Assembly (NCBI GenBank): GCA_034666565.1
Contig: JAXDLN010000091.1
Span: 3,968 to 67,967 of the forward strand
From: Chloroflexota bacterium
Lineage (GTDB): Bacteria > Chloroflexota > Dormibacteria > CF-121
Direction of reading: 5' to 3'
Length of the DNA: 64,000 nt
Shown here: one piece after another, positions 1-64,000 of the stretch
How the letters are laid out: every line of letters begins with the position of its first letter
How positions within the stretch are numbered: the first letter of the stretch is position 1
Made by a program: the position numbers and the translations under genes
Notes under the pieces: generated by a model
The model's database searches: none
What the model saw: the letters and a program-made list of their open reading frames with translations, nothing else
Told to the model about the DNA's origin: nothing

Positions 1-1980
1 GCCGAGTGAGGCGATCCGGTCCTTCATGTTTTGCACGCCTGTGCCCGAGGATGCCGTCGCCGGGTCGAACCCGATGCCGTCGTCGAGGACCGAGAAGATC
101 AGCTCACCGCCCCGCTGTCGCAGATCAACGCGCACCCGCGATGCCTTCGCGTACTTCGTGGCGTTTTGCAACGCCTCCAGGCACGAAAAGTAAATGCCGG
201 CCTCGATTTCGGGATCGTATCGGGCAATCCCATCGGCCGTGACCTCCGCGTGCCGTTGAAGCGCCTCGACGAGCCCGCCTTCTCGAAGCGCGGGCGGATA
301 GATCCCCTGGGCCAGTTCGCGAACCGTTTGCCTGGCTTCTGCTGCCTGGGCTTCGAGCTCCTTTACTGACCGCCGCGCCTTCTCGGGATCGCGCTTTGCC
401 AGCGTTGCGGCGAGGCGCAGCTTCACCGCCAGCGCCACCAGGTGCTGCTGCGCGCCGTCATGGATGTTGCCCTCGAGCCGGCGCCGTTCGGCATCCTGGA
501 CCGCAACGATCCGCTGCCGCGAGGCCCGCAGCTCGACCGATTGCTCCGAAATCTCATCCAGGCGTGCCTGCAAATCCGCCGTCAGGCGGACGTTTCGCAG
601 CACCTGTCCGGCCTGGGCTGCCAGGTCGTTGAGCAGTTTCTCCTCGACCGGCGTGAGTGGCTCGCCTGGCCGCTTCTTGACGGTCAGATCACCGAGCGTC
701 TCGCCCTGATGGCGAACCTCGGCAACCCGGTCGGCGTGGTCGACGCCGAGCGCCGATTCCGACGGGGGCCAGGTGGCGGCCGCGAATGGCTCGCCGGCGC
801 GGCGGATCCAGACGCTAGTCGCGGTCGCTCCCGTCCCCTCCGCCAGCACCTGGGCCAGCCTGCGAAGCACGTCCTCGTTGGCATAAGCCCCCGCCACGCG
901 GTGTGAGAAGGTGGTGAGCGCCTCGTAGGGCGTGGCGCGGTAGCCGTAGACCAACCGGTTGGCCATCGCCTGCACCCGCGTCCGCACCGGTTGAAAGGCC
1001 ACCGCCACCACCGCCGTGGCAAGGATGGACAGCACCAGGTTCGGCCGGCTACCGGAATTGATCAGCGCACCGAGCCCGACGACGATGCCGGTATAGACGG
1101 CCGTGATGAACGCGGCCAGGGCACCGTAGACCAGCGTGCGGTTGATGACGATGTCGATGTCGTAGAGCCGATAGCGCAGCACCGCGATCGCGATGCTGAT
1201 CGGCAAGAGCGGGACGAACAGGACGAGCAGGACGTTGGCCAGCAAGGTGTTGTTGTTCAGCAAGAACGGGAGGGCCGCCAGGACGAGCGCGAACAGGAAC
1301 CAGCGAAGCTGGTGCCGCTGCAGGCTATCGCCGCGACGATAGCGGACGATCACCGAGGATACGGATCCGACCAGCGCCAAGAGGCCGAACGGCACCGACC
1401 GGTCCACGAACGGCTGGAGCGCGTGGGCCAAGGAGGCATTCGCAAGGGGATTGGTGATCGCGGGGTAATCGGGGGACACTTTGCCGACGAGAAACAAGTT
1501 CCCGACCAGGGCCATGATGGCAAAGATCAGACCGCTGATGATCGGGATCATCCAGCGGCGAGAGAGCAGGCGGCCGTCGGGAAAGAGCATCGGCAAGAAG
1601 AGCAGCAGCATCAGGACGAACGGGATCCAGGCCGTACCGGCCAGGACAGCGAAGACTTGCCCGACGAGCAGCGGCGCGTGATGCTCGACGATCGCAAACT
1701 GTGCGTAATTCGCGCTGTTGAATATCAGGTACACGTTCAGGCCAATCCCAAGCAAGAGCCAGCCGACGGCGTTGTGGGGGCGGTTTCTCACCAGGAGCAG
1801 GCCCATCGCGGAAAAAGCCAGGAAGCTGAAGATGCCGATGAGGCTGATGACGGTGGTGATCACGCCGATGGGACCTGGACTGAAGCCGCCCTGATGGAGG
1901 AACAGCCCGCTCACAGACATGGCGACGGTCAGCCCTGAGATGAGGACGGCCCGGATCGGAATGCGGGAGCGTGGTCTCAT
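1..1980 (-). CDS. Membrane sensor histidine kinase, HisKA_3 (NarX/DesK) type; 3' end runs off the window start
   Basis: Absent from the ORF track because it has no stop in the window. Manual translation from ATG at 1980 (TGATG overlap with the upstream gene) showed no stop in the segments checked. It gives TM helices, H-box RLEGNIHDGAQQH (His codon 460-462), N-box LEALQNATKYA and G-boxes DDGIGFDP...GTGVQNMKDRI. Confidence 0.9.
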   Translation of the reverse strand, partial: MRPRSRIPIRAVLISGLTVAMSVSGLFLHQGGFSPGPIGVITTVISLIGIFSFLAFSAMGLLLVRNRPHNAVGWLLLGIGLNVYLIFNSANYAQFAIVEHHAPLLVGQVFAVLAGTAWIPFVLMLLLFLPMLFPDGRLLSRRWMIPIISGLIFAIMALVGNLFLVGKVSPDYPAITNPLANASLAHALQPFVDRSVPFGLLALVGSVSSVIVRYRRGDSLQRHQLRWFLFALVLAALPFLLNNNTLLANVLLVLFVPLLPISIAIAVLRYRLYDIDIVINRTLVYGALAAFITAVYTGIVVGLGALINSGSRPNLVLSILATAVVAVAFQPVRTRVQAMANRLVYGYRATPYEALTTFSHRVAGAYANEDVLRRLAQVLAEGTGATATSVWIRRAGEPFAAATWPPSESALGVDHADRVAEVRHQGETLGDLTVKKRPGEPLTPVEEKLLNDLAAQAGQVLRNVRLTADLQARLDEISEQSVELRASRQRIVAVQDAERRRLEGNIHDGAQQHLVALAVKLRLAATLAKRDPEKARRSVKELEAQAAEARQTVRELAQGIYPPALREGGLVEALQRHAEVTADGIARYDPEIEAGIYFSCLEALQNATKYAKASRVRVDLRQRGGELIFSVLDDGIGFDPATASSGTGVQNMKDRIASLG

Positions 1981-4121
1981 CAGGCGCTCGCCTCGGCGCG
2001 TAGCGGGATTGAGCCGGCAATGCCATCGGCTGATCGCTCGAGCGTCCCACCGACGGCCTGCACGCGATCTTCGATGGCCTGGAGGTCGCTAGTTCCGAAC
2101 CCAGGAGCGCTCACCGCAAAATGCAGGGTCCCGTTGCCACCGGTCACGCTGACGCGGCTCGTCCCGCCGGCATGACGAAGGGATTCAACGCACGCGAAAT
2201 AGACCGCCGCTTCGATTTCGGCGACGTAGCGTGCCACGGAGTCCGACACCACGTCGATCTGAATGAGCGACTTTGCGGCGTGGGCCCGCAGCGCCGGAAC
2301 CAGGCCCTGGTCGCGCAGGAGTGGCGGATAGATGCCGTGCGCCAGGTGGCGGAGCGTATCCAGCGTCACCTGGATCTCGCCCGTCAGCCGTTCGAGTGCC
2401 GCAACAGCCTGCTGGGGGTCCTCGTCGAGGAGCGGCTCGATCGCGCCGAGCTTCGCGGCAAGCGAGGCCAGCTCTTGCTCGGCTCCCCGACGAATGGTTT
2501 CTTCGAGCCGTTGTCGCTCCGTCGTGGCAGCCGTCACCAGCCGCTGGCGCGAAGCGCGGATCGTGTCTGCCTGGGCCGACAACTGAGCCAGGCGGGTCTG
2601 CAATTCAGCCGTGAGCCTGAGGTTGTGCAGAACCAGCCCCGCCTGAGCAGCCAGGTCGTTAAGCAGTCTGGACTCGGCCGCGGCCGTCGAGCCGCCGGCC
2701 GACTTAGCCACCGCGATCTCGCCGACCAGCTGACCGTGATACTTGACCGGGACCCGGTGTTGCAAGGATGCGTCCGGTTGCTCCCGCGGCCACCAGGTAG
2801 CGCGCTGCGAACCGTCCGGAAGCTGGACCGCGACCCGGGCCGCATCGGCGGCGACACCGCGCGCCGCCGCCTCCGCCATTCGCGGCAGCACTTCATCGGG
2901 GGCAAGCGTTTCGGACATCCGCTCCGAGAAGTTGGCCATCACCTCGTAGGGGGTGGCGCGTCTGCCGTACACCAGCCGGTTGGCCAACCGCTGGACTCGC
3001 TCGCGAACAGGTTGAAAGGCGACCGCGACGACGGCGGTCGCGACGATCGAGAGCAGGAGGTTTGGTTGACCTTGCGATCCGATCAGGCTGCCGATCCCAA
3101 CGACGATGCCCACGTACACCGCGGTGATGAATGCAGCCAGCGCTCCGAAGACGACCGTCCGGCTGATGACGATGTCGATGTCGTAGAGCCGGTACTTCAA
3201 GATGGCAACGCCGATCGCCGCCGGGAGCGCCACGCCGAACCCGGCGATAACCAGGAGATTCGAGACGACGTTGCCAATGATCCGGCCTTGTGGGCTCGCC
3301 GGAAGAACGAGGGTCGAGAGCGTGAGCAGGACGTTGAGGACGATTGCGACCCCTAGCGCGTAGACGACCCATCGGATCTGTTGCCTGGTCTCGCCCCGGG
3401 CCCGCCGCAACCGCAGCACCAGAGCGGCAACCCCGAGCAAGACCAGCGGGATAATGCCTAAGAACGTCACCCAGCCGATTGGCCCGGTCTCCAGCCCTTT
3501 GAACATCGTAAGTCCGGTTGGGTTGTGCACCGGGGGTAGGCCCGCTGATTGGATGGGCATCGGATCGATGATCCCGACGACGTTATTGAGTGCCGTCATG
3601 GCGACCAGCGCCCAGAGCAGCCACCCCCAGCGCGGCGAAGGCAACCGGCCGTCGGGAAAGAACAGCATGATCAGCACGACGATTCCCGGGTAGATGAGAC
3701 TGTTGAGCAGCGAGCCTACCCACGCGACCCACTCCACGCCGGGAAACGACCCCGGAACCACGAGTAGGGTATGGACCAGATACTGGGAGAGAAGGGCGGT
3801 CAGCGCATTGACTACGGCCCCCCCCAGCAAGATCCATCCGATGCGGTTGCCGGGCAGCCGCGAGGCGATCAGCCCTCCTACGAAGGCGATCGCGATCGGT
3901 GGTACTACGGCCTGGGCAAACGCGCCGATGAGCTGCGGGTCGCGGAACGCTGACGCGTTGCTGATGGCCAGCCCGATCGCCCCAGCGATGAGCAGGTAGA
4001 TAAGGCCAACCCCACCCCAGGCCAGGCGCGGTCCACGTCGAGCTGTCATGGACGGATGTTCCCGCATCGGGCGCCTCCCGTCGAGGGGGCAGGCCCCAGA
4101 GGCGAGCGTTCGCTTTTTCAC
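1980..4121 (-). CDS. Paralogous membrane sensor histidine-kinase-like protein lacking catalytic residues (probable pseudokinase); start may be ATG 4049
   Basis: Same architecture as the 1-1980 gene (TM region, RYRLYDID-like motif, GAF-like region, HisKA_3, HATPase). The H-box reads RLEETIRRGAEQE, the N-box CVESLRH and the G1 box VSAPG. Confidence 0.85.
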   Translation of the reverse strand: MKKRTLASGACPLDGRRPMREHPSMTARRGPRLAWGGVGLIYLLIAGAIGLAISNASAFRDPQLIGAFAQAVVPPIAIAFVGGLIASRLPGNRIGWILLGGAVVNALTALLSQYLVHTLLVVPGSFPGVEWVAWVGSLLNSLIYPGIVVLIMLFFPDGRLPSPRWGWLLWALVAMTALNNVVGIIDPMPIQSAGLPPVHNPTGLTMFKGLETGPIGWVTFLGIIPLVLLGVAALVLRLRRARGETRQQIRWVVYALGVAIVLNVLLTLSTLVLPASPQGRIIGNVVSNLLVIAGFGVALPAAIGVAILKYRLYDIDIVISRTVVFGALAAFITAVYVGIVVGIGSLIGSQGQPNLLLSIVATAVVAVAFQPVRERVQRLANRLVYGRRATPYEVMANFSERMSETLAPDEVLPRMAEAAARGVAADAARVAVQLPDGSQRATWWPREQPDASLQHRVPVKYHGQLVGEIAVAKSAGGSTAAAESRLLNDLAAQAGLVLHNLRLTAELQTRLAQLSAQADTIRASRQRLVTAATTERQRLEETIRRGAEQELASLAAKLGAIEPLLDEDPQQAVAALERLTGEIQVTLDTLRHLAHGIYPPLLRDQGLVPALRAHAAKSLIQIDVVSDSVARYVAEIEAAVYFACVESLRHAGGTSRVSVTGGNGTLHFAVSAPGFGTSDLQAIEDRVQAVGGTLERSADGIAGSIPLRAEASA

Positions 4122-4150
4122 ACTCGAGAGGGGGTACGCTCACGCCTGAG

Positions 4151-4741
4151 ATGGGGAGGAGTCCGGTTTCGAGTCGCGTGGCGATCTCCTTCGCCGTGGC
4201 CGCCTTCGCCCTCGAGCTGGTGGCGGGCCTGATGTACGCGGCGGCCGCCGGTTTTGCCGGCGGCCTGAGCGTCGACCCATCGAAACTGCTCGGGTCGGGT
4301 CCGACCGGCGCCGCCTTGATCCGGTGGGGCAGCCTGATCGATATGGTCGGCTACCTGTGCCTCGCTCCGGTCGTGGTCTACCTGCGCGCCCGCTTCGCAA
4401 CCGCGAGCTTTACCGACGTCTTTGCGGCGGCCGGCCTGGCGGTTGTCGTGATCGGCTCGATCGGGGCGGCCGCCATGGCGACGGCGGCTCCGCCGTTGAT
4501 CAATGACTTTGCGACGGCGAGTGGCGCCGCCAAGCAGGCCCTCGTGCCGGCGTTCGCGACGCTCTACCGGGCGGTCGTGCTCGGCCTCTGGCAGACGCTA
4601 GAGACGATTCCCTGGGCGGTCTGGCTCCTCGGCAGCGCCTTCGCCGCGAGACGGGAGGGGCCCCGACCGCTGGTGGTGATCCTCGTCGTCGCGGGTGCGC
4701 TCAACGGCGCCATCGCGGTCTACCGCCTGGTCGCCTCTTAG
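4151..4741 (+). CDS. Multi-pass membrane protein (DUF4386-like)
   Basis: 196-aa ORF with about 5 hydrophobic segments, divergent from the kinase pair. Family resemblance is from recall only. Confidence 0.65.
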   Translation: MGRSPVSSRVAISFAVAAFALELVAGLMYAAAAGFAGGLSVDPSKLLGSGPTGAALIRWGSLIDMVGYLCLAPVVVYLRARFATASFTDVFAAAGLAVVVIGSIGAAAMATAAPPLINDFATASGAAKQALVPAFATLYRAVVLGLWQTLETIPWAVWLLGSAFAARREGPRPLVVILVVAGALNGAIAVYRLVAS

Positions 4742-5136
4742 GGAGAGGTCGAAGGACTAACGCTCGGCGTCGGCGTCAGCGTGGGGATCACCGAAGGGAG
4801 CGGCGTCAGCGTTGGGAGGATCCCCGTTTGAGTCGGCGACGGACGAGGAGCCGAAGGCCGCACCTTCGGTCGGGCGGGGGCCGTCGCAACTGGGGTTACG
4901 GTCACTGGACCCGCGGCTGCGGCTGACGGTGGCGTGGGGCTCGGCGATGGCGTGACGCTGGCGGTTAACTGTGGTGTCGAGCTTGGTCCGGTTGCAACCG
5001 GAGGCCGGCGATGGGAGCTCCACTGCAGCGCGACCAACGCAAACGCGGCGACCATGACAACGAGAGCGAGTGTGGATGCACCTTCGGCGGTCCCGAACGA
5101 TGTTCTGAGCGAAAGCCATAGGGGCTTCCTTGGCAT
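4738..5136 (-). CDS. Membrane-anchored Pro/Thr/Ser-rich hypothetical protein
   Basis: One TM helix (LALVVMVAAFALVAL) followed by PSPT/TPLP low-complexity sequence. GGAGGG Shine-Dalgarno (SD) site upstream, and TAAAAT -10-like element at 5176-5181 (minus strand). Confidence 0.6.
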   Translation of the reverse strand: MPRKPLWLSLRTSFGTAEGASTLALVVMVAAFALVALQWSSHRRPPVATGPSSTPQLTASVTPSPSPTPPSAAAAGPVTVTPVATAPARPKVRPSAPRPSPTQTGILPTLTPLPSVIPTLTPTPSVSPSTSP

Positions 5137-5322
5137 GGCATCGGTCCCTCCTTGCGGGCCATCGCCCGCCGAGGTATTTTATCCGCGGTTCGGCGAAGAA
5201 AGCGAACGTCGTGGACGCTCAGTGCTCAGGAATGGACCGCTCGCTATCGGCTGAACCAGGCCTGGATTTTGGCCGGGGTGTCGAAGTACCCCGTCGGAAG
5301 GTTGCCTCGCGGCTCAGAGTTG

Positions 5323-5359
5323 GCGAGGGGAGGCCAGGACGGTCCGGGCCTCCCCTCGC
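5323..5359 (-). terminator. 13-bp perfect GC-rich stem-loop 3' of the ABC operon
   Basis: GCGAGGGGAGGCC (5323-5335) and GGCCTCCCCTCGC (5347-5359), 9 nt after the SBP stop. No U-tract. Confidence 0.55.
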
Positions 5360-5368
5360 TCGGGCGGG

Positions 5369-6427
5369 TTAGCTCGCCTTGTTGGCGAATTCGTTCGTGT
5401 AGGTCTCGCTCAGGTTCGCGTTCTTGCCCTTGAAGGACGAGACAAAGTTCTGCTCGATGCTCAGGATGGTCTGCGGCCCGGCGGCCGGCATCTTGCAATC
5501 GGTTCCGAAGATCGACAGCTGATTCTGGAGGGCCGCCACGTACAGGTCCTTGCTCGGCACCAGGTAGTCGGCCGGCATCTTGGCGGCGATCTCGGCCGCC
5601 GTATGCGCCTTCATCCACTTCAAAGTCTTGACGTAGACGTTGACCAGCCGCTGGGCCACGTCCTTGTGGCTGTTGACCCAGTCGTTCTTGGCGAAGATGC
5701 CGATGAACGGGTAGTCGCCGCCGAGCGCAGCCTGCGTGGTTGCGGGCGTCCGAAGGTCGATCAGCACCTTGGCATCCCCGCTCTGCAGCAGACGCGTGAT
5801 GGTCGGCTCGGTCGTCATGCCGGCGTCGATCGTCCCGTTTTTGATTGCCGCGATGAAGGTATCACCGGCTCCAACGGCGACGAAAGTAGCATCCGATCCC
5901 TTGTAGCCGGCCTTGCCAAGGAGCGCCAGCGAGATCGTGTGCGTGCCCGAGCCGATGTCGGTAACGCCCAGCTTCTTTCCCTTGAGGTCCGCCGCCGACT
6001 TGATGGAGTCGGCCTTCTTCGTCGCCACCATCTCCGCTTCACCCGGCGCGATGCCGAATTGGCAGATCGTCTCGATCTTCTTTCCCAACGCATTGAGCTC
6101 GATCGGGTGGCTATAGGCGCCTGACCCGGCGTCGACGTTGCCGGCGACGACCTCGAGCTCGGTCCCCTGCCCGGAGCCTTCGTCGATCAGGGTCACGTTG
6201 ATCTTCTCCGCATCGAAGTAGCCGAGCTGCTTGGCCAGCATGTTCGGCAAGTAAATCTGTTTGTTGAGACCGCCGACCATCATCTTTAGGTCGACCGGCT
6301 GGACCGCGGCCGGCGAGCTGCCTGAACCGGCGTTGTTCGCGGTCCCACCGCATGCGGCCAGCGCGATGGCCATCGCCACCGTTCCTCCCACAGCAAAGAA
6401 CGCCCGACGTTTAGATCCGTTTATCAA
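5369..6427 (-). CDS. ABC substrate-binding lipoprotein, NitT/TauT (NMT1/SsuA-like) family
   Basis: Lipobox LAAC, and KQIYLP..LAKQLGYF and DLKGKKLGVT motifs. GGAGGAG SD followed by TTG. Confidence 0.9.
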   Translation of the reverse strand: MINGSKRRAFFAVGGTVAMAIALAACGGTANNAGSGSSPAAVQPVDLKMMVGGLNKQIYLPNMLAKQLGYFDAEKINVTLIDEGSGQGTELEVVAGNVDAGSGAYSHPIELNALGKKIETICQFGIAPGEAEMVATKKADSIKSAADLKGKKLGVTDIGSGTHTISLALLGKAGYKGSDATFVAVGAGDTFIAAIKNGTIDAGMTTEPTITRLLQSGDAKVLIDLRTPATTQAALGGDYPFIGIFAKNDWVNSHKDVAQRLVNVYVKTLKWMKAHTAAEIAAKMPADYLVPSKDLYVAALQNQLSIFGTDCKMPAAGPQTILSIEQNFVSSFKGKNANLSETYTNEFANKAS

Positions 6428-6440
6428 TCGTTTCTCCTCC

Positions 6441-7409
6441 CTAAATCGGTATTTCGCCGCTGACTCGACTGGGTCGCCATTTGATGAGCCGGTTTTCGAG
6501 GGCGCTGATCAGGCCCTCCGCGATCAGCGCGAGGACCGCCAACACGAACATGCCGGCGAACACGCCGTTGACGTCGAAGGTGTGCCCGGCGTTGTAGATC
6601 AGCTGGCCGAGGCCGGCGGTGGCCCCGAAGAGTTCCCCGACCACGGCGCCGACGATGGCCAGCCCGAAGCTAATGTGCAGGCTGGCGAGAATCCACGAAA
6701 GCGCGGACGGGATGATGATCTCGGTCGTGAGGCGGCGGTTGTCGGCGCCCAGGATGCGTGCGTTGGCGATCAGATTGCGATCCACCTCGCGGACGCCCTG
6801 AAAGGCGTTGAAGAAGACCACGAAGAACACGAGCACTACGGCGGTCGCCGCTTTACCCGAGAGCGACAGACCGAACATGATCGCGAAGAGTGAGCCGAGC
6901 ACGACCCTGGGGATGGCGTTCGCGGCTCGGATGAACGGCGAAAGAACCTGGGCGAGCAGGTCGATGCGTCCAAGCAGGATGCCGAAGAAGATGCCCAGGG
7001 CCGAGCCGACGACGAAGCCGAGCACCGCTTCCTCCATCGTGACCGCGGCCTGCAGCCAGAGCGGCCCCAATGCCGTTCCCTCGGTAATCCAGGTCCAGAG
7101 CCGCAGGACGACCCCCGACGGCTGGCCCACGAAGAAGGCGTCGACCCAGTTCAGCCGAGTCGACAACTCCCAACTGCCGAGCCAGACCACCGCAAACAGC
7201 AGGCGGAGCCCATAGACGAGCACGCGCCGGCGGCGCGCTGCGCGCGACCGCCGGGCAAGCAGGTCCGCGTCGATACCCGCGCTCTCCGGCCTGGCACCTA
7301 GCGGGCCGAGCGGCGCCCCATCCTGTCGCCGGGTGTCCGTGCTCGAGAACGGCGGCGCGCCGCCCTGTGCGGACACGTTAGACGGCCGCAGCGTGCTTCT
7401 GACGCTCAT
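6441..7409 (-). CDS. ABC permease, NitT/TauT family
   Basis: TM helices, EAA-like loop VREVDRNLIANARILGA, and GELFGATAGLGQLI. Confidence 0.9.
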   Translation of the reverse strand: MSVRSTLRPSNVSAQGGAPPFSSTDTRRQDGAPLGPLGARPESAGIDADLLARRSRAARRRRVLVYGLRLLFAVVWLGSWELSTRLNWVDAFFVGQPSGVVLRLWTWITEGTALGPLWLQAAVTMEEAVLGFVVGSALGIFFGILLGRIDLLAQVLSPFIRAANAIPRVVLGSLFAIMFGLSLSGKAATAVVLVFFVVFFNAFQGVREVDRNLIANARILGADNRRLTTEIIIPSALSWILASLHISFGLAIVGAVVGELFGATAGLGQLIYNAGHTFDVNGVFAGMFVLAVLALIAEGLISALENRLIKWRPSRVSGEIPI

Positions 7410-8187
7410 AGCTCACCAACACCTCGTCACGTAGCTGGTTCCAGATGGCCTCGTAGATTTGTGTGAAGCGCGGTTGGAAGCGGATCTCGGCGACGTTGCG
7501 GGGCCTCGGCAGGTCGACCTCGAAGGTGCCTTTGACCGTTCCGGGCCCGGCGGTGAGCAGGACCACCCGATCGGCGAGGGCGATCGCCTCTTCGAGGTCG
7601 TGAGTGACGAAAATCACCGAGGCGGAGGTGGATGCCCAAAGGGCCAATAGCTCGTCCTCCATCAAGCTGCGGGTCTGCACGTCGAGAGCTGAAAATGGCT
7701 CGTCCATCAGCAGGATCCGCGGGCCGTTGATCAGGCTCTGGGCCAGACCAACCCGCTTGCGCATGCCACCGGAGAGTTGGTGCGGGTACCGGTCTTCGAA
7801 ACCAGTGAGGCCGACCCGGGCGATCCAGTCCTTCGCCCGGGCTCGGGCATCAGCACCCGAGACGCCGTGATAGCGGGGCCCGGCCGCCACGTTCTCGAGC
7901 ACCGTCTTCCAGGGAAAGACCGCGTCCGTCTGGAAGACGTAGCCGATGCCATCGGTGATGCCCTTGACGGGGCGCCCCTCCACCAGAACCTCGCCAGCAC
8001 TGGCAAGCTCCAGGCCGGAAATCAACGCCAACGTGGTCGATTTGCCGCAGCCTGTCGGCCCGACTACAGCGCAGAATTCCCCGGGGGCGACCTCCATCGT
8101 CAGGTCGTGGAGCGCGGTGTAAATGCCGCCCTTAGGGGTGGCGAACCGCTTGGTGACACCACGTAGCTCGATCGCCGGACTGGCCAT
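7378..8187 (-). CDS. ABC ATP-binding protein, NitT/TauT family (start ATG 8187)
   Basis: Walker A GPTGCGKS, signature LSGGM, Walker B LLMDEPF, H-loop VTHD. Confidence 0.92.
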   Translation of the reverse strand: MASPAIELRGVTKRFATPKGGIYTALHDLTMEVAPGEFCAVVGPTGCGKSTTLALISGLELASAGEVLVEGRPVKGITDGIGYVFQTDAVFPWKTVLENVAAGPRYHGVSGADARARAKDWIARVGLTGFEDRYPHQLSGGMRKRVGLAQSLINGPRILLMDEPFSALDVQTRSLMEDELLALWASTSASVIFVTHDLEEAIALADRVVLLTAGPGTVKGTFEVDLPRPRNVAEIRFQPRFTQIYEAIWNQLRDEVLVSYERQKHAAAV

Positions 8188-8227
8188 TGCCGCAACGGTA
8201 AATGGGCCGGACGGCCGCTGAAAACCC

Positions 8228-8263
8228 TTGCGAAGTTTGCGACCGTTTTGGTCGTTGTGGTCG
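8228..8263. promoter_or_regulatory. Four 9-bp-period imperfect direct repeats between divergent genes; candidate CitB-family binding site
   Basis: TTGCGAAGT TTGCGACCG TTTTGGTCG TTGTGGTCG. Assignment to the adjacent response regulator is inference. Confidence 0.5.
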
Positions 8264-8291
8264 CTTCCTGCGCACGGCGGGACCGGATACG

Positions 8292-9908
8292 ATGAGGTCG
8301 GTGCGCGGTCCACGCCTCAGCCTGGCATCACGGATCCTGGTCTTCCAGCTCGCCATCATCCTGGGCTCGCTGCTAGTAGGCGCCGTAGGTTCGATCGTCG
8401 TCGAGCGGCAGCGGCTTGACCAGCGGTACGAGCAGCAAGCGCTGTCGGTCGCTCAGTCGGTGGCCAGCATGCCATCGGTGCGCGATGGTCTCCTTGACTC
8501 GGATCCCTCCCGGACCCTGCAGCCGCTGGCGGAAGGGTTGCGCAAGGCATCTGGCGCCAGCTTTATCGTCATCGCCGGTCCGGACGGCATTCGATACTCA
8601 CATCCGAACCCCGCCATGATCGGCAAGCCGATCGACGAGGATCCCAGCGCCATCCTCGCGGGCCGGACCTTCGTCGGCATTCAGCGGGGTACGCTTGGCG
8701 TCTCGGCCCGTGGCAAGGCTCCTATCTTCGATGGCACCGGCCGGGTCGTCGGGATCGTCTCGGTTGGATTCCTGGAGCAGCAAGTCTCGCAACAGCTGGC
8801 GGCCGACCTGCCGCAATTGAGTCTGTATGTGCTGGCGGCGGTCGCCCTGGGCGTCATCGGATCCCTGTTGCTGGCCCGCCACCTCAAACGTCAGACGTTC
8901 GGTCTGGAGCCTCCGGAGATCGCGACGCTGCTGGAGCAGCGGGAAGCGAGCCTGCACGGGATCCGCGAAGGAACAATCGCGACGGATAACGACGGACGAA
9001 TCACGCTGATCAACGACGAGGCCCGCCGGCTTCTGCGCCTGTCGAGCGACAGCGTCGGATGGCCACTCACCGACGTCCTCCCACCGGGCCGCGTCCGCGA
9101 CCTGCTGACCGGCGAGGTCACTGGCGCCGACGAGGTCGTCCTCGCCGCCGACCGCGTGCTGGTGGTAAGCCGAATGCCAGTGGTCGTGCGCGGCCGGAAC
9201 ATCGGCTACGTTGCGACATTCCGCGATCGGACCGAGCTCGAGAGCCTGCTGCGCGAGCTGGACAATGCCCGCAGCGTCACGGAGGCCCTGCGCGCGCAGG
9301 CGCACGACTTCTCCAACCGCCTGCACACGATCGCCGGCCTGATCGAGCTGGGGCGCCAGGAGGAGGCGATGCAGATGACAACGGAGTCGTCATCCGTGTC
9401 ACAGGAGCTCACCGAATCCCTGCTGGAGCGCGTCGGCGACCCGGTGCTTGGAGCCCTCTTGCTCGGGAAGTCAGCGGTCGCGTCCGAGCGCGGGATCCAG
9501 TTCCGGCTCTCGCCGGACAGCCGCCTCGACGGCGATGCCGGGCACCCACGCGACTTGATCACGGTCGTGGGCAACCTGATCGACAACGCGCTCGACGCGG
9601 CGGCCACCTCCGCGAACGGTGGCCCGCGTTGGGTCGAAGTCTCGATTCACAAGGCGGACGGCGATGTCGTCATCAAGGTGCACGATTCCGGCCCTGGGAT
9701 CGGTAAGGGTGACCTGGAGCAGATCTTCTCCGAGGGCTATACCACGAAGCTGGCCGGCCCGGGTTCGCGGCGCGGACTCGGCCTCGCTCTCGTAAAGCAA
9801 GTGGCGGCGCGTCGCGGCGGTGAGGTCACGGTGGTTAACCAGGGCGGGGCGTTGTTTACCGTGCGGCTGCCGCTGTCGGCCAAGCCGGTTCCGGTGGCGA
9901 CGGCATGA
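8292..9908 (+). CDS. CitA/DcuS-family sensor histidine kinase (start ATG 8292)
   Basis: sCache-like periplasmic domain (YSHPNP, GTLG.S.RGKAPI), PAS, H-box LRAQAHDFSNRLH, N-box GNLIDNA, DSGPGI, GYTTK, GLGL. Confidence 0.93.
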   Translation: MRSVRGPRLSLASRILVFQLAIILGSLLVGAVGSIVVERQRLDQRYEQQALSVAQSVASMPSVRDGLLDSDPSRTLQPLAEGLRKASGASFIVIAGPDGIRYSHPNPAMIGKPIDEDPSAILAGRTFVGIQRGTLGVSARGKAPIFDGTGRVVGIVSVGFLEQQVSQQLAADLPQLSLYVLAAVALGVIGSLLLARHLKRQTFGLEPPEIATLLEQREASLHGIREGTIATDNDGRITLINDEARRLLRLSSDSVGWPLTDVLPPGRVRDLLTGEVTGADEVVLAADRVLVVSRMPVVVRGRNIGYVATFRDRTELESLLRELDNARSVTEALRAQAHDFSNRLHTIAGLIELGRQEEAMQMTTESSSVSQELTESLLERVGDPVLGALLLGKSAVASERGIQFRLSPDSRLDGDAGHPRDLITVVGNLIDNALDAAATSANGGPRWVEVSIHKADGDVVIKVHDSGPGIGKGDLEQIFSEGYTTKLAGPGSRRGLGLALVKQVAARRGGEVTVVNQGGALFTVRLPLSAKPVPVATA

Positions 9909-10600
9909 TTCGCACCCTGATCGTCGACGACGACTTTCGCGTTGCCTCCTTGCACCGGGCGTACGTCGAGAAGGTGCCGGGCTTTACCGTGGTTGGTGAG
10001 GCGGCGACCGGCGCCGAGGCGCTGCGCCTGGTCAATTCCGCCAAGCCGGACCTCGTCCTGCTGGACATCTATTTACCGGACATCTCGGGGTTGGAGGTGA
10101 TGAGGACGATTCGCGAAGGCGGTGCCTCACGCGTCGACGTGATCGCCATCACCGCCGCCCGCGACGTCGAGAGCCTGCGCGCGGCCATGCACGGCGGCGT
10201 CGTCCATTACCTGATCAAGCCCTTTCGCTTCGCGGCGCTTCACGAGAAGCTGCAGAGCTACGCCACCATGCATCAGCGCCTCAAGCAACTCTCCGAGGCC
10301 GACCAGCACGCGGTCGACACGCTATACAACATCCTCCGACACGGTGGAGCCGAGGAGACCTTGCCAAAGGGGCTTTCACGACCGACGCTCGAGCTCGTCA
10401 CCCGCATCCTGCAGGAGGCGGACGGTGATCTGACGGCGGTGGAGGTGGCCGAGCTTGCCAATCTCAGCAGGGTCACCGCCCGTCGATACGTCGATCACCT
10501 CGTGCAGCTGGGCCGGGTCGAAGTTGTCATGCGTTACGGCTCACCGGGACGCCCGGAACATCTCTACCACCTGGTGGCGCGACCCGCCAGTGTGGGATAG
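9905..10600 (+). CDS. CitB/DcuR-family response regulator
   Basis: REC domain (VDDD, LLDIYLPD, YLIKPF) and C-terminal wHTH SRVTARRY...YG.PGRP. ATGA overlap with the kinase. Confidence 0.93.
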   Translation: MIRTLIVDDDFRVASLHRAYVEKVPGFTVVGEAATGAEALRLVNSAKPDLVLLDIYLPDISGLEVMRTIREGGASRVDVIAITAARDVESLRAAMHGGVVHYLIKPFRFAALHEKLQSYATMHQRLKQLSEADQHAVDTLYNILRHGGAEETLPKGLSRPTLELVTRILQEADGDLTAVEVAELANLSRVTARRYVDHLVQLGRVEVVMRYGSPGRPEHLYHLVARPASVG

Positions 10601-10702
10601 AGGTCTGAGGCGGTCCAGGCCCGGGCACCAAGCTCAGCCATTAGGCAGGGAACGAACTCGGCGCGTTGACAGAAGCGTCGTTTTGGTGGTCGCATAGAAG
10701 TA

Positions 10703-11026
10703 ATCGGTAAGCAGCCGCCCGACGCCTGTCCGTATGCGCGTCCTTTTCCCAAGGACTTTGCCGACTGCACTGCGTTTCAGCCGGTCGAGTTCAATGCGGC
10801 CTCGGATGATGCCCCGCCGCAGATGCTGACGTCGTGTGCGAATCTCGCGATCGGCACGTTTTGGGACGACAGCAAGCACCATTACGCTCGGTGCGGACTC
10901 GGCGACAGCACCGCCAGGTTGGCGCGGCTCAAGGCTCAGGTCGAGGTGAGCGATGCGTACGTCCTCCAGCATGCCGATCGCGACGACGAGATTCTCGCGC
11001 CACCGCCGATCATGCCGCCTCGCTAA
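10703..11026 (+). CDS. Small Cys-containing hypothetical protein, probable ATC start
   Basis: Frame open from 10670 to TAA at 11024-11026: (I)GKQPPDACPYARPFPKDFADCTAFQP...TSCANL...HYARCG. The first ATG (10823) would remove two of the four Cys. Confidence 0.5.
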   Translation: MGKQPPDACPYARPFPKDFADCTAFQPVEFNAASDDAPPQMLTSCANLAIGTFWDDSKHHYARCGLGDSTARLARLKAQVEVSDAYVLQHADRDDEILAPPPIMPPR

Positions 11027-11044
11027 CGAGAGCGTCAGGGCAAC

Positions 11045-11068
11045 AAAAAGGCGGCCACGGCGGCCGCC
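11045..11068 (-). terminator. Rho-independent terminator of the 11092-11667 gene
   Basis: Stem GGCGGCC/GGCCGCC (11050-11068) followed on the minus strand by TTTTT (AAAAA at 11045-11049). Confidence 0.7.
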
Positions 11069-11091
11069 ATCTGTTCAGGTCGAAACGTCAA

Positions 11092-11667
11092 TCAGCCACA
11101 GGTCACGTTGAAGTGCATGCTGTTGGGATTCGGAGTGAATGTGGCATTTCCGGTCGAGTTGACGTGGGCGTTCAAGTGAAGCGTCAGCGAGGATCCATCG
11201 GATCCGGTCATCTGCAGATTCACCGTAAACGACATCGATGCATTCTTGTTGTTGAATTCGCCACCAAACCATTGCACCACCTGGCCCGCGAAGGACGGCT
11301 TCGTCAGGTCTGGCGTGAAACTGATCGGATTCCCATTGCTGTCAAGGGTGACAGTGCCGAGAACCAGCGTGGACGCTCCCTCCATGGTGCTCGTGAACCA
11401 GGCGTCCTGCGCTTTGTTGACGTTGATATGCTGCACGCCATTGCCCGTTGAGTCGATGAGCGCCCACTCGTTGAAGACCCCACCGCAGCCCGGAAGCGGA
11501 CTGCCCAGGAAGGTGAGCTGCCCGAAATGGTCGGTCTCCTGACAGGGCCCGAGGCCCGGACCACAGGTCGGGATCGGCGGGGGACCCGTTCCGGATGCCG
11601 CGCTAACCGGTAGCGCCAGCGTCCCGAACAACGCGATGCAGATGGCAAGGACAAACAGTCTTCTCAT
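11092..11667 (-). CDS. Secreted hypothetical protein
   Basis: Signal peptide MRRLFVLAICIALFGTLALPVSA. The mature part is beta-rich with Cys residues. AGGAGG SD. Confidence 0.75.
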   Translation of the reverse strand: MRRLFVLAICIALFGTLALPVSAASGTGPPPIPTCGPGLGPCQETDHFGQLTFLGSPLPGCGGVFNEWALIDSTGNGVQHINVNKAQDAWFTSTMEGASTLVLGTVTLDSNGNPISFTPDLTKPSFAGQVVQWFGGEFNNKNASMSFTVNLQMTGSDGSSLTLHLNAHVNSTGNATFTPNPNSMHFNVTCG

Positions 11668-11718
11668 TGGCCCCTCCTGGGAACCCCCGCTGATCGATGG
11701 ACAGCGACCCGCGGGTCT

Positions 11719-11747
11719 ACCCTAGAGTCCGTTTAACGCAAAGTCAA
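11719..11747 (-). promoter_or_regulatory. Sigma70-type promoter
   Basis: TTGACT-N17-TAGGGT on the minus strand upstream of 11667. Confidence 0.55.
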
Positions 11748-11803
11748 GTCGTTTGCGACTGCAAGTGATCGTCGGACAGTCTCTAAGATTGCTGTGAGAC
11801 CAG

Positions 11804-13975
11804 ATGCCGGTTACGCATGGCGCGCCGACGATCACCATCAACCACGACCACCAGTTCCTGGTCAGCGACCCCAACGCCACCATGGTGCCCACCGGCGGCG
11901 TCGGTTTCTTTGCCCGGGACACCCGCTTCGTCTCGAGCTACTCGGTGACGATCAATGGCCGGCAGCCGCTGCTGCTGGACGCCAGCAACATCGACCACTT
12001 TTCGGCGCGTCACGAGTTCACGACCCCTGAGCTCCCGCTCGCTGGGACCCGGGACGGCGCTGAGCACGACGTCATCCTCGAGGAGCGCGCGATCGGCTTC
12101 CGCCTCGACCGCACCATTTTCGAGGGGGTCCACGAGGACTATGACCTGGTCAGCTTCGCGCGCCACCCGGTCCGCCTGATCCTGGAGGTCGCGATCGAGT
12201 CGGACTTCGCCGATATCTTCGACGTGCGCCGACGGCGGCTGGTGCGACGTGGCGACCTGCAGAGCTCGTGGCACGAGAAAGCCGGCGAGCTACGCACGAC
12301 CTACACCAACGGCTCCTTCAAGCGGGAGCTGATCGTCGGCGTCGAGCGCGAGGACTCGCACCCGGAGTTCGCCAACGGCCGCCTGCAGTTCGTCATCAAT
12401 CTCGCGCCCAAGCAGACCTGGCATACCTGTGTCGAGTGGTTGCCCGTGATCGATGGCAAGCGCGCCCGCGTGCTCCCCTGCTATGCGATCCAGAACCGCG
12501 ACCCGGAAATGTCCACCGGGGTGCTGCCGGCAGTTGCCGTCGCCACCAGCCATTCCACACTGCCGCGCATCTGGCGCCAGGCGGTCGCCGACATGGAGGC
12601 GCTGCGGATGTCGGACTTCGCGGTGCGGCGCGGCGTTTATGTTCCCGCCGCCGGCATCCCCTGGTACGTGACGCTGTTCGGTCGGGACTCGCTGGTCGTC
12701 GCGATGGAGAGTATCAGCGGTTTTCCCGAGTTCGCCTTCGGCGCGTTGGACCGGCTGGCGCGAGTGCAGGCGACCGACGACAACGCCGCCCAGGACAAAG
12801 AACCCGGCAAGATCCCGCACGAGGTGCGCTACGGCGAGCTGGCAAGCCTCGGGCTTCTCCCCTTCACGCCCTACTACGGCACGGCGGATGCCACCCTTCT
12901 CTTCTTGATCGTGTTTTCCTACGCGTACCAGTGGTCCGGCGACCGCGAGATCCTGGACCGCTACCGGCCGAACGCGGAGGCCGCGCTCAAATGGATGCTC
13001 GAGTACGGAGATCGCGACAAGGACGGCTTCCAGGAATACAAGACGCGCTCGCCGGTTGGCTTCTACAACCAGGGCTGGAAAGATTCGCACGATGCCGTCC
13101 AGCACGAGGATGGCACCATCGCGTCGCTACCGATCGCACTGTGCGAGCTCCAGGGCTATGCCTTCGACGCACTGCTGCGGATGTCCGAGGCCTTTGCGAT
13201 CTGGGGCGATGTCGAGCGGTCGGCAGAGCTGCGACAGCGGGCGATCCGGCTGTATGAAGACTTCAACGAGCGGTTCTGGTGGGAGGAAGAAGGCACCTAC
13301 TATTTGGGCCTCGACGGGCGCAAGCGGCCGATCCGATCGGTGGCATCGAACGCCGGTCATTGTCTGGCCAGCGGCATCGTCCCACCGGATCGCGCCAATC
13401 GCGTGGTCGATCGCCTGATGCAGCCCGATATGTGGAGCGGTTGGGGCATCCGCACGCTCTCGACCAAGCACCCTTCCTACAATCCGTACTCCTATCACCT
13501 GGGATCGGTCTGGCCGCACGATAACGCCACCATCGCCGGCGGGTTTCGGCGGGCCGGCCGGCACACCGAAGCCCAGCAGCTCGCCGAGGGCATCTTTGCC
13601 GCTGCCGAGCGCTTCGACCATTACAGCTTGCCCGAGCTATGGGCGGGGGTGGCTCGCGAGCCGGGCGCGTACCCGGTCCCTTACCTTGGGACGAACGTCC
13701 CGCAGGCCTGGGCCGCCGCTGCCGTGTTTCGGCTGGTCGCGATCCTCTGCGGGATTCACACGGCCGGCCACGACAAGGTCATCTACATCAATCCTGACCT
13801 GCCCGACTGGCTCCCCAACCTCACGCTGACGAATCTCCGCGCCGGCAAGGGCGCGGTTGAGTTGCGCCTCAAGCGTGACGAGGTTGAAGTGCTCAGCAAC
13901 ACAACCGGATTCGAAATCGTTCACGGGCGCATTCCGCGACCGCCGCTCCAGGAAACGCCGCTCGCCCGCGGCTAG
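11804..13975 (+). CDS. Amylo-alpha-1,6-glucosidase / glycogen debranching enzyme family protein
   Basis: AGIPWYVTLFGRDSL, EPGKIPHE, YYGTADAT, NQGWKDS, YHLGSVWPHD and PQAWAAA motifs of the GDE C-terminal domain, plus an N-terminal GDE domain. Confidence 0.88.
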   Translation: MPVTHGAPTITINHDHQFLVSDPNATMVPTGGVGFFARDTRFVSSYSVTINGRQPLLLDASNIDHFSARHEFTTPELPLAGTRDGAEHDVILEERAIGFRLDRTIFEGVHEDYDLVSFARHPVRLILEVAIESDFADIFDVRRRRLVRRGDLQSSWHEKAGELRTTYTNGSFKRELIVGVEREDSHPEFANGRLQFVINLAPKQTWHTCVEWLPVIDGKRARVLPCYAIQNRDPEMSTGVLPAVAVATSHSTLPRIWRQAVADMEALRMSDFAVRRGVYVPAAGIPWYVTLFGRDSLVVAMESISGFPEFAFGALDRLARVQATDDNAAQDKEPGKIPHEVRYGELASLGLLPFTPYYGTADATLLFLIVFSYAYQWSGDREILDRYRPNAEAALKWMLEYGDRDKDGFQEYKTRSPVGFYNQGWKDSHDAVQHEDGTIASLPIALCELQGYAFDALLRMSEAFAIWGDVERSAELRQRAIRLYEDFNERFWWEEEGTYYLGLDGRKRPIRSVASNAGHCLASGIVPPDRANRVVDRLMQPDMWSGWGIRTLSTKHPSYNPYSYHLGSVWPHDNATIAGGFRRAGRHTEAQQLAEGIFAAAERFDHYSLPELWAGVAREPGAYPVPYLGTNVPQAWAAAAVFRLVAILCGIHTAGHDKVIYINPDLPDWLPNLTLTNLRAGKGAVELRLKRDEVEVLSNTTGFEIVHGRIPRPPLQETPLARG

Positions 13976-14160
13976 GGAGAACCGAGCGAGCCGGTGACGT
14001 TGCAGAACATGTTCTTGACGGTGTTGCCCATGATGATGAGGATCACGAGGACCACGATGACCACCAGCACCATGATCAGCGCATATTCCACCATCGCCTG
14101 ACCTCGTCGGTCAGCGCGACTCAACCCGGCGACTAGCTGGTCGACACCTGCGGTGATCAT
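13972..14160 (-). CDS. flp: Flp-family type IVb pilin
   Basis: Prepilin cleavage motif RRG|QAMVEYAL (E+5, Y+6) followed by a hydrophobic helix. 62 aa, GGAG SD. Confidence 0.88.
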   Translation of the reverse strand: MITAGVDQLVAGLSRADRRGQAMVEYALIMVLVVIVVLVILIIMGNTVKNMFCNVTGSLGSP

Positions 14161-14296
14161 CCACGACTCCTGCGGCCCACATTGCTCCAGCCACGTTGCG
14201 AAATGCCTTATCCGTACGGGTACCGTCGTTTCGTCGCCCAGGCGTTATTCCGAGTCGGGGCCAGTTGACCAAGCTGTGACGAGCCCTACGGGCGCC

Positions 14297-14325
14297 GTGA
14301 CAAGGGTGGGGGCGTTCGATAGAGT
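14297..14325 (+). promoter_or_regulatory. Sigma70-type promoter for pheA (leaderless geometry)
   Basis: GTGACA-N17-TAGAGT, with 6 nt to the ATC at 14332. Confidence 0.55.
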
Positions 14326-14331
14326 TCGACC

Positions 14332-15237
14332 ATCGCAGGCGAGCTCACGATCGGATACCAGGGGGAACCGGGTGCCTACTCCGAAGAGGCGCTCCACGCC
14401 ACGTTTCCCTTAGCGATCCCGCAGGCCTTCCGCACGCTTCGGCATGCCTTTCATCGGGTCGCGGACCAGTCGGTCGATTTCGCACTGGTCCCGGTCGAGA
14501 ACTCGCAGGGAGGCAGCGTGCTCGAGACCTACGATCTCCTGCTCGAGTATCGAGCGCTCGTGGTTGCCGAGGTCGCGCTGCAGGTTGACCACTGCCTGCT
14601 GGCCGTGCCGGGCACCCGCCGCGATCAACTGAAGCGAGTCCTCTCCCATCCGCAGGCGCTGGCGCAATGCGAAGCGTTCATCGTGCGAGAACACCTGGAA
14701 CCCGTCCCCGCGTATGACACGGCTGGAGCAGCAAAGCAGATCCAGCTGGAGGGCCGTCACGACCAGGCGGCGATCGCCGGTCGGCGCGCGGCCGAGCTCT
14801 ACGACCTTGAAATCCTGGCCGAACGAATCCAGACAGTGCAGGAGAACATCACCCGCTTCTTCTTGATCACGCGACGGGGACCCCGCCGCCCCAAGCCACC
14901 GGCGATCAGGCGACCGCGCTACGGGAAGAAGACCTCGCTGGTGTGCGCCGTCGACAACGAGCCGGGCGCGCTCTTTCGGTTGCTGAAGTGCTTCGAGGAG
15001 TTCGGTGTCAACCTGACGAAGTTGGAGTCGCGGCCACGGCGCGACCCACCCTGGGAATACCTCTTCTACCTGGACCTCGACGGCGGCCGATCGGAAAAGC
15101 CGGTGGCAGCCGCCTTGCGCGCGGCGCGCCGCGCCACCACCTTTCTGCAGGTGCTCGGAACGTACACCCGCGCGCTTCCCCCGTCGGCTCCGCCGAAACG
15201 TCGCAGCCGGAAACGACGCTCGCCCGCCGAACCCTAG
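14332..15237 (+). CDS. pheA: Prephenate dehydratase (PDT + ACT); start apparently ATC 14332
   Basis: In-frame upstream of the tracked ORF lie IGYQGEPGAYSEEA and VPVENSQGGSV. The ORF also has SHPQALAQC, catalytic NITRF and ACT NLTKLESRP. In-frame TAG at 14320-14322. Confidence 0.92.
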   Translation: MAGELTIGYQGEPGAYSEEALHATFPLAIPQAFRTLRHAFHRVADQSVDFALVPVENSQGGSVLETYDLLLEYRALVVAEVALQVDHCLLAVPGTRRDQLKRVLSHPQALAQCEAFIVREHLEPVPAYDTAGAAKQIQLEGRHDQAAIAGRRAAELYDLEILAERIQTVQENITRFFLITRRGPRRPKPPAIRRPRYGKKTSLVCAVDNEPGALFRLLKCFEEFGVNLTKLESRPRRDPPWEYLFYLDLDGGRSEKPVAAALRAARRATTFLQVLGTYTRALPPSAPPKRRSRKRRSPAEP

Positions 15238-15241
15238 CGCT

Positions 15242-15619
15242 TTACCGATGTTCCGAGGACCAGTAGCGCTGGTCCGGCGTCAACGGTTCGAGCCATTCCG
15301 TGACGAAGTTCGCGTTGTGATGAATCGCCGTCAGCTGGAGACGATCGCTGCCCGAGTTGATGAAACGGTGGGCGGCCCCTGCCGGAGCAACGACGATGTC
15401 CCCCGCCCTCGCCTGCACCTGAGATTCCTCCACGAAGAAGAAGCCGACCCCGGCGTGAACCACGAAGATCTCTTCGTAAGGGTGAAGATGCAGGGCCGGG
15501 CCATGGCCCGTTTCGACGTTCACCAGGATTAACGTCAGCCCTGCGCCGTAGACCTTGCCCTCGAATTCGCGGGAGCTGTTGCTTCCCGGGAGTTGGTTCG
15601 CGTGAATCAGCGGATCCAT
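15242..15619 (-). CDS. Cupin-domain protein
   Basis: Cupin motifs LHLHPYEEIF and GDIVVAPAGAAHRF. Confidence 0.85.
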   Translation of the reverse strand: MDPLIHANQLPGSNSSREFEGKVYGAGLTLILVNVETGHGPALHLHPYEEIFVVHAGVGFFFVEESQVQARAGDIVVAPAGAAHRFINSGSDRLQLTAIHHNANFVTEWLEPLTPDQRYWSSEHR

Positions 15620-15634
15620 TTCGATGGCGTGATG

Positions 15635-18343
<2,709 letters not shown>

Positions 18344-18420
18344 CTCGGTCCTGTCCTCCCTCCGTGTCGTCGCATCGTACCGGTTCGGCCGGTAGAATCG
18401 GGGCTTCGAGGAGGGTGAAG

Positions 18421-20124
<1,704 letters not shown>

Positions 20125-20167
20125 CTCGCAGCCGTATTCGGCCACGTTCATCGTTTGGAAGGTAGGT

Positions 20168-20641
20168 ATGACCTTCAGCCTCGGACGAATGTATCGAATT
20201 TCAATTTTTTTTGGCGCAGCCTTCTTTCTGCTTGTAGCGCCGCTAGTCGGGCAGAGAGTGGTGAGCCCGGGCCAATCGTGGGGAGGGCGCGCTTTGTTTG
20301 TCCTGTGGCTGATTGTGATGCTGTACGGTCTTTACCAGAATCTTTTTCAGCTTGCGTATGAGCTGCAAAGCAGCGACAACATGTTGACTTGGAGGTCACC
20401 ACTACGCACGGGAAGGCTGCCGCTATCGGAGTTGCGCCGCATTTACTCGAGTCGGGTTTCTCTTGGAGTGCTTGAGGCGGCCGATGGCCGCCGAATCCAG
20501 ATTTATGCTCACAAGGGATTCCGCACGTTCGTTACGCGACTAGTCGAGCGCAATCCAAACATCGATGTCAGCCTCAGCTGGTATTTCCGGCTTGTTGACC
20601 GTCTCCCGGGTACGACGGCATTCCATGGGGTGAACGGTTAG
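20168..20641 (+). CDS. Small membrane protein (2 TM plus PH-like cytoplasmic region)
   Basis: 157 aa with an AGGTAGGT SD. Visibly more AT-rich than its neighbours. Confidence 0.6.
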   Translation: MTFSLGRMYRISIFFGAAFFLLVAPLVGQRVVSPGQSWGGRALFVLWLIVMLYGLYQNLFQLAYELQSSDNMLTWRSPLRTGRLPLSELRRIYSSRVSLGVLEAADGRRIQIYAHKGFRTFVTRLVERNPNIDVSLSWYFRLVDRLPGTTAFHGVNG

Positions 20642-20680
20642 CGGACTGAAGTCAACGGCTGGCCGAGCCACGCCACCGAA

Positions 20681-21622
20681 CTAACGAGTAGGACTCGGAC
20701 TTGCCGTCGGGCTCGCCGTTGCGCTCGGAGTTGGCCACGGCGGGAAAGCGACGCGCGGCGCGACGATGGGATCGCCATTCATATGCCGTTGCGTCAGCGG
20801 GTAGGCGTTGGTGATGGCCTTTCCGTCCGCCCCGGTAGGGTAAGTCGTCTGGGCATCCGACTGCTCGACCGTGAGGGGGCGGCCATCCTGGTCGTAGAGG
20901 AGGACATTCGTCAACGGCTTGCCGTCTTGAGAGTAGGGATAAATGTTCGTCAACGGCCCCGCTGCGTACGCGGCATTCAACGGCTGCTGCACAGGAGTCG
21001 CGCTGCCGATGATCTCCGAGTAGACAAAACTGTGCATAGTTCCCAGGACCCCGACAGCAACCAGCGCGATCAGTACGTTGGCCGAAATGGCCAGCACGCG
21101 AGCCGGCTGGGGAAGTGGCCGGTTCCGGCGCCCGATGCGAACCGAAAGCCAGATCGCGACAGCGGTCGCGAGGATCTCGCCGAGCCCGCGTTTCGATCCG
21201 GGATCTGGAATTGGCCCGAGTGGGTATCCGGGACTGAGGGCCGCGGTCAGGATGAGGACCGCAAGATAGGCGCGGAGCACCCACCAGGCCGGTCGCAACT
21301 CTGGGAGAAATGCCCGCACCTGTCGATACCAGGCTGAATTTGTCACCCATGCGACCGCGAGCCGCAAGCCACGAAACGCCGGATCGTGACTCCGAGGGCT
21401 GGCGCTGGTCGCCCCGTAGGCCGCACGCAATTCCTGCGCGTACTGTTCGGCCGGCCCGAGGCGCTCGGTCAGGGGACCTCCAGCCTCGGCGGCGATTTCC
21501 CTCAGGTGATCCTCGAGATCCTCCAAGAGGACAGCCGCCTGGTCAGACGGGAGGTCGGAAAGCGCGGCCCGAACCGATGCCGCGTAGGTTGCGACGTCGC
21601 TTGCCTGGTCGTTACTTGCCAT
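20681..21622 (-). CDS. HAAS (DUF1700-like) signalling-domain membrane protein
   Basis: N-terminal YAASVRAALSDLP...LLEDLEDHL...RLGPAEQYAQELRAA, then TM helices, extracellular TNIYPY..DGKPL and a Pro/Thr/Ser tail. Confidence 0.8.
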   Translation of the reverse strand: MASNDQASDVATYAASVRAALSDLPSDQAAVLLEDLEDHLREIAAEAGGPLTERLGPAEQYAQELRAAYGATSASPRSHDPAFRGLRLAVAWVTNSAWYRQVRAFLPELRPAWWVLRAYLAVLILTAALSPGYPLGPIPDPGSKRGLGEILATAVAIWLSVRIGRRNRPLPQPARVLAISANVLIALVAVGVLGTMHSFVYSEIIGSATPVQQPLNAAYAAGPLTNIYPYSQDGKPLTNVLLYDQDGRPLTVEQSDAQTTYPTGADGKAITNAYPLTQRHMNGDPIVAPRVAFPPWPTPSATASPTASPSPTR

Positions 21623-21965
21623 GACCGTTGCTCCTCCCGTTCAGTAGATGGTTGAGCGCCTTGCTCAAGGAAGCCCACGTTTGGGCAGATTGATCGAGAG
21701 CCTTTCGGCCCCGGTTGTTGAGGCCGTAGTACTTGCGATGGGGCCCTTCATCAGAAGGGACAACGTAGGAGTTCAGCGCACCGGCCTGGTACAGGCGCCG
21801 CAGCGTGCCGTACACGGACGCATCACCGACGTGGTCGAGCCCATTCTCCCGAAGCCGCCGCACGACATCGTAGCCGTAACTGTCCGCGTCGGCGAGTACC
21901 GCCAGCACCGCCAGGTCGAGGACGCCTTTCAGTAGTTGCGTGGTATCGACTTCCGCCTCACTCAT
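21612..21965 (-). CDS. PadR-family transcriptional regulator
   Basis: QLLKGVLDLAVL, YGYDV, SVYGTLRRL, GPHRKYYGL. Confidence 0.92.
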   Translation of the reverse strand: MSEAEVDTTQLLKGVLDLAVLAVLADADSYGYDVVRRLRENGLDHVGDASVYGTLRRLYQAGALNSYVVPSDEGPHRKYYGLNNRGRKALDQSAQTWASLSKALNHLLNGRSNGHGK

Positions 21966-22045
21966 TGGACGGCATAGTACTACGGATTGCGGAGTAGCGC
22001 AACTGCGAACTCCGTCAGGTGGAGCTACGCGGCGGGAGGAGCGGT

Positions 22046-22705
22046 CTAGGCGACCTTCGAGCAGCCGTCGAGGAATCCCCAGAGCGCATTGCTCGCGCGT
22101 CCGGCCGCGGCGACGACCGGTTCGGGATCCTCAATCAGTCGCTCCAGCAGCTCGCGCTCCCAGGCGCTGTGTAGCTCGTCAGCCTGCGCGTGCACCGACC
22201 AGAAATCGGTCCCGTCGCCCGGCGTAAGGCCGTAGCGGCTCATCAGCGACTCAGTCTTGCTGGCGGCGACCTCGGCGGCCTGCGACTCGTACGCATAAAG
22301 CGTGACCAGGCCCTCGGCTGGCGATCCGTTGGCGGTCGCGACGGCAAACGTATCGAGCAGGGCCCGGGTCGAGTCCTTCACCGGCGCACTCTCGAGCTGG
22401 TCGCGACTCAGCCCAAGCGCATTGCCGAAGCGGGCGAACATCTCGAGGTGCGATTCGGTCCCGCCCTCTTCGTCGACCAGGTTCTGCAGCAGGACCTTGC
22501 GGTCCGCCGCCGTGTCGAGCTTCGCCAGCACTTTCGTCAGGTATCCGGGAAAGGCGGCCTCGAATTTGTAGTACTGACCCGAGTACGACTGTAGGTCGTC
22601 GATCGTCAGGTCGCCGGCGAGCCAGCGCTGATAGAACGGATGCGCAAGCATGCGCCGGCCTGAGATCACCGCGTCGATCTGGGGAATTACGTCCTGTCCT
22701 ACCAC
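22046..22705 (-). CDS. CADD-family heme-oxygenase-like dimetal oxidase (PqqC/TenA fold)
   Basis: HPFY, NLVDEEG...SH, LYAYESQ......K and FWSVHAQADELHS, matching the E/H/E/H/D/H ligand set. Confidence 0.85.
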   Translation of the reverse strand: MVGQDVIPQIDAVISGRRMLAHPFYQRWLAGDLTIDDLQSYSGQYYKFEAAFPGYLTKVLAKLDTAADRKVLLQNLVDEEGGTESHLEMFARFGNALGLSRDQLESAPVKDSTRALLDTFAVATANGSPAEGLVTLYAYESQAAEVAASKTESLMSRYGLTPGDGTDFWSVHAQADELHSAWERELLERLIEDPEPVVAAAGRASNALWGFLDGCSKVA

Positions 22706-22787
22706 ACCCTGCTCCTTGCTGAACGCCGACTCGATCCAGACGGACGGAGCGTACCAGACTCAGGCCGTAGCCCCGTACGCTAGGCGC

Positions 22788-24368
22788 GTGGGTTTCATCG
22801 AGCTGGTCGAGGTTGGCTACGCGTTTCCCGGCGGCCGGACCCTGTTCGACAAGGTCTCCTTCAAAGTGCCTGACGGCGCGCGCGTGGCCCTCGTTGGCGC
22901 GAACGGCGTGGGCAAGACCACCCTGCTGCGGCTCATCGCCGACCCTGACGAAGGGCATAAGGGCCTGATCCGCGTGATCGGCCGCCTGGCCCGGATGCCC
23001 CAGCTCATCCACGATCCCCACTCCCCCGCCACGCTTCGCGAGCTGCTCATCGCCCAGGCCCCGATTGCGCTCGCGCGGGCGGGCGAAGTGTTGGTGGCGG
23101 CCGAGCGCACCATGCAGGCCGGCGCGACTCAGGTCGCCGGCATCGCCTACGCGGATGCCGTCCATCAGTGGGGCGAGCTCGGCGGCTACGACCTCGAGCT
23201 GGACTGGAATGCCGCCTGTATGGCGGCCACCGACGAGCCGTTCGACGCGATCGGCGGACGCGTGGCGAACACCTTCTCGGGCGGCGAATTGAAACGCATC
23301 CTGCTCGAGGCGCTATTTCGCTCGAACGCGGAGGTGCTTCTCCTGGACGAGCCGGACAACTTCCTCGACGTCATCGGAAAGGAATGGCTCGAGGCCACCA
23401 TGTCGGCCAGTCGCAAGACGCTCCTCTATATCAGCCACGACCGCGAATTTCTCGGGAACACCTCGACCCAGATCGTGACCCTCGAGGCGCATGGAACCTG
23501 GACCCATCCCGCGTCGTTCACCAGCTACGAGGAAGCTCGGCGAGCACGAATCGCCGGTCTGGAGGAGGATCACCGTCGCTACCAGGAGCAGCGGTCGGCC
23601 TTGATCGCCACGCTCAAGGAATACCGCCGCCGGGCGCAACAATCCGATGCGTGGGGCCCGAAGGTCCGAGCGGCCCAGAGCCGGCTTCGCCTCTTCGACG
23701 AGAAAACCGAGCTGGTCGAGCGCCCGCGCGAGCAGAACGTTACGATCCGCTTAGGCGGAGGTCGCACCGGGACCATCGCGCTGCGCGTGACGCAGCTCGC
23801 GTTTCCCGGCCTGGTCAAGCCATTCAGCGCCGAGGTCCTCTTCGGTCAGCGCGTCGGCGTAATCGGAAAGAACGGCACCGGCAAGAGCCACTTCGTTCGG
23901 CTGCTCGCGGGCCACCCCCTCGAGCACACCGGCGACTGGATGCTGGGCGCCCGCGTCAACGTCGGCTATTTTTCGCAGCTCCACGACTCGCCGCACCTGG
24001 CGCGCGCCGCGCCGCTCGCCATCCTCACTCGCGAGGGGCTCGACCGCACGGCCGCCATGGGCACCCTACGCCGCTATGAGCTCGACGGCTCTGCCGACGT
24101 CCCCTTCGAGAAACTCTCGGGCGGCCAGCAGGCGCGCTTGCAGATCCTCGTGCTCGAGGTCCGCGGATCGACCATGCTGGTGCTGGACGAGCCGACCGAT
24201 AACCTCGACGTCGCCTCGGCCGATGCGCTGGAGTACGCCCTCTGGCAGTACGCGGGCACCATTCTCGCGGTCACGCACGACCGCTGGCTCCTGAAGTCCT
24301 TTCAGCGCTTTCTCGTGTTCGGCTCGGACGGCTTTGTGAAGGAGTCTGACGACCCGACCTGGGTCTGA
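22788..24368 (+). CDS. ABC-F family ATPase (start GTG 22788, leaderless geometry)
   Basis: Two NBDs (GANGVGKT/FSGGE/LLLDEP and GKNGTGKS/LSGGQ/LVLDEP), a helical linker and no TM segments. TACGCT-N6-GTG. Confidence 0.9.
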   Translation: MGFIELVEVGYAFPGGRTLFDKVSFKVPDGARVALVGANGVGKTTLLRLIADPDEGHKGLIRVIGRLARMPQLIHDPHSPATLRELLIAQAPIALARAGEVLVAAERTMQAGATQVAGIAYADAVHQWGELGGYDLELDWNAACMAATDEPFDAIGGRVANTFSGGELKRILLEALFRSNAEVLLLDEPDNFLDVIGKEWLEATMSASRKTLLYISHDREFLGNTSTQIVTLEAHGTWTHPASFTSYEEARRARIAGLEEDHRRYQEQRSALIATLKEYRRRAQQSDAWGPKVRAAQSRLRLFDEKTELVERPREQNVTIRLGGGRTGTIALRVTQLAFPGLVKPFSAEVLFGQRVGVIGKNGTGKSHFVRLLAGHPLEHTGDWMLGARVNVGYFSQLHDSPHLARAAPLAILTREGLDRTAAMGTLRRYELDGSADVPFEKLSGGQQARLQILVLEVRGSTMLVLDEPTDNLDVASADALEYALWQYAGTILAVTHDRWLLKSFQRFLVFGSDGFVKESDDPTWV

Positions 24369-24375
24369 TGCACAC

Positions 24376-24409
24376 GCCGCCTTTTCCACGCCGGAGGCGG
24401 CTATTTCTT
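24376..24409 (+). terminator. Stem-loop between convergent ABC-F and proC
   Basis: GCCGCCT (24376-24382) and AGGCGGC (24395-24401), followed by TATTTCTT. Confidence 0.55.
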
Positions 24410-25277
24410 ACGAATCGCTACGAGGTGGCATCGGCTCGGGATCTTTGCCGGCGCTGAGGCTATCGGAGAGCGACATCGTGCGGCGGTAGGCGGCCCAGAC
24501 GGCGTCAGCAAGAACGGTGCGGAGCCGGCCACGCTCCAGCTCGTGCAATGCAGCCGCCGACGTCCCGCCGGGCGAGGTCACCATATCGCGCAGCTGCGCC
24601 GGATGTTTCTGCGTCCGTTCGGCGAAAGCGACGGACCCCTTGATGGTTTCGAGGACCAGATCGTGTGCGAGATGGCGAGGAAAACCGAGATGGACCGCGC
24701 TGTCGATCAGCGCTTCCATCACGAGGAAGACATAGGTCGGACCGGTGCCACTGACGGCGGTCGCCATGGCAACGAAGCGTTCATCGGCCACCTGCAACTC
24801 GTGGCCGAGCGCGCCCAGCAACGCCCGGGCTTGTTCGCGATGCGCCAGCGTCGTCTCCGGGGTCGCATACCAGATGTTGACGCCTTCCCCGATCTGCGCC
24901 GGCGTGTTCGGCATCACCCGGACCAGCGCGGCGTGGTCGAGACCTTTGCGGAGCGTCTGGGTGGTCGCCCCGGCGATGATCGAGATCACCAGCTTCTCCG
25001 GAGCCAGGCTTTCCCGAATTTCGTTGAGCACGGCCGGCATTACCTGGGGCTTGATCCCCAGGACGACGGCGTCGCCTCGCCGGGCCGCCTCAGCATTGTC
25101 GGCCGTCACGTGGATCCCGTACTTCTCGCCCAGCGCCTGGCGGCGGTCGGCCCGCGGGTGACTGGCGACGACCGAGCTCGGAGCCAGCAGTTTGCGCTCG
25201 AGGACGCCGGCAATGATTGCTTCGGCCATCACCCCGGCGCCGATCACGCTCAGCGTCGATCCCTGGAGCGAACTCAT
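24408..25277 (-). CDS. proC: Pyrroline-5-carboxylate reductase (start ATG 25277, leaderless geometry)
   Basis: IGAGVMA, GIKPQ, VRVMPNTP, TAVSGTGP, VTSPGGTS. TACAAT-N6-ATG. Confidence 0.95.
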   Translation of the reverse strand: MSSLQGSTLSVIGAGVMAEAIIAGVLERKLLAPSSVVASHPRADRRQALGEKYGIHVTADNAEAARRGDAVVLGIKPQVMPAVLNEIRESLAPEKLVISIIAGATTQTLRKGLDHAALVRVMPNTPAQIGEGVNIWYATPETTLAHREQARALLGALGHELQVADERFVAMATAVSGTGPTYVFLVMEALIDSAVHLGFPRHLAHDLVLETIKGSVAFAERTQKHPAQLRDMVTSPGGTSAAALHELERGRLRTVLADAVWAAYRRTMSLSDSLSAGKDPEPMPPRSDS

Positions 25278-25310
25278 CGTCGGATTGTACGGACTCGATC
25301 TCACCTCGAT

Positions 25311-25339
25311 TTGACGGGACCCCAGGCATTCGCTAGAGT
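25311..25339 (+). promoter_or_regulatory. Sigma70-type promoter for the SBP56 operon
   Basis: TTGACG-N17-TAGAGT. A GACTA-N12-TAGTC inverted repeat follows in the leader. Confidence 0.6.
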
Positions 25340-25406
25340 GGCCCCAACACGCGTTCCCGACTATTTGGATCTCATTAGTCAACAACTCGGCTTGGAGGGA
25401 AGCGAG

Positions 25407-26789
25407 ATGGCCACCTTATTACGGGCGGATCCGACGTTTTATGCCTCACCGCGGCTGGCAGCGCAGGCGCCGCCGGAAACCCTGGCCTACATGATCGTCG
25501 TCAACCCCGGCGACGGCCCGGACGGCCTCGCCACCTTGGACGTCGACAAGAAATCGAAAACCTACGGCACCGTGCTCAACACGCTGACCACGACCCATGC
25601 CGGCGACGAGCTCCACCATTTCGGGTGGAACGCCTGCAGCTCCTCGCTCTGCCCCTATGCCGCGCATCCTCACGTTGAACGCCGCTACCTGCTGGCGCCC
25701 GGCATTCGATCATCGCGCATCTACGTCATCGACACCAAGCCGGATCCGCGCGCCCCGCACATCGTCAAGACCATCGAGCCGGAGGAAATCGCCAACCGCG
25801 CCGGCTACAGCCGCCCGCACACCAGTCACTGCGGACCCGATGGTATCTACGTCAGCGCGCTGGGCTCACCCACCGGCGATGGTCCGGGCGGCATCTTCAT
25901 CGTCGATCACGACACCTTCGAGGTCCGCGGGCGCTGGGAGCTCGATCGCGGCCCGCAGTATCTCGCCTACGACTTCTGGTGGCACCTCGGCTACGACACC
26001 ATGATCACCAGCGAGTGGGGCACGCCCAAGATGATCGAGGATGGGGTCAATCCCGAGATCCTGCTCAAAGGCGGCTACGGCCACCAGTTGCACATCTGGG
26101 ATCTGCCGAAGCGCCGTCACAGGCAGGTCATCGACCTGGGCGCCGACCAGCAGATGGTGCTCGAGCTGCGGCCGGCCCACGATCCATCCAAGGCGTTCGG
26201 CTTCGTTGGCGTGGTCACGAGCCTCAAAGACCTGAGCGCTTCGGTCTGGGCGTGGCACCTCGACGGCAACACCTGGAAGGCGCGCAAGGTGATCGAGATC
26301 CCGGCTGAGCCCGCTGATCCCGAGGTCCTTCCGCCACTCCTGAAGGGCTTCAAGGCCGTCCCGCCCCTGGTCAGCGACATCAACCTCTCGCTCGACGACC
26401 GCTTCCTCTACGTCTCCGCATGGGGAACCGGTGAGTTTCTGCAGTACGACGTCTCCGATCCATTCAATCCCAAGAAGACCGGGTCGGTGCACCTCGGCGG
26501 CATCGTGCGCAAGGCCGCGCATCCGACCTCCGGGGCGCTCAACGGCGGTCCGCAGATGGTCGAGGTCAGCCGCGACGGCAAGCGGGTCTATGTGTCGAAC
26601 GGGCTCTACAAAGCCTGGGACGACCAGTTCTATCCCGACGGCATCAAGGGATGGGTGGCCAAGCTCGACGTCGGCGAGAACGGCGGGATGACGCTCGACC
26701 GCAGCTTCTTCGTCCAGTCGGAGCAGCGCTTCCACCAGGTGCACCTGGAGGGCGGCGATGCCTCGTCCGATTCGTACTGCTTTGCCTGA
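25407..26789 (+). CDS. SBP56 / selenium-binding protein 1-like (methanethiol oxidase-like) protein (start ATG 25407)
   Basis: DELHHFGWNACSS, RPHTSHC, YDFWW, TSEWG, GGPQMVEVSRDGKR, WDDQFYP, EGGDASSD. GGAGG SD, no signal peptide. Confidence 0.92.
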   Translation: MATLLRADPTFYASPRLAAQAPPETLAYMIVVNPGDGPDGLATLDVDKKSKTYGTVLNTLTTTHAGDELHHFGWNACSSSLCPYAAHPHVERRYLLAPGIRSSRIYVIDTKPDPRAPHIVKTIEPEEIANRAGYSRPHTSHCGPDGIYVSALGSPTGDGPGGIFIVDHDTFEVRGRWELDRGPQYLAYDFWWHLGYDTMITSEWGTPKMIEDGVNPEILLKGGYGHQLHIWDLPKRRHRQVIDLGADQQMVLELRPAHDPSKAFGFVGVVTSLKDLSASVWAWHLDGNTWKARKVIEIPAEPADPEVLPPLLKGFKAVPPLVSDINLSLDDRFLYVSAWGTGEFLQYDVSDPFNPKKTGSVHLGGIVRKAAHPTSGALNGGPQMVEVSRDGKRVYVSNGLYKAWDDQFYPDGIKGWVAKLDVGENGGMTLDRSFFVQSEQRFHQVHLEGGDASSDSYCFA

Positions 26790-26792
26790 CGC

Positions 26793-27437
26793 ATGACCGC
26801 CTGGTGGCCGTGGGATGTCCTGATCATTCTCGGGGCATACCACGGCCTCAACCCGGGGATGGGTTGGCTCTTTGCCGTGGCGCGGGGCCTACAGGAACGA
26901 CGACGCTCTGCCGTATGGGAATCGTTTCTGCCGATTGCCCTCGGGCATGAGGCGGCGATCGCGATCATCGTCGTCCTCGTGGTGGTGGCCCAATTCCTGA
27001 TTGCGCCCCAGGTGCTGCGCATCGTGGGCGCGGTCGCGCTCTTCTCCTTTGCCCTCTATCGCCTCTGGCGCAAACGCGCGCATCCGCGCGGGTTCGGGAT
27101 GCGGATTGGCGCCCGCGGTCTCTTCGGCTGGTCCTTCTTGATGTCCTCCGCTCATGGCGCCGGTTTGATGCTGGTGCCGATCCTCCTGAAGCTGTCAACC
27201 ACCGGCGGCGGCAGCCAGGACATGACGTTGATCGCATCGGTATCGTCGTTTTCCCCGTGGCAAGGACTCGCGGCCGCGACCTTGCACACCGCGGCCCTCC
27301 TGATCGTGATGTCACTGATTGCGATCGTCGTCTATGAGCGGGTCGGCGTCGGCTTCCTGCACCGCGCCTGGTTGAACGTCGACCTGATCTGGACGGTGAC
27401 GCTGCTGTTCGCGGGCGTCATCACGCTTTTCAGCTAA
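26793..27437 (+). CDS. Multi-pass membrane protein with His motifs, co-transcribed with SBP56
   Basis: About 6 TM helices, with GAYHGLNPGMGW, LGHEAA, SSAHGAG and LHT. 3 nt after the SBP56 stop. Confidence 0.85.
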   Translation: MTAWWPWDVLIILGAYHGLNPGMGWLFAVARGLQERRRSAVWESFLPIALGHEAAIAIIVVLVVVAQFLIAPQVLRIVGAVALFSFALYRLWRKRAHPRGFGMRIGARGLFGWSFLMSSAHGAGLMLVPILLKLSTTGGGSQDMTLIASVSSFSPWQGLAAATLHTAALLIVMSLIAIVVYERVGVGFLHRAWLNVDLIWTVTLLFAGVITLFS

Positions 27438-27445
27438 CCGATTCT

Positions 27446-27480
27446 CCCTCCCCCCATCGCGGGGGAGGGTTGAGGTAGGA
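27446..27480 (+). repeat. Short palindromic repeat, copy 1 (intergenic)
   Basis: CCCTCCCCC-CATCGC-GGGGGAGGG-TTGAGGTAGGA. Confidence 0.75.
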
Positions 27481-27496
27481 CTTCCGTTACGCTGTC

Positions 27497-27988
27497 GTGC
27501 GAGTGCGCCCGCTTGGGAATATCGATCGCTCCTCATGGCTGGTGCTGGCGGGCGCTGCGACGCTGGCGGTTGTCGGCATCGGCGCGACATTCGTGGTGCG
27601 GAACACCTGGCCGGCCGCCGATACCGTGACACCGACCGGTGTGGTCGCCACCTACGTTCGGGCAGTCCAGACCGGCGACGCCGCTCGGGCCTGGCTTTAC
27701 CTGACCCACGACGCCACCCAGACTCCTCCCGGCGAGCCGCCCCGGCCGGTCCTATCGCAGGCTGACTTTCGCAACCAGGTCCAGTCCTCCCGGCAGCCGA
27801 CCAGCCCGCGGGTGCGAATCCTGAGTGTCAGCCAATCGGTCGACACGGCGACCGTCACGCTGGAGGTCAGCCACGCGTCGGGCGATCCGCTGACCGGCGC
27901 GAGCACCCAGCAGGTGGCGCTCTCCCTCGTCCGCGTTGGAGTCGGCTGGCAGATCGCGTCAGATCCTTTCCCCTGGCAGTTCCAGTGA
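27497..27988 (+). CDS. Membrane-anchored hypothetical protein (NTF2-like extracellular domain possible)
   Basis: N-terminal TM helix, TPTGVVATYVRAVQTGD..RAW.YL, and a LVRVG.GWQI terminal strand. Confidence 0.7.
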   Translation: MRVRPLGNIDRSSWLVLAGAATLAVVGIGATFVVRNTWPAADTVTPTGVVATYVRAVQTGDAARAWLYLTHDATQTPPGEPPRPVLSQADFRNQVQSSRQPTSPRVRILSVSQSVDTATVTLEVSHASGDPLTGASTQQVALSLVRVGVGWQIASDPFPWQFQ

Positions 27989-27989
27989 G

Positions 27990-29576
27990 ATGATCCAGCG
28001 CCGCCTCTACATCTATATTGTCGCCGCCGCCAGCTTCGCGATGGTGCTGATCGGCTTGATCAACCTCGGCTCGACCGCGATCAATCAATTCCTCAACACG
28101 ACGCCGCCCTACACCAATGTCCGGGATGCCTATGCCGGCTTCGGCGCGGTGATCCTCGTGGGCCTCCCGGTCTGGGGCATCCATTGGTGGCTCGCCCAGC
28201 GGTTTGCCGCGCGAACGGTCGACGAGCGTGCGTCGGCGATCCGCCGGCTCTACCTCTATGTCGTGTTGGCCGCGACCGGCATCGCGCTGGCCGTCTATCT
28301 CCGCCGCCTGATCGAGGATGCCACCGGCGTCCTGCTCGGTAGCTCGAGCGACGGCGCCTCGATCACGCGGGCACTGTGGGCGGTTCTGGTGCTCGCCGCC
28401 TTCTGGATTTATCACTTCCGAACCGCGAGTCTCGACCGGAGCCGGGTCGGCGAGTCCGGCGTGTCCGCCACCCTCCGCCGCTGGTACGCCTACGGCCTGC
28501 TCTTTCTCGGCCTGGCGTTCCTCCTATTCGGGGCGCGCAACCTGCTGCAGCAAATCTGGGTCCTGCTGGTCGACCGCGGCCAGGTGATCGCTCCCGGAGG
28601 GCTGGTCCCGACCGCGCTGGGAACGATGCTCACCGGACTCCTGATCTGGGGCTTCCATTCGCAATGGACCGCTGGGCCACCAATCGCTGAGGATGACCAG
28701 CGCTCGACCCTGCGCGCGGTACAGCGCTTCCTGGCCTTGACCGGTTGCGTGGCGCTCGCCCTCTTTGGCGCCAGCCAACTCCTCTATTACATCCTGGCGC
28801 GCCTGCTGGGGATCGAGCATCCCGGCGGGGTTAGCACCAATATCCTCGTCGCGCTGGCCAGCCCGGTTGCCACCGTGATCGTCTTCGGCCTGGCCTGGCT
28901 ATGGATTCAGCGACAGCTCGCCACCGATGCCGGCGCGACCGAAGCCACTCGTCAGGCCGGGGTCCGCCATTTGTACACACACCTGGTCGCCTTCCTCGCG
29001 CTGGTTACGCTCGCCATCGGGGCGGCCGGCCTACTCTGGACCTTCTCTGACCAGATCCTCAATGCACTTCTCGCCCACCCCTTAAACGACTGGCGCGACA
29101 GGGTCAGCCTGTTCGTCACCCTGGTCCTGGTGGGCGCCCCCATGTGGTTGACCCACTGGCGGCAATCCCCCGAGCTCGTCGAGCGCTACACCCTCAGCCG
29201 CCGCCTCTACCTCTACGCCACGCTGTTGGGCAGCGTCCTCGCGGTGTTGATCAGCGGCGCGATCTTCGTCTACCGCCTGCTGGCGCTGGTCCTCGGAACC
29301 AGCGACGCCGCCAGCGGGGCGCCCGTCATCGACATGGGCCGGGCGCTGTCGGTCATCCTCGTGGCAGCCGCCATCGGCCTCTACCACTGGCGCGTCTTAC
29401 GGTCCGACGGAGCAGCTCGCCCCACAGTGGCTCCGGTGCCGGCGGTCCCCTCCCCTATCCACGGGGGAGGGCAAGGTGGGGGCATGGTCGTTACGATTAC
29501 GGGCGCGACCGAACAACAAGTCCGGCAGGCACTATCGAAGCTACCGGATGGCGCGAACTACACGATTCAGCGGTAA
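27990..29576 (+). CDS. DUF5671-like multi-pass membrane protein (start ATG 27990)
   Basis: Repeated units RRLYIY/RRLYLY/RRWYAY/RHLYTH/RRLYLY followed by TM pairs ending in W..HW. Confidence 0.8.
   Translation: MIQRRLYIYIVAAASFAMVLIGLINLGSTAINQFLNTTPPYTNVRDAYAGFGAVILVGLPVWGIHWWLAQRFAARTVDERASAIRRLYLYVVLAATGIALAVYLRRLIEDATGVLLGSSSDGASITRALWAVLVLAAFWIYHFRTASLDRSRVGESGVSATLRRWYAYGLLFLGLAFLLFGARNLLQQIWVLLVDRGQVIAPGGLVPTALGTMLTGLLIWGFHSQWTAGPPIAEDDQRSTLRAVQRFLALTGCVALALFGASQLLYYILARLLGIEHPGGVSTNILVALASPVATVIVFGLAWLWIQRQLATDAGATEATRQAGVRHLYTHLVAFLALVTLAIGAAGLLWTFSDQILNALLAHPLNDWRDRVSLFVTLVLVGAPMWLTHWRQSPELVERYTLSRRLYLYATLLGSVLAVLISGAIFVYRLLALVLGTSDAASGAPVIDMGRALSVILVAAAIGLYHWRVLRSDGAARPTVAPVPAVPSPIHGGGQGGGMVVTITGATEQQVRQALSKLPDGANYTIQR
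29447..29482 (+). repeat. Short palindromic repeat, copy 2 (in-frame in the DUF5671-like gene)
   Basis: CCCCTCCCCT-ATCCAC-GGGGGAGGG-CAAGGTGGGGG, encoding PSPIHGGGQGGG. Confidence 0.75.
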
Positions 29577-29655
29577 CCCCCTTCGTTTGTAGGGGTGCCG
29601 TCAGGTATCGACGCAGGACGAACCCCGATCGAGCGGGCGGTAACGTGGGGCTGCC

Positions 29656-30168
29656 GTGAGACTGACTGCGGTCGGCGCCCAGAGGTCGACGGATGAGAAC
29701 GTGCTGGGGTCGGCGACGTCTCACAACCCGATCGACGTTTTACTCGTTGAAGACAACTTCTACGACATCGACTTGACGACCCACGCGCTGAAGGACGCGA
29801 TTCCTCCGGACCGCATCAAGGCCGTCCACGATGGCGCCGAGGCGCTGGATTTCATTTTCTGCACCGGTGACTACGCCAATCGCGACCCGCGGCAGCAGCC
29901 GAAACTGATCCTCCTGGACCTCCAGCTCCCAAAGGTGGACGGGCTCGAAGTGCTGCGGCGCATCCGGGCGGATCCGCTCACGGAAGACATCCCCGTAGTC
30001 ATCTTCACCCACTCCAGGGAGGACCGCAACATCATCCAGGGCTACAAGCTCGGCGCCAACAGTTTCCTGGTCAAGCGCCACGACTTCGATGAATTCATGA
30101 AGGGGATCCAGGCGCTCGGGATCTATTGGCTGGTCATGAACAGGCCGCCCGTGAGCGGCAAGGGTTAG
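29656..30168 (+). CDS. Single-domain response regulator (Rcp1/CheY-like)
   Basis: LLVEDN, GAEALDF, PKLILLDLQLPKVDGLEVL, YKLGANSFLVK. Confidence 0.9.
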   Translation: MRLTAVGAQRSTDENVLGSATSHNPIDVLLVEDNFYDIDLTTHALKDAIPPDRIKAVHDGAEALDFIFCTGDYANRDPRQQPKLILLDLQLPKVDGLEVLRRIRADPLTEDIPVVIFTHSREDRNIIQGYKLGANSFLVKRHDFDEFMKGIQALGIYWLVMNRPPVSGKG

Positions 30169-32025
30169 ATGGCAGGCGCCGCCAGCCGCCTCCCCGGCAA
30201 CCTGGATCAAGCGATTTTCCGCATCGCCGCGCTGGCATTTTGCTCGCTGAGCTCGCTTGCCTTGCTCAGCGATTACATCGGCTCCGACCTTCAGGCCGAC
30301 TACCTGGAGGACTGGGCGATCACCGGGCTTGCCTATTGTGGCGCTGCCGCCAGCTGGTATCTGGCACGGCGGCGCGCCCCGGTCATGCTCATCCTTCCGT
30401 TGGCCTTGCTCGGGATCGTCCTCATCAGCTTGGAAGAGTCCTTCACCGGCGGCACCCACTCGCACCTGTACGTCCTCTATGTGGTGCCGGTGATCTTCAC
30501 CGCAGCTCTCCTCGAGCTGCGGCTGACCGCCCTCGTCATCGTCGTGGCGCTGGCCGCCGCCGCATTGCCGCTGCTCGGTGGCTGGAATGATTTCTATGCG
30601 CGGGCGCTCCTGGTGCTGGGCGGTGTGATGGCGCTGTCGGCCTACGTCGAAACGCATCTGCTCGGTACCGCCGTCAAAGAGAAAGCCGCCGCCGACCATC
30701 AAGCCCTGTACGACGACCTGACCGGCTTACCGAACCGCGCCCTCTTCTATCGCCGGGTCCGCGAACTGATCGCGTCCGCTGGCGGCGAGCGGGCGGCGGT
30801 GCTCCTCATGGACCTTGATCACTTCAAGGACATCAACGACACCCTTGGCCACGACCAGGGCGACCTCGTCCTCAAAGAGGTGAGCAGCCGACTGCAGCGA
30901 GCCGTGGGCCCGCCCGACACCGTCGCCCGACTCGGCGGCGATGAGTTTGGCATCCTGTTTCCCCATCTGCCGCACGGCGCGGGCCGGCATGCCGCCGAGC
31001 AGGTGCTCAAGGTGCTCACACCCCCCGTCGTCGTCAAGGGCCTCGACATCGATCTGCAGGCCAGCGTTGGAGTCGCCCTCTTCCCCGAGCACGGGCAGGA
31101 CGTCGATTCGTTGGTTCAGAGAGCTGATGTGGCGATGTACCAGGCGAAGGCGGGCGCCGGCAGTGATTACAAGGTCTACACGCCGGACCGCGACCCCCAC
31201 TCAACCGAGCGGTTGGAACTGACGGGAGAGCTACGGCGGGCGATCAAAGAGGGCGAGCTCGTTCTCCACTACCAACCAAAGATCGGCCTGCAGAGCCGCA
31301 AGGTGATGGGTGCAGAGGCCCTGGTCCGCTGGCGGCATCCAAAGCGCGGACTTCTCTCCCCGGAAACCTTCCTCCCGCTGGCCGAGCGCAGTGGGCTGAT
31401 GAAGGCGCTGACCGCTGAAGTGCTCCAGATGGCCCTCCGGCAATGCCGGACCTGGCAGGGCGCCGGCATCGAGCTCACGATGGCGGTCAACGTGGCGGCT
31501 TCGGACCTGCTTGACCTGCAGTTCCCGGAGGAAGTGGAATCGCAGCTGACCCATCGGGGCCTGGCGGCGTCAGCGCTCGAACTGGAGATCACCGAGAGCA
31601 CCATCCTGGCGGACCCAGCGCGGGCACAGGCTGTGCTGACTCGACTCCACGCGATGGGCGTGCGGGTCGCCGTCGACGACTTCGGGACCGGCTACTCCTC
31701 GTTGATGTATCTGAAAGAGCTGCCGGTCGACGCCGTCAAGATTGACCGATCCTTCGTCCGCGACATGGCGACCAAGAGTGACGATGAGATCATCGTCCGG
31801 GCCATCATCGACCTCGCCCGCAACCTCAACCTCCAGGTGGTGGCGGAAGGCGTCGAAAACGAAGCCACCTGGAACCGATTGAGCGCACTCGGGTGCGATC
31901 TGGCGCAGGGCTACTACCTCAGCCCACCGCTCGCGGAGAAGGAACTCGTCCTCTGGCTCAATCACTGGTCGGAACTGACCGCCACTGTGCCCAGCCCGAA
32001 TAAGAAACTCACCCTCGTCGCCTGA
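30169..32025 (+). CDS. Membrane-bound GGDEF-EAL (diguanylate cyclase/phosphodiesterase)
   Basis: About 5 TM helices, then DDLTGLPNR, DLDHFKDINDTLGH, RLGGDEF, EALVRW, DDFGTGYSSL, KIDRSF, AEGVE. Confidence 0.93.
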   Translation: MAGAASRLPGNLDQAIFRIAALAFCSLSSLALLSDYIGSDLQADYLEDWAITGLAYCGAAASWYLARRRAPVMLILPLALLGIVLISLEESFTGGTHSHLYVLYVVPVIFTAALLELRLTALVIVVALAAAALPLLGGWNDFYARALLVLGGVMALSAYVETHLLGTAVKEKAAADHQALYDDLTGLPNRALFYRRVRELIASAGGERAAVLLMDLDHFKDINDTLGHDQGDLVLKEVSSRLQRAVGPPDTVARLGGDEFGILFPHLPHGAGRHAAEQVLKVLTPPVVVKGLDIDLQASVGVALFPEHGQDVDSLVQRADVAMYQAKAGAGSDYKVYTPDRDPHSTERLELTGELRRAIKEGELVLHYQPKIGLQSRKVMGAEALVRWRHPKRGLLSPETFLPLAERSGLMKALTAEVLQMALRQCRTWQGAGIELTMAVNVAASDLLDLQFPEEVESQLTHRGLAASALELEITESTILADPARAQAVLTRLHAMGVRVAVDDFGTGYSSLMYLKELPVDAVKIDRSFVRDMATKSDDEIIVRAIIDLARNLNLQVVAEGVENEATWNRLSALGCDLAQGYYLSPPLAEKELVLWLNHWSELTATVPSPNKKLTLVA

Positions 32026-32029
32026 TGAT

Positions 32030-32058
32030 CCCTCCCCCTTTGGGTGAGCGGCTGGGTG
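32030..32058 (+). repeat. Degenerate palindromic repeat, copy 3 (intergenic)
   Basis: CCCTCCCCC-TTT-GGGTGAGCG-GCTGGGTG; the right arm is decayed. Confidence 0.45.
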
Positions 32059-32121
32059 ACGAAGGAAGGTGAAACCCGAAGGCGTGCTCCGGTGGCAAGC
32101 TCAAGCAGGACCGAAAACGTA

Positions 32122-32150
32122 TTGACAAACGAACAAACGTTCGCTAAACT
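32122..32150 (+). promoter_or_regulatory. Sigma70 promoter containing a LexA (SOS) box in the spacer
   Basis: TTGACA (32122-32127)-N17-TAAACT (32145-32150), with CGAAC-AAAC-GTTCG at 32130-32143. Confidence 0.85.
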
Positions 32151-32161
32151 AATACAAAATT

Positions 32162-33439
32162 GTGGTAGTCGAAGAGCCGATCGGCCCGTTGCATCCCGCC
32201 GTCGAAGCGGTCCTCCACGCCATCGACCAGTTGCGCCATCGCCCCAGGACCTATCGCGAGCCCGATGAGCTGACCGCCGAGCTGCGGGCACTCCGCCGCG
32301 GCCAGGATCTGCTTGAACTGGAGTTCGCCACGACCGCCGCCCAGTTCAGCAGGACGCAGGAGTACGAAGAGCAAGGGTCCGTCAGCCCCATCGATTGGAT
32401 CCGCCACCACTGCAAGATGTCCAGCTCAGCCGTGTGGGGCAGCGTGGCTGTCGGCGAGCACCTCGCCGACCTCCCGCGCAGCGTCGAGGCCGTCGAGAGC
32501 GGCGAGATCGGCTACGCGCACCTGACCCTGATGGCCAGGACGGCCGACGCCCTGCAGGGATCCCCCACGGCCGCGCCCTTCGAGGAGACGGAGCTGCTCG
32601 AGAAAGCCCGTGAGTTCAGCGTTGGTCGCCTCTGGCACTTCTGTCATCACCTTCGGCACGCGCTGGACCCCGAGGGTTTCACGGCCGAGCAGAAGCGGGC
32701 CACCGAGGAACGCAGTCTCAAGCTCAGCCCCTGCGAAGACGGTACGCTGTTGCTCGAGGGTTGGCTGGATTCCGTCGGCGGAGCGGCGCTGCGAAGTGCG
32801 CTCGAGCCGTTGGCGCTTCCCCACGGTGATCACGACGAGCGACCCCGCGAACGCCGAAACGCTGACGCGCTGGTGGAGGTCTTCACCCACGTGCAGGACA
32901 CCGGCTCACTGCCGCAGCGGCCTCATCTGCAGGTCACGGCCTCGCTGGACACGCTGCGTGGGCTGGCCGGGTCGCCCGCCGGTGATCTGGAGTACTCGCT
33001 CCCCGTCTCGGCCGAGACCGTGCAGCGGCTGGCGTGCGACGGTACGATCACGCGCGTGGTCCTAGCGCCGGAGTCCGTCGTGATCGACGTCGGTCGTGCT
33101 AGACGCGTGGTCGCGGGCCCGACCCGCCGCGCACTCGCAGCCCGCGACGGTCACTGCCGCTGGCCGCACTGCGATCGGCCGGCATCCTGGAGCGACGCCC
33201 ACCACGTCATCCATTGGAGTAAGGGCGGCGAAACGGACCTCTCGAACATGGTCCTCTTGTGTCATCGACACCACTGGATGGCGCACGAGGGCGGCTGGCA
33301 GCTGGTGCAAACCGCGGAGGGCGAGGTCCTGACCGTGCCGCCGCGCCCGCCGGGACTGGCCCGGGCTGCGGACGTTGACGATCCCATTGAGGCCGCTCGC
33401 CGCTTCACGCAGCAGCTCAGCCCCGCCCGCGCCCCCTAA
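32162..33439 (+). CDS. DUF222-domain HNH endonuclease (13E12/REP13E12 repeat-like family)
   Basis: DUF222-like GWLD..GGAAL..AL, R..DALVE and RLACD, plus HNH ARDGHCRWPHCD...DAHHVIHWSKGGETDLSNMVLLCHRHH. Confidence 0.9.
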   Translation: MVVEEPIGPLHPAVEAVLHAIDQLRHRPRTYREPDELTAELRALRRGQDLLELEFATTAAQFSRTQEYEEQGSVSPIDWIRHHCKMSSSAVWGSVAVGEHLADLPRSVEAVESGEIGYAHLTLMARTADALQGSPTAAPFEETELLEKAREFSVGRLWHFCHHLRHALDPEGFTAEQKRATEERSLKLSPCEDGTLLLEGWLDSVGGAALRSALEPLALPHGDHDERPRERRNADALVEVFTHVQDTGSLPQRPHLQVTASLDTLRGLAGSPAGDLEYSLPVSAETVQRLACDGTITRVVLAPESVVIDVGRARRVVAGPTRRALAARDGHCRWPHCDRPASWSDAHHVIHWSKGGETDLSNMVLLCHRHHWMAHEGGWQLVQTAEGEVLTVPPRPPGLARAADVDDPIEAARRFTQQLSPARAP

Positions 33440-36400
33440 GCTCTCGAGGCGACCGTCCCCTCGTGGGCGTTCTCGATGCGGGCGACATCGGCCTTCGGCG
33501 CGACTCTCCAGAATCGATGCAGCGCCGCATGCCAGTCATCGAGGATCGCTCGGGCCGCGGCCGACCCGGTGTAGACGGCGTGCTGCTCGATCAGCCCGCG
33601 CAACCGTAGGACCTGCTCGGCCAGGAGCTGGTGCTCGCCGCTGAGCCGGTGGGCATCCACTAGCTCGGCGTTCACCATCGCCGGCAATCCGATTCCCGTG
33701 TCGTAGACGAAGACTTCCCCACCCGTCATGCCGGCGCCGAGGTTGTGTCCCACAGGGCCGAGCACCACCAGGGTGCCTCCGGTCATGTATTCGGCGCAAT
33801 GCTCCCCCACGCCCTCGACCACGGCCGAGGCGCCGCTATTGCGTACCGCGAAACGCTCGCCGGCTTTTCCCGCACAAAACAGTTCCCCTCCGGTGGCCCC
33901 GTAGAGGACGGTGTTGCCGAGCAGGTAGGGATCGCCGGCATCATCGGCCGGCGGGCGCAGAATGATCCGTCCGCCACCCATCCCCTTCCCGACGTAATCG
34001 TTCGCCTCTCCGATCAGGACGAACTCGATCCCCTCGGTAAGGAAGGCCCCGAAACTCTGGCCGGCGGCGCCGGTAAATGTGAATGACGCCGATCCAGCCG
34101 GGGCCGCCGGCCCACATTCCCTGGCCAGCGCACCACCCAACCGCGCCCCGACCGAGCGGTCGCTATTTTGGATCGGGTAGCTGGCGCGCACATCGGCGCC
34201 GGTCAGGACCGCGGTCAGGCCGTCCAGGCAGACCCGATCGCCGAGCGCCGACGACGGCCGCTGCAGCGGAATCGACCCGACGAATCGTCGTGGCTCCGAG
34301 CCCTCGTCGCTCAGCAATGGTGAAAGGTCCATGCGGTCGGCTCGCGGATCCCCCGTGATGCGTTGCGACAGCAAGTCCGTCCGGCCGATCGCATCGTCGA
34401 GTCGTCGCAGACCGAGTCCCGCCAGGATGTGACGGATCTCCTCGGCGACGTGCGTCAGATACGCCTCGAGCATCTCCGGCGTCCCGGCAAACTTGGCCCG
34501 CAATTCCGGACGCTGGGTCGCGATGCCCACCGGGCAGGTGTCGAGGTGGCAGGTGCGCACCATGATGCACCCCTCGGCCAGGAGCGCCGCGGTGCCAAAG
34601 CTGTACTCGTCGGCACCGAGCAGCGCAGCGATGACGACGTCGCGACCGGACTTGATGCCGCCGTCGACGCGCAGTCGAACCCGATCGCGCAAATCGTTGA
34701 TCCGGAGCGTCTGCTGAGTTTCCGCCAGGCCGATTTCCCACGGCATCCCGGCGTTCTTGATCGACGACAGCGGGCTGGCGCCCGTGCCGCCATCCATGCC
34801 GGCGATGTGCACCACGTCCGCCAGGCCCTTGACCACGCCGGCGGCGATCGTCCCGACGCCGGCTTCGGAGACCAGCTTGACGGAGACCGCCGCCAGTGGA
34901 TTGACCTGCTTGAGGTCGTAGATGAGCTGCGCGAGATCCTCGATCGAATAGATGTCGTGGTGGGGCGGCGGCGAGATCAGGGCAATCCCTTGCTGTGTGT
35001 GCCGGAGCCGGGCGATCTCCTCCGTTGCCTTGTGACCGGGCAGCTGGCCGCCCTCACCGGGCTTCGACCCCTGTGCCATCTTGATCTGCAACTCGTCGGC
35101 GAACACACAGTACTCGGGCGTGACGCCGAATCGCCCCGACGCCACCTGCTTGATCCGCGAGTTGCGGTCGATCGGCAGTCCCCTGGTGCGATAGCGGGCC
35201 GGGTCCTCGCCACCCTCTCCGGTGTTGCTCTTGCCGCCCAGCCGGTTCATCGCGATCGCGATCGTCTCGTGCGCCTCGGCGGCGATGGAGCCGTGCGACA
35301 TGGCGCCGGTCGAGAACCGCCGCACGATGGCGACCGCGGGCTCGACCTCATTGAGCGGGACGGGTGGGCCGGCCGGCCGCAGCGCCAGCAGATCCCTCGG
35401 ATAGGTCGGGGGACGGTCATTGACCAGGCGGGCAAAGCGCGCATACGATGCAGAGCCCTTCCCATCCGGCCCAGTCGCGACTGCGCGTTGCAGCGCGTGC
35501 GCCGCCGCCATCTCTTTCAGAGCAATTTCCCCTCCCCCTCTGGGGGAGGGCAGGGTGGGGGCGGCAATGGCCACCGCCACTTCTTCTCCGGGCACCGCGT
35601 CGTGCAGCGCGTCGACGACATCGGGGTTGGTCGCGTGATATTCGGTGCCCTGCTTGTGATGCTTGAAGAAGCCGGGGCTCTTCAGGGCCGGCGTCGCCGC
35701 GGCCCACCCCTCGGCGTGCAGCGCGAGCACCTGCTCACCGAGGTCGTCGAAGGTCGTGCCACCGACCGGCGAGGGCGTGCCGGCAAAACCGAAGTCGACC
35801 ACGCTGGCATCGAGCCCGATGATTTCGAAGATCTGCGCCCCCTGGTAGCCATCGAGCGTCGAGATGCCCATCTTGGCGAGCACCTTGAGGGTGCCATCCT
35901 CGAGCGCCGCGACGTAGTGCTCCTGCGCGCTACGCCCATCGGCCGCCTCACCTTTGAGATGGCCCGCCGACGCCAGCGCCCTGATCGACGTCAGGCCGAG
36001 CCGGGGACAGATTGCCTGTGCGCCGTACCCGAGCAAGCACACAACGTGATGTACCTCGCGGGCCTCGTCGGTCTCGACCACCAGGCTGGTCAGCCCGCGC
36101 AGGCCGCGGCGCATCAGGTGGTGGTGCACGGTTCCCACCGCGAGCAGCGCCGGGATCGGCGCGCGCTCGGGGCCGGCCTCGCGATCGGACACGATCAGGA
36201 TCGAGGCGCCGAAGCGAACAGCGCGCTCGGCGTCCTGGGCCAACCGCTCGCAGGCGGCGCGCAACCCACCGGGTCCGTCGGCGACCGGGAAGGTGGCGTC
36301 GAGATCGCTGGACGCGAACGGGGTGCCCATGCCGCGGACGGCCTCGAGTCCCGATGGATAGAGGACGAATGAGTCCAGCTGGACCAGGCGGGCAGCGGCC

Positions 36401-38040
36401 GGTCTGCTCGAGAGCAGCGGCGCCGGCGGCCCGAGATAGCTGCGCAGCGACATCACGAGTCGCTCGCGCAGATGGTCGATCGGCGGGTTGGTCACCTGCG
36501 CGAAGCGCTGCTTGAAATAGCTGTAGAGGAGTCGCGGCGGCCGAGCCAGCACCGAGAGCGCGGTGTCGTCGCCCATCGAGAAAATCGGCTCCTTGCCCTG
36601 GGTTGCCATCGGTCGCAGCACGTAGGTGAACTCTTCCTTCGTGTATCCGAAGGTGGTCTGGCGCGCCACGAGGTCGGGCATGACCTCCTCCGTGGGCTCC
36701 CCAGGATCGAGCGACGTCAGGTTGTCATCCAGCCACCGACCGTACGGCTGCTCGTCCGCGAGCCGGCGTTTGATGCTGTCGTTCTCCTCCAGCCCACCGC
36801 GCTCGGGATCGACGCAGATCATCTCGCCAGGCCCGAGCTTGCCGCGCCGCACGCTGCCGTGCCCGTCGACGTCGACCGCGCCGGCTTCCGAGGCGCAGGC
36901 GATCAAGCCGTCCTCGCACACCGCGTAGCGCAGCGGCCGCAGTCCGTTGCGGTCGAGTACGGCGCCGACCCGCGTCCCGTCGGTGAAGACCAGTCCGGCA
37001 GGCCCATCCCAGGGCTCCATCAGGCAGGCGTGGTAGCGATAGAAATCACGGACCGCCGGGTCGACGTCGAAGCCCTCCCAGGCTTCCGGTACCAGCATCG
37101 CCAGCGACTGCCGGATGTCGCGGCCCCCCTGGACCAGCAACTCGAGTGCGTTGTCGAGCATCGCCGAGTCGGAGCCGGCTTCGTCGATCACGGGCACCAG
37201 CAGGTCCTCGTCAGCCCCGTTCCGGGCACCGAGACGGCCCTCGCGGGCGCGCATCCGGTTGACGTTGCCCTGGATAGTGTTGATCTCACCGTTGTGGCAG
37301 AGCATGCGGAATGGCTGAGCCCGCTCCCACGAGGGCGCTGTGTTCGTGCTGTAGCGCTGATGGAAGATGGCGAAGGGAGCGACGAATCGCGGGTCGCGGA
37401 GGTCGGGGTAGAACGGCGCCAGCTGGTCGGCGGCGCACATCGCCTTGTAGGTCAGGGTGCGAAACGACATCGACGCGACGTACGCGTGCAATCCCGCGGC
37501 CCGGACGGCACGCTCGACGCGCTTGCGCGCCCGGTAACATCGGGCCTCGGCCTCGGCGCTCGACACCGAACCCCTGGCGGCGATGATGGCCTGCTCGATC
37601 ACCGGTGCCGTAGTTCGGGCCAGGTCACCGAGCGCATCGGGATCGACCGGGACCGGGCGCCAGTCGATCAGGTCGAGCTGCTCGGCGCGACAGGCCTCAT
37701 CGAAGAGCCGGCGGGTGAGCCGCCGCCGCTGATACCCGTCGGCCGCCGGCGCGTTGGAGAGGAAGACGACGGCGACCCCGAGCTTGACGGCCGGCTCGAC
37801 GTTGATGGCGGCGCGCTGCATCCACTCGCGCAGAAAGGATTGCGGGATGGACAGCAGGAGACCGGCGCCATCGCCCGAACGATGGTCCGCGGCCACCGCT
37901 CCTCGATGACGGACACGATGCAGCGCTGCGAGGGCGGCGTCGACAATACCTCGACTGGCTCGCCCTCCAGCGTCAGCGACGAAACCGATCCCGCAGGCGT
38001 CGTGCTCGTAGCGAGAGTCGTACAAGCCTGCGTGTCGCAA
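33436..38040 (-). CDS. gltB: Glutamate synthase large subunit
   Basis: EHDACGIGF (N-terminal nucleophile Cys), HQRYSTNT, HNGEINT, EPWDGPA, SNTGEGG, KMAQGSKPGEGGQLPG, CIMVRTCHLDTC and a GXGXG C-terminal domain. Confidence 0.97.
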   Translation of the reverse strand: MRHAGLYDSRYEHDACGIGFVADAGGRASRGIVDAALAALHRVRHRGAVAADHRSGDGAGLLLSIPQSFLREWMQRAAINVEPAVKLGVAVVFLSNAPAADGYQRRRLTRRLFDEACRAEQLDLIDWRPVPVDPDALGDLARTTAPVIEQAIIAARGSVSSAEAEARCYRARKRVERAVRAAGLHAYVASMSFRTLTYKAMCAADQLAPFYPDLRDPRFVAPFAIFHQRYSTNTAPSWERAQPFRMLCHNGEINTIQGNVNRMRAREGRLGARNGADEDLLVPVIDEAGSDSAMLDNALELLVQGGRDIRQSLAMLVPEAWEGFDVDPAVRDFYRYHACLMEPWDGPAGLVFTDGTRVGAVLDRNGLRPLRYAVCEDGLIACASEAGAVDVDGHGSVRRGKLGPGEMICVDPERGGLEENDSIKRRLADEQPYGRWLDDNLTSLDPGEPTEEVMPDLVARQTTFGYTKEEFTYVLRPMATQGKEPIFSMGDDTALSVLARPPRLLYSYFKQRFAQVTNPPIDHLRERLVMSLRSYLGPPAPLLSSRPAAARLVQLDSFVLYPSGLEAVRGMGTPFASSDLDATFPVADGPGGLRAACERLAQDAERAVRFGASILIVSDREAGPERAPIPALLAVGTVHHHLMRRGLRGLTSLVVETDEAREVHHVVCLLGYGAQAICPRLGLTSIRALASAGHLKGEAADGRSAQEHYVAALEDGTLKVLAKMGISTLDGYQGAQIFEIIGLDASVVDFGFAGTPSPVGGTTFDDLGEQVLALHAEGWAAATPALKSPGFFKHHKQGTEYHATNPDVVDALHDAVPGEEVAVAIAAPTLPSPRGGGEIALKEMAAAHALQRAVATGPDGKGSASYARFARLVNDRPPTYPRDLLALRPAGPPVPLNEVEPAVAIVRRFSTGAMSHGSIAAEAHETIAIAMNRLGGKSNTGEGGEDPARYRTRGLPIDRNSRIKQVASGRFGVTPEYCVFADELQIKMAQGSKPGEGGQLPGHKATEEIARLRHTQQGIALISPPPHHDIYSIEDLAQLIYDLKQVNPLAAVSVKLVSEAGVGTIAAGVVKGLADVVHIAGMDGGTGASPLSSIKNAGMPWEIGLAETQQTLRINDLRDRVRLRVDGGIKSGRDVVIAALLGADEYSFGTAALLAEGCIMVRTCHLDTCPVGIATQRPELRAKFAGTPEMLEAYLTHVAEEIRHILAGLGLRRLDDAIGRTDLLSQRITGDPRADRMDLSPLLSDEGSEPRRFVGSIPLQRPSSALGDRVCLDGLTAVLTGADVRASYPIQNSDRSVGARLGGALARECGPAAPAGSASFTFTGAAGQSFGAFLTEGIEFVLIGEANDYVGKGMGGGRIILRPPADDAGDPYLLGNTVLYGATGGELFCAGKAGERFAVRNSGASAVVEGVGEHCAEYMTGGTLVVLGPVGHNLGAGMTGGEVFVYDTGIGLPAMVNAELVDAHRLSGEHQLLAEQVLRLRGLIEQHAVYTGSAAARAILDDWHAALHRFWRVAPKADVARIENAHEGTVASRA
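35529..35561 (+). repeat. Short palindromic repeat, copy 4 (in-frame inside gltB, opposite strand)
   Basis: CCCCTCCCCC-TCT-GGGGGAGGG-CAGGGTGGGGG, read in GltB as APTLPSPRGGGE. Confidence 0.78.
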
Positions 38041-38134
38041 GATTCAGCTTCTGACGCTATCGGTTACCGCCGCAGCAAACCACGGACGATTGCACCAAAA
38101 GGATGGCGCACCGTCGTACCCTCCACACAAGCAC

Positions 38135-39331
38135 TCAGGGGGCCTGCTCGCCCCCGTAAAGCACACGCTGCGGCATGCGGTGCAGGCTGACCACGCCATC
38201 GTCTGTCACACGTACCAGCTCGCCGACCTGAACGCCCGCTCGCTGATCGATCGTCACGACATTCGGTTGGATCACCAGCGTCATGTTCCGCTCGAACACG
38301 AAGTCCGGTACCGGCCCGTGGCTGCTCCCGGGAGTTCGGAGGATCGGCGGAAGGTAGCCGCCACCATAGCCGTGGACGAGGTCGTCGCAGGTGGTGAAGC
38401 CCTGGGTCTCGATCAGCGATGCCGCATCGACGATCGTCGACGCGGACACCCCGGGTGCAATGGTGCGCGCGACCTCATGAAATGCCTGCCAGGCCACGTC
38501 GTGGAGTCGCCGATAGGTCTCGGTCAGCTCGGCTTCGACGGTCACCGTCCTGAGAACCTGGCCCGAGTATGCGGCATAGGCCGCGCTCAACTCGAGGATG
38601 ATCGCGTCGCCGGCTTGCAGTGGACGATCGGTGAGGTCCTGCTGCGGCACGATACGGTCGGGATTGGCCATCGGCGTCGAGCTCAAGTAGAGAAAGTGCG
38701 GTTGGCCACCGCCGCGGATCGCGGCAGCAGCCGCCTCCGCCTGCAGTTCGAGCTCGGTGGCGCCGGGCACGGCGGCGCGAACCAGCGCCGCCAACGCCTG
38801 GTCGGTGATCGCCGCGGCGCGCGTCATCCACTCGAGCTCTTCCTCACTCTTGACCAGCCGTAGCCGGAGAAAATCCGCCGTTGCATCGACAAAGGTCCGG
38901 TCGCCAAGGCGACCGATCAGCCGCTGCTGCTCGCCGTACGGCACCGACCCCACCAGCCCCACCCGCAGGGTGGGCGGCATAGCAGCGAGCTCATCCGCCA
39001 CCGCGTCGACCGACCGCGTGCCGCCCCACCGGACTTCGGCACGGGCGACACGCCGCGCATGCGGCACGTGGTTGAAATATTGGACGAACAGCATCGGGTC
39101 CCCGCCGGGCTTCCACACAACGTAGGCGTCCTGGTGGCCGAGGAATCCCGTCAGGAAATGGACCTGTGCCTGCCCCTGCCTCGCATTGGCCGAGGTGCCG
39201 AAGACGACGAGCACATCGAGACGCTGATCGGCGCAGAGCTGGTCGACGGCGCGGCGCCGTCGACCCCACTCGGCGTCGGAGAACCCCCCACCCCGACCCT
39301 CCCCCGCAAGGGGGGAGGGAGCATCAGCCAA
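38135..39331 (-). CDS. M24 (creatinase/aminopeptidase P fold) protein with non-canonical metal site
   Basis: Creatinase-N-like region plus pita-bread domain (LVKSEEEL, GDAIILELS, YSGQVLRT, VHGYG, IQPN). Confidence 0.85.
   Translation of the reverse strand: MADAPSPLAGEGRGGGFSDAEWGRRRRAVDQLCADQRLDVLVVFGTSANARQGQAQVHFLTGFLGHQDAYVVWKPGGDPMLFVQYFNHVPHARRVARAEVRWGGTRSVDAVADELAAMPPTLRVGLVGSVPYGEQQRLIGRLGDRTFVDATADFLRLRLVKSEEELEWMTRAAAITDQALAALVRAAVPGATELELQAEAAAAAIRGGGQPHFLYLSSTPMANPDRIVPQQDLTDRPLQAGDAIILELSAAYAAYSGQVLRTVTVEAELTETYRRLHDVAWQAFHEVARTIAPGVSASTIVDAASLIETQGFTTCDDLVHGYGGGYLPPILRTPGSSHGPVPDFVFERNMTLVIQPNVVTIDQRAGVQVGELVRVTDDGVVSLHRMPQRVLYGGEQAP
39284..39319 (-). repeat. Short palindromic repeat, copy 5 (in-frame at the M24 N-terminus)
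   Basis: Minus strand CCCTCCCCC-CTTGC-GGGGGAGGG-TCGGGGTGGGGGG, encoding PSPLAGEGRGGG. Confidence 0.78.
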
Positions 39332-40391
39332 TCGTCTCTTTCAGCCAATCGGCCATCAGCGGCCGGTACTTGTACGAAATGTTGTTGCAGACGTGCGTCC
39401 CGTCCGGGTACATCACCAGCGTCGCGTTGGGGGCCTCCCGCGCGATCCGTTCGGCGTCCGCCGGCGGAAATAGGCCGTCCTTGGCGCCGTGGATGACGAG
39501 CAGCGGCTGGGTGACCTTGTCGAGGACGCCCTCGAGATTGAGCGTGTAGGCCTTGCGCCTGGCTTCGGCCTCATCCGCGGACTTTGTATAGAAGATGTAC
39601 CCGCCCCTGGTCAGGGGATTGAGATTGTCCCAGCAGTCGCCGAGGTTGTACGGCCCGGACAGTCCCACCACCGCGCGCAACCGCTTTTCGTAGGCAGCCG
39701 CGCGCGGGCCGTAGATGGCGCCCATGCTGATCCCCATCAGGCCGATCCGGTTGAGGTCGACGCCGACATCGCGTCGCTCCAGCTCATCGATCACCGGGGT
39801 GATCACCGATTCCCAGTTGACCCGGATCGGGAAGTGCACCGAGTTCTCGGATTGGCCCGGGCCGTCGATCGTCAGGGTCGCCATCCCGCGTCGCAGGAAC
39901 TCCTCCTCGATGAGAAAGAGCTCTTCCTTGGATGAGTCGAGTCCCGGGACGAGAAGCACGAGTGGCGCGCGGTCGATCTCTCGGGGGCGGCGGAGGTTAC
40001 CGGGAATGACATGACCCTCGAACGGGATCTCGACGCGCTCCGCCGGCGGATCGAGGTGCGGCAGCGTCTTTCGGTACACGGCGACCGACCGGTCGCGCAG
40101 CTCGGCGTGCTGGCGCAGGTCTTCGAACCAGAGGAACTTTCCGAGGTGATAGCACCAGGAAGCCCGCTGATAGCCGGCAGTCGCGGAGACGCTTCGGCTG
40201 TGTTCCTCAGCCTCACGCCCGAGCGCTTCGTGGACCTCGCCCACCGCCCGCCAGTTGGGTCCCCAGTCCTTCCAGTCGGTTGTCTTCCCCACCGTCCGGT
40301 CGAAGTCGTTGACGTCGATACCGTTGGCGACGAAGCGCGCTCGCCAGTGATGCGCCGCGACCTGAACGCGGTTGCCCGTTTCTACGCTCAT
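39324..40391 (-). CDS. Alpha/beta hydrolase, 2,6-dihydroxypseudooxynicotine hydrolase-like
   Basis: PGLDSSKEE, IDGPGQ, nucleophile GISMG, HGAKD, GTHVCNN. Family assignment from recall of DHPON hydrolase motifs. Confidence 0.85.
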   Translation of the reverse strand: MSVETGNRVQVAAHHWRARFVANGIDVNDFDRTVGKTTDWKDWGPNWRAVGEVHEALGREAEEHSRSVSATAGYQRASWCYHLGKFLWFEDLRQHAELRDRSVAVYRKTLPHLDPPAERVEIPFEGHVIPGNLRRPREIDRAPLVLLVPGLDSSKEELFLIEEEFLRRGMATLTIDGPGQSENSVHFPIRVNWESVITPVIDELERRDVGVDLNRIGLMGISMGAIYGPRAAAYEKRLRAVVGLSGPYNLGDCWDNLNPLTRGGYIFYTKSADEAEARRKAYTLNLEGVLDKVTQPLLVIHGAKDGLFPPADAERIAREAPNATLVMYPDGTHVCNNISYKYRPLMADWLKETIG

Positions 40392-41977
40392 CTGACGTTC
40401 TCCTTTAGTTGGATCGCCTCGCTAAGACTGGACCCGAGGTCCCCAAGCAGGATTGCGGCGCAGTTGCGGCCCGGAAGGCCCGAGACCGATCCGCCGGGGT
40501 GGGTGCAGGCGCCGGTTTGGTAGAGGCCCTCCACAGGCGTCCGATACGTCGACCAGCCTTCGACCGGACGGAAATGGCCACTCTGGTCCGGGGTGCTGGC
40601 CCCACCGTGGCACGATCCGTGCCAGTTGGCCGGGTTGCGGCGCTCCATATCGAGCGGGCTGTGCACATTTCGTCCGAGCACGATGCGGTCCGACAGGTTG
40701 GTCGTCAACGGCGCCAACGCCTCGAACAGCCGATCGGCCACCAGGTCTTTGACCTGGTCCCAGTGCGCCGGCCCTTCCACGAGTTCGTAAGGCAGAAAGC
40801 TGATCAGCTTGAAGGTGTGCTTGCCGGCGGGCGCTCGGGAAGGGTCGACGACGGTGGGCGTGATCGCCAGGAACACCGGATCCTCGAGGTCCAGCCGTCC
40901 GCTCCGGTAGGCCTGCAGCATTCGCTGCAGCGACCCGAGCGATTCGAGCCCGCCCATGGTAACGCTTTCCATCGCACCGCTCTCGGTGCGATACCGGGGC
41001 GCCTCACTCAACGCGTAGTGGGCGGCGAACATCGACAGGCTCGGTTTCCAACGGTCAATACCGGCGCGGAACTGGGGCGTGAGGTTCTCCTCGCCGACGA
41101 TGCCGGGCAGCTGGGCGATGTGAATGGTCGAGACCACCGCCCTGGAAGCGGCGTAGGTCGAGCCGTCGGCGGCCTCGACGCCGGTCGCACGTCCACCCTC
41201 GACCACGATCCTTGTAACCGGCTTCGATGTCAGGATGGTCCCGCCGTTTTCTTCGATAATCGCGGCGAGCGCGAGCGGCAAGCGGAGCGAGCCACCCTCG
41301 GGCAGGATCCAGGAAAAGCGCTGCCGGCCCGCGACCAGCGAAAACGCCAGCAGCCCGGTCTCGGGCTCATCCAGTGGATGCAGGGTCATGAACGCGATCC
41401 AGGCGAAGAAGGCGCGGACGTGATCATCGGCAAAGCGTTCACTGATGATGTCGAGCGCCGTCGAGCGTCGAATCTCCAGCATGCGTTGGCCGAGCTTGCT
41501 TCCCGCGGTGCGGGCGGCGATCTCCTGTGGCGGCCGCGGAGGATTCTCGCGCTCGTCGTTGATGATCGGCGCCATCGCCTGCCAGTCGTTGAGCAGCTCG
41601 CGGTATGCCTGCGCATCAGGCGGCGAGAAGCGGGCCAGCTCGGCGCAGGTGCGGTCCAGGTCGCGCCACATCGTGATGCTGCGGCCGTCGCGGAACGGCA
41701 TGGTGAAGACCGGGTCCGGGTACAGGTAGCGCAGCCCATACCGGTCGAGCTGCAACTCGTTGTTGCGCATCAGCGGGTTGCTCTGGATCAGGTTGTGCGC
41801 GGTAGAGCAGGGATCGTGGATGAAGCCGGGCAAGGTCAGCTCTTCGCAAGTGGTGTCGCCGCCGATGCGCGGCGCCCCCTCGAGGACCAGCACTTTGAAG
41901 CCCGCCTTCGCCGCGTAAGCGGCGGTCAGCAGGCTGTTATGGCCGGCGCCGGCGACCACGATGTCCCAGTCGCTCAG
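40388..41977 (-). CDS. FAD-dependent oxidoreductase, COG1233 (phytoene desaturase/PYROXD2-like); start apparently CTG 41977
   Basis: (M)SDWDIVVAGAGHNSL, GGDTT, HDPCSTAH, P.GGS..L, SPLDMER.N, GLYQTGACTHPGGSVSGLPGRN. Confidence 0.9.
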   Translation of the reverse strand: MSDWDIVVAGAGHNSLLTAAYAAKAGFKVLVLEGAPRIGGDTTCEELTLPGFIHDPCSTAHNLIQSNPLMRNNELQLDRYGLRYLYPDPVFTMPFRDGRSITMWRDLDRTCAELARFSPPDAQAYRELLNDWQAMAPIINDERENPPRPPQEIAARTAGSKLGQRMLEIRRSTALDIISERFADDHVRAFFAWIAFMTLHPLDEPETGLLAFSLVAGRQRFSWILPEGGSLRLPLALAAIIEENGGTILTSKPVTRIVVEGGRATGVEAADGSTYAASRAVVSTIHIAQLPGIVGEENLTPQFRAGIDRWKPSLSMFAAHYALSEAPRYRTESGAMESVTMGGLESLGSLQRMLQAYRSGRLDLEDPVFLAITPTVVDPSRAPAGKHTFKLISFLPYELVEGPAHWDQVKDLVADRLFEALAPLTTNLSDRIVLGRNVHSPLDMERRNPANWHGSCHGGASTPDQSGHFRPVEGWSTYRTPVEGLYQTGACTHPGGSVSGLPGRNCAAILLGDLGSSLSEAIQLKENVR

Positions 41978-42693
41978 GCGCTGGCTCCAAGGTAAAGGCG
42001 CCCGATCTCCGGATTATTGAGCACCGCCGAACCCAAGCCTTCCAGCCGGACCCGCCCGCTCTCCATCACGACGCCGTGGCTGGCGAGCCCCAGCCCGGAG
42101 CGCGCGTTCTGCTCGACCAGCAAGATGGTGCGGCCGGCCTGGTTCATGGCGCGAATGGTGTCGAAGACGATGGTGCGCGTCTTCGGATCCAGTCCCATCG
42201 ATGGCTCGTCGAGGATGACCAGCGACGGATCGAGCATCATCGCCCGCGCGAACTCGACGATCTTCTGCTGGCCACCCGACAGTGACGCGGCGGGCTCGTG
42301 GCGCCGTTCGCGCACGATTGGAAAGCTCTCGCACACCGCCTGCAGGCGTCGCTCCACGAGCGCCCGGTCATGCACGGTGTAGGCGCCCATGCGCACGTTC
42401 TCCCAGACCGTCATCGTGGGAAAAAGGCTTCGCTCCTGCGGCACCTGGACGATGCCGCGGCGCAAGATTTGTTGCGGGCTGAGCCCGGCGATCGACACAC
42501 CACGGAAACGAAGGTGCCCGAAACGCGGTCGTAGCAAGCCGCTAACGACCCGCAGCACCGTCGACTTCCCGGCGCCGTTGGGTCCGACGATGCAGGTGAT
42601 GGCGCCCTCCTCGACCGCGAGGTCGAGCTCGTGCAGGATGTCGCCGCCGCCGTAGCCGGCGGTCACCCCCTGCAGCTCGAGCAGTGGACCCAC
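41974..42693 (-). CDS. Branched-chain-type (LivF-like) ABC ATPase (start GTG 42693)
   Basis: GPNGAGKS, LSGGQQ, ILDEPSMGL, LVEQN. Confidence 0.92.
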   Translation of the reverse strand: MGPLLELQGVTAGYGGGDILHELDLAVEEGAITCIVGPNGAGKSTVLRVVSGLLRPRFGHLRFRGVSIAGLSPQQILRRGIVQVPQERSLFPTMTVWENVRMGAYTVHDRALVERRLQAVCESFPIVRERRHEPAASLSGGQQKIVEFARAMMLDPSLVILDEPSMGLDPKTRTIVFDTIRAMNQAGRTILLVEQNARSGLGLASHGVVMESGRVRLEGLGSAVLNNPEIGRLYLGASA

Positions 42694-42694
42694 C

Positions 42695-43426
42695 TCAAGT
42701 CCCCAGGTAGGCGTCGAGCACGGCCGGGTTCTCGCGCACTTCACGAGGATTCCCCTTAGCAATCGCGCGGCCCTGGTGCAACACGACGACCTCGTGGCAG
42801 AGATTCATCACAAAACCCATGTTGTGCTCGACCAGGAGGAAGGTCGTGCCCTGCCGGTTGAGCTCTCGGATACGCTCGGCGATCCGCTCCAGCAGGGCCG
42901 GGTTGACGCCGCCGGCGGGTTCATCGAGCAGCACCAGCTCCGGCCCAGCCATCATGACGGCGGCGAGTTCCAGCAGTTTGCGCTGCCCGTAGGAAAGAGC
43001 GCCGCCGAGCGTGCCCGCCACCTGGCTGATGTCCATGAACGCCAGCATCTCCATCGCCCGTTCTTTCTCGTGTCCCCACGCCCCGCGCGAGAGCAGCGCC
43101 TTTAACCCCGCGCGCCGCACCGGCACCAGCATGTTCTCGAGCGCGGTCAGCCGCGGAAAGATGCGGGCCAGCTGGAAGGTGCGTCCGATGCCCAGCGCAT
43201 AGATGCGGTCGGGGCCCATCCCGGCGATGGAGCGCGCTTTGAAATGCACCTCGCCGCCATCGGGCGCAATAAAACCCGTCACCAGGTTGAAGACGGTTGT
43301 CTTCCCCGAGCCGTTCGGACCGATCAGCCCGGTAATGGTGCCGGCCGGGACCGTGAGCGAGCAGGAATCGACCGCCACCACGCCACCGAACCGCTTGGAG
43401 AGGTCCTTGACCTCGAGCAAACTCAC
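42695..43426 (-). CDS. LivG-like ABC ATPase (start GTG 43426)
   Basis: GPNGSGKT, GIGRTFQ, LSYGQ, LLDEPAGG, LVEHNM. GTGA overlap. Confidence 0.92.
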   Translation of the reverse strand: MSLLEVKDLSKRFGGVVAVDSCSLTVPAGTITGLIGPNGSGKTTVFNLVTGFIAPDGGEVHFKARSIAGMGPDRIYALGIGRTFQLARIFPRLTALENMLVPVRRAGLKALLSRGAWGHEKERAMEMLAFMDISQVAGTLGGALSYGQRKLLELAAVMMAGPELVLLDEPAGGVNPALLERIAERIRELNRQGTTFLLVEHNMGFVMNLCHEVVVLHQGRAIAKGNPREVRENPAVLDAYLGT

Positions 43427-44481
43427 GGTGATGCCGCCTTGACGGCCTCGCGCGATCCGCGAGCGGTCGTTGTCGGTCCGGCCGCGCCCCGCCGCCAACG
43501 GTGCACGAGGTCGGCGACGGACGGCACGATGCCGCGCGGCAGCAGGAGGATCACGATCAGGAAGACCGCCGAGTAAAAGACCAGGTACAGCCGGCTCGCG
43601 CCGAATCGGTAGGCAAACTCCATCTGCGCCGGCTCGAGCAGCAGCGCGCCGATCACCGGCCCGCTCACGGTCCCGAGCCCGCCGAGGAAGGCCATCAACA
43701 CCATCGAGATCCCAATCAGAGGGTCGAAGGCGAACTGCGGATAGAGGTAGGTGACGTAGTAGCCGTAGACGGCACCGATCATGCCCACCAGCACGGCGCT
43801 GATGACGAACGCCGTCAGCTTGAAGCTGCGCGTCGGTACGCCGACGGCGAGCGCCTTGTCCTCGTCATCGCGGATGGCCAGCAAGCCAAGGCCAAACTTT
43901 GACCGGCGGATCGACCAGGAGATCACCAGCGCGAGCACCGCCAGCACCAGCATCGCGTAGTAGTAAGGGACGTTGAAGAAACCGCCGCCCCAGTCGTGCG
44001 AGTACGGCAAGGCCAGGCCGGCTCCGCCACCGGTCAGCTTGACGAGGTTCTCGCCGAGCAGCTGCAGCATGAACATGAAGGCGATCGTGACGATGACGAA
44101 GGTCGCCGCACGGGTGCGGAGCGCGACCCACCCGATCCCGACCGCGAGCACGGCCGTGAGCAGGCCGGCCACCGGCACCAGGACGAATGGGAGATATCCG
44201 GGCGCCACGTTGAGATGATTCAGCAGCAGGCCAAAGGAATAGGCGCCGAAGCCGAAGAAGGCCGCGTGACCGAGTGAGATGTAGCCGGTGTAGCCGCCCA
44301 TGATGTTCCAGGCGCTGGCCAGTCCGACGTACATGACCGTGAAGACAGCCATGCCGGTGGTCGCGGGATCGGGCGCGATCAGCGGCAGGATGAGCGCGAG
44401 GATGCCGACCAGGACCAGACCGAGCCCCTTGAGCGCCGCCAGGCGACCGGCGCGGATCGCTATGGTCGGAGTCCCGCTCAT
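43423..44481 (-). CDS. LivM-like ABC permease
   Basis: AWNIMGGYTGYISLGHAAFFG, SKFGLGLLAIRDDE, GGLGTVSGP. Confidence 0.92.
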   Translation of the reverse strand: MSGTPTIAIRAGRLAALKGLGLVLVGILALILPLIAPDPATTGMAVFTVMYVGLASAWNIMGGYTGYISLGHAAFFGFGAYSFGLLLNHLNVAPGYLPFVLVPVAGLLTAVLAVGIGWVALRTRAATFVIVTIAFMFMLQLLGENLVKLTGGGAGLALPYSHDWGGGFFNVPYYYAMLVLAVLALVISWSIRRSKFGLGLLAIRDDEDKALAVGVPTRSFKLTAFVISAVLVGMIGAVYGYYVTYLYPQFAFDPLIGISMVLMAFLGGLGTVSGPVIGALLLEPAQMEFAYRFGASRLYLVFYSAVFLIVILLLPRGIVPSVADLVHRWRRGAAGPTTTARGSREAVKAASP

Positions 44482-45353
44482 ATCCGGTCACGGACACGAA
44501 CGCCGTAGAGCCCCTGCGGACGGACGATCAGGATCGCCACCAGGATGACGAAGAAGACGAAGTTGGCCCAGACCGGCGAGATCAGGACCTGGGTGATGTC
44601 CTCGCTGACCAGCATGATAAGCGCGGCGATGACGGCGCCCCGCAGGCTGCCGAGGCCGCCCAGCACGATGATGGTCAGCAGACGCGAAATCAGGTCGTAG
44701 TGGCTGCCGGGGTTGAAGGCATTCGTGATGCCGAAGACCACCCCGCCGGCTGCGGCGGTGGCCACCCCGATGCCGAAGGCGATCGCCGCCACCCGGTCGA
44801 CGTCGACGCCGATCAATTGCGCCGCCGTGCGGTTCAGCATGGTGGCACGGATGGCACCACCGAACGACGTGCGGTAGAGCATCAGGAAGAGCGCGCCCAG
44901 GATCGTAAGGCACAGCACGAAGCCGAAGACATAGACCCAGGTGATGTGAAAGCCGAAGACCGCGAAGCTGGCGGTTTCGTACCAGGCGCGCAGCTCGACG
45001 AAGTTGGTGGTGAAGACGTAGCCGAGCACGCCCTCGATGCCCAGCGCGAGCGCGTAGGTGACGAGCACAGACAGCGCCTCGCGGTCAGTCTTGAGGGGAC
45101 GGATGAACACGAGCTGCAGTACGACTCCCAGCGCGAACATCGCGGGCATGGTCACCACCAGGCTCAGGAACGGGTCCATGTGGAGCGAGCGGAAGAGCGC
45201 GAAGCTGAGGTAGGCGCCCAGCACCACCAGCGCGCCGTGGCCGACGTTGATGATGCGCATCACGCCGAAGATCAGGGTGAGGCCGGACGCCATCAGGGCA
45301 TAGACGCCACCGGTGAGGATGCCGAGCACCGCCGCCTCGAGAACCAGCGTCAT
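44478..45353 (-). CDS. LivH-like ABC permease
   Basis: GGVYALMASGLTLIFGVMRIINVGHG, LGGLGSLRGA, RPQGL. Confidence 0.92.
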   Translation of the reverse strand: MTLVLEAAVLGILTGGVYALMASGLTLIFGVMRIINVGHGALVVLGAYLSFALFRSLHMDPFLSLVVTMPAMFALGVVLQLVFIRPLKTDREALSVLVTYALALGIEGVLGYVFTTNFVELRAWYETASFAVFGFHITWVYVFGFVLCLTILGALFLMLYRTSFGGAIRATMLNRTAAQLIGVDVDRVAAIAFGIGVATAAAGGVVFGITNAFNPGSHYDLISRLLTIIVLGGLGSLRGAVIAALIMLVSEDITQVLISPVWANFVFFVILVAILIVRPQGLYGVRVRDRI

Positions 45354-45376
45354 GCGGCGATCAAGGCGTCAAGGGA

Positions 45377-45402
45377 GGGACGGCGCTGCGTGTCACCGTC
45401 CC
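45377..45402 (-). other. Stem-loop between SBP and permease (likely mRNA-stabilising or attenuating)
   Basis: GGGACGG (45377-45383) and CCGTCCC (45396-45402). Confidence 0.45.
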
Positions 45403-45415
45403 CACGACTCTCTCG

Positions 45416-46642
45416 TTAAGGCCAGTTCGGCTTCGGGTACTCGGGCTTGGCGGCGGCCACGCTCGACGGGTAGACAAAGATCGCTTGCGCACCCTGCCAC
45501 TGCTCGAGGTAGACACCGACGCCACCGTGCGGCTTCCCCACGCTGTCGAACGACATCGGCCCCTGGATCGTCTGGTACGTGCCCGAATGCAAGGCGGTGA
45601 TCAGGGCTTTGTTGTCGATACTGTTTGCCTTCTGCGCCGCCTGATCGACCACTTGCCCCACACTGTAGGCCTCGGCGGCGTCGGCGCTGATGTCGCCGAA
45701 CGCGCCGCCATACTTGGCCACGAATTCGACGGTGAATTTTTCGTTGCCGTAGGCCTTGGCGCTCGAGGTCCAACCGGCGGGGACCATGATCCCTTCCGTA
45801 TTCTTGGCGCCGACTTTGTCGGCGAAGTCCTTACCCTGGTCTGGCCCGGTCGTCTCGATGATGGACTTTGGATTGTAGTGCTGCTGCTGGAAGACTTTGA
45901 CGAAGGCCACCGCATCCGGTTCCTGGGTGCCGAGGATCGCGACGTCCGCCTTGGAGTTGACCACCTGGAGCGCCAGCGCGTCCCATGACGTGGCCTCGGC
46001 CGGATACACCTTGTACGACGCGGTCGTGATGCCGCCGGCTTCGAGCAGGCTCTTGGCTTTGTCGATCTGCGGCTGCGTGAAGGGATCATCCTCCGTCGCA
46101 TAGGCGGCTGTCTTCGGTCGCTGGTCGCTGGGTAGCGAGAGCAGGTACTTGGTGTAGCTCACGAGGTTGTCTTCGACCGCGGCGGGCTGTACGAAAAAGA
46201 TCGAATGCAGGCCCTGGGCGAAGACCTTCGGTCCACCGCCGGCCGGCTCCGGGAACGCGTAGCCGTAGCGATCGGTGACGGTTGAGGCCGGGATGGTGAG
46301 CAGCGAACTGAACGGACCGAAGACCAGCGCCACCTTGTCCTGCGTGATCAGGGTCTGGTAGTTGGTGACGACCTGTTGTGTGCTGCTGGCGTCATCAACG
46401 TATTTCATGGTCACCTGGTGACCGAGGAGTCCACCCTTGGCATTGATGTCCTGCGCCCACAGGTCGTACCCCTGCTGAAGCGCCTTTCCGTCGCCGGAGA
46501 AGTCGCCGCTGAGCGAGAGCGACACACCGATCGTGATCGGTGCCGCCGGCGCCGGCGTGCCCCCCGCATTCGTCGATCCGGTGCCACACGCCGAAAGTAC
46601 CAGGGCGAATCCCGCCACGATCATCGACACGGGTTTGCGCAT
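45416..46642 (-). CDS. LivK/HAAT-family substrate-binding lipoprotein (start ATG 46642)
   Basis: Lipobox LSAC, ITIGVSLSLSG, INAKGGLLG, VDDAS, GPFSS. GGAAGGGAG SD. Confidence 0.92.
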   Translation of the reverse strand: MRKPVSMIVAGFALVLSACGTGSTNAGGTPAPAAPITIGVSLSLSGDFSGDGKALQQGYDLWAQDINAKGGLLGHQVTMKYVDDASSTQQVVTNYQTLITQDKVALVFGPFSSLLTIPASTVTDRYGYAFPEPAGGGPKVFAQGLHSIFFVQPAAVEDNLVSYTKYLLSLPSDQRPKTAAYATEDDPFTQPQIDKAKSLLEAGGITTASYKVYPAEATSWDALALQVVNSKADVAILGTQEPDAVAFVKVFQQQHYNPKSIIETTGPDQGKDFADKVGAKNTEGIMVPAGWTSSAKAYGNEKFTVEFVAKYGGAFGDISADAAEAYSVGQVVDQAAQKANSIDNKALITALHSGTYQTIQGPMSFDSVGKPHGGVGVYLEQWQGAQAIFVYPSSVAAAKPEYPKPNWP

Positions 46643-46716
46643 GCTCTCTCCCTTCCTGTTGGAGCCGATTGAACCAGTCGGCGGCACTGCCTTGTTCCGC
46701 TTGTTCCTTGCGTTGA

Positions 46717-46728
46717 ACAAACGATTGC
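46717..46728. promoter_or_regulatory. LacI-type operator 1
   Basis: ACAAACGATTGC between the divergent SBP and LacI-1. Confidence 0.65.
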
Positions 46729-46767
46729 CCTATGTTAGGCACGGGTGAAAGGCTTGTCAATGAGGAC

Positions 46768-47829
46768 ATGTCGATGCCGGTAACGCTCAAGGAGCTCGCC
46801 GCCCGCGCCCAGGTCCACCCCTCCACCATCTCCCGGGTAGCCAACCATGACCCCAAGCTGCGCATCGCCCCGCCGACCCGGCAGCGGATCGAGGCGTTGT
46901 TGCGCGAAACCGAGTACCGGCCCAACGGGGTCGCCCGCGGGCTCAAGCTCCGCCAGACGCTGGTGCTGGCGGTCGTCATCCCGGACGTCACCAATCCCTT
47001 CTTCGCCGCCCTCTTTCGCGGCGTAGAAGACGCCGCCTCGCCGCGTGGCTACAACGTCTTGCTCTGCAATACCGACGGCAGTCCGGCGCGCCAACGCTCG
47101 CATCTCCAGAGCCTGCACGCCCGCCGGGTCGACGGCGTCATCATGGCCAGCAGTTTTCTCAAGGATCCGACCGTGCGCTGGCTACGCCACCAGGGTATCC
47201 CCTACGTGCTGGTCAATCGCTTCAGCGACGACGGCCACGACCCGTTCGTCGGATCGGACGACCTGGTCGGGGGCCGGCTTGCCACCGAGCACCTCCTCGA
47301 GCTCGGCCATCGGCGGATTGGGCACCTGGCCGGCAAGCTGACCGTGAGCACCGGGGTGACGCGGCGGCGAGGATACCTGGCGGCGCTCGCCGCGCGGGGC
47401 CTGACGCCCGACCCCCGACTCGTGGTGGAATCGGGCTACACCGAGGATGGTGGCGCGCACGCGGCCGAGCGACTGCTCGCACTCGCCGATCGCCCAACCG
47501 CGATCTTCGCGGTCACCGACATGACGGCCGTCGGTGCCTTCGGGGTGGCACTCCGCATGGGTCTTCGCGTTCCCGAGGAGCTGGCGATCGTCGGATACAA
47601 CGACATCCCGCTGGCGACCCGGATGGTGCCGTCGCTGACGACGGTGCATGTCCCGATCCATGAATTCGGAGCAGCCGCCGCGCGCCTCTTGCTCGAGCAA
47701 ATCGATACCGGAGAACCGTCGCGGCGGCGCGTGATTTTCAACCCACAGCTGATCGTCCGAGGGTCGACCGTTACCGGCGCCGGCAGCCCGGCGAACCCCC
47801 AACTCGTGCCGGCATTTGCCACCGAATGA
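46768..47829 (+). CDS. LacI-family regulator 1
   Basis: TLKELAARAQVHPSTISRV, YRPNGVARGL, VIPDVTNPFF, GYNDIP, PSLTTV. Confidence 0.93.
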   Translation: MSMPVTLKELAARAQVHPSTISRVANHDPKLRIAPPTRQRIEALLRETEYRPNGVARGLKLRQTLVLAVVIPDVTNPFFAALFRGVEDAASPRGYNVLLCNTDGSPARQRSHLQSLHARRVDGVIMASSFLKDPTVRWLRHQGIPYVLVNRFSDDGHDPFVGSDDLVGGRLATEHLLELGHRRIGHLAGKLTVSTGVTRRRGYLAALAARGLTPDPRLVVESGYTEDGGAHAAERLLALADRPTAIFAVTDMTAVGAFGVALRMGLRVPEELAIVGYNDIPLATRMVPSLTTVHVPIHEFGAAAARLLLEQIDTGEPSRRRVIFNPQLIVRGSTVTGAGSPANPQLVPAFATE

Positions 47830-47846
47830 GGAGAGCGCCATTGTCA

Positions 47847-47858
47847 ACAAACGTTTGC
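47847..47858. promoter_or_regulatory. LacI-type operator 2
   Basis: ACAAACGTTTGC upstream of the dehydrogenase. Confidence 0.7.
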
Positions 47859-47884
47859 GCACGCCCGCGATCGGAGGCACTGCG

Positions 47885-48850
47885 ATGACGGCGGCCGCGT
47901 CTGACCGCCGCACCATCGGCTGGATCGGGACCGGGCGCATGGGATTCGCACTCGCCTCGCGCCTGCTCGAGCAGGGCTGCGACCTCTCGGTCTACAACCG
48001 CACCCGCGCCAAGAGCGAGCCACTGACGGCGCGAGGGGCACGCCTGGTCGATCGGCCGGCGGACCTGAGCGACCGCGACATCGTGCTGACCTCGGTCGCG
48101 GGGTCGAAGGATTTCGCCGAGGTGATGACGGGGCCGCATGGACTGCTGGCCAACGGCAGCCGGGTGCCCTCGATCGTGATCGATACCTCCACCGTCTCGA
48201 TGGACGCCTCCCAGGCGATCCGCGCGACGGCGGAGCGGCTGGGGTCGGCGTTGCTGGCGGCGCCGGTCAGTGGCAACCCGAAGGTTGCCCGCGCCGGCAA
48301 GCTGAGCCTGGCCGTGTCCGGACCGCGTCCGGCGTTCGAGCAGGCGCTCCCCTACCTACAGATGCTGGGCAAGAGCGTGACCTATGTCGGAGCCGGCGAG
48401 GCAGCCCGGTTGGTCAAGATCTGCCACAACCTCATCCTGGGCGTGGTCACCCAGATCCTCGCCGAGACCACGGTGCTGGCCGAGCGCGGCGGGATCGCCC
48501 GGGCCGACTACCTCGAGTTCATCAACGGCAGCGTGATGGGGTCCATCTTCAGCCGCTACAAAACACCGGCCTTCGTCAACCTCGACTTCACGCCGACCTT
48601 TACCGGCCACCTGCTCCGTAAGGACTTCGAGCTCGGCCTCGACGCCGGCCGGCAATTCAATGTGCCGCTCCCGGTGGCGGCGATCACCCACCAGATCGTG
48701 GTCAGCCTGATCGGCCAGGGCCTGGGGGATGTCGACTTCGCGGCCCTGCTGGAGCTCGAGGCTCGCGGGGCCAACCTGGCGCTGAAGCCCGAGCACCGCG
48801 ACGTGTCCGATGGCCTCGAACCGGCTGATGGTGCCGGTGGCAAGAGATAA
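47885..48850 (+). CDS. NAD(P)-dependent beta-hydroxyacid dehydrogenase (3-hydroxyisobutyrate/6PGD family)
   Basis: GWIGTGRMG, YNRT, APVSG, catalytic VKICHN, LRKDF. GGAGG-N7-ATG. Confidence 0.92.
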   Translation: MTAAASDRRTIGWIGTGRMGFALASRLLEQGCDLSVYNRTRAKSEPLTARGARLVDRPADLSDRDIVLTSVAGSKDFAEVMTGPHGLLANGSRVPSIVIDTSTVSMDASQAIRATAERLGSALLAAPVSGNPKVARAGKLSLAVSGPRPAFEQALPYLQMLGKSVTYVGAGEAARLVKICHNLILGVVTQILAETTVLAERGGIARADYLEFINGSVMGSIFSRYKTPAFVNLDFTPTFTGHLLRKDFELGLDAGRQFNVPLPVAAITHQIVVSLIGQGLGDVDFAALLELEARGANLALKPEHRDVSDGLEPADGAGGKR

Positions 48851-48935
48851 TGATCGCTTCCGAAGCGGAGCGGCGCTGCTTCCACGGTCTGCGCCAGCTT
48901 CGGCATCGCCGCCCCTCCCCCTACTGTACGGCCTT

Positions 48936-48947
48936 GCAAACGTTTGC
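48936..48947. promoter_or_regulatory. LacI-type operator 3
   Basis: Perfect palindrome GCAAACGTTTGC. Confidence 0.75.
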
Positions 48948-49009
48948 GCCAGAGCGGACGGGTTAACAAGGGGTTAACGTGTGGTCGGGCGGTGAAACCG
49001 CCCGGGCGT

Positions 49010-50086
49010 ATGCAGCCAAGGAACGGTGGGGCGGTCGGGCGCGAAGGGCCTGGGGCGCGGACGATCATGACCCTCGCGGATGTTGCACGCGCCGCGGGTG
49101 TGCACTCCTCAACCGTCTCCCGCGCCCTCGATCCCGTCTCATGTGCACAGGTAAACCTCGAGACCCGACAACGTGTTCAGGCGCTCGCGAAACGGATGGG
49201 CTACCAGAAAGACATGGTGGCCAGCGGGTTGAAACGCGGCCGAACCCACACCGTCGCCGTGGTCGCCGGCGACCTTGGGAACCCGAACCTCGCTCCGGTC
49301 CTGCGCGGCATCGCCAGCGGGCTCGAGCTGGCGGGGCTGATGACACTGATCTCGGAGACGCAATTCGACTCGGAGCGCCTCGAGCGAATCCTGAATCATC
49401 TCGTGAGCCGCCGGGTCGACGCGATCATCATGACCGCCGCGCGGCCGCGCGATGCGCCACGGCTCCGCTGGATCCGTCGTCAGGGCATTCCGCTCGTGCT
49501 GGCGATTCAGACCGTTCCCGGTATCCGCTTGCCCGCGTGCACCAATGACGACCACCTCGGGGGTGTGCTGGCCGCGCGCCATCTCCTCTCGCTCGGGCAT
49601 CGGCGGCTCGCCCAACTTCGCGGACCGATGGAGTTCAGTTCCTGCTTCCTTCGCGCTCAGGGGTTCAGCAAGACGGTCGCCGCCGCCGGCGCTGAGGAAG
49701 TCGTGGTCAAGTCGACGGCCCTGTGGGGGACCCCAGAATTGGGCGCGTCCCTCATGCGCGAGCTCCTCGACCAGAAAGGGGTTCGGCCGACCGGCATCTT
49801 CGCGCACCACGACCTGACAGCCTTCGGCGCGCTGACGGCGGCCGAGGAGCGCGGCTTGACCTGTCCTTTGGACCTGTCGATCGTCGGCTACCACAATTTG
49901 CCGCACCATGATCGCATCGCACCGCCGCTTACTTCGATCGGTCAGCCCCGCGAGGAGCTTGGTCGGACCGCGGCCGAGATCCTCATCGCGGTGCTCACCA
50001 GGCCTGGCCGGACGCCGGCGCCCCGCCTGGTACGGCCGTCGCTGGTGGTGCGGGAGTCGACCGGGCCCCCGCCCAGGGCGTATTAA
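49010..50086 (+). CDS. LacI-family regulator 2
   Basis: MQPR extension, TLADVARAAGVHSSTVSRAL, YQKDMVASGLKRGRTHT. Confidence 0.92.
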   Translation: MQPRNGGAVGREGPGARTIMTLADVARAAGVHSSTVSRALDPVSCAQVNLETRQRVQALAKRMGYQKDMVASGLKRGRTHTVAVVAGDLGNPNLAPVLRGIASGLELAGLMTLISETQFDSERLERILNHLVSRRVDAIIMTAARPRDAPRLRWIRRQGIPLVLAIQTVPGIRLPACTNDDHLGGVLAARHLLSLGHRRLAQLRGPMEFSSCFLRAQGFSKTVAAAGAEEVVVKSTALWGTPELGASLMRELLDQKGVRPTGIFAHHDLTAFGALTAAEERGLTCPLDLSIVGYHNLPHHDRIAPPLTSIGQPREELGRTAAEILIAVLTRPGRTPAPRLVRPSLVVRESTGPPPRAY

Positions 50087-50112
50087 CCGCTGGTCGGCTG
50101 CCCTCCGTCGCT

Positions 50113-50124
50113 GCAAACGATTGC
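50113..50124. promoter_or_regulatory. LacI-type operator 4
   Basis: GCAAACGATTGC. Confidence 0.7.
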
Positions 50125-50186
50125 GGTAGACCCGGTCGACTCACAAGGGGTTAACGTGTGGTCGGGCGGTAACACCGCCTGGGCGA

Positions 50187-51263
50187 ATGCAGCGAAGGGG
50201 CGGCGGGGCGGGCGGGCGCGAAGGGCCGGGGGAGCGGACGATCGTGACCCTCGAGGATGTCGCGCGGGCAGCGGGCGTGCACTACTCGACCGTTTCGCGG
50301 GCCCTCGATCCCGACACCGCCCGACAGGTCAACGTCGTGACCCGAAAACGGGTCGCGGCCGTCGCCAAACGAATGGGCTACCAGAAAGACATGGTGGCCA
50401 GTGGCCTGAAGCGAGGGCGGACCCACACGGTGGCCGTGGTCGTCGGCGACCTTGGGAATCCAAACATTGGTCCGCTCCTCCGCGGGATCTCGAACCGGCT
50501 CGAGGCCGCCGGACTGATGCCGCTCATCGTCGAGACGCAGAATGACCCGGCACGCCTGGAGCGCATCGTCAACCACCTGCTCAGCCGCCGGGTCGACGCC
50601 TTCATCTTGACCGCCGCGCGACTCGGTGACGGGCCGAAGCTGCGCCGGATCCGGCGGCACGGCATCCCGGTCGTGCTGGCGGTTCAATCGGTCCCGGGGA
50701 TCCGTTTGCCGGCCATTACCAACGACGACATCCTGGGCGGCGCGCTGGCCGCCCAACATCTCCTCGCCCTCGGGCATCGGCGGGTTGCCCAACTGCGCGG
50801 GCCGCCCGACATTTACTCCTGCTTGCAGCGCGCCCAGGGGTTCAGCCAGACGATCGCGGCGGCGGGCGCGACGGAAGTCGTGCTCCGGTCGACAGCGCCC
50901 ATGGGGACAGCCGAAGAGGGCCATCACCTCATGCGGCAGCTCCTCGACAGCAAGCGACCCCTGCCGACCGGCATCTTCGCCCATCACGACCTGATGGCCT
51001 TCGGGGCATTGTCCGCGGCGGAGGAACGCGGGCTGGCCTGTCCGAGGGACTTTTCGATGGTCGGCTATAACGATTTGCCGAACGTGGAGCGCATGGTGCC
51101 GCCGCTCACCTCGATCCGCCTCCCGCGCGAGGAACTTGGCGGTCTCGCCGCGGAGGTCATGGTCAAAATGCTTTCCTCGGCGGACCGGCCACCCGCGTCA
51201 CGCAAACTCGCCCCTACCCTGGTGGTCCGCCGGTCGACCGGACCGCCCCGCGAATCGCGGTAA
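50187..51263 (+). CDS. LacI-family regulator 3 (tandem paralog of regulator 2)
   Basis: MQRR extension, TLEDVARAAGVHYSTVSRAL, YQKDMVASGLKRGRTHT. Confidence 0.92.
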   Translation: MQRRGGGAGGREGPGERTIVTLEDVARAAGVHYSTVSRALDPDTARQVNVVTRKRVAAVAKRMGYQKDMVASGLKRGRTHTVAVVVGDLGNPNIGPLLRGISNRLEAAGLMPLIVETQNDPARLERIVNHLLSRRVDAFILTAARLGDGPKLRRIRRHGIPVVLAVQSVPGIRLPAITNDDILGGALAAQHLLALGHRRVAQLRGPPDIYSCLQRAQGFSQTIAAAGATEVVLRSTAPMGTAEEGHHLMRQLLDSKRPLPTGIFAHHDLMAFGALSAAEERGLACPRDFSMVGYNDLPNVERMVPPLTSIRLPREELGGLAAEVMVKMLSSADRPPASRKLAPTLVVRRSTGPPRESR

Positions 51264-51267
51264 CCGG

Positions 51268-52272
51268 TCAACGAAGCGCCGCGAGATCGACGCTGCGCCC
51301 GCTGCGGGCGCTTTCCACCGTCGCCTCGAGGACCCGGGCCACTTCGAGTCCCGCCGCGCCACCCGTTTCAGGTTCGACGGCGTGGTTGATGCAGCGGACG
51401 AACTCAGTCAGCTCATCGGCCACGGTATCGATGGTCTCGATCGGCTCCTCACGCCGGCGGGTGTCGCCGACGGCCTGGATGAACACTCGGTTGCCGTCCT
51501 CCTCGTTCCAGGCACTGCCACCCGTGCCGTAGGCGGCCAGGGTCACAATCGGCGGCACATAGTAAGAGGTGTTGATGCTGCCGAGGGCGCCGCACTCGTA
51601 TTCGATCAAAAGCGTCGTAGCCTGGTCGATCGCCCCCATGCCGGGGGCCCGCGTGCTGAAGGCGGACACCCGCTTGGCGGGGCCGACCAGGAAATGAAAG
51701 GTATCCACCATGTGCACGCCAAGCGCCGTCATGGCGCCAGCCGGTGACTCACGCGGGTCACGCCGCCAGCCCGGCAGCGTCGTTGATAGGCCACCTGGAT
51801 CCATATAGGTCGCTTCGAGCTGGAGGACGGTTCCCAGATCGCCCGCGTCGATCATCCTCCTAATGCGCCGATTCGCCGGCTGGCGACGGCGCCGATGGCC
51901 AACCTGCAGGACCACGTGGGCCAGTTCAGCGGCGCTGATGGCGCGACGAGCGCCCGCGACCGTCAGCGCGAGCGGCTTCTCTACGAAGACATGCTTCGAG
52001 GCCAGGGCGACCTGCTCGACGATCGCAGGATGCGTTGAGTGTGGGGTCGCAATCAGCGCCCCATCGACGTCAGGGTCAGCGAGCAGGGCCTCCAGGCTTG
52101 CGACAGGCCGGCAGCCAATCTCGTGCGCGAACCGTTCACGGCGCTCGGGTGAAACGTCGAAGCAGGCCACAATCTCGGCCAGGCCAGCCGTCTTGGCCGT
52201 CTGCGCCAGGACGCCGCCGTACACGCCGACGCCAATGACAGCGAGACGGACGGTTCGCGGATCCGCGTCCAC
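51268..52272 (-). CDS. Gfo/Idh/MocA-family oxidoreductase
   Basis: LAVIGVGVYG, IATPHSTH, HVFVEKPL, GHRRR, LGVHMVD. Confidence 0.92.
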   Translation of the reverse strand: MDADPRTVRLAVIGVGVYGGVLAQTAKTAGLAEIVACFDVSPERRERFAHEIGCRPVASLEALLADPDVDGALIATPHSTHPAIVEQVALASKHVFVEKPLALTVAGARRAISAAELAHVVLQVGHRRRRQPANRRIRRMIDAGDLGTVLQLEATYMDPGGLSTTLPGWRRDPRESPAGAMTALGVHMVDTFHFLVGPAKRVSAFSTRAPGMGAIDQATTLLIEYECGALGSINTSYYVPPIVTLAAYGTGGSAWNEEDGNRVFIQAVGDTRRREEPIETIDTVADELTEFVRCINHAVEPETGGAAGLEVARVLEATVESARSGRSVDLAALR

Positions 52273-53289
52273 CTACTCCTCGGATGCGCCCGAGGTGAAT
52301 TTCGCCAACAGCAAGGCGGCGAGGATGATGCCCCCAAATGCCGCATTGATCCAGAAATCGGGAATCTGGGAGAGGGTGAGGATGTTGGAAATCACGCCCA
52401 GCAGCAGGACCCCGGTGAGGGCGCCGAACATCGTGCCCTGGCCGCCGTTCAGCCGGATGCCGCCGATGACGGCGGCAGCGAATACGGTGAAGATCATGTT
52501 CTGCCCCTGGCCGGAGAGCACCGAATCGAGGCGGCCGGTCAACAGCAGCCCGGCCAGCGCCGCCAGCGCGCCGCCGACGATGTAGACGATCCAGACGACC
52601 CGCTCGACCCGGATGCCGGACGCGCGAGCCGCCTGTGGGTTCCCCCCGACGGCATAAATGGCGCGACCGAAACTGTGATATCGGAGGAAGAACCCGACGA
52701 CGAGGAAGAGAAAGCCGGCAATCCAGACCGACGCCGGAACCGCCAGCCAGCTGGCGGAGCCGAGATAGACGAGCGGCGCCGGCAGATCGAACATCGTCCG
52801 CCCATTGCTGAGGCCGACCGTCACGCCGCGCAGCAGGATGAGCATCGCGAGCGTGACCATGAATGCGTTCAATTTCACGCGCGCGACCAGGAAGCCGTTG
52901 ATGGCCCCGACCAGCATCCCGGTAAGGAACAGGATCGCCACGGCGATGTAGGCGTTGAGGCCCAATCCGGAGCCGCCCGTCAACTTGGTGGTGACAAGCC
53001 AGCCGGCGATCATGGGCGCAACGCCGACGATCGACTCGAGCGAGAGATCGAACTTGCCGGCTAGCAGGATGAGTGTTTCGCCGATCACGAGGATCGCCAG
53101 CTCGGATGACTGCTGGAGGATGTTGATCAGGTTCTGCTGAGTTAGGAACGCGTCGTTGACGATGGTGCCGGCGATCAAGGCGACGATGATCGCGGGAACC
53201 AGGGCAATCTCATGCAGCAGCCGCGCATTCATACGCTGCCGGATGGCACCCGCCGATTTCTTCAGCGCCGCCCGCTCAGTGGTGGCGAT
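52273..53289 (-). CDS. Sugar (RbsC-like) ABC permease; start ATC 53289 or ATG 53232
   Basis: FDLSLES, FMVTLAMLILLRG, FGRAIYAVGGN..AA, AAAVIGG..L.GG.G. Confidence 0.92.
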   Translation of the reverse strand: MATTERAALKKSAGAIRQRMNARLLHEIALVPAIIVALIAGTIVNDAFLTQQNLINILQQSSELAILVIGETLILLAGKFDLSLESIVGVAPMIAGWLVTTKLTGGSGLGLNAYIAVAILFLTGMLVGAINGFLVARVKLNAFMVTLAMLILLRGVTVGLSNGRTMFDLPAPLVYLGSASWLAVPASVWIAGFLFLVVGFFLRYHSFGRAIYAVGGNPQAARASGIRVERVVWIVYIVGGALAALAGLLLTGRLDSVLSGQGQNMIFTVFAAAVIGGIRLNGGQGTMFGALTGVLLLGVISNILTLSQIPDFWINAAFGGIILAALLLAKFTSGASEE

Positions 53290-54796
53290 GGGCTACCCCT
53301 TCCATGGCCCCGATCAGCTCAGCGTCGTACCATCCGCGGGCAAACTCCCGCACAACGCGGCCGCCGAACATCACGATCACCCGATCACAGATGGCCAGCT
53401 CGTCCAACTCGTCCGAGACGAGGAGCACCGCCGTCCCGGCCTGGGTGATCGTCTCGAGCAGCAAGCGCTTGGAGGCCACGTCGACCCCCGCCGTGGGACT
53501 GACCAGCACGAGCGCCTGGGGGTTGGAAGCCACGGCGCGGCCGAACACCATCTTTTGCTGATTGCCGCCCGAGAGCTCGACGGGCCGCTGTTGCGGGCTG
53601 GAGACCAGCACATGCATCCGCTCGATCAGCGCTAGCGCCCGGCGGCCGCGTCGCTGATGGTCGATCGACCCCCACGGCCCCAGGTCGTCGAGCACGGTCA
53701 TCGTGATGTTCTCTTCCACCGAAAGATCCGGACAGAACCCTTGTGTCTGGCGATCCCCCGGAAGGAACCCGAGGCCGCGGTCGATGGCGCCGTCCACCCG
53801 TCCGGCTGGGACGGCTCGACCGTTCAACAGCACGCGGCCGCCGTCCGGTTTGACCAGACCAATGATCACGTCCGCCAGCTGGGCCTTGCCGCTAGCCGCC
53901 AGCCCGGCCAGGCCGACGCATTCGCCCTGGTAGACGTCGAGGTCGATTTTCGAGAACCACCGCTGCCAGGTGAGGTCCCGTACCGCCAGCACCGGTTGGC
54001 CGGTGTCGCCCGGTGCCGCATCACGGGTTGCCCGCGGCGCAATCGCCCGGGTGGCGGCGGCCTCCCCCACCATGGCATCGACGATCTGCTCCTTTCCCAG
54101 CCCTTTGACCGCTGCGTTGAGGACCACGTGACCGTCGCGAAGGATCGTGACCGAATCGCAGACCTCGTAGATCTCGTCCAGGTGATGCGAGATGTACAGG
54201 AAGCTGACGCCGGCGTCGTGCAGGTGTCGCATCTGCCTGAACAAGAGGTCGATCTCGGCGGCTTCGAGCTGGGCCGTCGGCTCGTCGAGGATGATGAAGC
54301 GCGAGCCCAAACGCAGGGCGCGAACGATCTCGACCAACTGGCGCTGCCCGGGCGGTAGCTCGGATGCAAGGGCGTCGACGTCCGCCTCGATGCCCCACTC
54401 ATCGAGAAGACGCCGCCCCTCGGCTCGGATCGCCCGCCAGCTCAAGAAGCCGGACCGTCGCTGGGGATATGCGTTGAGAAAGATGTTCTCCCCGACCGTC
54501 ATCGTAAGGATGACGGTGGAACGTTGATAGACGCAGCCGACCAGCTCGCGCCACTGCTCTCGGGCGGTGACCGGGGGCGCCGGCCGGCCGAGAAAGCGGA
54601 CGTCGCCGGTGTCCGGGCTGATCAACCCGGTAAGGATCCCGACGAGGGTCGATTTGCCGGCTCCATTCCGGCCCACCAGCGCCCGCGTCTCCCCCACCGG
54701 CACAACCAGGGAGACGTCGCGAAGCGCCTCGGTTGGACCGAAGCGCTTCGATACGCCTGACGCCGCGACGATCGGAGCTGCGGAGATGAGCGACAA
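53276..54796 (-). CDS. Sugar ABC ATPase (RbsA-like, tandem NBD)
   Basis: GRNGAGKST, ILDEPTA, ISHHLDEI, LSGGNQQK. The second Walker B reads LVSPTAGVD. Confidence 0.92.
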   Translation of the reverse strand: MSLISAAPIVAASGVSKRFGPTEALRDVSLVVPVGETRALVGRNGAGKSTLVGILTGLISPDTGDVRFLGRPAPPVTAREQWRELVGCVYQRSTVILTMTVGENIFLNAYPQRRSGFLSWRAIRAEGRRLLDEWGIEADVDALASELPPGQRQLVEIVRALRLGSRFIILDEPTAQLEAAEIDLLFRQMRHLHDAGVSFLYISHHLDEIYEVCDSVTILRDGHVVLNAAVKGLGKEQIVDAMVGEAAATRAIAPRATRDAAPGDTGQPVLAVRDLTWQRWFSKIDLDVYQGECVGLAGLAASGKAQLADVIIGLVKPDGGRVLLNGRAVPAGRVDGAIDRGLGFLPGDRQTQGFCPDLSVEENITMTVLDDLGPWGSIDHQRRGRRALALIERMHVLVSSPQQRPVELSGGNQQKMVFGRAVASNPQALVLVSPTAGVDVASKRLLLETITQAGTAVLLVSDELDELAICDRVIVMFGGRVVREFARGWYDAELIGAMEGVAHRHH

Positions 54797-54802
54797 CCGA
54801 GG

Positions 54803-55843
54803 TTACTTGGTCAGCGTGTTCGCCCAGAGACCTTTGTCGTCAACGTTGGCCGCCGTTACCAGCGTGGCCGGCATCAGGTCCATGGCGTTGCCGTTAAAGA
54901 GGACAACCTTAGTGTTATGGTCCGTCGTCCCTGCGCCGGGCAGGGCCTGACCCTGGATCGCCATCTTGAGGTACTGCACCCCGTATTTCGCGTAGAGGTT
55001 GACTGGTTGCGAGATCTCCGCATCCATGACACCGCTACGGACGAGACCCAGCCCTTGCGGTGTGGCGTCGATACTGACGTTGTAGATATGACCCGCCTGG
55101 CCAACCTTGGCGCCGTGGCCCAGCTGGGTTTCGACCGCCAGCGTCGCGGCCAGCGCATAGTCAGCTTGCTGGAAGACGCCGCCGAGATCTGGGTTGGCGG
55201 TGAGGACGGTCTGCAAATCGGCCACCTGCTTTTGCGCATCCCAGTCGGTTGGCCGCTGGATCAGGGTGATGTTGGGATGCTTCTGCTGCATGCAGTCGGC
55301 GAAGCCCTGGGTCCGTTCCCGGCCATTGATCGAGGTCTGGGCGCCCTCCAGCGATAGGACCTTGCCTTTGTCGCCGAGCGCCTTCGCCATGTCGGTGCAG
55401 GCGATCTCGCCCATGCCGATGTTGTCGGCGCGCACGATCATTGCAAGGTGGCCCCCGTCGGGGCCGATGTCGATCGACACGACGGGAACGCCTTTCGACT
55501 GCGCGTAATCGAGGGCCGGAATGATCGCCTTGCTGTCGTTCGCCACCACGATCAGGCCGGTGGCGCCGGCAGAGATCAGGCTTCGGATGTCGCTGTTCTG
55601 CTTGCCGGAATCGCCGTTGGCATTGGTGGCAGGGAGCACCTTGAAGCCGGCCGCCTTGGCGATGTCGCTGACCGCATTCTGTTGCGCGGTTTCGTAGTCG
55701 CTGAACAAGAACGGTTCCGAATAGCCCAGCACCAGCGCCTTGCCGCTGGCATTCGTGGCCGTGTTCGACGATCCGCAGGCCGCGACGAACAACGGGATCG
55801 CGGCGATAAGCGCCGAACCGATGAGCGCGGGTCGTTTCCTCAT
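54803..55843 (-). CDS. Sugar-binding lipoprotein, RbsB/Peripla_BP_4 family (start ATG 55843)
   Basis: Lipobox VAAC, KQNSDI..LI..G, GVPVVSID, ADN..MG, RTQGF, SIDAT, ISQP. AAGGAGG SD. Confidence 0.9.
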   Translation of the reverse strand: MRKRPALIGSALIAAIPLFVAACGSSNTATNASGKALVLGYSEPFLFSDYETAQQNAVSDIAKAAGFKVLPATNANGDSGKQNSDIRSLISAGATGLIVVANDSKAIIPALDYAQSKGVPVVSIDIGPDGGHLAMIVRADNIGMGEIACTDMAKALGDKGKVLSLEGAQTSINGRERTQGFADCMQQKHPNITLIQRPTDWDAQKQVADLQTVLTANPDLGGVFQQADYALAATLAVETQLGHGAKVGQAGHIYNVSIDATPQGLGLVRSGVMDAEISQPVNLYAKYGVQYLKMAIQGQALPGAGTTDHNTKVVLFNGNAMDLMPATLVTAANVDDKGLWANTLTK

Positions 55844-55871
55844 GAGTCCCCTCCTTCTTGATGCGATCTCG

Positions 55872-56321
55872 TCATCCATCGATGCTTCCGTCGGGGTCGT
55901 AGCTGTAGCCCGCCTGCTCCAGGCTGGCTGCGCCGCCGTAGAACCAGAGCAGCACGGCCCGTTCCGTGTCCGAGGTGTTGGTGAAGCCGTGCGCTTCTCC
56001 CGGATGCGCGACAACCACGTCACCCGGCGCCATCCGGACGTCGACGTCGCCGACCCGCGCCAGACCCTGGCCTTCGATCAAGTATTCGATCTCCTCAGCA
56101 TTGCTGTGCCGATGAATGTCATGCCGTGCCTTGGGCGGGAAGGTCGTGATCCCAAACACGCTCTTTTTGGCACCGCCGCGTTCCTGCGTGATCACCCACT
56201 GGACAGCCATGTTGATCCAGCCCTCGTCGGCCCGGTGCGACAGGGTGGGCGCCACCTCGGCCACCCGCACTTTTTGCGGGTGCGAATCGACGACCCTTCG
56301 TTGTTTCTTGGGTACCGCCAT
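55872..56321 (-). CDS. Cupin-domain protein
   Basis: HDIHRHSNAEEIEY and GDVVVAHPGEAHGF. Confidence 0.88.
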   Translation of the reverse strand: MAVPKKQRRVVDSHPQKVRVAEVAPTLSHRADEGWINMAVQWVITQERGGAKKSVFGITTFPPKARHDIHRHSNAEEIEYLIEGQGLARVGDVDVRMAPGDVVVAHPGEAHGFTNTSDTERAVLLWFYGGAASLEQAGYSYDPDGSIDG

Positions 56322-56336
56322 CTTCAGATCCCGAGA

Positions 56337-57371
56337 CTAAAAGTGAAATTGATCAATGTTGTCCGCCGTGAAGGTCACGGGCTTGCCGACGTTGACGACG
56401 CCGCCGGTAACGCTGAGATTGCCCAGCTTGCCCGCGGGCAGCGTGCCGTCGCCCTTGGGGAAGGTGCCCTTGATGTAGGCGTCGATGGCGTAGACGTTGG
56501 CGTAGGCGGTGTCGGCCGGGCTCCAGAGCACGCAGTTCTTGATCGTTCCCGCGTGGATGGCGGCTTTGACATCACTCGGAATGCAAAGCCCCGCCACCGG
56601 CATCGCGTGCGGGTCGATGCCGAGCTGCTGCTCCGCCTTCACGGCCGCCGACATGCCGCCGCCGATCACCCAGACGCCGGTGGTCGTCGACTTGTGTGCC
56701 GCGAGGTAGGTGCTCACGACGCTCAAGACCGTGGCCGGGTCATCATTCCCTGGAACGATCTGGTCGATGTGCATGTTGGGATGCTTTGACGCGATGTACG
56801 GCTTCATGAAGGCGATCCAGGTGTTCTGGTTGGAAGCCGTCGCCGTCGAGCTGACCAGCAGGAAGTGACCCTGGTCGTTGACCTGCGCCGCCATGGTGTC
56901 GACGATGCCCTGGGCGATCAGCTCGTCGCTGGCCTGGCTGATGAAGAACTTGCGCGCATCCTTGGCCACGTCGGCGTTGAAGGCGGAGACGACGATGCCG
57001 GCGGCCATCGCCCGCTTGAGCGCCGGGGCGACCGCGTCGGGATCGTCGCCGGAGATGGTGATCGCGGCCGGGTGCTTCTGGATCGAGTTTTCGATCGTCG
57101 TCACCTGGCCGGCGGCGTCGGCGGTCGACGGACCGACGTAGCTGATGGTGTAGCCGAGCGCGGCCGCTGCCTCCTTCGCGCCGTTGAAGGCGTCGGTGAA
57201 GAACGGATCGCTGGTCTGCTTGGGAATCAGCACGATGACCTTGGATGTTCCCGAGCCGCTGGTGCCCGCAGTCGACGAGCCACAGCCGGCGATGACCACC
57301 CCCAGCAGTGAGAGTCCGATCAATCGGGCCCCTCGATGGCGCCATAAACCAGAGCCTCGCGATATTGTCAT
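56337..57371 (-). CDS. LsrB/RhaS-like substrate-binding lipoprotein (start ATG 57371)
   Basis: Lipobox IAGC, IPKQTSDPFF, GP..ADAAGQ, SSTATASNQNTW, LWSPAD. GAGGAGG SD. Confidence 0.88.
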   Translation of the reverse strand: MTISRGSGLWRHRGARLIGLSLLGVVIAGCGSSTAGTSGSGTSKVIVLIPKQTSDPFFTDAFNGAKEAAAALGYTISYVGPSTADAAGQVTTIENSIQKHPAAITISGDDPDAVAPALKRAMAAGIVVSAFNADVAKDARKFFISQASDELIAQGIVDTMAAQVNDQGHFLLVSSTATASNQNTWIAFMKPYIASKHPNMHIDQIVPGNDDPATVLSVVSTYLAAHKSTTTGVWVIGGGMSAAVKAEQQLGIDPHAMPVAGLCIPSDVKAAIHAGTIKNCVLWSPADTAYANVYAIDAYIKGTFPKGDGTLPAGKLGNLSVTGGVVNVGKPVTFTADNIDQFHF

Positions 57372-57402
57372 GTCGTTTTCCTCCTCTTCTTTGAACACGG
57401 CG

Positions 57403-58359
57403 TTAGGTCCGAATCAGCGATGGTCGAAACAGCACCTCGTTGAATGCGACGGCAGCGACCATGACGAGTCCGACGGCGACGAATTGCCAGCTGGTGTCGA
57501 TACCGGCGAGCACGAAGCCATTGGGGATGACACCAATCAGGATCACGGCGAGCGTTGTGCGGATCACTGAGATTTCGCCGCCGCGGATGGTGGCGCCCCC
57601 GACCACGACCGCCGCGATCGCCAGCAGCTCGAGGCCGCCGCCGGCATCGCCGCGGGCGCTGAAGACCCTCGAGGTATAGATCACGCTCGCGATCCCGGCA
57701 AGCAGGCCGCTGGCGCCGTAGACCGCCATCCGGACGGCGCCGATGCGAACCCCGCTGAAACGGGCCGCCAGCTCGTTGATCCCGACCGCCACCAGCTTGC
57801 GCCCCGAGGCCGTCATCCGGGTCAGGACGTAGACGACCAGGATCACGAGCGCCCAGATCAGGGTCTGCCCTGGCACGGTGCCAAGGTAGGCCTGGCCTGG
57901 CAGCTCGAAGGAGGTCGGGAAATTGGAAAAGGCGCCGCCATTGAGGATGCCCTGCGCCAGCCCTCGGTAGAGCGCCAGCGTGCCGAGCGTTACCAGCAGC
58001 GGATGGAGGCGCAGGAGGACGACCATGGCCCCGTTCGCGATGCCACAGAGCAGCGCAATCCCCAGCGCCAGGCCAATCGCCACCCCGATCGGCACGCCAT
58101 GCAGCGAGGCGTAGCCGAGCACCACCGAGGAGAGCCCCAGGATGGCGCCGACCGACAGATCGATGCCACCGGAGGCGATCACGATCGCCATGCCAAGCGC
58201 GATGATGCCGTTCTCGGTGTCGAGCCGCGCCATGTTCAGCAGGTTCGACGAGGTGAGGAAATCGGGAGAGAGCGCGGTGAAGACGGCCATGGCGCCGAGG
58301 AGGAGCAGCACCAGGCCGGCGGAGCGTGCCAGGTCGCGCGGAATGGCGAGCCGGTTCAT
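57403..58359 (-). CDS. Sugar ABC permease (LsrD/RhaQ-like; start ATG 58359)
   Basis: GGIDLSVG, LLVTLGTLALYRG, LELLAIAAVVVGG. TGATG overlap. Confidence 0.9.
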   Translation of the reverse strand: MNRLAIPRDLARSAGLVLLLLGAMAVFTALSPDFLTSSNLLNMARLDTENGIIALGMAIVIASGGIDLSVGAILGLSSVVLGYASLHGVPIGVAIGLALGIALLCGIANGAMVVLLRLHPLLVTLGTLALYRGLAQGILNGGAFSNFPTSFELPGQAYLGTVPGQTLIWALVILVVYVLTRMTASGRKLVAVGINELAARFSGVRIGAVRMAVYGASGLLAGIASVIYTSRVFSARGDAGGGLELLAIAAVVVGGATIRGGEISVIRTTLAVILIGVIPNGFVLAGIDTSWQFVAVGLVMVAAVAFNEVLFRPSLIRT

Positions 58360-59354
58360 CAACGTGCCCCGGCCCAGCGCTGCACGCGGAAGCGGTCGCG
58401 CGCCACAGCGAGCAGGATGAAGGCGCCGTAAGCCAGGGGAATCCAGACGCCGGGCACGCCCAGGATGACGATGCCGTCGGTGATGACACCGATCAGCAGG
58501 GCACCGATCAAGGGCGCGAGGTCGGTCCCTCGTCCGCCGCGGATGTCGGTGCCGCCGATGGCACAGGCGGCGATCACCTGCAGCACCAGGTTGGTCCCCA
58601 CCACCGAGGTCTGGATGCCGCCCAGCTCGCCGAGGTAGATGACCGCGCCCAGACCCGCAAGCAGACCTGATAGGGCAAAGGCCACCAGCAGCTCGCGCCG
58701 GATAGGGACGCCCATGATGCCAGCCGCGCGCCGGTTGCCGCCAGTCGCCATCAGGTCCCGGCCCCACTTGGTGTTTCGCCGAGCGACGGCGAGCACGGCA
58801 AACGCCACCAGCACCACGAGCACCGGCATCGGCATCCCGAGGAACCGCCCCGCACCCAGGATGTCGGCCGAGTCCGGGACGGAGACCACGTTGCGAGTGC
58901 CCGACCACAGCAGCGCGGCGCCCTGAAAGGCGTAGAGCGTCCCCAGCGTCGCCACGATCGAGGGGACGCGGGTGCGGGAGACGAGCAGGCCGTTGACCAG
59001 CCCGGCGAGCAACCCGACGCCGAGCCCCACGGCGAGCGTCGGCCAGGTGCTGCCGGTGGAGAGCGCGACTGGACCCGCAACGAACCCGGCTAGGGCCAGG
59101 ATGGAACCCACCGAGACATCGATCTCACCCGCAAGGATCACGAGGTTCTCGCCCAGTGCCAGGCAGGCGACCACCGCAACCGACAGTACGATGCTGCGAA
59201 AGTTATCGATCGACAGGAAGCCACGGGCCGTGATCGAGAAGAAGACCACCGCCACAAGTACGGTGGCAAGCGCAATGACATCGGGGTGGGAGACGAACAG
59301 CCCCACGCCCGGGCGCCGGTCCCCACGGAGCGCGACCGGTTTCAAGACGGTCAT
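58359..59354 (-). CDS. Sugar ABC permease (LsrC/RhaP-like)
   Basis: GEIDVSVG, SIVATLGTL, WGRDLMATGGN, IAACAIGG..I.GGRG. Confidence 0.9.
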   Translation of the reverse strand: MTVLKPVALRGDRRPGVGLFVSHPDVIALATVLVAVVFFSITARGFLSIDNFRSIVLSVAVVACLALGENLVILAGEIDVSVGSILALAGFVAGPVALSTGSTWPTLAVGLGVGLLAGLVNGLLVSRTRVPSIVATLGTLYAFQGAALLWSGTRNVVSVPDSADILGAGRFLGMPMPVLVVLVAFAVLAVARRNTKWGRDLMATGGNRRAAGIMGVPIRRELLVAFALSGLLAGLGAVIYLGELGGIQTSVVGTNLVLQVIAACAIGGTDIRGGRGTDLAPLIGALLIGVITDGIVILGVPGVWIPLAYGAFILLAVARDRFRVQRWAGAR

Positions 59355-60853
59355 GACGGGCTCTCCGAGCGATGGCCCAGGGCAGCGCCGCCGATGTTCA
59401 ACTCGGTAAGCGCCTCACCCGAGAATTCCGAGACCAGCCTCCCTTCACGCATGACGGCTACCCGATCCGAGAGCAGCAACAGCTCCTTGATCTCGGAGGA
59501 GATCAGGAGGATGGCGACGCCGTCGCTGGTCAACTGATCGATCAGGCGATAGATCTCGGCGCGTACTCCCATGTCGATGCCACGGGTGGGCTCGTCCAGG
59601 ATCAGGACACGAGGCGTGAGCGCCAGCCAACGGGCGAGCAGCACCTTTTGCTGGTTGCCGCCGGACAGCGAGGCCACCGGGTCCCCAAGCTGGCCGCGAA
59701 GACGCAGCGGCGCCAGCGCCTGCTCCACAAACTGGACTTCGCGGCTGCGAGAGATCAAGCCACGACGGCGGAAGCGGCCCAGCGCCGGCAAGGAAACGTT
59801 GTCGCGAACGCTCAGCGGCATAAAGAGCCCTTGTGACTGGCGCTCCTCCGGAACATAGCCCAGGCCGGCGCGCACCGTCTGCTCGATACTGCGCAGGCGC
59901 AACGGCTGCCCATCGATCCGGACCGTCCCGCCGCTAGGGCGAGCGTAGCCAAAGAGCGTCTGCGCAAGCGCGCTTCGTCCGGAGCCGACCAGACCGGCCA
60001 TGCCGAGCACCTCGCCGTATCGAAGCTGGAGGCTCACGTCGGCGAAGTACCCGGTACGGCTGAGCCCGCTGATCTCGAGGGCGACCCGGCCCTCTACCCG
60101 CCCCGTCTTGCGTGCGAACTGCTCGATCGGCCGGCCCAGCATGTGGCGGACCAGCGCCACCTCGTTGAACTGACCCACGGGCCCGCTGACCACCGTCTCT
60201 CCGTCGCGCATGACGGTGATCAGATCGGCAATCTGCATCACCTCGGCGAGCCGGTGGGAGACGTAGAGCACCGCGACGCCGGACGCCGTCAAGGTGCGCA
60301 CCACCTGCAACAGCCGCTGCGCCTCCCATTCGTCGAGCGCAGCAGTGGGCTCGTCCATGATGACTACTCGAGCGTCGAGCATCAGCGCCCGTGCGATAGC
60401 GACCAGCTGGCGGCTCGCCGGGGTCAGCTCCTCGACCAGTCGCGAAGGATCGACCTCGACGCCGAGCCGCCCCAGCACCTCGCGTGCGCGACGGCGCATC
60501 GCCCAAGCACTCACCAACCCGGCCCTGCCTCGGGGCCGAGGGCGGCCCACGTAGAGGTTTTCGATGACGCTCAGCGAGTCGTAGAGCAGCAGCTCTTGCG
60601 GGATGAGGACGATGCCCCGCGATTCGGCGTTGCGGGCGGAGTCGAAGACGGTGACGACGCCCTGGAATTCGATCTGCCCGCTGCTTGGCGGGATGACGCC
60701 GGCGGCGATCAAAGCCACCGAGCTCTTGCCAGCGCCGTTCTCGCCGACGATGGCATGCACCTCGCCGGCGGCCAGCGCCAGCGAGACGCCGCGGACTGCG
60801 ACCGTGGCGGCGTAGGTCTTGTGGATGTCCTGCAGGGCGAGGACGTTCGTCAT
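59351..60853 (-). CDS. Sugar ABC ATPase (LsrA/RhaT-like)
   Basis: GENGAGKS, IMDEPTA, VSHRL, LSGGNQQK, ILDEPTRGID. Confidence 0.92.
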   Translation of the reverse strand: MTNVLALQDIHKTYAATVAVRGVSLALAAGEVHAIVGENGAGKSSVALIAAGVIPPSSGQIEFQGVVTVFDSARNAESRGIVLIPQELLLYDSLSVIENLYVGRPRPRGRAGLVSAWAMRRRAREVLGRLGVEVDPSRLVEELTPASRQLVAIARALMLDARVVIMDEPTAALDEWEAQRLLQVVRTLTASGVAVLYVSHRLAEVMQIADLITVMRDGETVVSGPVGQFNEVALVRHMLGRPIEQFARKTGRVEGRVALEISGLSRTGYFADVSLQLRYGEVLGMAGLVGSGRSALAQTLFGYARPSGGTVRIDGQPLRLRSIEQTVRAGLGYVPEERQSQGLFMPLSVRDNVSLPALGRFRRRGLISRSREVQFVEQALAPLRLRGQLGDPVASLSGGNQQKVLLARWLALTPRVLILDEPTRGIDMGVRAEIYRLIDQLTSDGVAILLISSEIKELLLLSDRVAVMREGRLVSEFSGEALTELNIGGAALGHRSESPS

Positions 60854-61012
60854 GGCGGCCCGCCGTTGACCGGGCTCCAGCACATCACGAACCGCTGCGG
60901 CGCTTCCTCGCACGGATCTCCCAGACCCTCTTCCTTAATCGGGATGTTGACCACCCGATTGACTGCCGTGCCCCTTGCCGGAACGGAATGCTAGCGCAGA
61001 GTTGGCAATCTG

Positions 61013-61024
61013 TCAAACGTTTGC
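61013..61024. promoter_or_regulatory. LacI-type operator 5
   Basis: TCAAACGTTTGC between the divergent ABC ATPase and LacI-4. Confidence 0.7.
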
Positions 61025-61103
61025 CATACTGCGGAGGCATGGTCGGGAATGGCTCAGGAATGGGAAGGGTTACCTTGTGATCAAGCAGCTGAAGAGCGAA
61101 GCG

Positions 61104-62168
61104 ATGCAGGCGAGGGGAAAGGCGGGGGAGCGCGATGACCTGCGCCAGGGACGGGCAATCGCCACCCTGGAGGATGTCGCACGGGCGGCCGGCGTGCACT
61201 ACTCGACGGTGTCGCGTGCGCTGGATCCGAACAAGGTCTGGCGCGTCAACGTCGTCACGCGCAAGCATGTCCAGGCGGTCGCCCAACGGATGGGCTACCA
61301 GCGCGACATGGTGGCGAGCGGCCTCAAGCGAGGGCGCACCCATACGATCGCGGTGGTAGTGGCCGACCTCGGCAACCCCTTCATCGCTCCGGTGCTGCGC
61401 GGCATCGCCAACCGCCTGGAGCAGGCCGGCTTCATGTCAATGATCAGCGACACCCAGGATGACTCGGCGCGCCTCGAGCGCATCCTCAACCACCTGTTGA
61501 GCCGCCGCGTCGATGCCATCATCCTGACCGCCGCGCACCTCGGCGACGGCCCGGTGCTGCGGCGCATCAGTCGCCAGGGCACCCCGGTGGTGCTGGCGGT
61601 GCGCAACGTGCCGGGGATTCGCTTGCCGGCCTGCACCGACGATGACCTGCTGGGTGGGACGCTCGCCGCCCGCCACCTGTTGGCGCTCGGCCATCGACGT
61701 GTCGCTCAGCTGCGCGGGCCCGCGGATGTCTACTCTTTCGTGGAACGCGGCGCCGGCTTCAGCAAGACGGTCGCTGCCGCTGGCGCGGTCGAGGTTGAAG
61801 TGCTGTCCACTGGGCTCACACCCACACTCGATGAGGGGGAGCGGCTGATGCGCCTGCTGCTCGACCGCAAGCGGGTAATGCCGACCGCGGTCTTCGCCCA
61901 CAACGACCTGATGGCGCTGGGCGCCCTGGCTGTGATGCGCGAGCGCGGCCTCAACTGCCCCAAGGACTTCTCCGTGATCGGTTACAACGACTCCCCGCAG
62001 GTCGATCGCGTGATGCCGCCGCTCACCACCATCCGGCAACCCGGCGAAGAGTTGGGTCGGACCGCCGCCGAGATGACGGTGGCGCTGCTCACCTCACCCG
62101 ACCGCCCGCCAGCGTCGCGCAGCCTCGCCCCCACGCTGGTGGTGCGCGAGTCGACCGCCCCGCGCTAA
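61104..62168 (+). CDS. LacI-family regulator 4 (paralog of regulators 2 and 3)
   Basis: MQAR extension, TLEDVARAAGVHYSTVSRAL, YQRDMVASGLKRGRTHT. Confidence 0.92.
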   Translation: MQARGKAGERDDLRQGRAIATLEDVARAAGVHYSTVSRALDPNKVWRVNVVTRKHVQAVAQRMGYQRDMVASGLKRGRTHTIAVVVADLGNPFIAPVLRGIANRLEQAGFMSMISDTQDDSARLERILNHLLSRRVDAIILTAAHLGDGPVLRRISRQGTPVVLAVRNVPGIRLPACTDDDLLGGTLAARHLLALGHRRVAQLRGPADVYSFVERGAGFSKTVAAAGAVEVEVLSTGLTPTLDEGERLMRLLLDRKRVMPTAVFAHNDLMALGALAVMRERGLNCPKDFSVIGYNDSPQVDRVMPPLTTIRQPGEELGRTAAEMTVALLTSPDRPPASRSLAPTLVVRESTAPR

Positions 62169-62175
62169 CTCGCCG

Positions 62176-63663
62176 TCAGGCGTTCTGCCGTTGCTCTAGA
62201 TAGCCGCGCACCTCGTCATATTCCGTTTCCGGCTTCCGCTTCAGGCCGAAGACATCCAGCTCCCAGCCGCACTTGGCCGCTAGGTAGTCCCGCGACGCCT
62301 CCGCGAGCGACCGCACGCGACCGAGGTCGACGCCCAGCATTGCTCCGCGCCACTTCTTGAGCTCGCCGCCGATCCACACGATGTCGACGTTCTTCGTGTC
62401 CGCCCCCAGGACCACCGTTCCGATCGCGTTGTTGAGCGGCAGGTTGTTGACGTCCTCGGCGCGGATCGCCACGATGTCCGCCTCCTTGCCGGGTGTGAGC
62501 GAACCGACTTTGTCGCCCAGCCCGATATGGCGCGCCCCCTGGATGGTGGCGAACTCGAGAACGTCGCGGTTCGTCACCCAGGCGGGCGGCGTCTCGCCAC
62601 GGTAGCGGAGCGCCGCCGATTGCATCCGCTGGGTGGCGAGGACGCAGCGCATCTGGCTGAACATGTCGGTGGCCAGGCTGATCTCGACATCGACGCTAAG
62701 GCTGGGGCGGATCCCGAAATCGAGCGCCTTCTGGATCGGCGGCGTCCCGCCGGACAGACCGATCTGCTCGTCGGAGGTGGGCGCCAGCGTCACCCCGATG
62801 CCGGCGTCCTTGAAGTGTTGCCAGACGGCGTCGGCCATGTCGGTGGCATGGATGACCGTGACGTCGGGGGCGAGGAGGCCTCCGCGGCCCAGCTCCTCCA
62901 TCTCCCTCGAGGAGGCCGGACCGAGGACACCGTCGAAGGTGATCGACAGCCCGTGGGCGCGGGCAAACTTGATCAGCTCGGACGCCGGCCGGGGCCGCCG
63001 GAAATCGATAGCGAGCCGCACCGTCGTGAGTGCCGAGGTGAATTGATCGCGCAGGCGGGTGAGGTCCTCGGGCCAGTGCTCGGCCCACGCCCCCGCGTTG
63101 GGCGGAGCCGATGCATGCACCGCTCGAATCCCCGCCTCCCGGTAGGCCTTGAACACCGCGTCCGAGTGGGCAGGGGTCCGGGTATTGTGCGAGAAATCGA
63201 GGATCGAGGTAACGCCGGAGTCGATCGCGCCAAGCATGCTGACCAGGTCGCCCGCGTACATGTCCTCGGGCCGGTAGTGGAGCGCGATGCCGCCGTGGGT
63301 GGTCGCCATATAGCTGGGCAGGTCGGCATCGACGATCAGGCGCCGGAACTGGTTCTGCCAGCAGTGGCGGTGGCCGTCGACGAGTCCCGGGATCAGGATC
63401 ATGCCCCCCATCTCGACCATCAGCGCCTGGCCGTCGCGGGCCGCGGCGCTGAGGTCCTCGCCGACCGCCTTGATGGTCGAGCCCTCGATCAGCACGTCGC
63501 CCTGCGCCAGGTCTTTGATCTCGGGATCCATGCTGATGACAACCGCGCCCCGCAGCAGCACCTGGCGCCGCGGGTCGGGGCGCGTCAGGCGTTCGCCAAG
63601 CTGCTGCCACTCGGCGTCGGGGACTTCGTGATACCGACGGGTCGCGGTTCCGGCCTTGTGCAT
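62176..63663 (-). CDS. Metal-dependent amidohydrolase (AtzA/MTA-SAH deaminase-like; start ATG 63663)
   Basis: PGLVDGHRHCWQ (HxH), VIHAT, LSVDVE, ATIQGA, GSLTPGKEAD. GAGGAGAGGGAG SD. Confidence 0.9.
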   Translation of the reverse strand: MHKAGTATRRYHEVPDAEWQQLGERLTRPDPRRQVLLRGAVVISMDPEIKDLAQGDVLIEGSTIKAVGEDLSAAARDGQALMVEMGGMILIPGLVDGHRHCWQNQFRRLIVDADLPSYMATTHGGIALHYRPEDMYAGDLVSMLGAIDSGVTSILDFSHNTRTPAHSDAVFKAYREAGIRAVHASAPPNAGAWAEHWPEDLTRLRDQFTSALTTVRLAIDFRRPRPASELIKFARAHGLSITFDGVLGPASSREMEELGRGGLLAPDVTVIHATDMADAVWQHFKDAGIGVTLAPTSDEQIGLSGGTPPIQKALDFGIRPSLSVDVEISLATDMFSQMRCVLATQRMQSAALRYRGETPPAWVTNRDVLEFATIQGARHIGLGDKVGSLTPGKEADIVAIRAEDVNNLPLNNAIGTVVLGADTKNVDIVWIGGELKKWRGAMLGVDLGRVRSLAEASRDYLAAKCGWELDVFGLKRKPETEYDEVRGYLEQRQNA

Positions 63664-63710
63664 CTCCCTCTCCTCTTTACCGAGCGCGGTTCCGTCCTGT
63701 GGTATTTTAA

Positions 63711-63722
63711 GCAAACGTTTGC
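63711..63722. promoter_or_regulatory. LacI-type operator 6
   Basis: Perfect palindrome GCAAACGTTTGC between the divergent amidohydrolase and dehydrogenase. Confidence 0.75.
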
Positions 63723-63764
63723 CGCGGTGCGCGGCGTTTCGACCACGCAGAGGAGGGAGCGGCG

Positions 63765-64000
63765 ATCACCGAGTCCTTGACCCACAAGCTCGGCTGGATC
63801 GGCACCGGCCGGATGGGCAGTGCCATGGTCTCGCGCTTGCTCGAGCGCGGCTGTGAGGTGTCGATCTACAACCGGACGCGCGGCAAAACCGAAGGCTTCC
63901 GCGAGCAGGGGGCCCGCATCGTGGATGCGCCGGCCGACCTCGCCGATCGCGACATCGTCTTTACCTCCGTCTCCCGTTCGGAGGACTTCCGGGACGTCCT
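63765..64000 (+). CDS. Second beta-hydroxyacid dehydrogenase paralog, 5' part only (runs off window); start ATC 63765 or TTG 63777
   Basis: LGWIGTGRMG.AM..RLLERG.EV..YNRTR.K, and DLADRDIVFTSV, closely matching the 47885 gene. Confidence 0.85.
   Translation, partial: MTESLTHKLGWIGTGRMGSAMVSRLLERGCEVSIYNRTRGKTEGFREQGARIVDAPADLADRDIVFTSVSRSEDFRDV

Follow-up and report, generated by a model that had tools for sequence, protein, structure and literature searches.

The locus analyzed here raises the question of why a bacterium should keep, immediately upstream of a complete sensor histidine kinase gene, a paralogous gene whose product has lost the catalytic residues of such enzymes. The window, i.e., the whole stretch of 64,000 nucleotides that was analyzed, comes from an uncultured soil bacterium belonging to the Dormibacterota, and the list of open reading frames (ORFs) of this locus contains two long ones on the minus strand, hereinafter K1 and K2, with the following features (K1 residues are numbered according to its 713-aa maximal ORF):

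4074 to 4079, minus strand: ribosome-binding site GGGAGG, 6 nt before the ATG of K1, read from the sequence
1980 to 4067, minus strand: K1, pseudo-histidine kinase (ORF, start and Shine-Dalgarno, sub-threshold HisKA_3)
3081 to 4037, minus strand: K1 membrane sensor, "A1-type", about 10 predicted TM helices, residues 29-347 (AlphaFold models)
2922 to 3224, minus strand: most conserved segment of the family (KYRLYDIDIVISRT...FQPVRERVQRLANRLVYGRRATPYE), last TM helices and juxtamembrane region (K1/K2 identity, invariant columns)
2682 to 2909, minus strand: K1 cytoplasmic GAF-like domain, residues about 405-480 (profile match, four-strand sheet in the model)
2271 to 2681, minus strand: K1 signalling helix and DHp-like helical hairpin, residues 481-617 (model, Foldseek and profile)
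2490 to 2492, minus strand: K1 Arg544, codon CGT, at the position of the phospho-accepting His (alignments to K2, the family and DesK)
1983 to 2270, minus strand: K1 reduced CA-like domain, residues 618-713, with five strands and two helices and without N-box Asn, DxGxG, G2 and ATP lid
1978 to 1982, minus strand: TGATG overlap of K1 stop and K2 start, base 1980 being common to TGA and ATG
1 to 1980, minus strand: K2, canonical HisKA_3 sensor kinase, cut by the window edge (660 of 704 codons inside the window)
460 to 462, minus strand: K2 His507, codon CAT
163 to 165, minus strand: K2 N-box Asn606, in the motif LEALQNATKYA
67 to 81, minus strand: K2 DxGxG, in the motif LDDGIGF

The maximal ORF of K1 (1980-4121) begins at a first GTG (4121); the true start is likely the ATG at 4065-4067, which gives a protein of 695 aa, and the public gene call is also 695 aa long, an identical protein being present in a public collection on a 1.28-Mb contig. 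The complete K2 gene (G000:C91 3833-5947, 704 aa) ends 135 nt beyond the window edge and its end overlaps a convergent FAD flavoprotein gene, while a divergent gene for a membrane protein of 187-196 aa flanks the pair on the other side. The arrangement of the junction (gcc TGATGAgac) points clearly to translational coupling of K1 and K2. The two proteins share 38% identity over about 680 residues (E 2e-116) and are paralogs, which, together with the shared base, bears out the sequence-only reading of two paralogous membrane sensors joined by a TGATG; they belong to a family of multi-TM/GAF-like/HisKA_3 sensor kinases of Dormibacterota.

The same reading had assigned intact H-, N- and G-boxes to the downstream gene and their loss to the upstream one, and both assignments agree with the profile searches. 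Indeed, K2 scores above the Pfam cut-offs of both HisKA_3 (PF07730, 50 bits) and HATPase_c (PF02518, 26.6 bits), with a weak GAF match, and every quoted motif is present (NIHDGAQQ with His507, LEALQNATKYA with Asn606, LDDGIGF, SSGTGVQNM, and PGKGTTV); it thus has the phospho-His in an HDxxxQ context and the HATPase_c domain with N, G1, and G2 boxes that are expected of a HisKA_3 sensor histidine kinase (DesK/NarX/LiaS class). K1 shares the overall DHp and CA fold and the common descent of HisKA_3 kinases but has neither the phospho-accepting His nor the ATP-binding domain of this class. At the H-box, it reads TIRRGAEQ, Arg544 aligning with His507 of K2, and when the family profile is aligned to DesK the Arg column falls on the DesK phospho-His; the N-box region (CVESLRHAG) has a five-residue deletion and no Asn, VSAPGFG stands at the DxGxG site, and the G2 box is absent. 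Whether K1 is aligned to K2, to the family, or to DesK, no His or Asn falls on the canonical sites. HisKA_3 is matched by K1 only below threshold (23.0 bits versus a cut-off of 24), and HATPase_c has no Pfam match at E<=1. Since Arg replaces His, K1 should not be phosphorylatable; normal ATP binding should likewise be precluded by the loss of the N, G1, and G2 boxes and of the lid.

In spite of these losses, K1 is predicted to keep an intact DesK-like DHp and a lid-less CA-like fold. The AlphaFold model has a mean pLDDT of 79.7 (85-90 in the CA-like domain), with helices at residues 481-567 and 569-594 that align with K2 without indels, and the DHp region is strongly conserved inside the K1 orthogroup. 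The best fold matches are the DesK DHp-CA (Foldseek probability 1.00) and the VraS CA domain, ChpT and RetS also being among them, and the family profile matches DesK (E 1e-7) as well as the GAF domains of DevS/DosT (E 8e-5 to 9e-4). For the membrane sensor, neither Pfam nor the fold search gave a significant match; it is 84% identical to that of the G002 ortholog. Within the segment 2922-3224, K1 and K2 are 73% identical, versus 15-23% upstream, with many invariant columns; this segment has low pLDDT in the monomer models.

The dead copies constitute a protein family of long standing that is under selection. When K1 is compared with the orthologs from two further genomes of its genus, dN/dS is 0.17-0.19 (dS 0.6-0.76), with 0.13-0.19 in the DHp and 0.25-0.29 in the CA-like domain, and a second dead subclade gives 0.19-0.20. 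Full-length proteins with the Arg and a dead CA domain account for 70 of the best 120 matches among 5.8 billion proteins (59-86% identity to K1 for the K1 type, 44-49% for the others), and every Arg-bearing homolog among these 120 has a dead CA domain; the dead homologs comprise more than 70 protein clusters from Dormibacterota metagenomes, full length and with the same losses. In a 62-sequence tree, the dead genes form a single clade (SH-aLRT 100), whose subclades lie about 1.6 substitutions per site apart. K1 thus combines the losses, the intact ORF, and the cross-species purifying selection of a conserved pseudo-histidine kinase, and the idea of an intact, retained pseudokinase rather than a decaying gene stands, neither of the two refuting outcomes named by the sequence-only reading (decay in relatives, or a His and Asn at the canonical sites) having been obtained. 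A possible sign of decay is that the dead copy is split into two ORFs in G001 and G014, two fragmentary MAGs, where assembly error or sporadic decay could be responsible; internal stops occur at a similarly low rate in the canonical family genes of the same draft MAGs. A pseudogene is ruled out, to within a very small residual doubt, by the dN/dS of 0.17-0.29 in every domain, the more than 70 intact clusters, the divergence between subclades, and the confident fold.

What, then, is the dead copy kept for? Its genomic company is suggestive. Wherever the flanks of a His-less family gene can be read (34 genes), a family neighbor lies on the same strand; it is canonical in 33 cases and, in the remaining one, retains the His but has a dead CA domain. 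This adjacency is partly expected, because the family mostly occurs in arrays and 152 of 203 canonical members (75%) have such a neighbor too. K1 and K2 show the genetic linkage with an active paralog that is expected of a heteromeric kinase/pseudokinase pair, and 15 of the 16 other family junctions covered in the relatives likewise have stop/start overlaps (ATGA, GTGA, or TTGA). Close relatives harbor dead-live-dead-live arrays (G002, G041, and contig L147). The dead gene comes first in G000 (the genome analyzed here), G002, and G041 and last in G005, G020, and G024, and in G013 a K2-type gene lies upstream of K1. Five relatives (P0080, P0083, P0087, P0107, and P0115) keep the His and have a dead CA domain, so that their phosphorylation is possible only by the ATPase domain of a neighbor; P0080 is located within a dead/live array. 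In Actinomycetota, His-less copies with an intact CA domain exist.

The sensor domains, in turn, have changed places between dead and live cores. A canonical kinase core in G023 carries a K1-type sensor (60% identity to that of K1), and the sensor of K2 itself has its kin on the dead "B" genes of relatives. The sensor type switches within the conserved segment 2922-3224, near residue 300, which is the recombination junction between sensor types. Trees of the N-terminal and C-terminal parts disagree with each other, each having starred support.

Concerning the output of the pair, the cognate NarL-type regulator that had been expected just outside the window is not there: beyond position 1, K2 ends and the convergent flavoprotein gene follows. 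In this genome, the surroundings of K1 contain neither a response-regulator gene nor a small receiver gene, the locus not being a classical two-component operon, and the nearest two-component pair (window 8202-10600) is of the CitA/DcuS type. The arrays of the relatives end with a Response_reg+GerE gene (220-247 aa), which has a single ortholog in this genome (79-83% identity; G000:C49, about 17541-18203), beside a family kinase. The helix after the His (HDGAQQHLVAL) is common to K2 and this C49 kinase, and a C89 paralog, which has its own regulator, differs from both in that helix. The NarL-type regulator of the C49 contig is the best candidate target of K2.

We suggest that K1, although non-catalytic, is functional and tunes K2 as its partner in a heteromer, which we regard as a probable, though by no means certain, answer. 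K1 and K2 would be made together from one translationally coupled transcript and most likely associate via the DHp helices and the conserved segment next to the membrane; the membrane and GAF-like sensors of K1 would then set the kinase output of K2 in the complex, either as an activating co-sensor or as an inhibitory trap, and the signal of K2 would pass to a NarL-type response regulator whose gene lies elsewhere. Among the roles considered, that of a heterodimer partner or co-receptor fits best the strict adjacency, the coupling, the His-retaining/CA-dead relatives, and the sensor swapping. The juxtamembrane segment is not a heteromer-specific interface, since singleton family members conserve it too. 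The variable gene order and the well-conserved DHp helix after the Arg count against the heteromer reading. As a rule, moreover, paralogous histidine kinases diverge in such a way that heterodimers are avoided.

Other roles can be imagined for a protein with these features. K1 might be a pure inhibitor that sequesters K2 in inactive heterodimers or breaks up the K2 dimer in the fashion of RetS-GacS (PMC8498467), a special case of the heteromer model in which the K1 sensor only sets the amount of free K2. The absence of both His and ATP site in K1 and the presence of RetS among the fold matches speak for this possibility, which would hold if autophosphorylation in this family were strictly in trans, since no combination of His and ATPase would then be usable in a K1:K2 dimer; however, the His-retaining/CA-dead relatives point to productive trans-phosphorylation in the ancestral pair, and we consider pure inhibition rather improbable. 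Marginally less probable still is a stand-alone role for which DivL is the precedent (PMC4211667): K1 would homodimerize without contacting K2, and its repurposed DHp/CA-like surface would bind another protein, e.g., a phosphorylated NarL-type regulator or a small single-domain receiver, the signal flow being reversed or re-routed. Within each dead subclade, the DHp helix that comes after the Arg shows strong conservation and departs from the canonical HDGAQQxLVA, which would fit regulator binding, and small Response_reg-only genes adjoin the arrays in L146 and L148; nevertheless, no gene of either kind is found near K1 in this genome, and the strict pairing, the coupling, the dead-live alternation, and the His-retaining/CA-dead intermediates would be left unexplained.

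A cryptic enzymatic activity, i.e., a phosphatase acting on the regulator or the use of another acceptor residue or nucleotide site, seems very unlikely. The phosphatase motif of HisKA_3 proteins is DxxxQ after the His, as established for NarX, and K1 does keep the Gln five residues past the His position (IRRGAEQ). However, in K1 orthologs the Asp is replaced by Arg, Gln, His, or Gly or retained, the Gln position is Gln, His, or Ala, and other dead subclades have Glu or Arg there; because DxxxQ is not conserved, the phosphatase half of the inhibitor/phosphatase option raised by the sequence-only reading is weakened and appears unlikely. Moreover, the DHp of the dead clade contains no other conserved His, and all three boxes (N, G1, and G2) have been lost together with the lid.

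Textbooks present histidine kinases as homodimers and, to our knowledge, only a few natural cases of heteromeric or pseudokinase partners have been described. The K1/K2 pair would seem to resemble several of these and to differ from each. FasB and FasC of group A Streptococcus (FasBCAX) heterodimerize and are reported not to homodimerize, one partner being a proposed pseudokinase with a dispensable ATPase domain (PMC12675982). There, as here, two adjacent membrane sensor-kinase-like genes serve one regulator; FasC, however, keeps the functional His and FasB the kinase domain, in a complementary manner, whereas K1 has lost both and K2 keeps both, and FasBC adjoins its regulator, belongs to another sequence family, and forms no arrays. 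ChrS and HrrS of Corynebacterium glutamicum, which like K1 and K2 are HisKA_3 kinases with NarL-type regulators, heterodimerize in two-hybrid assays, and ChrS with a frameshifted, dead CA domain is functional, performing better than a deletion (PMC9491836); yet this is a laboratory-evolved mutant that keeps the His, not a conserved natural clade, and the genes are not adjacent. RetS of Pseudomonas binds GacS (PMC8498467) and similarly acts on another kinase through direct contact of the DHp instead of phosphorylating a regulator, but it is a hybrid HisKA-class kinase, unlinked to gacS, with most catalytic motifs kept. DivL of Caulobacter is a conserved protein shaped like a histidine kinase, has no phospho-His, and is kept for non-catalytic signalling (PMC4211667, PMC5361649); unlike K1, it has Tyr at the site, retains an ATPase-like domain, and is cytoplasmic with PAS domains, and it binds DivK~P and controls the unlinked kinase CckA instead of being part of a tandem paralog pair. 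Side-by-side kinase-type genes feeding one regulator are also represented by HK1/HK2 of M. tuberculosis, CheA3/CheA4 of Rhodobacter, and AbrC1/AbrC2/AbrC3 of Streptomyces (PMC4428217). Both AbrC kinases are described as active (PMC4428217), unlike the K1/K2 pair, and the split systems HK1/HK2 and CheA3/CheA4 need complementary halves; a split kinase of this type was discarded for K1/K2, since K2 is complete, with His and entire CA domain, and K1 has neither.

The practical importance of this locus is limited, and its value is mechanistic and evolutionary. Its family is a natural collection of considerable size (soil metagenomes contain hundreds of the paired sequences), in which one partner is conserved without acceptor His and ATP site, intermediate states survive in relatives, and sensor domains are shuffled. 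This makes it possible to ask how a dead protomer controls a live one, including cis versus trans autophosphorylation, for which the paired sequences are well suited to covariation analysis, and how sensing works in the Dormibacterota, a widespread uncultured soil phylum. In a FastTree phylogeny of the GAF-DHp region, a supported 40-member clade joins the Arg/dead-CA genes with actinobacterial genes having Arg or Gln for His and an intact ATPase, and with a few intermediates. It is possible, although we would put it at well under even chances, that the dead genes are an old "accessory subunit" lineage common to Dormibacterota and Actinomycetota, whose alternating arrays would yield hard-wired asymmetric heterodimers, with sensors exchanged by recombination at the juxtamembrane segment and with one NarL-type regulator served by all. 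If this were true, the arrays would constitute a combinatorial and evolvable sensor array with a fixed output.

Two long ORFs on the minus strand fill the start of the stretch (G000:C91:3968-67967), which belongs to a 3.6-Mb draft genome of 121 contigs (G000); among public genomes, MAGs of Candidatus Dormibacterota / Dormibacter come closest to it. The upstream gene is called K1 and its downstream paralog K2.

Window 1-4121, minus strand: two long ORFs, from the ORF reading
Window 1980-4121, minus strand: K1, upstream gene, 713 aa counted from the first GTG
From window 1980 to beyond the window edge (contig reading, G000:C91:3833-5947), minus strand: K2, downstream gene, 704 aa

The likely start of K1 is the ATG at 4067, behind GGGAGG, which gives 695 aa and agrees with the public gene call; residue numbers follow the 713-aa form. 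At the TGATG junction, the stop codon of K1 shares one base with the start codon of K2. Scanning the locus for promoters and terminators gave no sigma-70-like site, and only one terminator-like hairpin, inside K2; shuffled sequence gives more. At its 3' end K2 overlaps by 57 nt a convergent gene for a 583-aa FAD_binding_2/Succ_DH_flav_C flavoprotein (window 1-60; L005 3833-3889). Upstream of K1 lie a divergent membrane protein of 187-196 aa without a family match (4151-4741, plus strand) and, at 5369-10600, an NMT1/phosphonate-type ABC importer (binding protein, permease, ATPase) followed by an sCache_3/SPOB_a (CitA/DcuS-like) kinase and its regulator; none of these genes is kept beside the K1 ortholog of the metagenome contig L147.

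K1 and K2 align end to end (38% identity, E 2e-116). K2 scores 50 bits with PF07730 and 26.6 bits with PF02518, as expected of a canonical HisKA_3/HATPase_c kinase, and carries the H-box NIHDGAQQ, the N-box LQNATKYA and the G1 and G2 boxes DDGIGF and GKGTTV. In K1 the phospho-His is replaced by Arg (TIRRGAEQ), the N-box Asn by His with a five-residue deletion alongside, and DDGIG by SAPGF, while the G2 box and the lid are both absent; HATPase_c gives no Pfam match and HisKA_3 remains below threshold. The motif strings quoted for both genes in the sequence-only reading are all present, which confirms that observation. The change from His to Arg corresponds to a single transition (CAT in K2, CGT in K1) and, when the family profile is aligned to DesK, the Arg column falls on the DesK phospho-His.

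The AlphaFold2 model of K1 (66-sequence alignment, mean pLDDT 79.7) comprises about ten TM helices, then a sheet of GAF type (residues 427-472), an extended signalling helix continuing into the hairpin (DHp) that bears the His in active kinases (481-594) and a compact domain resembling the ATPase (CA) domain, with five strands and two helices (622-706, pLDDT 85-90). In Foldseek it most closely matches DHp-CA structures of DesK and the CA domain of VraS; RetS is also listed, as is the phosphotransferase ChpT, whose CA domain is degenerate. The GAF-like part has a profile match to the DevS/DosT GAF domains. A phmmer search of PDB sequences with the C-terminal 239 aa gave no match at E<=1, DesK and the DevS GAF domain being reached by the family profile only. 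The membrane sensor is covered by no Pfam or NCBIfam family, and its fold search (model mf1c99b61bb71, pLDDT 78.8) returned only GPCRs and rhodopsins, matched as generic helical bundles (E>=0.02, TM<=0.43); its last TM helices show a weak LuxN-like match.

A search of 40 related genomes revealed the kinase family in 40 of 41 genomes, frequently as tandem arrays of up to seven genes. Motifs were tabulated for 63 family genes. The Arg/dead-CA state (Arg for the phospho-His, and a CA domain without the ATP-binding boxes) recurs in many of the genomes from this genus and falls into three subgroups:

Subgroup A1 (K1 type): G000, G002, G013 and, later, G041
Subgroup A2: G001, G005, G020, G024
Subgroup B: G002, G014, G017, G023

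These genes form one clade in the maximum-likelihood tree (SH-aLRT 100), with paths of about 1.6 substitutions per site between subgroups, and full-length Arg/dead-CA proteins account for 70 of the best 120 matches in a 5.8-billion-protein collection. Pairwise Nei-Gojobori dN/dS between K1 and its G002 and G013 orthologs is 0.17-0.19 at dS 0.6-0.76 (sensor 0.18-0.20, GAF-like 0.09-0.15, DHp 0.13-0.19, CA-like 0.25-0.29), and 0.19-0.20 in subgroup A2. The C-terminal domains of K2 show lower values (0.08-0.19), so that the dead DHp and CA-like domains are somewhat relaxed, but clearly still constrained. K1 is not decaying, as the low dN/dS and the many full-length relatives with the same losses show. 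In the fragmentary MAGs G001 and G014 the dead gene is split into two ORFs, and internal stops occur now and then also in canonical family genes of these drafts. An apparent relaxation of the regulator-docking helix in the dead clade was corrected: this helix varies between subclades and is well conserved inside each.

The trees of the N-terminal and C-terminal parts are in conflict, with strong support on either side. In sliding-window and BLAST comparisons, the K1 sensor is 84% identical to that of the G002 A1 gene and 60% identical to that of a canonical G023 kinase, whose core shares merely 45% with that of K1. The K2 core is 78-84% identical to those of the K2 genes of G002, G041 and L147, whereas its sensor shares 83% with L147 K2, just 34% with G002 and G041 K2, and 52-68% with the sensors of dead B genes. 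This tree conflict and the mismatch between sensor and core identities indicate that sensor modules have been exchanged between dead and live cores. The switch point coincides with the most conserved stretch of the family (KYRLYDIDIV...RLVYGxRATPYE). This stretch, in full KYRLYDIDxVIxRT...PNLxLSIxATAxVAVAFQPVRxRVQxxANRLVYGxRATPYE (window 2922-3224 in K1, and the equivalent part of K2), has the lowest confidence in the monomer models (pLDDT 40-68) and may fold only in the dimer or in the membrane. K1 had seemed to evolve more slowly than K2 (81% vs 61% identity with their counterparts in G002; dN 0.70 for the K2 sensor), a reading that was given up, since the K2 sensor module of G000 and L147 differs from that of G002, G013 and G041 and the sensors compared are non-orthologous; K2 and L147 K2 are 83-84% identical throughout.

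Dead genes are tightly associated with canonical ones. Among 273 family ORFs from about 100 loci, flanks are readable for 34 His-less genes, and each of these has a neighbour from the family on its own strand, canonical in 33 cases; of the canonical genes, 152 of 203 have a family neighbour. Three dead genes that seemed to be singletons proved artefactual: one ORF was on the wrong strand, one locus had been cut, and one short contig carried a frameshift. In the relatives, family genes are joined nearly throughout by ATGA, GTGA or TTGA overlaps, and G002, G041 and L147 share the four-gene alternation A1(dead)-K2-B(dead)-k, k being the fourth gene, of which the G000 locus has only the first two. 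In G013 (L045, G013:C119, 164-4326) a K2-type canonical gene precedes the K1 ortholog, whereas it comes second in G000, G002 and G041; the order within arrays is thus variable and adjacency alone is fixed. At the end of one alternating array (L146 10974-13175; GCA_030157125.1 contig JASDBD010000189.1), a family gene of 573 aa that matches HisKA_3 only weakly stands before a separate gene of 154 aa encoding HATPase_c alone; either the kinase is split by nature or the reading frame has shifted.

Partial forms were also found. Five relatives keep the His with a dead CA domain, and one (P0080) is part of an array in which canonical and dead genes alternate. Such proteins can be phosphorylated only by the ATPase domain of a partner, and they point to heteromers in the history of the dead clade. 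Actinomycetota arrays of this kinase family harbor the opposite partial state, with Arg, Gln or Ser replacing His and the N, G1 and G2 boxes intact; these members occur in MAG loci L069, L072, L088, L098, L107, L115, L118, L121, L124, L129 and L137, with H-box strings such as EREIREGVERRL and RDIQEGPERQL. On the GAF-DHp FastTree, these Actinomycetota and His-retaining partial forms and the dead clade of Dormibacterota group together as a set of 40 members (support 95, FastTree support only), and at least seven changes of the His state and at least five of the CA state are counted.

A cognate NarL-type regulator had been expected beyond position 1; no receiver gene adjoins the pair. The nearest two-component genes (window 8202-10600) were rejected as a cognate pair, being of the unrelated sCache/SPOB_a (CitA/DcuS) type, with a kinase that has its own regulator. 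In the relatives, A2-type arrays close with a canonical gene and A2; behind them come a 229-aa Response_reg+GerE regulator, the FAD flavoprotein and proteins that bind cNMP. Both the flavoprotein and the cNMP genes also adjoin K2 in G000, but convergently and without the regulator. In L146 and L148 the flavoprotein gene comes after the regulator of the array and shares its strand, unlike the convergent copy beside K2, which implies that an inversion or rearrangement took the regulator away in the G000 lineage. The array-linked regulators of relatives share 73-83% identity across genera and have exactly one close ortholog in G000 (79-83%), on contig C49; the next-best match (55-58%) lies beside the paralog on contig C89.

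C49:18200-20287, minus strand: family kinase, 695 aa
C49 about 17541-18203, plus strand: NarL-type regulator, about 220 aa, convergent with the C49 kinase, 3' ends overlapping

These genes, with a 438-aa receiver+HTH protein ahead of the kinase, form a conserved module (G000:C49:16742-21775; L008, L061), also present in G024 and G041. The helix after the His is the same in K2 and the C49 kinase (HDGAQQHLVAL) and differs in the C89 kinase (HDGIQQDLVVL). We infer that the C49 regulator would receive the signal of K2 in a layout where many kinases feed one regulator, the C49 module being the likely output of K2.

K1 is unlikely to be a phosphatase: the DxxxQ motif, known from NarX as the mark of phosphatase activity in HisKA_3 kinases, is conserved neither among the orthologs of K1 nor in subgroups A2 and B. 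K1 might bind a regulator, as DivL does, because DHp helix 1 is well conserved inside each dead subgroup, but such a role leaves the pairing with a canonical paralog unexplained. A model of complementary half-kinases, in which each partner supplies what the other lacks, was tested and does not apply, since K2 is complete. In the best-supported reading, K1 is a non-catalytic partner produced in stoichiometric amounts with K2; it would join K2 in a heteromer and modulate its activity.

Heteromeric or dead kinase partners are already known, namely FasB/FasC (PMC12675982), ChrS-HrrS, including a laboratory CA-dead ChrS (PMC9491836), RetS-GacS (PMC8498467) and DivL (PMC4211667), as is the two-kinase system AbrC1/C2 (PMC4428217). 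K1 differs from them in lacking both the His and the ATP site; proteins of its type make up a large natural clade in which intermediates survive, their genes take turns with live paralogs along coupled arrays, and sensor modules are swapped between the dead and live kinds. If K1 and K2 assemble and K1 tunes K2, the outcome would depend on the mode of autophosphorylation of the family: in cis, only half of the K1:K2 dimer would be active as a kinase, governed by two distinct sensors; in trans, the heterodimer would be dead, and K1 would act as a signal-dependent trap.

Follow-up and report, generated by a model that had tools for sequence, protein, structure and literature searches.

Does this 64,000-nucleotide stretch from an uncultured soil bacterium of Candidatus Dormibacterota (the window, meaning the whole stretch analysed) carry genes that begin at ATC or CTG, and would such starts reflect a lineage-wide tolerance of near-cognate initiation codons? 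A preliminary description had proposed five such starts, and all five codons are present in the contexts it reported, the last at 63765-63767 on the + strand. Chance alone will readily place an in-frame ATC or CTG before a canonical start; four of these codons are non-trivial because comparison with relatives shows canonical starts at or near the same positions. We propose, with a probability of about 0.65, that pheA, a gene for a Cys-rich protein and a sugar permease gene start at AUC and that a gene for an FAD-dependent oxidoreductase probably starts at CUG, each codon being read as formyl-methionine. The proposal did not hold for the fifth gene, a dehydrogenase.

The ATC codon of pheA at a predicted transcription start

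14332..15237, + strand: pheA, prephenate dehydratase (PDT and ACT domains), start ATC 14332-14334
14297..14325, + strand: promoter-like GTGACA-17 nt-TAGAGT, with the -10 element ending 6 nt before the ATC and a predicted +1 at 14332

The PheA protein matches PF00800 (E 4e-57, profile positions 1-179 of 181) and then PF01842 (E 1e-7), and the seventh residue after the ATC corresponds to position 1 of the PDT profile. An in-frame TAG (14320-14322) lies three codons upstream of the ATC, and between this stop and PDT profile position 1 there is no ATG, GTG or TTG; the first such codon after the TAG is GTG 14518. Among relatives, whose loci or contigs carry L-numbers in the comparisons below (such as L001 or L235), the codon at the start position of pheA is ATC in eight lineages and ATG in four sister lineages. 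A single ATC/ATG change suffices on the pheA tree (split support 100/99), and the ATG of the four sister lineages falls 8-13 nt after the same TAGAGT hexamer.

The codon following the ATC is GCA, GCC, GCT or GCG among relatives, with synonymous changes only, and the DNA upstream of the ATC is unconserved apart from TAGAGT, which is present in 12 of 12 orthologous loci. The gene evolves at a dN/dS of 0.04-0.15; within the ATC clade, dS reaches 1.2 at a dN/dS of 0.04-0.09. GTGACA-17-TAGAGT is the sole sigma-70-type match in 10500-14500, no Shine-Dalgarno sequence lies upstream of pheA, and Rfam returned no riboswitch or leader RNA upstream of either pheA or the Cys-rich gene. We infer that the pheA mRNA would be leaderless, with the AUC at its predicted 5' end: the spacing of 6 nt between the -10 element and the ATC is within the 5-8 nt expected of leaderless genes, and a Shine-Dalgarno sequence is absent, but the 5'-terminal codon is AUC and not AUG (or GUG, as in Actinomycetota).

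A Cys-rich protein gene with a candidate AUC start

10703..11026, + strand: gene for a Cys-rich 107-aa protein without a Pfam family, start ATC 10703-10705
10666..10695, + strand: TTGACA (10666-10671), an 18-nt spacer and a weak -10 element TCGCAT (10690-10695), 7 nt from the ATC

Orthologs of the Cys-rich protein are found at 80% amino acid identity (L001, L003) and at 43% (L008, E 9e-27). Codons 1-40 show a pN of 0.06-0.13 and a pS of 0.18-0.38, and the open reading frame is a real gene under purifying selection, its N-terminal 40 codons included. A canonical start is absent in six lineages (the window, L001, L003, L267, L270 and L271). In relatives an ATG, GTG or TTG lies no more than three codons from the ATC. 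In L008 the codon itself is ATG; gene calls in other relatives begin with M, V or L at the preceding codon, or with M at the codon three before the ATC, which in the window is ATA (10694). This ATA was considered as the start and is possible in the window, a close relative (P0127) being called from M there. It is ruled out as a shared start, since L001, L003 and L270 have it out of frame or have TAA in its place (the TAA standing three codons upstream of the ATC in L001 and L270), which leaves the ATC as the only start candidate common to these three lineages and the window.

The TTGACA hexamer and its spacing are kept in L003, L008 and L267-L272, and the arrangement TTGACA-18-TCGCAT-7 fits a leaderless geometry, though its -10 element is weak. 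This geometry would put a putative +1 at the ATC, so that here too a leaderless mRNA would probably begin with the codon.

Probable near-cognate starts at two gene junctions

52273..53289, - strand: ABC sugar permease (BPD_transp_2), probable start ATC 53289-53287; JGI start ATG 53232
53296..53303, - strand: GGAAGGGG, resembling a Shine-Dalgarno sequence, 6 nt ahead of ATC 53289 and within the codons for MEGV in the ATPase gene upstream
40388..41977, - strand: FAD-dependent oxidoreductase (amine-oxidase/DAO type), CTG 41977-41975 at the orthologous start position
41957..41959, - strand: GTG, alternative (fallback) start of the oxidoreductase, six codons downstream of the CTG and its first canonical start

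Orthologs of the permease were drawn from a metagenome scan; a query with the ABC ATPase against species-representative genomes yielded no Dormibacterota orthologs. The closest orthologs, L233 and L234 (96% amino acid identity), keep the ATC and have CTG in place of ATG 53232, and L235 (88%) has an ATG aligned exactly to the ATC of the window. Conservation at the protein level extends through the 19-codon stretch that begins at the ATC, interrupted by one in-frame indel, an in-frame TAG (53295-53293) lies upstream, and the gene has a dN/dS of 0.05-0.13. Conexibacter (L138) and L235 share this layout of Shine-Dalgarno sequence, spacer and start, the start being GTG in the former and ATG in the latter. 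These comparisons suggest that the permease probably starts at ATC 53289, which would be reached through the strong Shine-Dalgarno sequence 6 nt before it, within the end of the upstream gene. The ATG 19 codons downstream could instead be the start used in this genome.

In the oxidoreductase gene, the CTG shares its TG with the TGA stop (41976-41974) of an upstream LivF-like ATPase gene, forming a CTGA overlap, and a GGAG (41988-41985) lies 7 nt upstream. A terminating ribosome could restart at this overlapping CTG. Position 1 of the DAO profile is the D four codons after the CTG, and the gene has a dN/dS of 0.10-0.17. The Val codon at 41959 varies among relatives (GTG, GTC, ATC or ATT), so this GTG is not a conserved start. 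The gene probably starts at the CTG, with the downstream GTG as a possible fallback that could instead be the start used in this genome.

Relatives at this junction also speak to how far discrimination is relaxed. The start column of the NTGA overlap reads ATGA in 22 relatives and GTGA in 10 (32 of 32 with A or G, none with C), despite the variable base being a synonymous third position of the upstream gene. This indicates that ATG and GTG are still selected over CTG in the phylum, and argues against a full relaxation of start-codon discrimination. The CTG is a recent change specific to this population; the X1 and X2 contigs are identical at the site.

An ordinary TTG start for the dehydrogenase

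63765..63767, + strand: ATC, the dehydrogenase start of the preliminary description, unsupported
63777..63779, + strand: TTG, real start of a 3-hydroxyisobutyrate-dehydrogenase-like gene that runs off the window

TTG 63777, four codons downstream of the ATC, is invariant in 10 orthologous contigs (86-92% amino acid identity), and JGI calls the gene from it (305 aa). The ATC is kept only in the group with at least 90% identity; it is AAA in the 86-88% group and is absent in L262 and L266. We rejected ATC 63765 on this lack of conservation and on the invariance of TTG 63777, which the alignment identifies as the start. The Shine-Dalgarno sequence GAGGAGGGAG (63750-63759) lies 17 nt from the TTG and 5 nt from the ATC, a spacing with which some use of the ATC may occur.

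Shared features of the four proposed starts

Aligned with orthologs, as the preliminary description had suggested, four of the five codons sit at, or at most one codon from, the position of a canonical start, the dehydrogenase ATC being the exception. No canonical codon separates the upstream stop from the conserved N-terminus in pheA and the Cys-rich gene; this is partly so in the permease (ATG 19 codons downstream) and the oxidoreductase (GTG six codons downstream). A signal that could position the ribosome is found as GGAAGGGG-N6-ATC in the permease, GGAG-N7-CTG with the CTGA overlap in the oxidoreductase and TAGAGT-N6-ATC in pheA, and is weak in the Cys-rich gene (TCGCAT-N7). The three ATC sites are kept from species to species, and the genes that carry them are under purifying selection; the CTG is confined to one population.

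We propose that the context at each codon would place the ribosome without the need for a perfect codon, and that the ordinary initiator tRNA would then read AUC or CUG as formyl-methionine. The ATC starts would have derived from ATG and then been kept through speciation. On this comparative evidence, recurrent near-cognate initiation in the window is well supported, while initiation at the individual codons, the leaderless mRNAs and a lineage tolerance above that of model bacteria are deduced from sequence.

Start-codon discrimination in the lineage

The strong form of the preliminary description's idea holds that the initiation machinery itself is altered, so that genes in this lineage are regularly and efficiently started at AUC and perhaps at CUG. 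The cause might be weaker codon proofreading by IF3, a change to the initiator tRNA (in its anticodon stem, or a modification of C34), or an additional tRNA of the initiator type that decodes AUC. Several observations favor this explanation. Four of about 58 genes in the window (three ATC, one CTG) would have near-cognate starts, a poorly estimated rate, compared with ~0.05% non-canonical starts in well-annotated genomes (10.1101/063800). The pheA ATC is kept over a dS of ~1 without reversion, and near the Cys-rich ATC canonical starts are gained and lost quickly, as if nearly neutral. Further CTG starts are found in relatives: a LivH-like permease starts at CTG 4 nt after an upstream TAA in L104, L108 and L169, and in L093 the start column of a LivF-like ATPase reads CTG. 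Mitochondria show that leaderless initiation at AUN is possible with a modified tRNA-Met (PMC8459731).

Discrimination is not abolished, however, as the 32 relatives that keep ATG or GTG at the oxidoreductase junction indicate, and most start columns examined are strictly canonical. A heuristic start-column scan of nine clean neighboring Dormibacterota families found CTG at 4 of 244 start codons, again a poorly estimated rate; in other clusters and in most control clusters the scan picks internal Met or Val columns and gives no valid control rate. Three automated scans (plain, upstream-masked and cross-phylum only) looked for protein conservation ahead of the first canonical start; they flagged 18-59% of Dormibacterota genes and 16-40% in control sets (Actinomycetota). 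We rejected them as rate estimates: they are too noisy, confounded by chance GTG and TTG codons upstream and by conserved upstream genes translated in other frames.

Searches for the machinery covered the window and the relatives' loci: Aragorn found no tRNA-Met(CAU) in either, and tblastn with an E. coli IF3 query found no match in 267 loci. A search for RNA runs containing the locus yielded none, and a search of the available literature on Dormibacterota start codons found nothing. AUC supports initiation with Met in E. coli, at ~1-2% of the level of AUG (10.1101/063800), and leaderless mRNAs of E. coli and Caulobacter essentially require AUG, near-cognate codons being nearly inactive (PMC8459731); leaderless initiation at AUC in Dormibacterota would consequently need lineage-specific behavior. 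We regard a lineage-wide relaxation of start-codon discrimination as plausible; its strong form, and with it an expanded start-codon repertoire of Candidatus Dormibacterota resting on altered IF3, initiator tRNA or tRNA modification, is possible but rather doubtful.

Downstream starts, gene decay and recoding

The near-cognate codons might instead be incidental, with translation from GTG 14518 (pheA), ATG 10823 (Cys-rich gene), ATG 53232 (permease) and GTG 41959 (oxidoreductase) yielding shorter N-termini. Canonical codons do exist downstream in all four genes, and JGI calls use them. The loss that this would entail differs between the genes. PheA would lack 56 of 181 PDT positions, including the conserved GYQGEPGAYSE, which strongly bears out the earlier claim that N-terminal motifs would be lost; for the oxidoreductase that claim stands weakly, since a product beginning M-V-A-G-A-G would lack only two residues of strand beta-1. 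The Cys-rich gene would leave untranslated the segment GKLPxDACPxxRPFP...C, conserved under purifying selection. A permease begun at ATG 53232 would retain seven residues before its first membrane helix, short but possible, but its closest orthologs lack that ATG, just as the GTG of the oxidoreductase is not conserved as GTG among relatives. We therefore consider downstream initiation across the four genes unlikely.

Decay into start-less pseudogenes, or assembly and sequencing errors, would be another explanation, loss of the start codon being a common first step in gene decay and the window deriving from a metagenome assembly. This explanation is largely refuted. Logan contigs from 2-3 separate soil runs are identical to the window at 14332, 41977 and 53289, and the same ATC appears in up to eight separately assembled lineages. 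All four genes have intact frames without frameshifts or internal stops, dN/dS is 0.04-0.29 across them at a dS of up to 1.2, and pheA is the only prephenate dehydratase seen at its conserved locus. Equally improbable is recoding, by read-through of the TAG into pheA or by frameshifting from the upstream ATPase end into the oxidoreductase or permease gene: these last two starts do overlap upstream gene ends, but the DNA that precedes the pheA TAG or the Cys-rich gene is neither conserved nor coding, there is no conserved slippery motif, and ordinary ATG or GTG at exactly these codons in relatives shows independent initiation at the sites.

Implications and comparison with known systems

Near-cognate starts at AUC, and probably at CUG, in this window would have consequences for annotation. 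Gene callers shorten the proteins, as the preliminary description had expected: JGI calls PheA of L270 at 259 aa, assemblies call PheA at 239-259 aa as against 301 at full length, and the Cys-rich protein is truncated in 20 of its 36 database clusters, more than half. If such starts are general in Dormibacterota, a widespread uncultured soil phylum, hundreds of proteins in public assemblies would be truncated or missing. The lineage would then also be a natural system for studying the control of start-codon stringency by IF3 and initiator tRNA, and a possible use of weak start codons to tune expression. Bacterial near-cognate starts are known, but they are counted in single genes per genome, whereas here there would be three or four in about 58 genes. 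Three of these codons are shared between species, and two stand at the expected 5' end of a leaderless mRNA, where model bacteria need AUG.

Close bacterial precedents are found in E. coli, where infC (encoding IF3) and pcnB start at AUU and hda is initiated at CUG. Like the ATC sites described here, infC and pcnB carry a conserved AUN codon in place of AUG, read as Met by the initiator tRNA in a normal ribosome-binding context and missed by gene finders restricted to ATG, GTG and TTG. They differ in using AUU and not AUC and in encoding fidelity-sensing factors, whereas the genes here serve metabolism and transport; several cases fall within 64 kb here, and IF3-dependent autoregulation is no part of our proposal. 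Near-cognate AUN codons are among the start-codon classes already defined (10.1101/063800). Translational coupling through ATGA and GTGA overlaps, with re-initiation by the initiator tRNA, is established in E. coli (PMC2268962). The oxidoreductase start resembles it in sharing TG with the upstream TGA and in having a Shine-Dalgarno sequence 7 nt upstream, and differs in its first base, a C confined to one population where 32 relatives have A or G, and in the GTG six codons downstream.

Leaderless mRNAs of Actinomycetota (Mycobacterium, with 5' AUG or GUG) and of Caulobacter crescentus likewise have a -10 element 6-7 nt upstream and lack a Shine-Dalgarno sequence (PMC8459731), and in the window the TANNNT-N6/7-start geometry is also found at the canonical starts GTG 22788 and ATG 8187. 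In contrast to those mRNAs, the 5'-terminal codon here would, from the predicted transcription start, be AUC, and in leaderless reporters of Caulobacter and E. coli near-cognate codons are almost inactive (PMC8459731). Mammalian mitochondria offer a further parallel, combining leaderless mRNAs with AUA, AUU and AUC starts decoded as Met (PMC8459731; PMC11775629); they are organellar, with a single modified tRNA-Met and a specialized IF3mt. If Dormibacterota does have the expanded repertoire considered above, no bacterial lineage before it would have been known to use AUC as the start of leaderless mRNAs, otherwise a mitochondrial trait.

Sequences compared

The window DNA (66% G+C) is found within the 1.28-Mb contig Ga0467064_0000001 of JGI soil metagenome 3300044832, and its nearest relatives are assemblies labelled Candidatus Dormibacterota or, under an older label, 'Chloroflexi CF_'. 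We compare the window with about 270 fetched loci from relatives (L numbers), protein databases (P numbers for related proteins) and contigs of public runs. The preliminary description placed recurrent near-cognate start codons (ATC or CTG, in place of ATG, GTG or TTG) at five genes:

14332 (+): ATC, pheA
10703 (+): ATC, Cys-rich 107-aa gene
41977 (-): CTG, FAD oxidoreductase gene
53289 (-): ATC, sugar permease gene
63765 (+): ATC, dehydrogenase gene

Ortholog alignment, run at each site, upholds the first four of these and fails the dehydrogenase. The pheA, FAD and permease codons are reproduced in independent runs.

Probable ATC starts of pheA and a Cys-rich gene

We place the start of pheA at ATC 14332 with a probability of about 0.9, judging from comparative sequence evidence. 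The frame reads:

14320-14322 (+): TAG, then AGT TCG ACC ATC GCA GGC GAG CTC ACG ATC GGA TAC CAG GGG GAA CCG

The earliest in-frame canonical codon is GTG 14518, from which 56 of the 181 positions of the Pfam PDT profile would be lost; profile position 1 falls on the seventh residue past the ATC. Seven further lineages (L001-L005, L008 and L270) also have ATC as the pheA start codon, making eight in all. In four more distant Dormibacterota an ATG stands in line with the ATC or two codons 3' of it. The ATC and ATG lineages part with 100/99 support in a maximum-likelihood tree, so that a single change is enough. Codon 2 is GCA, GCC, GCT or GCG across lineages, synonymous throughout, and the six bases 5' of the ATC vary freely, which together argue that the frame starts at ATC. 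Relative to the window, dN/dS inside the ATC clade is 0.04-0.09, with dS up to 1.2, and the site is identical in contigs of two other soil runs. The public gene call of pheA in L270 (9396-10175) gives 259 aa, shortened by the ATC start.

Upstream of pheA, the sole conserved piece of DNA is TAGAGT, which ends 6 nt from the ATC in all ATC lineages and lies 8-13 nt from the ATG in ATG lineages. Within 4 kb, GTGACA-17-TAGAGT is the one promoter-like site that a consensus scan detects, and its position makes the first base of the ATC the predicted +1. No Shine-Dalgarno (SD) sequence precedes the ATC and no Rfam match lies upstream; we infer a leaderless mRNA.

The Cys-rich frame, for which no Pfam match is found, is by its conservation a real gene: protein identity to the window is 80% in L001 and L003 and 43% in L008 (E 9e-27), where the opposite-strand frame has no match. 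The window, L001, L003, L267-L269, L270 and L271-L272 share ...GAA G(T/C)A ATC G.. and lack a canonical start; a TAA stands three codons 5' of the ATC in L001 and L270, and L008 has ATG in place of the ATC. ATC is the sole near-cognate codon common to all lineages without a canonical start. From the ATC to the next ATG, a stretch of 40 codons, pN is 0.06-0.13 against pS of 0.18-0.38, which argues that these codons are translated. In the gene calls of further database relatives the protein begins one codon earlier, with M, V or L (MIGK, VIGK, LIGK), or begins with MEVIGK, at whose M the window has ATA 10694. In 20 of 36 sequence clusters (P0132-P0153) the call starts at an internal codon and gives a protein cut to 67-84 aa, and the NCBI call in L003 begins at the TTG of a TTGACA box. 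The ATC is preceded by a conserved TTGACA and, after an 18-nt spacer, by a weak TCGCAT that stands 7 nt from it, an arrangement that may put the +1 of the mRNA on this codon.

A segment of about 750 bp lies beside this gene:

11029-11780: segment bearing the gene below
11092-11667 (-): gene with a signal-peptide-like N-terminus and no Pfam match

It is missing between the Cys-rich and glycogen-debranching-like genes in L001, L003 and L270 and found in L267 and L271, which indicates a presence/absence polymorphism.

Candidate starts of the FAD oxidoreductase and the permease

The FAD gene CTG overlaps the TGA stop of the upstream LivF-like ATPase (TG common to both), with GGAG 7 nt 5' of it. 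This is the column at which relatives start, with ATG in 22, GTG in 10 and C or T in none. The first base of the start is also the third position of the ATPase's last Ala/Gly codon and is thus synonymous for the ATPase; its restriction to A or G, although third positions in the window's coding frames are G+C-rich (0.72-0.90), shows selection for ATG or GTG. The window CTG is thus a derived allele, peculiar to this population. Two independent run assemblies contain it, and the gene, with dN/dS of 0.10-0.17, shows no relaxation. A GTG six codons downstream could replace the CTG, but a start there would give M-V-A-G-A-G, with strand beta-1 trimmed. We lean, with little confidence, towards CTG 41977 as the codon used.

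The permease probably initiates at ATC 53289, 19 codons ahead of the JGI call at ATG 53232, judging from its orthologs. An in-frame TAG lies two codons 5' of the ATC, and the 19 codons are conserved at the protein level, with one 3-nt indel. The two nearest orthologous contigs (96% aa) retain the ATC, have CTG at the position of ATG 53232, and carry at codon 8 a GTG that is absent from the window. L235, an 88% ortholog, has ATG exactly opposite the ATC and lacks the downstream ATG. The less probable alternative is that the start turned over among canonical codons. The SD-like GGAAGGGG lies 6 nt 5' of the favoured ATC, within conserved MEGV codons of the ATPase, and the site sequence is reproduced in three runs. 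Conexibacter has the same layout, but with GTG as the start codon.

A TTG start for the dehydrogenase

The dehydrogenase gene extends past the window end, and its remainder was taken from L152. We compared the DNA of orthologs with 86-92% identity from the protein database. All ten contigs share TTG 63777; only the group of at least 90% identity retains the ATC codon, which is otherwise AAA, then ATC, ACC or ACG. These observations speak against ATC 63765 and place the start, on alignment, at TTG 63777. A strong SD (63750-63779 region; L257-L266) is kept at 17-20 nt from the TTG, which is unusually far, and stands 5-11 nt away from the ATC/AAA; some use of ATC 63765 is unlikely.

The following elements were also seen:

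63711-63722 and 48936-48947: perfect palindrome GCAAACGTTTGC, LacI/PurR-type operator
47849 and 61015: additional copies of the operator core AAACGTTT
48854-50083 and 50130-51260: LacI-family genes (Pfam LacI)

The palindrome lies 5' of the dehydrogenase gene and close to the two LacI-family genes. The same box also precedes paralogous dehydrogenases in L095 and L098 and all orthologs in L257-L266.

Frequency of near-cognate starts

Near-cognate starts number 3-4 in about 58 genes: a composition-based list of 47 window genes, a few that it missed, and 8 in the adjoining 10 kb, all 8 with a plausible canonical start. In 23 window genes the first canonical start comes at least 10 codons into the open frame; a Pfam scan of 20 of them finds domain truncation at pheA, marginally at the FAD gene, and at no others, and two more show none. 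The remaining starts with orthologs available are conserved ATG, GTG or TTG.

Relatives offer further cases. In L104, L108 and L169 the LivH-like permease begins TAA-AAAT-CTG: its CTG lies 4 nt past the TAA of the preceding gene, and no canonical start occurs within 6 codons; about 50 relatives start with ATG, GTG or TTG after a hairpin-containing spacer. In the window this hairpin, kept in most relatives and deleted in those three loci, is:

45354-45420 (-): GGGGACGGTGA...GCCGTCCC, between the substrate-binding-protein and LivH-like permease genes

The LivF-like ATPase of L093 (about 990-1010) has CTG at the start column, with TTG 4 codons 3' of it; the corresponding codon in L092, L101 and L125 is ATG or GTG. 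A start-column scan of nine clean families counts CTG at 4 of 244 start codons and gives no valid control rate; three further automated scans are too noisy for rate estimates.

Discussion

Our data suggest that near-cognate initiation here is both conserved and recurrent, in part within a predicted leaderless context; a search of a literature library on Dormibacterota start codons found no paper on it. The preliminary description also proposed relaxed start-codon discrimination in this lineage, and here the outcome is divided. The kept ATC and the start turnover around the Cys-rich gene speak for lineage tolerance of near-cognate starts; full relaxation is argued against by the FAD junction, where only A or G occurs in relatives.

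In the simplest mechanism, the usual initiator tRNA would decode near-cognate codons where context fixes the position of the ribosome. This positioning would come from the predicted mRNA 5' end for pheA and the Cys-rich gene, from the SD inside the overlapping upstream gene for the permease, and from stop-start overlap for the FAD gene and for LivH in relatives. Many genes lack an SD and the TANNNT-N6/7-start geometry recurs at two canonical starts in the window, so leaderless or short-leader mRNAs seem common in this organism:

22788 (+): TACGCT-N6-GTG, ABC-F type ATPase (VGFIELVEVGY...)
8187 (-): TACCGT-N7-ATG, ABC ATPase (MASPAIELRGV...)

The true leaderless starts of both genes likely lie well past each frame's first canonical codon. 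Similar geometry heads another gene, where it favours ATC as the candidate start, with ATG two codons further on:

15242-15634 (-): gene of 131 codons, with TAACAT-N6-ATC GAA ATG at 15625-15617

In well-curated genomes, 99.95% of annotated starts are ATG, GTG or TTG (81.8%, 13.8% and 4.35%), and initiation from AUC or CUG in E. coli reaches 1-2% of the AUG level, with N-terminal Met (10.1101/063800). The leaderless AUC start is the surprising element of our proposal: in Caulobacter and E. coli, a near-cognate codon has almost no activity when the mRNA is leaderless, whereas mitochondria use AUN starts on leaderless mRNAs (PMC8459731).

Follow-up and report, generated by a model that had tools for sequence, protein, structure and literature searches.

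A G/C-rich palindrome between and within genes

What kind of element is a short G/C-rich palindrome that recurs five times within 12 kb, twice between genes and three times inside open reading frames, and how do the proteins that it enters accommodate it? The question is raised by a stretch of 64,000 nucleotides from a Chloroflexota bacterium of the class Dormibacteria (hereafter the window). The bacterium is uncultured and comes from soil. The original prediction held that the copies belong to a REP/MITE-like family with conserved stems and variable loops, and that, being readable without stops in both orientations, they insert peptides into proteins in the manner of the Rickettsia palindromic elements (RPEs).

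The motif consists of three blocks: CCCTCCCCC, a loop of 3–6 nt, GGGGGAGGG, a further 2–3 nt, and GGGTGGGGG(C). Together with its flank the consensus reads (a/t-rich)TTy-CCCTCCCCC-(TCT or GCTCGC)-GGGGGAGGG-(CA or TCA)-GGGTGGGGG-C. The folding energy of the hairpin is −20 to −23 kcal/mol. The copies in the window and the genes that host them, whose identities agree with Pfam matches, are as follows:

27446..27481, plus strand: copy 1, hairpin CCCTCCCCCC-ATCGC-GGGGGAGGG perfect, third block degenerate; intergenic
27936..29576, plus strand: DUF5671-family membrane protein with four DUF5671 repeats (PF18920, E=3e-53), host of copy 2
29448..29483, plus strand: copy 2, all three blocks complete, matched by the profile; inside the DUF5671 membrane protein
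32030..32061, plus strand: copy 3, degenerate, CCCTCCCCC-TTT-GGGTGAGCG-GCT-GGGTGACG; weak nhmmer match, E=2.5
33436..38040, minus strand: GltB, glutamate synthase large subunit, host of copy 4; insert in a variable linker at about residues 820–855
35530..35562, plus strand: copy 4, exact 33-nt consensus; nhmmer E=5e-9
38135..39331, minus strand: M24 peptidase (creatinase/prolidase-type, by Pfam), host of copy 5
39285..39319, minus strand (hairpin listed at 39297): copy 5, 36 nt; nhmmer E=2.7e-4

The predicted tally of two intergenic copies and three in open frames stands, with four complete hairpin copies and one degenerate (32030). Both intergenic copies follow a stop codon closely: copy 1 (nhmmer match 27443–27470, E=0.031) starts 8 nt past that of the ORF at 26793–27437, and copy 3 lies 4 nt past that of a GGDEF-EAL gene (30169–32025). 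A lone C-block at 48913 was set aside as not being a member of the family. No Rfam family was matched between 27 and 40 kb of the window (E-value mode), and there is no Rfam model for the element.

Copy number and distribution

A genome-wide count decides whether these copies form a family. The 3.64 Mb assembly contains 99 instances of the strict palindrome CCCTCCCC-N0–16-GGGGAGGG; a fuzzy three-block pattern gives 169 matches in the genome versus 0 in an order-5 Markov simulation; and an nhmmer profile (E≤0.01) gives 168 versus 0 in the reversed genome. The genome thus holds ∼100 copies by a strict and ∼165 by a loose definition (∼160 overall). The bare 9-mer GGGGGAGGG is not in excess, with 22 matches (one mismatch allowed) versus ∼36 expected in DNA of 65% GC. 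Identical copies comprise 19 exact 33-mers and five exact 36-mers, and the final C is conserved. The loop classes (3,2) and (6,2) predominate, and the dominant length classes lie 3 nt apart, at 33 and 36 nt including the conserved final C; such lengths would keep the reading frame, although whether the length is a multiple of three hinges on the placement chosen for its two ends. None of the six frames of the element contains a stop codon, as the original prediction had it for both orientations.

The element is present in all 30 genomes of the genus, at 4–109 copies each (control 0). Its exact pattern extends to many phyla, with at least 120 stretches among the matches listed; copy numbers range from 1 to 149 per genome, with loops that are genome-specific. 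The literal sequence of the element found no match in the searched literature. The motif is confirmed as a family of repeats spread throughout the genome, and the REP/MITE-like reading, with conserved stems and variable loops, is borne out both here and across the genus.

A variant of the BoxC/PIT/TMECO design

The third block suggests where the element belongs. Read in mirror image, GGGTGGGGG corresponds exactly to GGGGGAGGG, T standing opposite A, and in the 51 copies with exact blocks the mirror relation between second and third block is perfect, all 9 of 9 triads being compatible with a triplex. This is the architecture of TMECO repeats, whose consensus, CCCTCNCCC N3–6 GGGNGAGGG N3 GGGNGAGGG, defines an intrastrand triplex of the class II purine motif (Holder 2015, NAR, PMC4666352). 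By the same account, the repeats were found in the 1990s as BoxC and re-described in 2000 as PIT elements by Maher and co-workers. TMECO forms a stable triplex in vitro by CD and NMR; the family occurs in more than 260 genomes, is linked to local genome instability, has no mobility genes nearby, and was reported to be "always intergenic" in E. coli (PMC4666352).

The element shares with BoxC/PIT/TMECO a 9-nt C-block, a loop of 3–6 nt (here TCT or GCTCGC), a complementary 9-nt G-block, a short second loop and a mirror 9-nt G-block. The hairpin is represented by 99 perfect palindromes; the mirror block would supply G.G:C and T/A.A:T triads of the class II purine motif across a second loop of 2–3 nt, against the published 3 nt. 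Conserved stems, variable loops, copy numbers of tens to hundreds, a very wide taxonomic spread, the lack of a transposase nearby and a tie to local rearrangement are further common features. There are also differences. The blocks here are CCCTCCCCC / GGGGGAGGG / GGGTGGGGG, as opposed to CCCTC(T/G)CCC / GGG(A/G)GAGGG / GGGTGAGGG in TMECO; the second loop is mostly 2 nt rather than 3 nt; and, unlike the intergenic repeats of E. coli, ∼22% of the copies are internal to genes and in frame.

The published TMECO pattern finds 0 matches in this genome because G replaces A in the third block, a change compensated in blocks 1 and 2. The three blocks covary at the variable triad: of 253 copies, 222 have (C,G,G) and 20 have (T,A,A/T), with ∼11 mixed combinations. 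Compared with the E. coli type, this is a compensatory change that runs through all three strands. By its sequence, we take the element to be a G/C-rich variant of the BoxC/PIT/TMECO intrastrand-triplex repeats, and on that assignment the third G-block is part of the design.

In-frame insertions in GltB, a DUF5671 protein and an M24 peptidase

The three open frames of the window allow the insertions to be compared with genes of other members of the genus. The in-frame peptides read from the sequence are PSPIHGGGQGGG, PSPLAGEGRGGG and APTLPSPRGGGE. In the DUF5671 protein the sense-frame reading of copy 2 is predicted to be PSPIHGGGQGGG, within the linker ahead of a conserved C-terminal mini-domain of ∼30 aa. 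In GltB, on the minus strand, copy 4 is read antisense as a predicted APTLPSPRGGG, and the predicted peptide spanning the insert is AIAAPTLPSPRGGGEIALK. In the M24 peptidase copy 5 is predicted to be read in the sense frame as PSPLAGEGRGGG, straight after codon 4 (spanning peptide ADAPSPLAGEGRGGGFSDAEWGR, also predicted); 4 nt separate its C-block from the stop codon of a hydrolase gene upstream, and the only canonical in-frame start, the TTG at 39331, lies upstream of the element and overlaps the TGA of that gene.

Alignments of GltB to solved glutamate synthase structures break exactly at about residues 820–855. Within the genus, four GltB orthologs (L014–L017) lack any insert; six carry the element in the same frame, as PTLPSP(R/A)GGGE, one of which (L013) holds 1.5 copies; two (L005 and L007) retain recognisable decayed copies; and in L003 only the right arm is left, after an in-frame deletion of 24 nt. 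The DUF5671 orthologs give a comparable series: in L161 and L162 the copies are decayed with the frame still kept, and in L163–L165 the element is absent while the C-terminal "ITGA..YTIQ" mini-domain (∼30 aa) is retained in the same ORF. The insert of the M24 peptidase is common to three relatives; in one more relative the copy has decayed but is still in frame, and L156, more distantly related, is without an insert.

Since the more distant orthologs of all three proteins lack the insert, the three in-frame claims hold, and the predicted analogy to RPEs, with lineage-specific peptides added to otherwise conserved proteins, is upheld. One detail needs correction: the copy in the DUF5671 protein, although in frame, had been placed at the C-terminus, and L163–L165, which have the C-terminal mini-domain without the element, reveal it to be an internal linker insertion. 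A further case is provided by the ortholog of ORF 32162–33439 in a relative (G012), where 36 extra nt with the element lie three codons before the stop; these are absent here. Gain, decay and partial deletion of copies are thus all seen among species of the genus, and the conservation of frame through decay suggests that the inserts are translated.

In-frame copies throughout the genome

A codon log-odds model, trained iteratively on long ORFs, was applied to each copy, a copy being called internal and in frame when the same open frame scored best for 80 codons on both sides of it. By this measure 35 of 159 scorable copies (22%) are internal and in frame. They use five of the six frames, with no strand bias (19 sense versus 16 antisense), and the peptides are distributed thus:

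PSPSGGGQGGG: 14 copies
APTLPSPRGGG: 6 copies
PHPALPQRGRE: 6 copies
PPPLGEGRVG: 5 copies
PPPxPPPEGEG: 4 copies
LPLWGRAGWG (the Trp-rich frame): 0 copies

An in-frame element is predicted to add 11–12 Gly/Pro/Ser-rich residues to ordinary enzymes, Ddl, DnaG, MutL, CarA, ArgH and AroE among them. Of 30 host ORFs tested, ∼26 have Pfam domains that lie to either side of the insert or extend across it. Some inserts fall in linkers (the lipoyl linkers of an E2 acyltransferase and OdhA, CarA, a GT4 enzyme, an ABC-F protein, AroE, the glycogen debranching enzyme and MutL) and others in loops within domains (LysE, QueG, Ddl, ApbE, M20, ArgH, an AMP-binding enzyme, the central loop of an MFS protein and DPP-IV). 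When ArgH is aligned with PDB 2e9f, a gap falls where the insert lies; in Ddl, the element-like stretch stands in place of a loop about as long, with no net addition. The dominant length class is not significantly enriched among the in-frame copies (80% versus 71%).

Gene ends and a kinase–regulator junction

Copies that are not internal to genes favor gene ends: 61 of 124 lie no more than 25 nt past the stop codon of a coding-like ORF. At 18 of the 124 an ORF enters or crosses the element and stops soon after, and some copies are predicted to make up protein C-termini. The copies at 3′-ends occur in both orientations (64 versus 47), and neither orientation is followed by a U-tract.

How a single stop/start junction takes up the element can be followed at one site outside the window:

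C81:19703-21721: histidine kinase/response regulator (HK/RR) pair, element junction site

In two genomes of the genus (G022 and G005) the junction is a bare overlapping stop/start, TGATG. In four (G015, G013, G024 and G020) the element forms an N-terminal extension of the regulator, and in two (G008 and G001) it extends the kinase at its C-terminus, where a GTGA overlap is newly formed. In the genome studied here both the stop and the start codon have been lost to a deletion of ∼17 nt beside the element, leaving a fused HK–RR ORF of 673 aa in which the element peptide is the predicted linker. Both at this junction and in GltB the same position is filled by different loop subtypes in different species, which suggests repeated insertion or conversion from other copies.

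The search for a driver

If the element multiplies, some activity would copy it. The original prediction saw no mobilising enzyme in the window, and in the whole genome a profile search found no RAYT gene (PF01797). Nor was PF01797 found in three copy-rich relatives (G012, G016 and G001, 71–109 copies) or in five element-bearing genomes of other phyla; it is present in some other genomes with the element (6 of 15). The genus genomes are metagenome-assembled and 70–95% complete, so that the absence of a gene from any of them is weak evidence. Neither a GTAG nor a CGTC tag, the criterion of PMC3733652, occurs at the palindrome ends in the consensus and flanks.

A nuclease family gave a different picture. 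One DUF559-like gene is present in the genome (C41:43144-43404), and the 1.5 kb around it contain no element; a tblastn search from five DUF559 proteins returned this gene only, and no remnants between element pairs, which when close together are all direct and never inverted. No DUF559 gene was found in the four other genus genomes tested, and a repeat-flanked DUF559 cassette in none of the five, this one included. Of 30 DUF559 genes from other phyla, at least 13 have a copy of the repeat within ∼100 nt on either side, the two copies being inverted; the DUF559 ORF of such a cassette often ends inside the right-hand copy. Sphingosinicella terrae and Terricaulis provide examples of cassette-encoded DUF559 proteins. 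Across the wider phylum (151 genomes, 30 DUF559 loci fetched) many loci are likewise bracketed, by varied triplex-type repeats. A Planctomycetota genome contains empty inverted doublets ∼48 nt apart, which look like cassette-less derivatives. Clustering the neighbors of 120 cross-phylum loci yielded large clusters of generic ABC or membrane families; the only meaningful cluster was a small one of DUF559 (3 loci). The expectation that copies might adjoin a RAYT or a DUF559-type nuclease is therefore not realized in this genome, where neither lies beside an element, and is realized for DUF559 in other phyla. A link between DUF559 and these repeats was not found in the searchable literature.

The DUF559 genes bracketed by inverted repeats encode the Vsr fold. 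This is the fold of I-Bth0305I, a homing endonuclease (DUF559/EDxHD; PDB 3r3p) listed with DUF559 (PMC3424549), and of the Caulobacter nuclease VsrA (PMC12907096). By analogy, the spread of the repeat would be accounted for by breakage and copying of the homing type; the repeat studied here differs from Vsr-fold nuclease systems in that its genome has no nuclease cassette. A DUF222-HNH (REP13E12-like) gene at 32162–33439 was considered as a driver and rejected, because the element lies near only one of its six paralogs.

As to the traces expected of a MITE, no target-site duplication is visible at the 19 identical copies or at the filled site of G012, and no clean empty site, that is, no empty–filled pair, was found among the compared sites; transposition is accordingly unproven.

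Alternative explanations

That there is no DNA element at all, the matches being G/C runs that arise by chance at 65% GC or Gly/Pro-rich protein linkers that have converged, might be argued from the low complexity of the sequence and from the bare 9-mer, which is not in excess. It is refuted by the composite motif (99–169 observed, 0 in Markov and reversed-genome controls), the 19 identical 33-mers, the reading of one DNA sequence in five frames and also between genes, and the recurrence of the exact pattern in many phyla; we give it practically no credence. A classical REP/REPIN family mobilized by RAYT, a Y1 transposase, would account for a short palindrome with many copies placed at gene ends, and some element-bearing genomes do encode PF01797. 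REPs of the GTAG/CGTC type are palindromes of 20–40 bp; most lie under 20 bp from an ORF 3′-end, in convergent and tandem arrangements, and some are intragenic, often in DNA-repair and replication genes (Di Nocera et al. 2013, PMC3733652); our element resembles them in its short palindrome, its gene-end placement and its intragenic copies. But it lacks such a tag, carries a third block in addition and is intragenic in a larger proportion of copies, its neighboring pairs here are direct rather than inverted REPIN-like doublets, and RAYT was not found here, in the copy-rich relatives or in five genomes of other phyla, which makes mobilization by RAYT very improbable.

Two further readings concern what the sequence does rather than how it spreads. 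Its four G-tracts (GGGGG-A-GGG-CA-GGG-T-GGGGG) fit the rule of four G3+ tracts with N1–7 spacers and could compete with the hairpin, so that a G-quadruplex, not a triplex, would be the conserved and functional structure; the CD spectra of TMECO do resemble those of a parallel quadruplex. Yet NMR was run to exclude a quadruplex, and TMECO forms a stable triplex in vitro (PMC4666352), and the T/A and G/G covariation of blocks 2 and 3 follows a mirror symmetry that a triplex calls for and a quadruplex does not require. We regard the quadruplex as improbable. The other reading, which we hold to be unlikely, is that of a selected, cis-acting, REP-like hairpin at 3′-ends, serving as a terminator without a U-tract or as a block to 3′ exonuclease, with the in-frame copies as rare accidents. 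Half of the non-internal copies (61 of 124) do lie within 25 nt past a stop codon, the hairpin is stable, and REPs are placed alike (PMC3733652). However, the copies at 3′-ends face both ways with a U-tract after neither, 22% of copies are inside genes without orientation bias, the conserved third block has no terminator role, and PIT elements are cited in PMC4666352 as having neither promoter nor terminator activity in E. coli. Such a cis-acting role could coexist with the explanation given below.

Discussion

The element is probably a non-autonomous, multiplying, G/C-rich DNA repeat of the triplex type, tolerated at gene ends and in frame within genes. Its C-block and complementary G-block would form a hairpin of about −20 kcal/mol, on which the mirror G-block could lie as a third strand. 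Copies would survive where they are harmless, mostly within ∼25 nt past stop codons, and may survive inside genes because the core has no stops in any frame and the dominant forms measure 33 and 36 nt; there a copy would simply lengthen a loop, a linker or a terminus by 11–12 Gly/Pro/Ser-rich residues. Our best guess as to copying is that a break or nick triggers repair templated on another copy of the repeat. The driver of this repair-copying would be a DUF559-type nuclease in cassette-bearing lineages, and in this genus either some different activity or one that has since been lost.

A broader suggestion, which is speculative and which we put forward with considerable doubt, is that BoxC/triplex repeats are the ends or landing sites of bacteria-wide minimal mobile elements whose sole gene encodes a DUF559 (Vsr-like) nuclease. 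The solo repeats of the Dormibacteria would then keep multiplying and being homogenised by copy-templated repair without a resident nuclease, landing at stop/start junctions and in protein loops.

The reading of the repeat as REP- or RPE-like is supported. As PMC2229807 summarises the work of Ogata et al. (2000), RPEs are AT-rich palindromic repeats of ∼100–150 bp confined to Rickettsia. Like them, our palindromes lie both between genes and in frame in conserved protein genes, where they form lineage-specific peptides and spare the host protein; unlike them, they are of unrelated sequence, measure 33–36 nt, are G/C-rich, add 11–12 residues and spread across phyla. The element works like the RPEs without being a member of their families.

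The wide distribution of BoxC/PIT/TMECO repeats is already known. What is new is the Dormibacteria variant of the triplex repeat, its high in-frame share in core enzymes, the varied use of stop/start junctions including gene fusion, and abundance without a cassette. For ∼30 years these repeats have been known without a function or a route of spreading, and in E. coli they have been called strictly intergenic. Here the same design is predicted to be read through in frame in ∼30 housekeeping enzymes, and a single stop/start junction accommodates it in three ways, one of which is a fused kinase–regulator gene. With in-frame copies in enzymes and a fusion at a junction, triplex repeats join the RPEs of Rickettsia as remodellers of proteins.

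The genus supplies natural filled, decayed and empty alleles for tests of tolerance, and the question of the driver is sharpened by DUF559 cassettes elsewhere as against up to 109 copies per genome without a cassette in the five genomes tested. As a practical matter, many soil MAGs will confront gene callers and domain predictors with such inserts. Should the reading as minimal mobile elements be true, the repeats would regularly give rise to new linkers, to extensions at protein termini and to gene fusions, of which the HK–RR fusion is an example.

Nuclease genes and the inverted-pair arrangement

Two nuclease families were considered in relation to the hairpin element. The first is represented in the window by a REP13E12-like gene:

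32162-33439, + strand: DUF222 and HNH endonuclease gene

This gene is flanked on one side by the degenerate element copy at 32030 and on the other by the 3′ end of GltB. Six paralogs occur in the 3.64-Mb genome of the window, only one of which is close to a copy of the element.

The second family, DUF559, is represented in this genome by a sole DUF559-like gene (G000 C41:43144-43404), the product of which shares 35-39% identity with cassette-borne DUF559 proteins. No triplex repeats were found at this gene; similar GCGCAAGAA...CTGGCCG strings are located immediately upstream of it and at its 3′ end. A Planctomycetota MAG (G046, contig C1) carries ∼150 copies of the element, most of them in inverted pairs with a spacing of ∼48 nt and the two third blocks turned inward, which is the geometry of a DUF559 cassette minus the gene.

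Variation in GltB and M24 orthologs

The GltB proteins of the genus contain a hypervariable linker of 0 to ∼45 residues (residues ∼805-855; window ∼35480-35640; loci L001-L017), flanked by two similar helices, DALHDAV and AHALQRAV. In distant relatives this helix is present as a single copy.

The M24 gene at 38135-39331 has an element-free ortholog in a genus relative (L156, G016:C134). No in-frame ATG, GTG or TTG start is present in this ortholog; translation looks to begin at a CTG ∼14 nt downstream of AAGGAG.

The element at gene junctions and breakpoints

Outside the window, the element is found at a junction between two genes:

G000 C81:19703-21721 (loci L280-L293): histidine-kinase/response-regulator junction

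Among the orthologs of this junction the element extends the regulator at its N terminus in four species and ends the kinase as a C-terminal tail in two others; genomes G022 and G005 are without it. In the genome of the window (G000) kinase and regulator occupy a single 673-aa ORF, a ∼17-nt deletion beside the element having fused both genes. A second element-bridged fusion may exist at C67:26890-29139 of the same genome, where the element peptide lies precisely between the two domains of one 750-aa ORF, a luciferase-like monooxygenase and a UbiA prenyltransferase.

A segment of 4-7 kb carrying the DUF5671, response-regulator and GGDEF-EAL genes (window ∼25300-32100) is partly absent in one relative (G020, C187) and wholly absent in another (G016, C134). 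In the latter the breakpoint carries a copy of the element, which fits the reported association of such repeats with rearrangement.

Follow-up and report, generated by a model that had tools for sequence, protein, structure and literature searches.

A two-unit uptake and breakdown locus with four LacI-family repressors in a soil bacterium of the Candidatus Dormibacterota

We examined an uptake and breakdown gene cluster of about 31 kb in a Candidatus Dormibacterota soil bacterium, in which positions 38135–64000 of the window (the whole 64,000-nucleotide stretch of DNA that was analysed) encode three ABC importers and four LacI repressors. Reading frames were picked by GC3, and domains were assigned from Pfam and NCBIfam. 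Every enzyme and importer named in a preliminary description of this DNA was found where that description had placed it (Pfam, NCBIfam). It had also proposed following the contig past position 64000, and the locus indeed runs about 5 kb further, onto the next contig (contigs C91 and C14 share a 127-nt overlap), with the rest of a second beta-hydroxyacid dehydrogenase (bHAD2), a Cys-substituted M24 protein (M24b), E1alpha, E1beta (together E1ab) and an SSADH-like aldehyde dehydrogenase (ALDH). These last genes were located by tblastn and typed by NCBIfam, and their coordinates are extrapolated window positions.

The preliminary description had treated the region as a single coherent 26-kb island. 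We find instead a composite of two units, a conserved core (unit A) split by a 13.4-kb accessory block (unit B) that the nearest relatives lack. Unit A comprises two divergent operons that have operator sites in common, SBP6-LivHMGF-FAD-ABH(-M24a) and LacI1-bHAD-...-M24b-E1alpha-E1beta-ALDH. The genes outside the inserted block are:

38135–39331, minus strand: M24a, a Creatinase_N plus M24-fold protein (Pfam), last gene of the importer operon
39324–40391, minus strand: ABH, an FrsA-like alpha/beta hydrolase (PDB 2JBW match)
40388–41959, minus strand: FAD oxidoreductase of the CrtI/CrtO (phytoene desaturase) family, amine-oxidase fold (Pfam Amino_oxidase)
41974–45353, minus strand: LivF, LivG, LivM and LivH, HAAT-type ATPases and permeases (Pfam)
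45416–46642, minus strand: SBP6, a Peripla_BP_6 lipoprotein, binding protein of the Liv-type importer (Pfam)
46732–47829, plus strand: LacI1, repressor of the conserved core (Pfam)
47816–48850, plus strand: bHAD1, a beta-hydroxyacid dehydrogenase of the HIBADH / tartronate-semialdehyde-reductase family (Pfam)
48944–50086, plus strand: LacI2, tandem paralogue of LacI3 (Pfam)
50187–51263, plus strand: LacI3 (Pfam)
~64684–65943, plus strand: M24b, a Cys-substituted, DddP-like M24 protein (extrapolated)
~65940–66953, plus strand: E1alpha (extrapolated)
~66920–67915, plus strand: E1beta (extrapolated)
~67912–69369, plus strand: SSADH-like ALDH, which ends the operon (extrapolated)

Unit B sits between LacI3 and M24b. 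The nearest relatives (L003, L004, L005 and L040) do not have it: their blastn homology extends up to 51265 and starts again from 64693; M24b there lies directly after LacI3, and this uninterrupted layout is also present in G001:C260. The assembly is sound, and the insertion junctions were confirmed in Logan contigs: an independently assembled 17.8-kb contig from run X1 covers window positions 49800–52800 and L055:2300–4536 with zero mismatches, and the 51265/51266 junction is spanned by a 689-nt contig that comes from a different soil sample (X3). The block consists of a 9.6-kb operon (ATPase-permease-permease-SBP3-cupin-SBP2-ATPase-permease-Gfo) together with LacI4, an amidohydrolase and bHAD2, which is now the first gene of the M24b-E1ab-ALDH operon. 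Of the two beta-hydroxyacid dehydrogenases described earlier, both exist, but the second lies only partly inside the window. The features of unit B are:

51266–64692 (51266–64000 in the window): the 13.4-kb insertion (blastn, Logan contigs)
51268–52272, minus strand: Gfo/Idh/MocA oxidoreductase (Pfam), last gene of the 9.6-kb operon
52273–55843, minus strand: CUT2 importer no. 2 (Pfam, NCBIfam, PDB), with permease (52273–53232), double ATPase (53276–54796) and RbsB-like lipoprotein SBP2 (54803–55843)
55872–56321, minus strand: Cupin_2 protein (Pfam, sequence)
56337–60913, minus strand: CUT2 importer no. 3 (Pfam, NCBIfam, PDB), with RhaS/LsrB-like binding lipoprotein SBP3 (56337–57398), permeases (57403–58380 and 58359–59354) and double ATPase (59351–60913)
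60975–62168, plus strand: LacI4 (Pfam), which travels with the inserted block
62176–63714, minus strand: AmidoH, a PRK08204-type (TRZ/ATZ-like) amidohydrolase (NCBIfam, alignments)
63777–64694 (cut by the window end at 64000), plus strand: bHAD2, at the head of the operon that leaves the window

Several of these proteins depart from their characterized relatives. M24a, earlier called non-canonical, reads E/Q/G/Q/G at the five metal-ligand positions of P. furiosus prolidase, and the dinuclear metal site is gone; its orthologues are restricted to the nearest relatives, and its 37–42% relatives (family F20) have lost the ligands in the same way. With all five ligands lost, M24a may be non-catalytic. 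ABH is homologous over its full length to 2,6-dihydroxy-pseudo-oxynicotine (DHPON) hydrolase 2JBW (E 1e-44, residues 16–353), with the GxSxG (Ser), Asp and His blocks all aligned, and is also homologous to the AntI/Ayg1 retro-Claisen C-C hydrolases. The FAD oxidoreductase scores 284 bits against NCBIfam CrtO (cut-off 1000) and 3e-14 against PDB CrtI 4DGK. SBP6 carries the lipobox LSAC; in the PDB it comes closest to amino-acid binders, and no better than 1e-16. The best NCBIfam match of bHAD1 is TIGR01505 (159 bits, cut-off 341), and bHAD1 is 72% identical to bHAD2.

Within unit B, the Gfo protein is IolG-like (118 bits, NCBIfam cut-off 355), SBP3 matches NCBIfam RhaS at 201 bits (cut-off 342) and PDB 5BQ3 at 2e-44, and the His/His/Glu/His metal motifs of the cupin are complete. 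AmidoH comes to 388.4 bits against an NCBIfam cut-off of 391; it keeps HxH, the beta-6 His and the beta-8 Asp, and the absence of the HxxE block and the alignment of an Asp to the beta-5 His bear out its earlier labelling as atypical. None of the enzymes of the locus reaches an NCBIfam equivalog cut-off, in agreement with the earlier view that the locus matches no standard sugar, AI-2 or nicotine pathway.

The preliminary description had linked these genes by one operator motif. The palindrome CAAACGWTTG occurs ten times in the 3.64-Mb genome and six of the ten lie in this locus, one before each transcription unit; the chance expectation for the window is 0.14 matches (window shuffles). The six sites are:

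46718–46727: operator 1 (CAAACGATTG), divergent SBP6/LacI1 promoter region
47848–47857: operator 2 (CAAACGTTTG), after the stop codon of LacI1 and before the probable start of bHAD1
48937–48946: operator 3 (GCAAACGTTTGC), upstream of LacI2
50114–50123: operator 4 (GCAAACGATTGC), upstream of LacI3
61014–61023: operator 5 (TGTCAAACGTTTGCCA), divergent ATPase/LacI4 region
63712–63721: operator 6 (GCAAACGTTTGC), divergent AmidoH/bHAD2 region

Sites of this kind are kept at orthologous intergenic positions of about 30 Dormibacterota loci. Operator 1 keeps its position in about 28 related loci, and operator 2 is likewise conserved in relatives. Operator 5 is found as an identical 16-mer at the same position in L072, L073 and G001, and operator 6 also in G001; the motif further occurs in L070 (four sites), L072/L073, Nocardioides L069, Streptomyces L075 and G053. 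All four LacI proteins have the recognition-helix pattern H-x-S-T-[IV]-S-R. LacI1, with an orthologue in all core loci, is 35% identical to LacI2–4; LacI2 and LacI3 are 70% identical to each other, and LacI4 has orthologues in L070, L072 and L073 (62–72%). CG-centred LacI palindromes are common, and the shared motif may stem from paralogous repressors rather than from a common inducer.

The E1 genes resemble PDH/acetoin-type E1, and the ALDH resembles SSADH and also 2,5-dioxovalerate dehydrogenases (NCBIfam). An acetoin/2,3-butanediol-type or branched-chain 2-oxoacid (valine/pantoate-type) cluster, with E1ab as key dehydrogenase, a 3-hydroxyisobutyrate-type bHAD and the ALDH as semialdehyde dehydrogenase, would accommodate that likeness, the match of bHAD to the HIBADH profile (138 bits), the Liv-type importer, and the E2 and E3 genes of the versions on Roseobacter-group plasmids and in G053. 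We regard it as very improbable: E2, E3, hydratase and acyl-CoA dehydrogenase genes are all missing from the locus (E2 and LpdA occur only with other complexes), the ALDH is not methylmalonate-semialdehyde-dehydrogenase-like, control is by LacI instead of AcoR, and those pathways have no role for M24b, the cupin and the amidohydrolase, which are invariably linked.

Comparison with other genomes (core synteny was scored in a matrix of 46 loci) showed that the unit A core, comprising Liv importer, FAD enzyme and ABH divergent from LacI1, bHAD, M24b, E1ab and ALDH, is shared by about 60% of the Dormibacterota genomes of this family. Of 36 such genomes, 21 have ABH and 23 an M24b orthologue; the FAD oxidoreductase is 65–94% identical across 45 Dormibacterota-type loci, LivFGMH is syntenic in about 30, and an Acidimicrobiia contig holds FAD, ALDH, bHAD, M24b and E1ab all together. 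Unit B is likewise a conserved unit elsewhere, where it has the same operator and is joined by bHAD, E1ab and M24 genes of its own. L070 combines SBP2, ATP2, AmidoH, LacI4, importer no. 3, cupin, E1a, E1b and M24b; L072/L073 read AmidoH-LacI4 divergent from importer no. 3-cupin-bHAD; Nocardioides L069 has importers no. 2 and no. 3 side by side, with E1-E2-E3. Orthologues of importer no. 2 (60–79%) adjoin importer no. 3 in L069 and L070, and those of the cupin (74–78%) come after SBP3 in L070, L072 and L073. Each unit, and also A-type and B-type genes jointly, recur independently in other lineages; modules that never co-occur would have spoken against the earlier proposal, but co-occurrence is seen in L070, L072, L073, L069 and G053.

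This recurrence bears on whether the locus is a chance mosaic of three unrelated standard systems (one importing branched-chain amino acids and accompanied by valine-type enzymes, the other two being rhamnose-like and ribose-like importers), each with its own LacI and with operators that are merely alike. Unit B is an insertion, the nearest solved relatives of the binding proteins are rhamnose, ribose and Leu/Ile/Val binders, and LacI1 is distant from its paralogues, all of which such a mosaic would explain. It nevertheless appears quite improbable, since the likeness to those binders is weak and under every equivalog cut-off, no rhamnose or ribose catabolic genes were found in the window (Pfam), L070 places unit B genes, E1ab and M24b in a single operon, AmidoH-like (~40%) and M24b-like genes are divergently adjacent in six same-genus genomes (G001, G004, G011, G014, G027 and G029), and here bHAD2 of unit B heads the trunk operon behind the common operator.

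Orthologues of M24b (55–66% identity), for which we found no published function in the literature, lie with E1, E2, E3, SSADH and sugar importers on Roseobacter-group, Streptomyces and Paenarthrobacter plasmids. Phaeobacter and Pacificitalea plasmids carry sugar ABC genes, M24 (65%), E1a, E1b, a lipoyl protein, SSADH (55%), E2 and LpdA, and Streptomyces carries LacI, bHAD (56%), M24 (66%), SSADH (60%), E1 and E2. The partners of these trunk enzymes vary widely between lineages, which we counted against our best explanation: Roseobacter-group plasmids have FAH, ThuA and SDRs, G053 has an LLM monooxygenase and a subunit of a Mo hydroxylase, and Haloferax has a hydantoinase.

The earlier observation that sugar kinase, isomerase, aldolase and ring-hydroxylating (Rieske) oxygenase are missing holds, with no such domains in the window (Pfam). 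Absence of the first three would suit non-phosphorylative oxidation of a nitrogen-free sugar, 6-deoxyhexose, pentose, polyol or sugar acid (Weimberg- or 'diketo-hydrolase'-like), in which Gfo would act as the 1-dehydrogenase, either ABH or the amidohydrolase as a lactonase or beta-diketone hydrolase, and M24b as a lyase or dehydratase, with ALDH oxidising the final semialdehyde. LacI control, the CUT2 importers with RhaS-like SBP3, the cleavage of beta-diketones by ABH relatives, the FAH-family hydrolase and ThuA of the Pacificitalea version, the enolase-superfamily gene of the Nocardioides version and the 2,5-dioxovalerate-dehydrogenase likeness of ALDH point the same way. We still think this unlikely, given three amide/amidine-hydrolase-type proteins, a HAAT-type importer with an amine-oxidase-fold flavoprotein, RidA beside M24 in Paenarthrobacter, and a window without a recognisable sugar-acid dehydratase.

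The same three hydrolase-type proteins are circumstantial evidence for a substrate of the N-heterocycle, cyclic amide or amidine type, whether glycosylated or not. This reading, close to the earlier guess, we regard as plausible but less likely than not. Further circumstantial evidence comes from the SSADH-like end of the operon, the sugar-type uptake along with Gfo, and the setting of the DHPON-hydrolase homologue, which in G053 is translationally coupled to a molybdenum hydroxylase subunit of the XDH family and in L037/38/42 adjoins a CoxSLM-type set. Against it stand the absence of a ring hydroxylase and a glycosidase from the window, the amidohydrolase without the deaminase HxxE motif, and the quite different partners with which these trunk enzymes occur in other phyla.

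Whatever the substrate class, it is rather likely that the region is a two-unit LacI-family regulon through which one family of small polar compounds is taken up and broken down. With inducer absent, LacI1 and its paralogues LacI2, LacI3 and LacI4 would sit on the CAAACGWTTG palindromes, and pathway intermediates would free them. The three importers would take up related substrates, with FAD oxidation and then ABH hydrolysis as the unit A feeder and Gfo oxidation, cupin and amidohydrolase as that of unit B. Both would meet in a trunk of bHAD, M24b, TPP-dependent E1 and SSADH-like aldehyde dehydrogenase, yielding a succinate-like dicarboxylate and an acyl or aldehyde fragment. Against this reading count the lack of E2 and E3 genes beside E1, the lost metal ligands of M24a and the missing HxxE of the amidohydrolase. 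In the nearest relatives unit A does without unit B, so unit B is dispensable to it and could act on some other substrate. The locus probably encodes an undescribed pathway inside an ordinary regulatory frame.

The window corresponds to positions 3968–67967 of contig C91 in the source genome (G000; 3.64 Mb in 121 contigs, 93.8% complete). Since its G+C content is 66%, reading frames were picked by third-position G+C; domains were assigned with Pfam and families with NCBIfam. Every item in the gene list of the preliminary description was found in the window by these searches, arranged as follows.

38135–46642, minus strand: M24 protein (M24a), FrsA-like alpha/beta hydrolase (ABH), CrtI-family flavoprotein (FAD protein), LivF, LivG, LivM, LivH and a Peripla_BP_6 lipoprotein (SBP6)
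Next after 46642, plus strand: LacI1, a beta-hydroxyacid dehydrogenase (bHAD1), LacI2 and LacI3
51268–60913, minus strand, tightly packed: Gfo/Idh/MocA protein, permease, double ATPase and RbsB-like binding protein SBP2 (importer no. 2), cupin (149 amino acids), RhaS/LsrB-like binding protein SBP3, two permeases and double ATPase (importer no. 3)
After 60913: LacI4 (plus strand), TRZ/ATZ-like amidohydrolase (AmidoH, minus strand) and a second beta-hydroxyacid dehydrogenase (bHAD2, plus strand, leaving the window)

All four LacI genes encode PF00356 together with PF13377/PF00532. The Pfam inventory of 38135–64000 contained no kinase, isomerase, aldolase or Rieske oxygenase domain, in agreement with the earlier claim that sugar kinases, isomerases, aldolases and ring-hydroxylating oxygenases are missing. 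No enzyme of the locus matched an NCBIfam equivalog. PDB sequence searches with the binding proteins, the FAD protein, ABH, M24a, AmidoH and the cupin returned a close relative for ABH alone (2JBW), and no ligand could be inferred from PDB relatives of the binding proteins and enzymes. No ATG, GTG or TTG codon lies 5' of 'VVAGAGHN' in the FAD gene (window 41959–42000). Its homologues start about eight residues earlier (DVVVAGAGHN), and the in-frame sequence following a TAA stop is ...RLSDWDIVVAGAG; a CTG or ATC overlapping the LivF stop (CCTGA) is therefore the probable start codon.

The preliminary description had outlined a 26-kb island and proposed extending the contig past position 64000. 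When this was done, the locus was found to continue onto contig C14: C91 ends 1.7 kb past the window, and its last 127 bases are the first 127 of C14, the break (an exact 127-nucleotide overlap at window positions of about 65585–65711) lying inside a gene for a second M24 protein, M24b. The gene set of the island is real, but its extent had been drawn too short, as the locus spans 38135 to approximately 69369 (extrapolated window coordinates), or about 31 kb. The gene order after bHAD2 is M24b, E1alpha, E1beta, an SSADH-like aldehyde dehydrogenase (ALDH; 580 bits versus a subfamily cut-off of 646), a lipoprotein and leuDC. The best family match of M24b (419 amino acids) is DddP, near full length, at 120.5 bits versus an equivalog (NF043017) cut-off of 600; the score against DoeA is 92 versus a cut-off of 613. 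E1alpha and E1beta are of the PDH/acetoin type (TIGR03182, 325 bits; PRK09212, 370 bits, above the subfamily cut-off). No E2 or E3 gene follows E1beta in the locus, and the E2 and LpdA genes of the genome sit with other complexes.

The genes had been described as tied together by a single operator motif. Our scan bears this out, with predicted CAAACGWTTG sites preceding every transcription unit at a frequency above chance (six sites versus a mean of 0.14 expected from dinucleotide shuffles of the window).

46718: divergent SBP6/LacI1 region
47848: between LacI1 and bHAD1
48937: upstream of LacI2
50114: upstream of LacI3
61014: divergent ATPase/LacI4 region
63712: divergent amidohydrolase/bHAD2 region

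Genome-wide, the motif occurs ten times in 3.64 Mb, six of them in the window. It is kept at orthologous intergenic positions in approximately 30 related loci, also outside the phylum, and the 16-mer of the LacI4-side operator is identical in two of the compared loci, L072 and L073. The same scan found no predicted operator 5' of the cupin or SBP2 genes; given this and the 15-nucleotide gap between SBP3 and the cupin, we take 60913–51268 as probably a single 9.6-kb operon, as predicted from the sequence.

The regulatory logic is ordinary. Like LacI/GalR regulons of the PurR (PUR box), RbsR and CytR type, the locus has repressors combining a helix-turn-helix with a periplasmic-binding fold, presumably autoregulated repressor genes, and a CG-centred palindrome of 10–12 bp (GCAAACGTTTGC) in divergent promoter regions. 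It differs in having one motif common to four paralogous repressors, of two subtypes, over about 31 kb, and in that none of the four has an NCBIfam equivalog match to a named regulator. LacI2, LacI3 and LacI4 are mutually 62–70% identical, versus 35% to LacI1, and the recognition helix H-x-S-T-[IV]-S-R is common to all four.

Operator-type sites were also seen outside the window. A seventh, CAAACGATTG, lies at C42:3936, flanked by genes for a GntR/FadR-type regulator and a second Liv-type binding protein; this pair may belong to the regulon. Such a pair, with the motif in between, also lies a few kilobases downstream of ABH in L032, L043 and L047. Two further sites spaced 34 bp apart (C119:292988 and 293022) fall between an E1beta paralogue and DppA-like (M55) and TrpD genes, with LeuB-like and aconitase-like genes downstream; no link between them and the island could be shown, and they were not assigned to the regulon.

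All island proteins were compared with 46 loci by tblastn. Nearly all related loci retrieved with the FAD protein belonged to soil genomes of Candidatus Dormiibacterota, some of which still bear the label Chloroflexi. A conserved core emerged, in which bHAD–LacI1 is divergent from SBP6–LivHMGF–FAD–ABH in about 25–30 Dormibacterota loci, most of them with M24b, E1alpha and E1beta upstream of bHAD; an Acidimicrobiia contig carries FAD, ALDH, bHAD, M24b and E1alpha/beta together. Within the family, M24b orthologues (at least 88% identity) were present in 23 of 36 genomes and ABH in 21 of 36, and the relatives in other families of the class were no closer than 42–58%. M24a is restricted to the nearest relatives. 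The peptide PLAGEGRGGG, in this or a variant form, is repeated at the ends of proteins, namely the M24a N-terminus (window 39280–39331), a C-terminus on C14 (11313–12539) and an N-terminus in L038 (11912–12874). Mesorhizobium loci with 31% FAD homologues were set aside, their context being unrelated (an indolepyruvate-oxidoreductase-like enzyme, a cyclase and a peptide-type ABC importer).

The four nearest relatives (85–90% DNA identity) are collinear with the source genome from gltB to the LacI3 stop at 51265, and homology resumes at 64693, the start of M24b. Positions 51266–64692 are therefore a 13.4-kb insertion, and the uninterrupted form is found on a single contig of the related genome G001 (C260). 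An assembly chimera as its cause was rejected, as a Logan contig of 17.8 kb from run X1 spans the two junctions with no mismatch; the left junction is also crossed by a contig from a different soil sample.

Among 29 same-genus genomes an AmidoH orthologue was found only in G001, on a 6.9-kb contig carrying two permeases, an ATPase, LacI4, a broken AmidoH and bHAD2. The contig breaks off just beyond bHAD2, at the point expected for the start of M24b, which suggests that a co-assembled strain carries the insertion at this same position. Such an end, together with the C91/C14 break, is what a mixture of insertion-carrying and insertion-free strains in the samples would be expected to produce. The G001 gene (C122, 4448–5911), the sole AmidoH orthologue in 60 relatives, lies in three pieces of 77–94% identity with a gap of about 150 nucleotides, and is either a pseudogene or an assembly error. 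SBP3 had no match in the 60 relatives at E ≤ 1e-60. We conclude that the locus is a composite regulon: a horizontally mobile accessory block for uptake and feeder steps was put into a conserved cluster, whose trunk operon (bHAD, M24b, E1alpha/beta and ALDH) it now drives.

Genes of the block and trunk recur in other lineages. SBP3 homologues of 60–80% identity are common in metagenomes and Actinomycetota, and the first three lines below give their contexts; the last three give the neighbours of M24b orthologues on plasmids.

L070: SBP2 (79%), its ATPase, AmidoH (72%) and LacI4 (72%), divergent from importer no. 3, cupin (78%), E1alpha, E1beta and an M24b-type gene (57%)
L072 and L073: AmidoH–LacI4, divergent from importer no. 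3, cupin and bHAD
L069 (Nocardioides): importers no. 2 and no. 3 adjacent; fused E1, E2 and E3
Phaeobacter, Tritonibacter and Pacificitalea: sugar ABC importer, SDRs, ThuA, bHAD-like gene, M24, E1alpha, E1beta, lipoyl protein, SSADH, E2 and LpdA
Streptomyces: LacI, binding protein, bHAD, M24, SSADH, VOC, fused E1, E2, flavin reductase and LLM
Paenarthrobacter: RidA, M24, bHAD-like gene, SDR and LpdA

In six same-genus genomes a 40% AmidoH paralogue divergently adjoins a 54–56% M24b paralogue. G053, from another family, holds LacI1-type, bHAD, E1alpha/beta, M24b, E2 and LLM monooxygenase genes, a bHAD–cupin–M24b trio, many operator sites, and an ABH homologue in translational coupling with an XDH-family molybdenum-cofactor subunit. 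Modules that never co-occur in other genomes would have counted against the preliminary description; the linkages in L070, L072/L073, L069, G053 and the six same-genus genomes show that they do.

M24b has at least 8000 database homologues at E ≤ 1e-40, the best 120 of these being 85–94% identical. Cultured Phaeobacter, Tritonibacter, Streptomyces and Paenarthrobacter have plasmid-borne orthologues of 55–66% identity in clusters of a similar kind, and in Pacificitalea an FAH-family hydrolase gene is near the M24 cluster. On the Paenarthrobacter sp. R1 plasmid (L077, 9190–16458) the M24b homologue (56%), with RidA, bHAD-like, SDR and LpdA genes, has as neighbours the flavin reductase gene sulR/sadC of sulfonamide degradation and several IS elements. 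A 38% relative in Haloferax adjoins an ALS-type TPP enzyme, a bHAD-like gene, a cupin and hydantoinase A/B. A literature search found no published function for M24b orthologues or their clusters. Plasmid homologues of AmidoH (41–47%) were discounted, their contexts being unrelated.

Several enzymes are atypical for their folds. The five M24 metallopeptidase ligands (Asp, Asp, His, Glu, Glu) are incomplete in both M24 proteins: aligned to Pyrococcus furiosus prolidase, M24a has E/Q/G/Q/G, with all five replaced, in keeping with its 'non-canonical' label, and M24b has D/C/H/E/E, with Cys at the second Asp. They share the Creatinase_N and pita-bread fold of the non-peptidase enzymes DddP, creatinase and DoeA, from which these substitutions set them apart. 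AmidoH and its orthologues keep the HxH motif, the beta-6 His and the beta-8 Asp and lack the HxxE block of cog0402 deaminases, with the beta-5 His changed to Asp; the description of this protein as atypical is thus apt. For ABH, previously called DHPON-hydrolase-like, the alignment with DHPON hydrolase 2JBW (E 1e-44) extends from end to end and takes in all three blocks of the Ser-Asp-His triad, among them the nucleophile elbow (GxSxG); ABH also matches the polyketide-shortening C–C hydrolases AntI and Ayg1. The FAD protein has the Amino_oxidase fold, with CrtO/CrtI as its nearest families.

The pAO1 nicotine lower pyridine pathway of Paenarthrobacter nicotinovorans comprises a ketone dehydrogenase, DHPON hydrolase, gamma-N-methylaminobutyrate oxidases and succinate-semialdehyde dehydrogenase. 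The locus shares with it the DHPON-hydrolase homologue with its catalytic triad, an amine-oxidase-fold flavoprotein and an SSADH-like terminal enzyme, and a gene for an XDH-family molybdenum hydroxylase precedes that of the hydrolase in relatives. It differs in its flavoprotein, which appears CrtI/CrtO-like rather than MAO-like, and in its LacI regulation, and adds M24, E1alpha/beta, cupin and sugar importers. As already proposed, it does not fit the standard pathway: 6-hydroxynicotine oxidase and dihydroxypyridine hydroxylase are missing from the window, and for a ketone-dehydrogenase-type molybdenum hydroxylase, which supplies the hydrolase with its substrate in that pathway, no MoCoBD, CoxS or CoxM domain was found in 38135–64000 (Pfam). 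MoCoBD/Cox genes adjoin ABH homologues only in G053 and in L037, L038 and L042. In L038 (8152–15071), as in the other two loci, CoxS/CoxL/CoxM-type and coxD/E/F-like genes directly follow ABH; the large-subunit motif AYRGAGR is of the form II CoxL type, so this is probably not a true CO dehydrogenase.

A heteromeric TPP-dependent E1 inside a catabolic operon recalls the acetoin dehydrogenase system (AcoA, AcoB, AcoC, AcoL), but the locus has neither E2 (AcoC) nor E3 (AcoL), and E1 of its type always accompanies an M24 protein and bHAD, usually with SSADH-like ALDH. Both CUT2 importers resemble RbsABC, RhaSTPQ and LsrABCD in their Peripla_BP_4 lipoproteins, BPD_transp_2 permeases and fused double ATPases, and differ in being two systems in one operon with cupin and Gfo and no sugar kinase or isomerase. 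SBP3 (RhaS, 201 versus a cut-off of 342; LsrB, 125 versus 384) and SBP2 (RbsB, 97 versus 337) fall far below the NCBIfam equivalog cut-offs, in keeping with the view that standard sugar and AI-2 systems do not apply. Eight further pathways were set aside, namely those of vitamin B6, pyridine (pyr), allantoin/glyoxylate, hydroxyproline, sulfoquinovose, DMSP, pantothenate and methylthioadenosine; we take each to account for two to four locus enzymes, and the signature genes of each were missing from the Pfam inventory.

The conserved core and the accessory block are repeatedly linked to the bHAD/M24b/E1(/ALDH) set. In the scheme we propose, the LacI repressors would keep all promoters shut until pathway compounds bind, and the three importers would bring in related substrates. 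The core would feed a common intermediate through FAD-dependent oxidation and ABH hydrolysis, and the block would feed it through Gfo oxidation, the metal cupin and the atypical amidohydrolase; the trunk bHAD, M24b, TPP enzyme and aldehyde dehydrogenase would then convert it to a succinate-like acid.

Sequence data do not allow the substrate to be named. One tentative candidate is an N-heterocycle, either free or as a glycoside. Pointing to an N-heterocycle, cyclic amide or amidine are the DHPON-hydrolase homologue (coupled to molybdenum hydroxylase genes in relatives), the amine-oxidase-fold flavoprotein, the M24 and amidohydrolase folds, RidA adjoining M24 in Paenarthrobacter, and the SSADH-like end enzyme, a type known from the degradation of nicotine, pyridine and vitamin B6. 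A sugar-like or glycosylated compound is favoured by LacI control, the two CUT2 importers, Gfo and the ThuA genes of Roseobacter-group plasmids. A nitrogen-free sugar or sugar acid is unlikely, and no sugar-acid dehydratase domain (enolase superfamily, IlvD/Edd or DapA type; Weimberg/diketo-hydrolase routes) was found in the window or its extension. Against the N-heterocycle or glycoside, the window has no hydroxylase or glycosidase, AmidoH has no deaminase motif, and the trunk's partner genes vary highly among lineages.

The pathway is probably undescribed. One possible reading, less likely than not, is of two feeder arms on an undescribed multi-phylum trunk (bHAD, the Cys-substituted DddP-like M24b, an acetoin-dehydrogenase-like E1 and the SSADH-like ALDH) degrading a common environmental N-heterocycle or cyclic amide/amidine and its glycoside; ring-opening by the DHPON-hydrolase homologue, the M24 protein and the amidohydrolase that lacks HxxE would then involve chemistry new to their folds.

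Dormibacterota are abundant uncultured soil bacteria whose diet is little known. The source genome holds the richest version of the cluster that we have seen, joining an amino-acid-type and two sugar-type importers and their private enzymes to one trunk under one operator, and its three binding proteins and four repressors offer handles for ligand discovery. Naming the substrate would fill in a nutrient flux common to soil and marine bacteria, and would also give a chemistry to several atypical enzyme variants.
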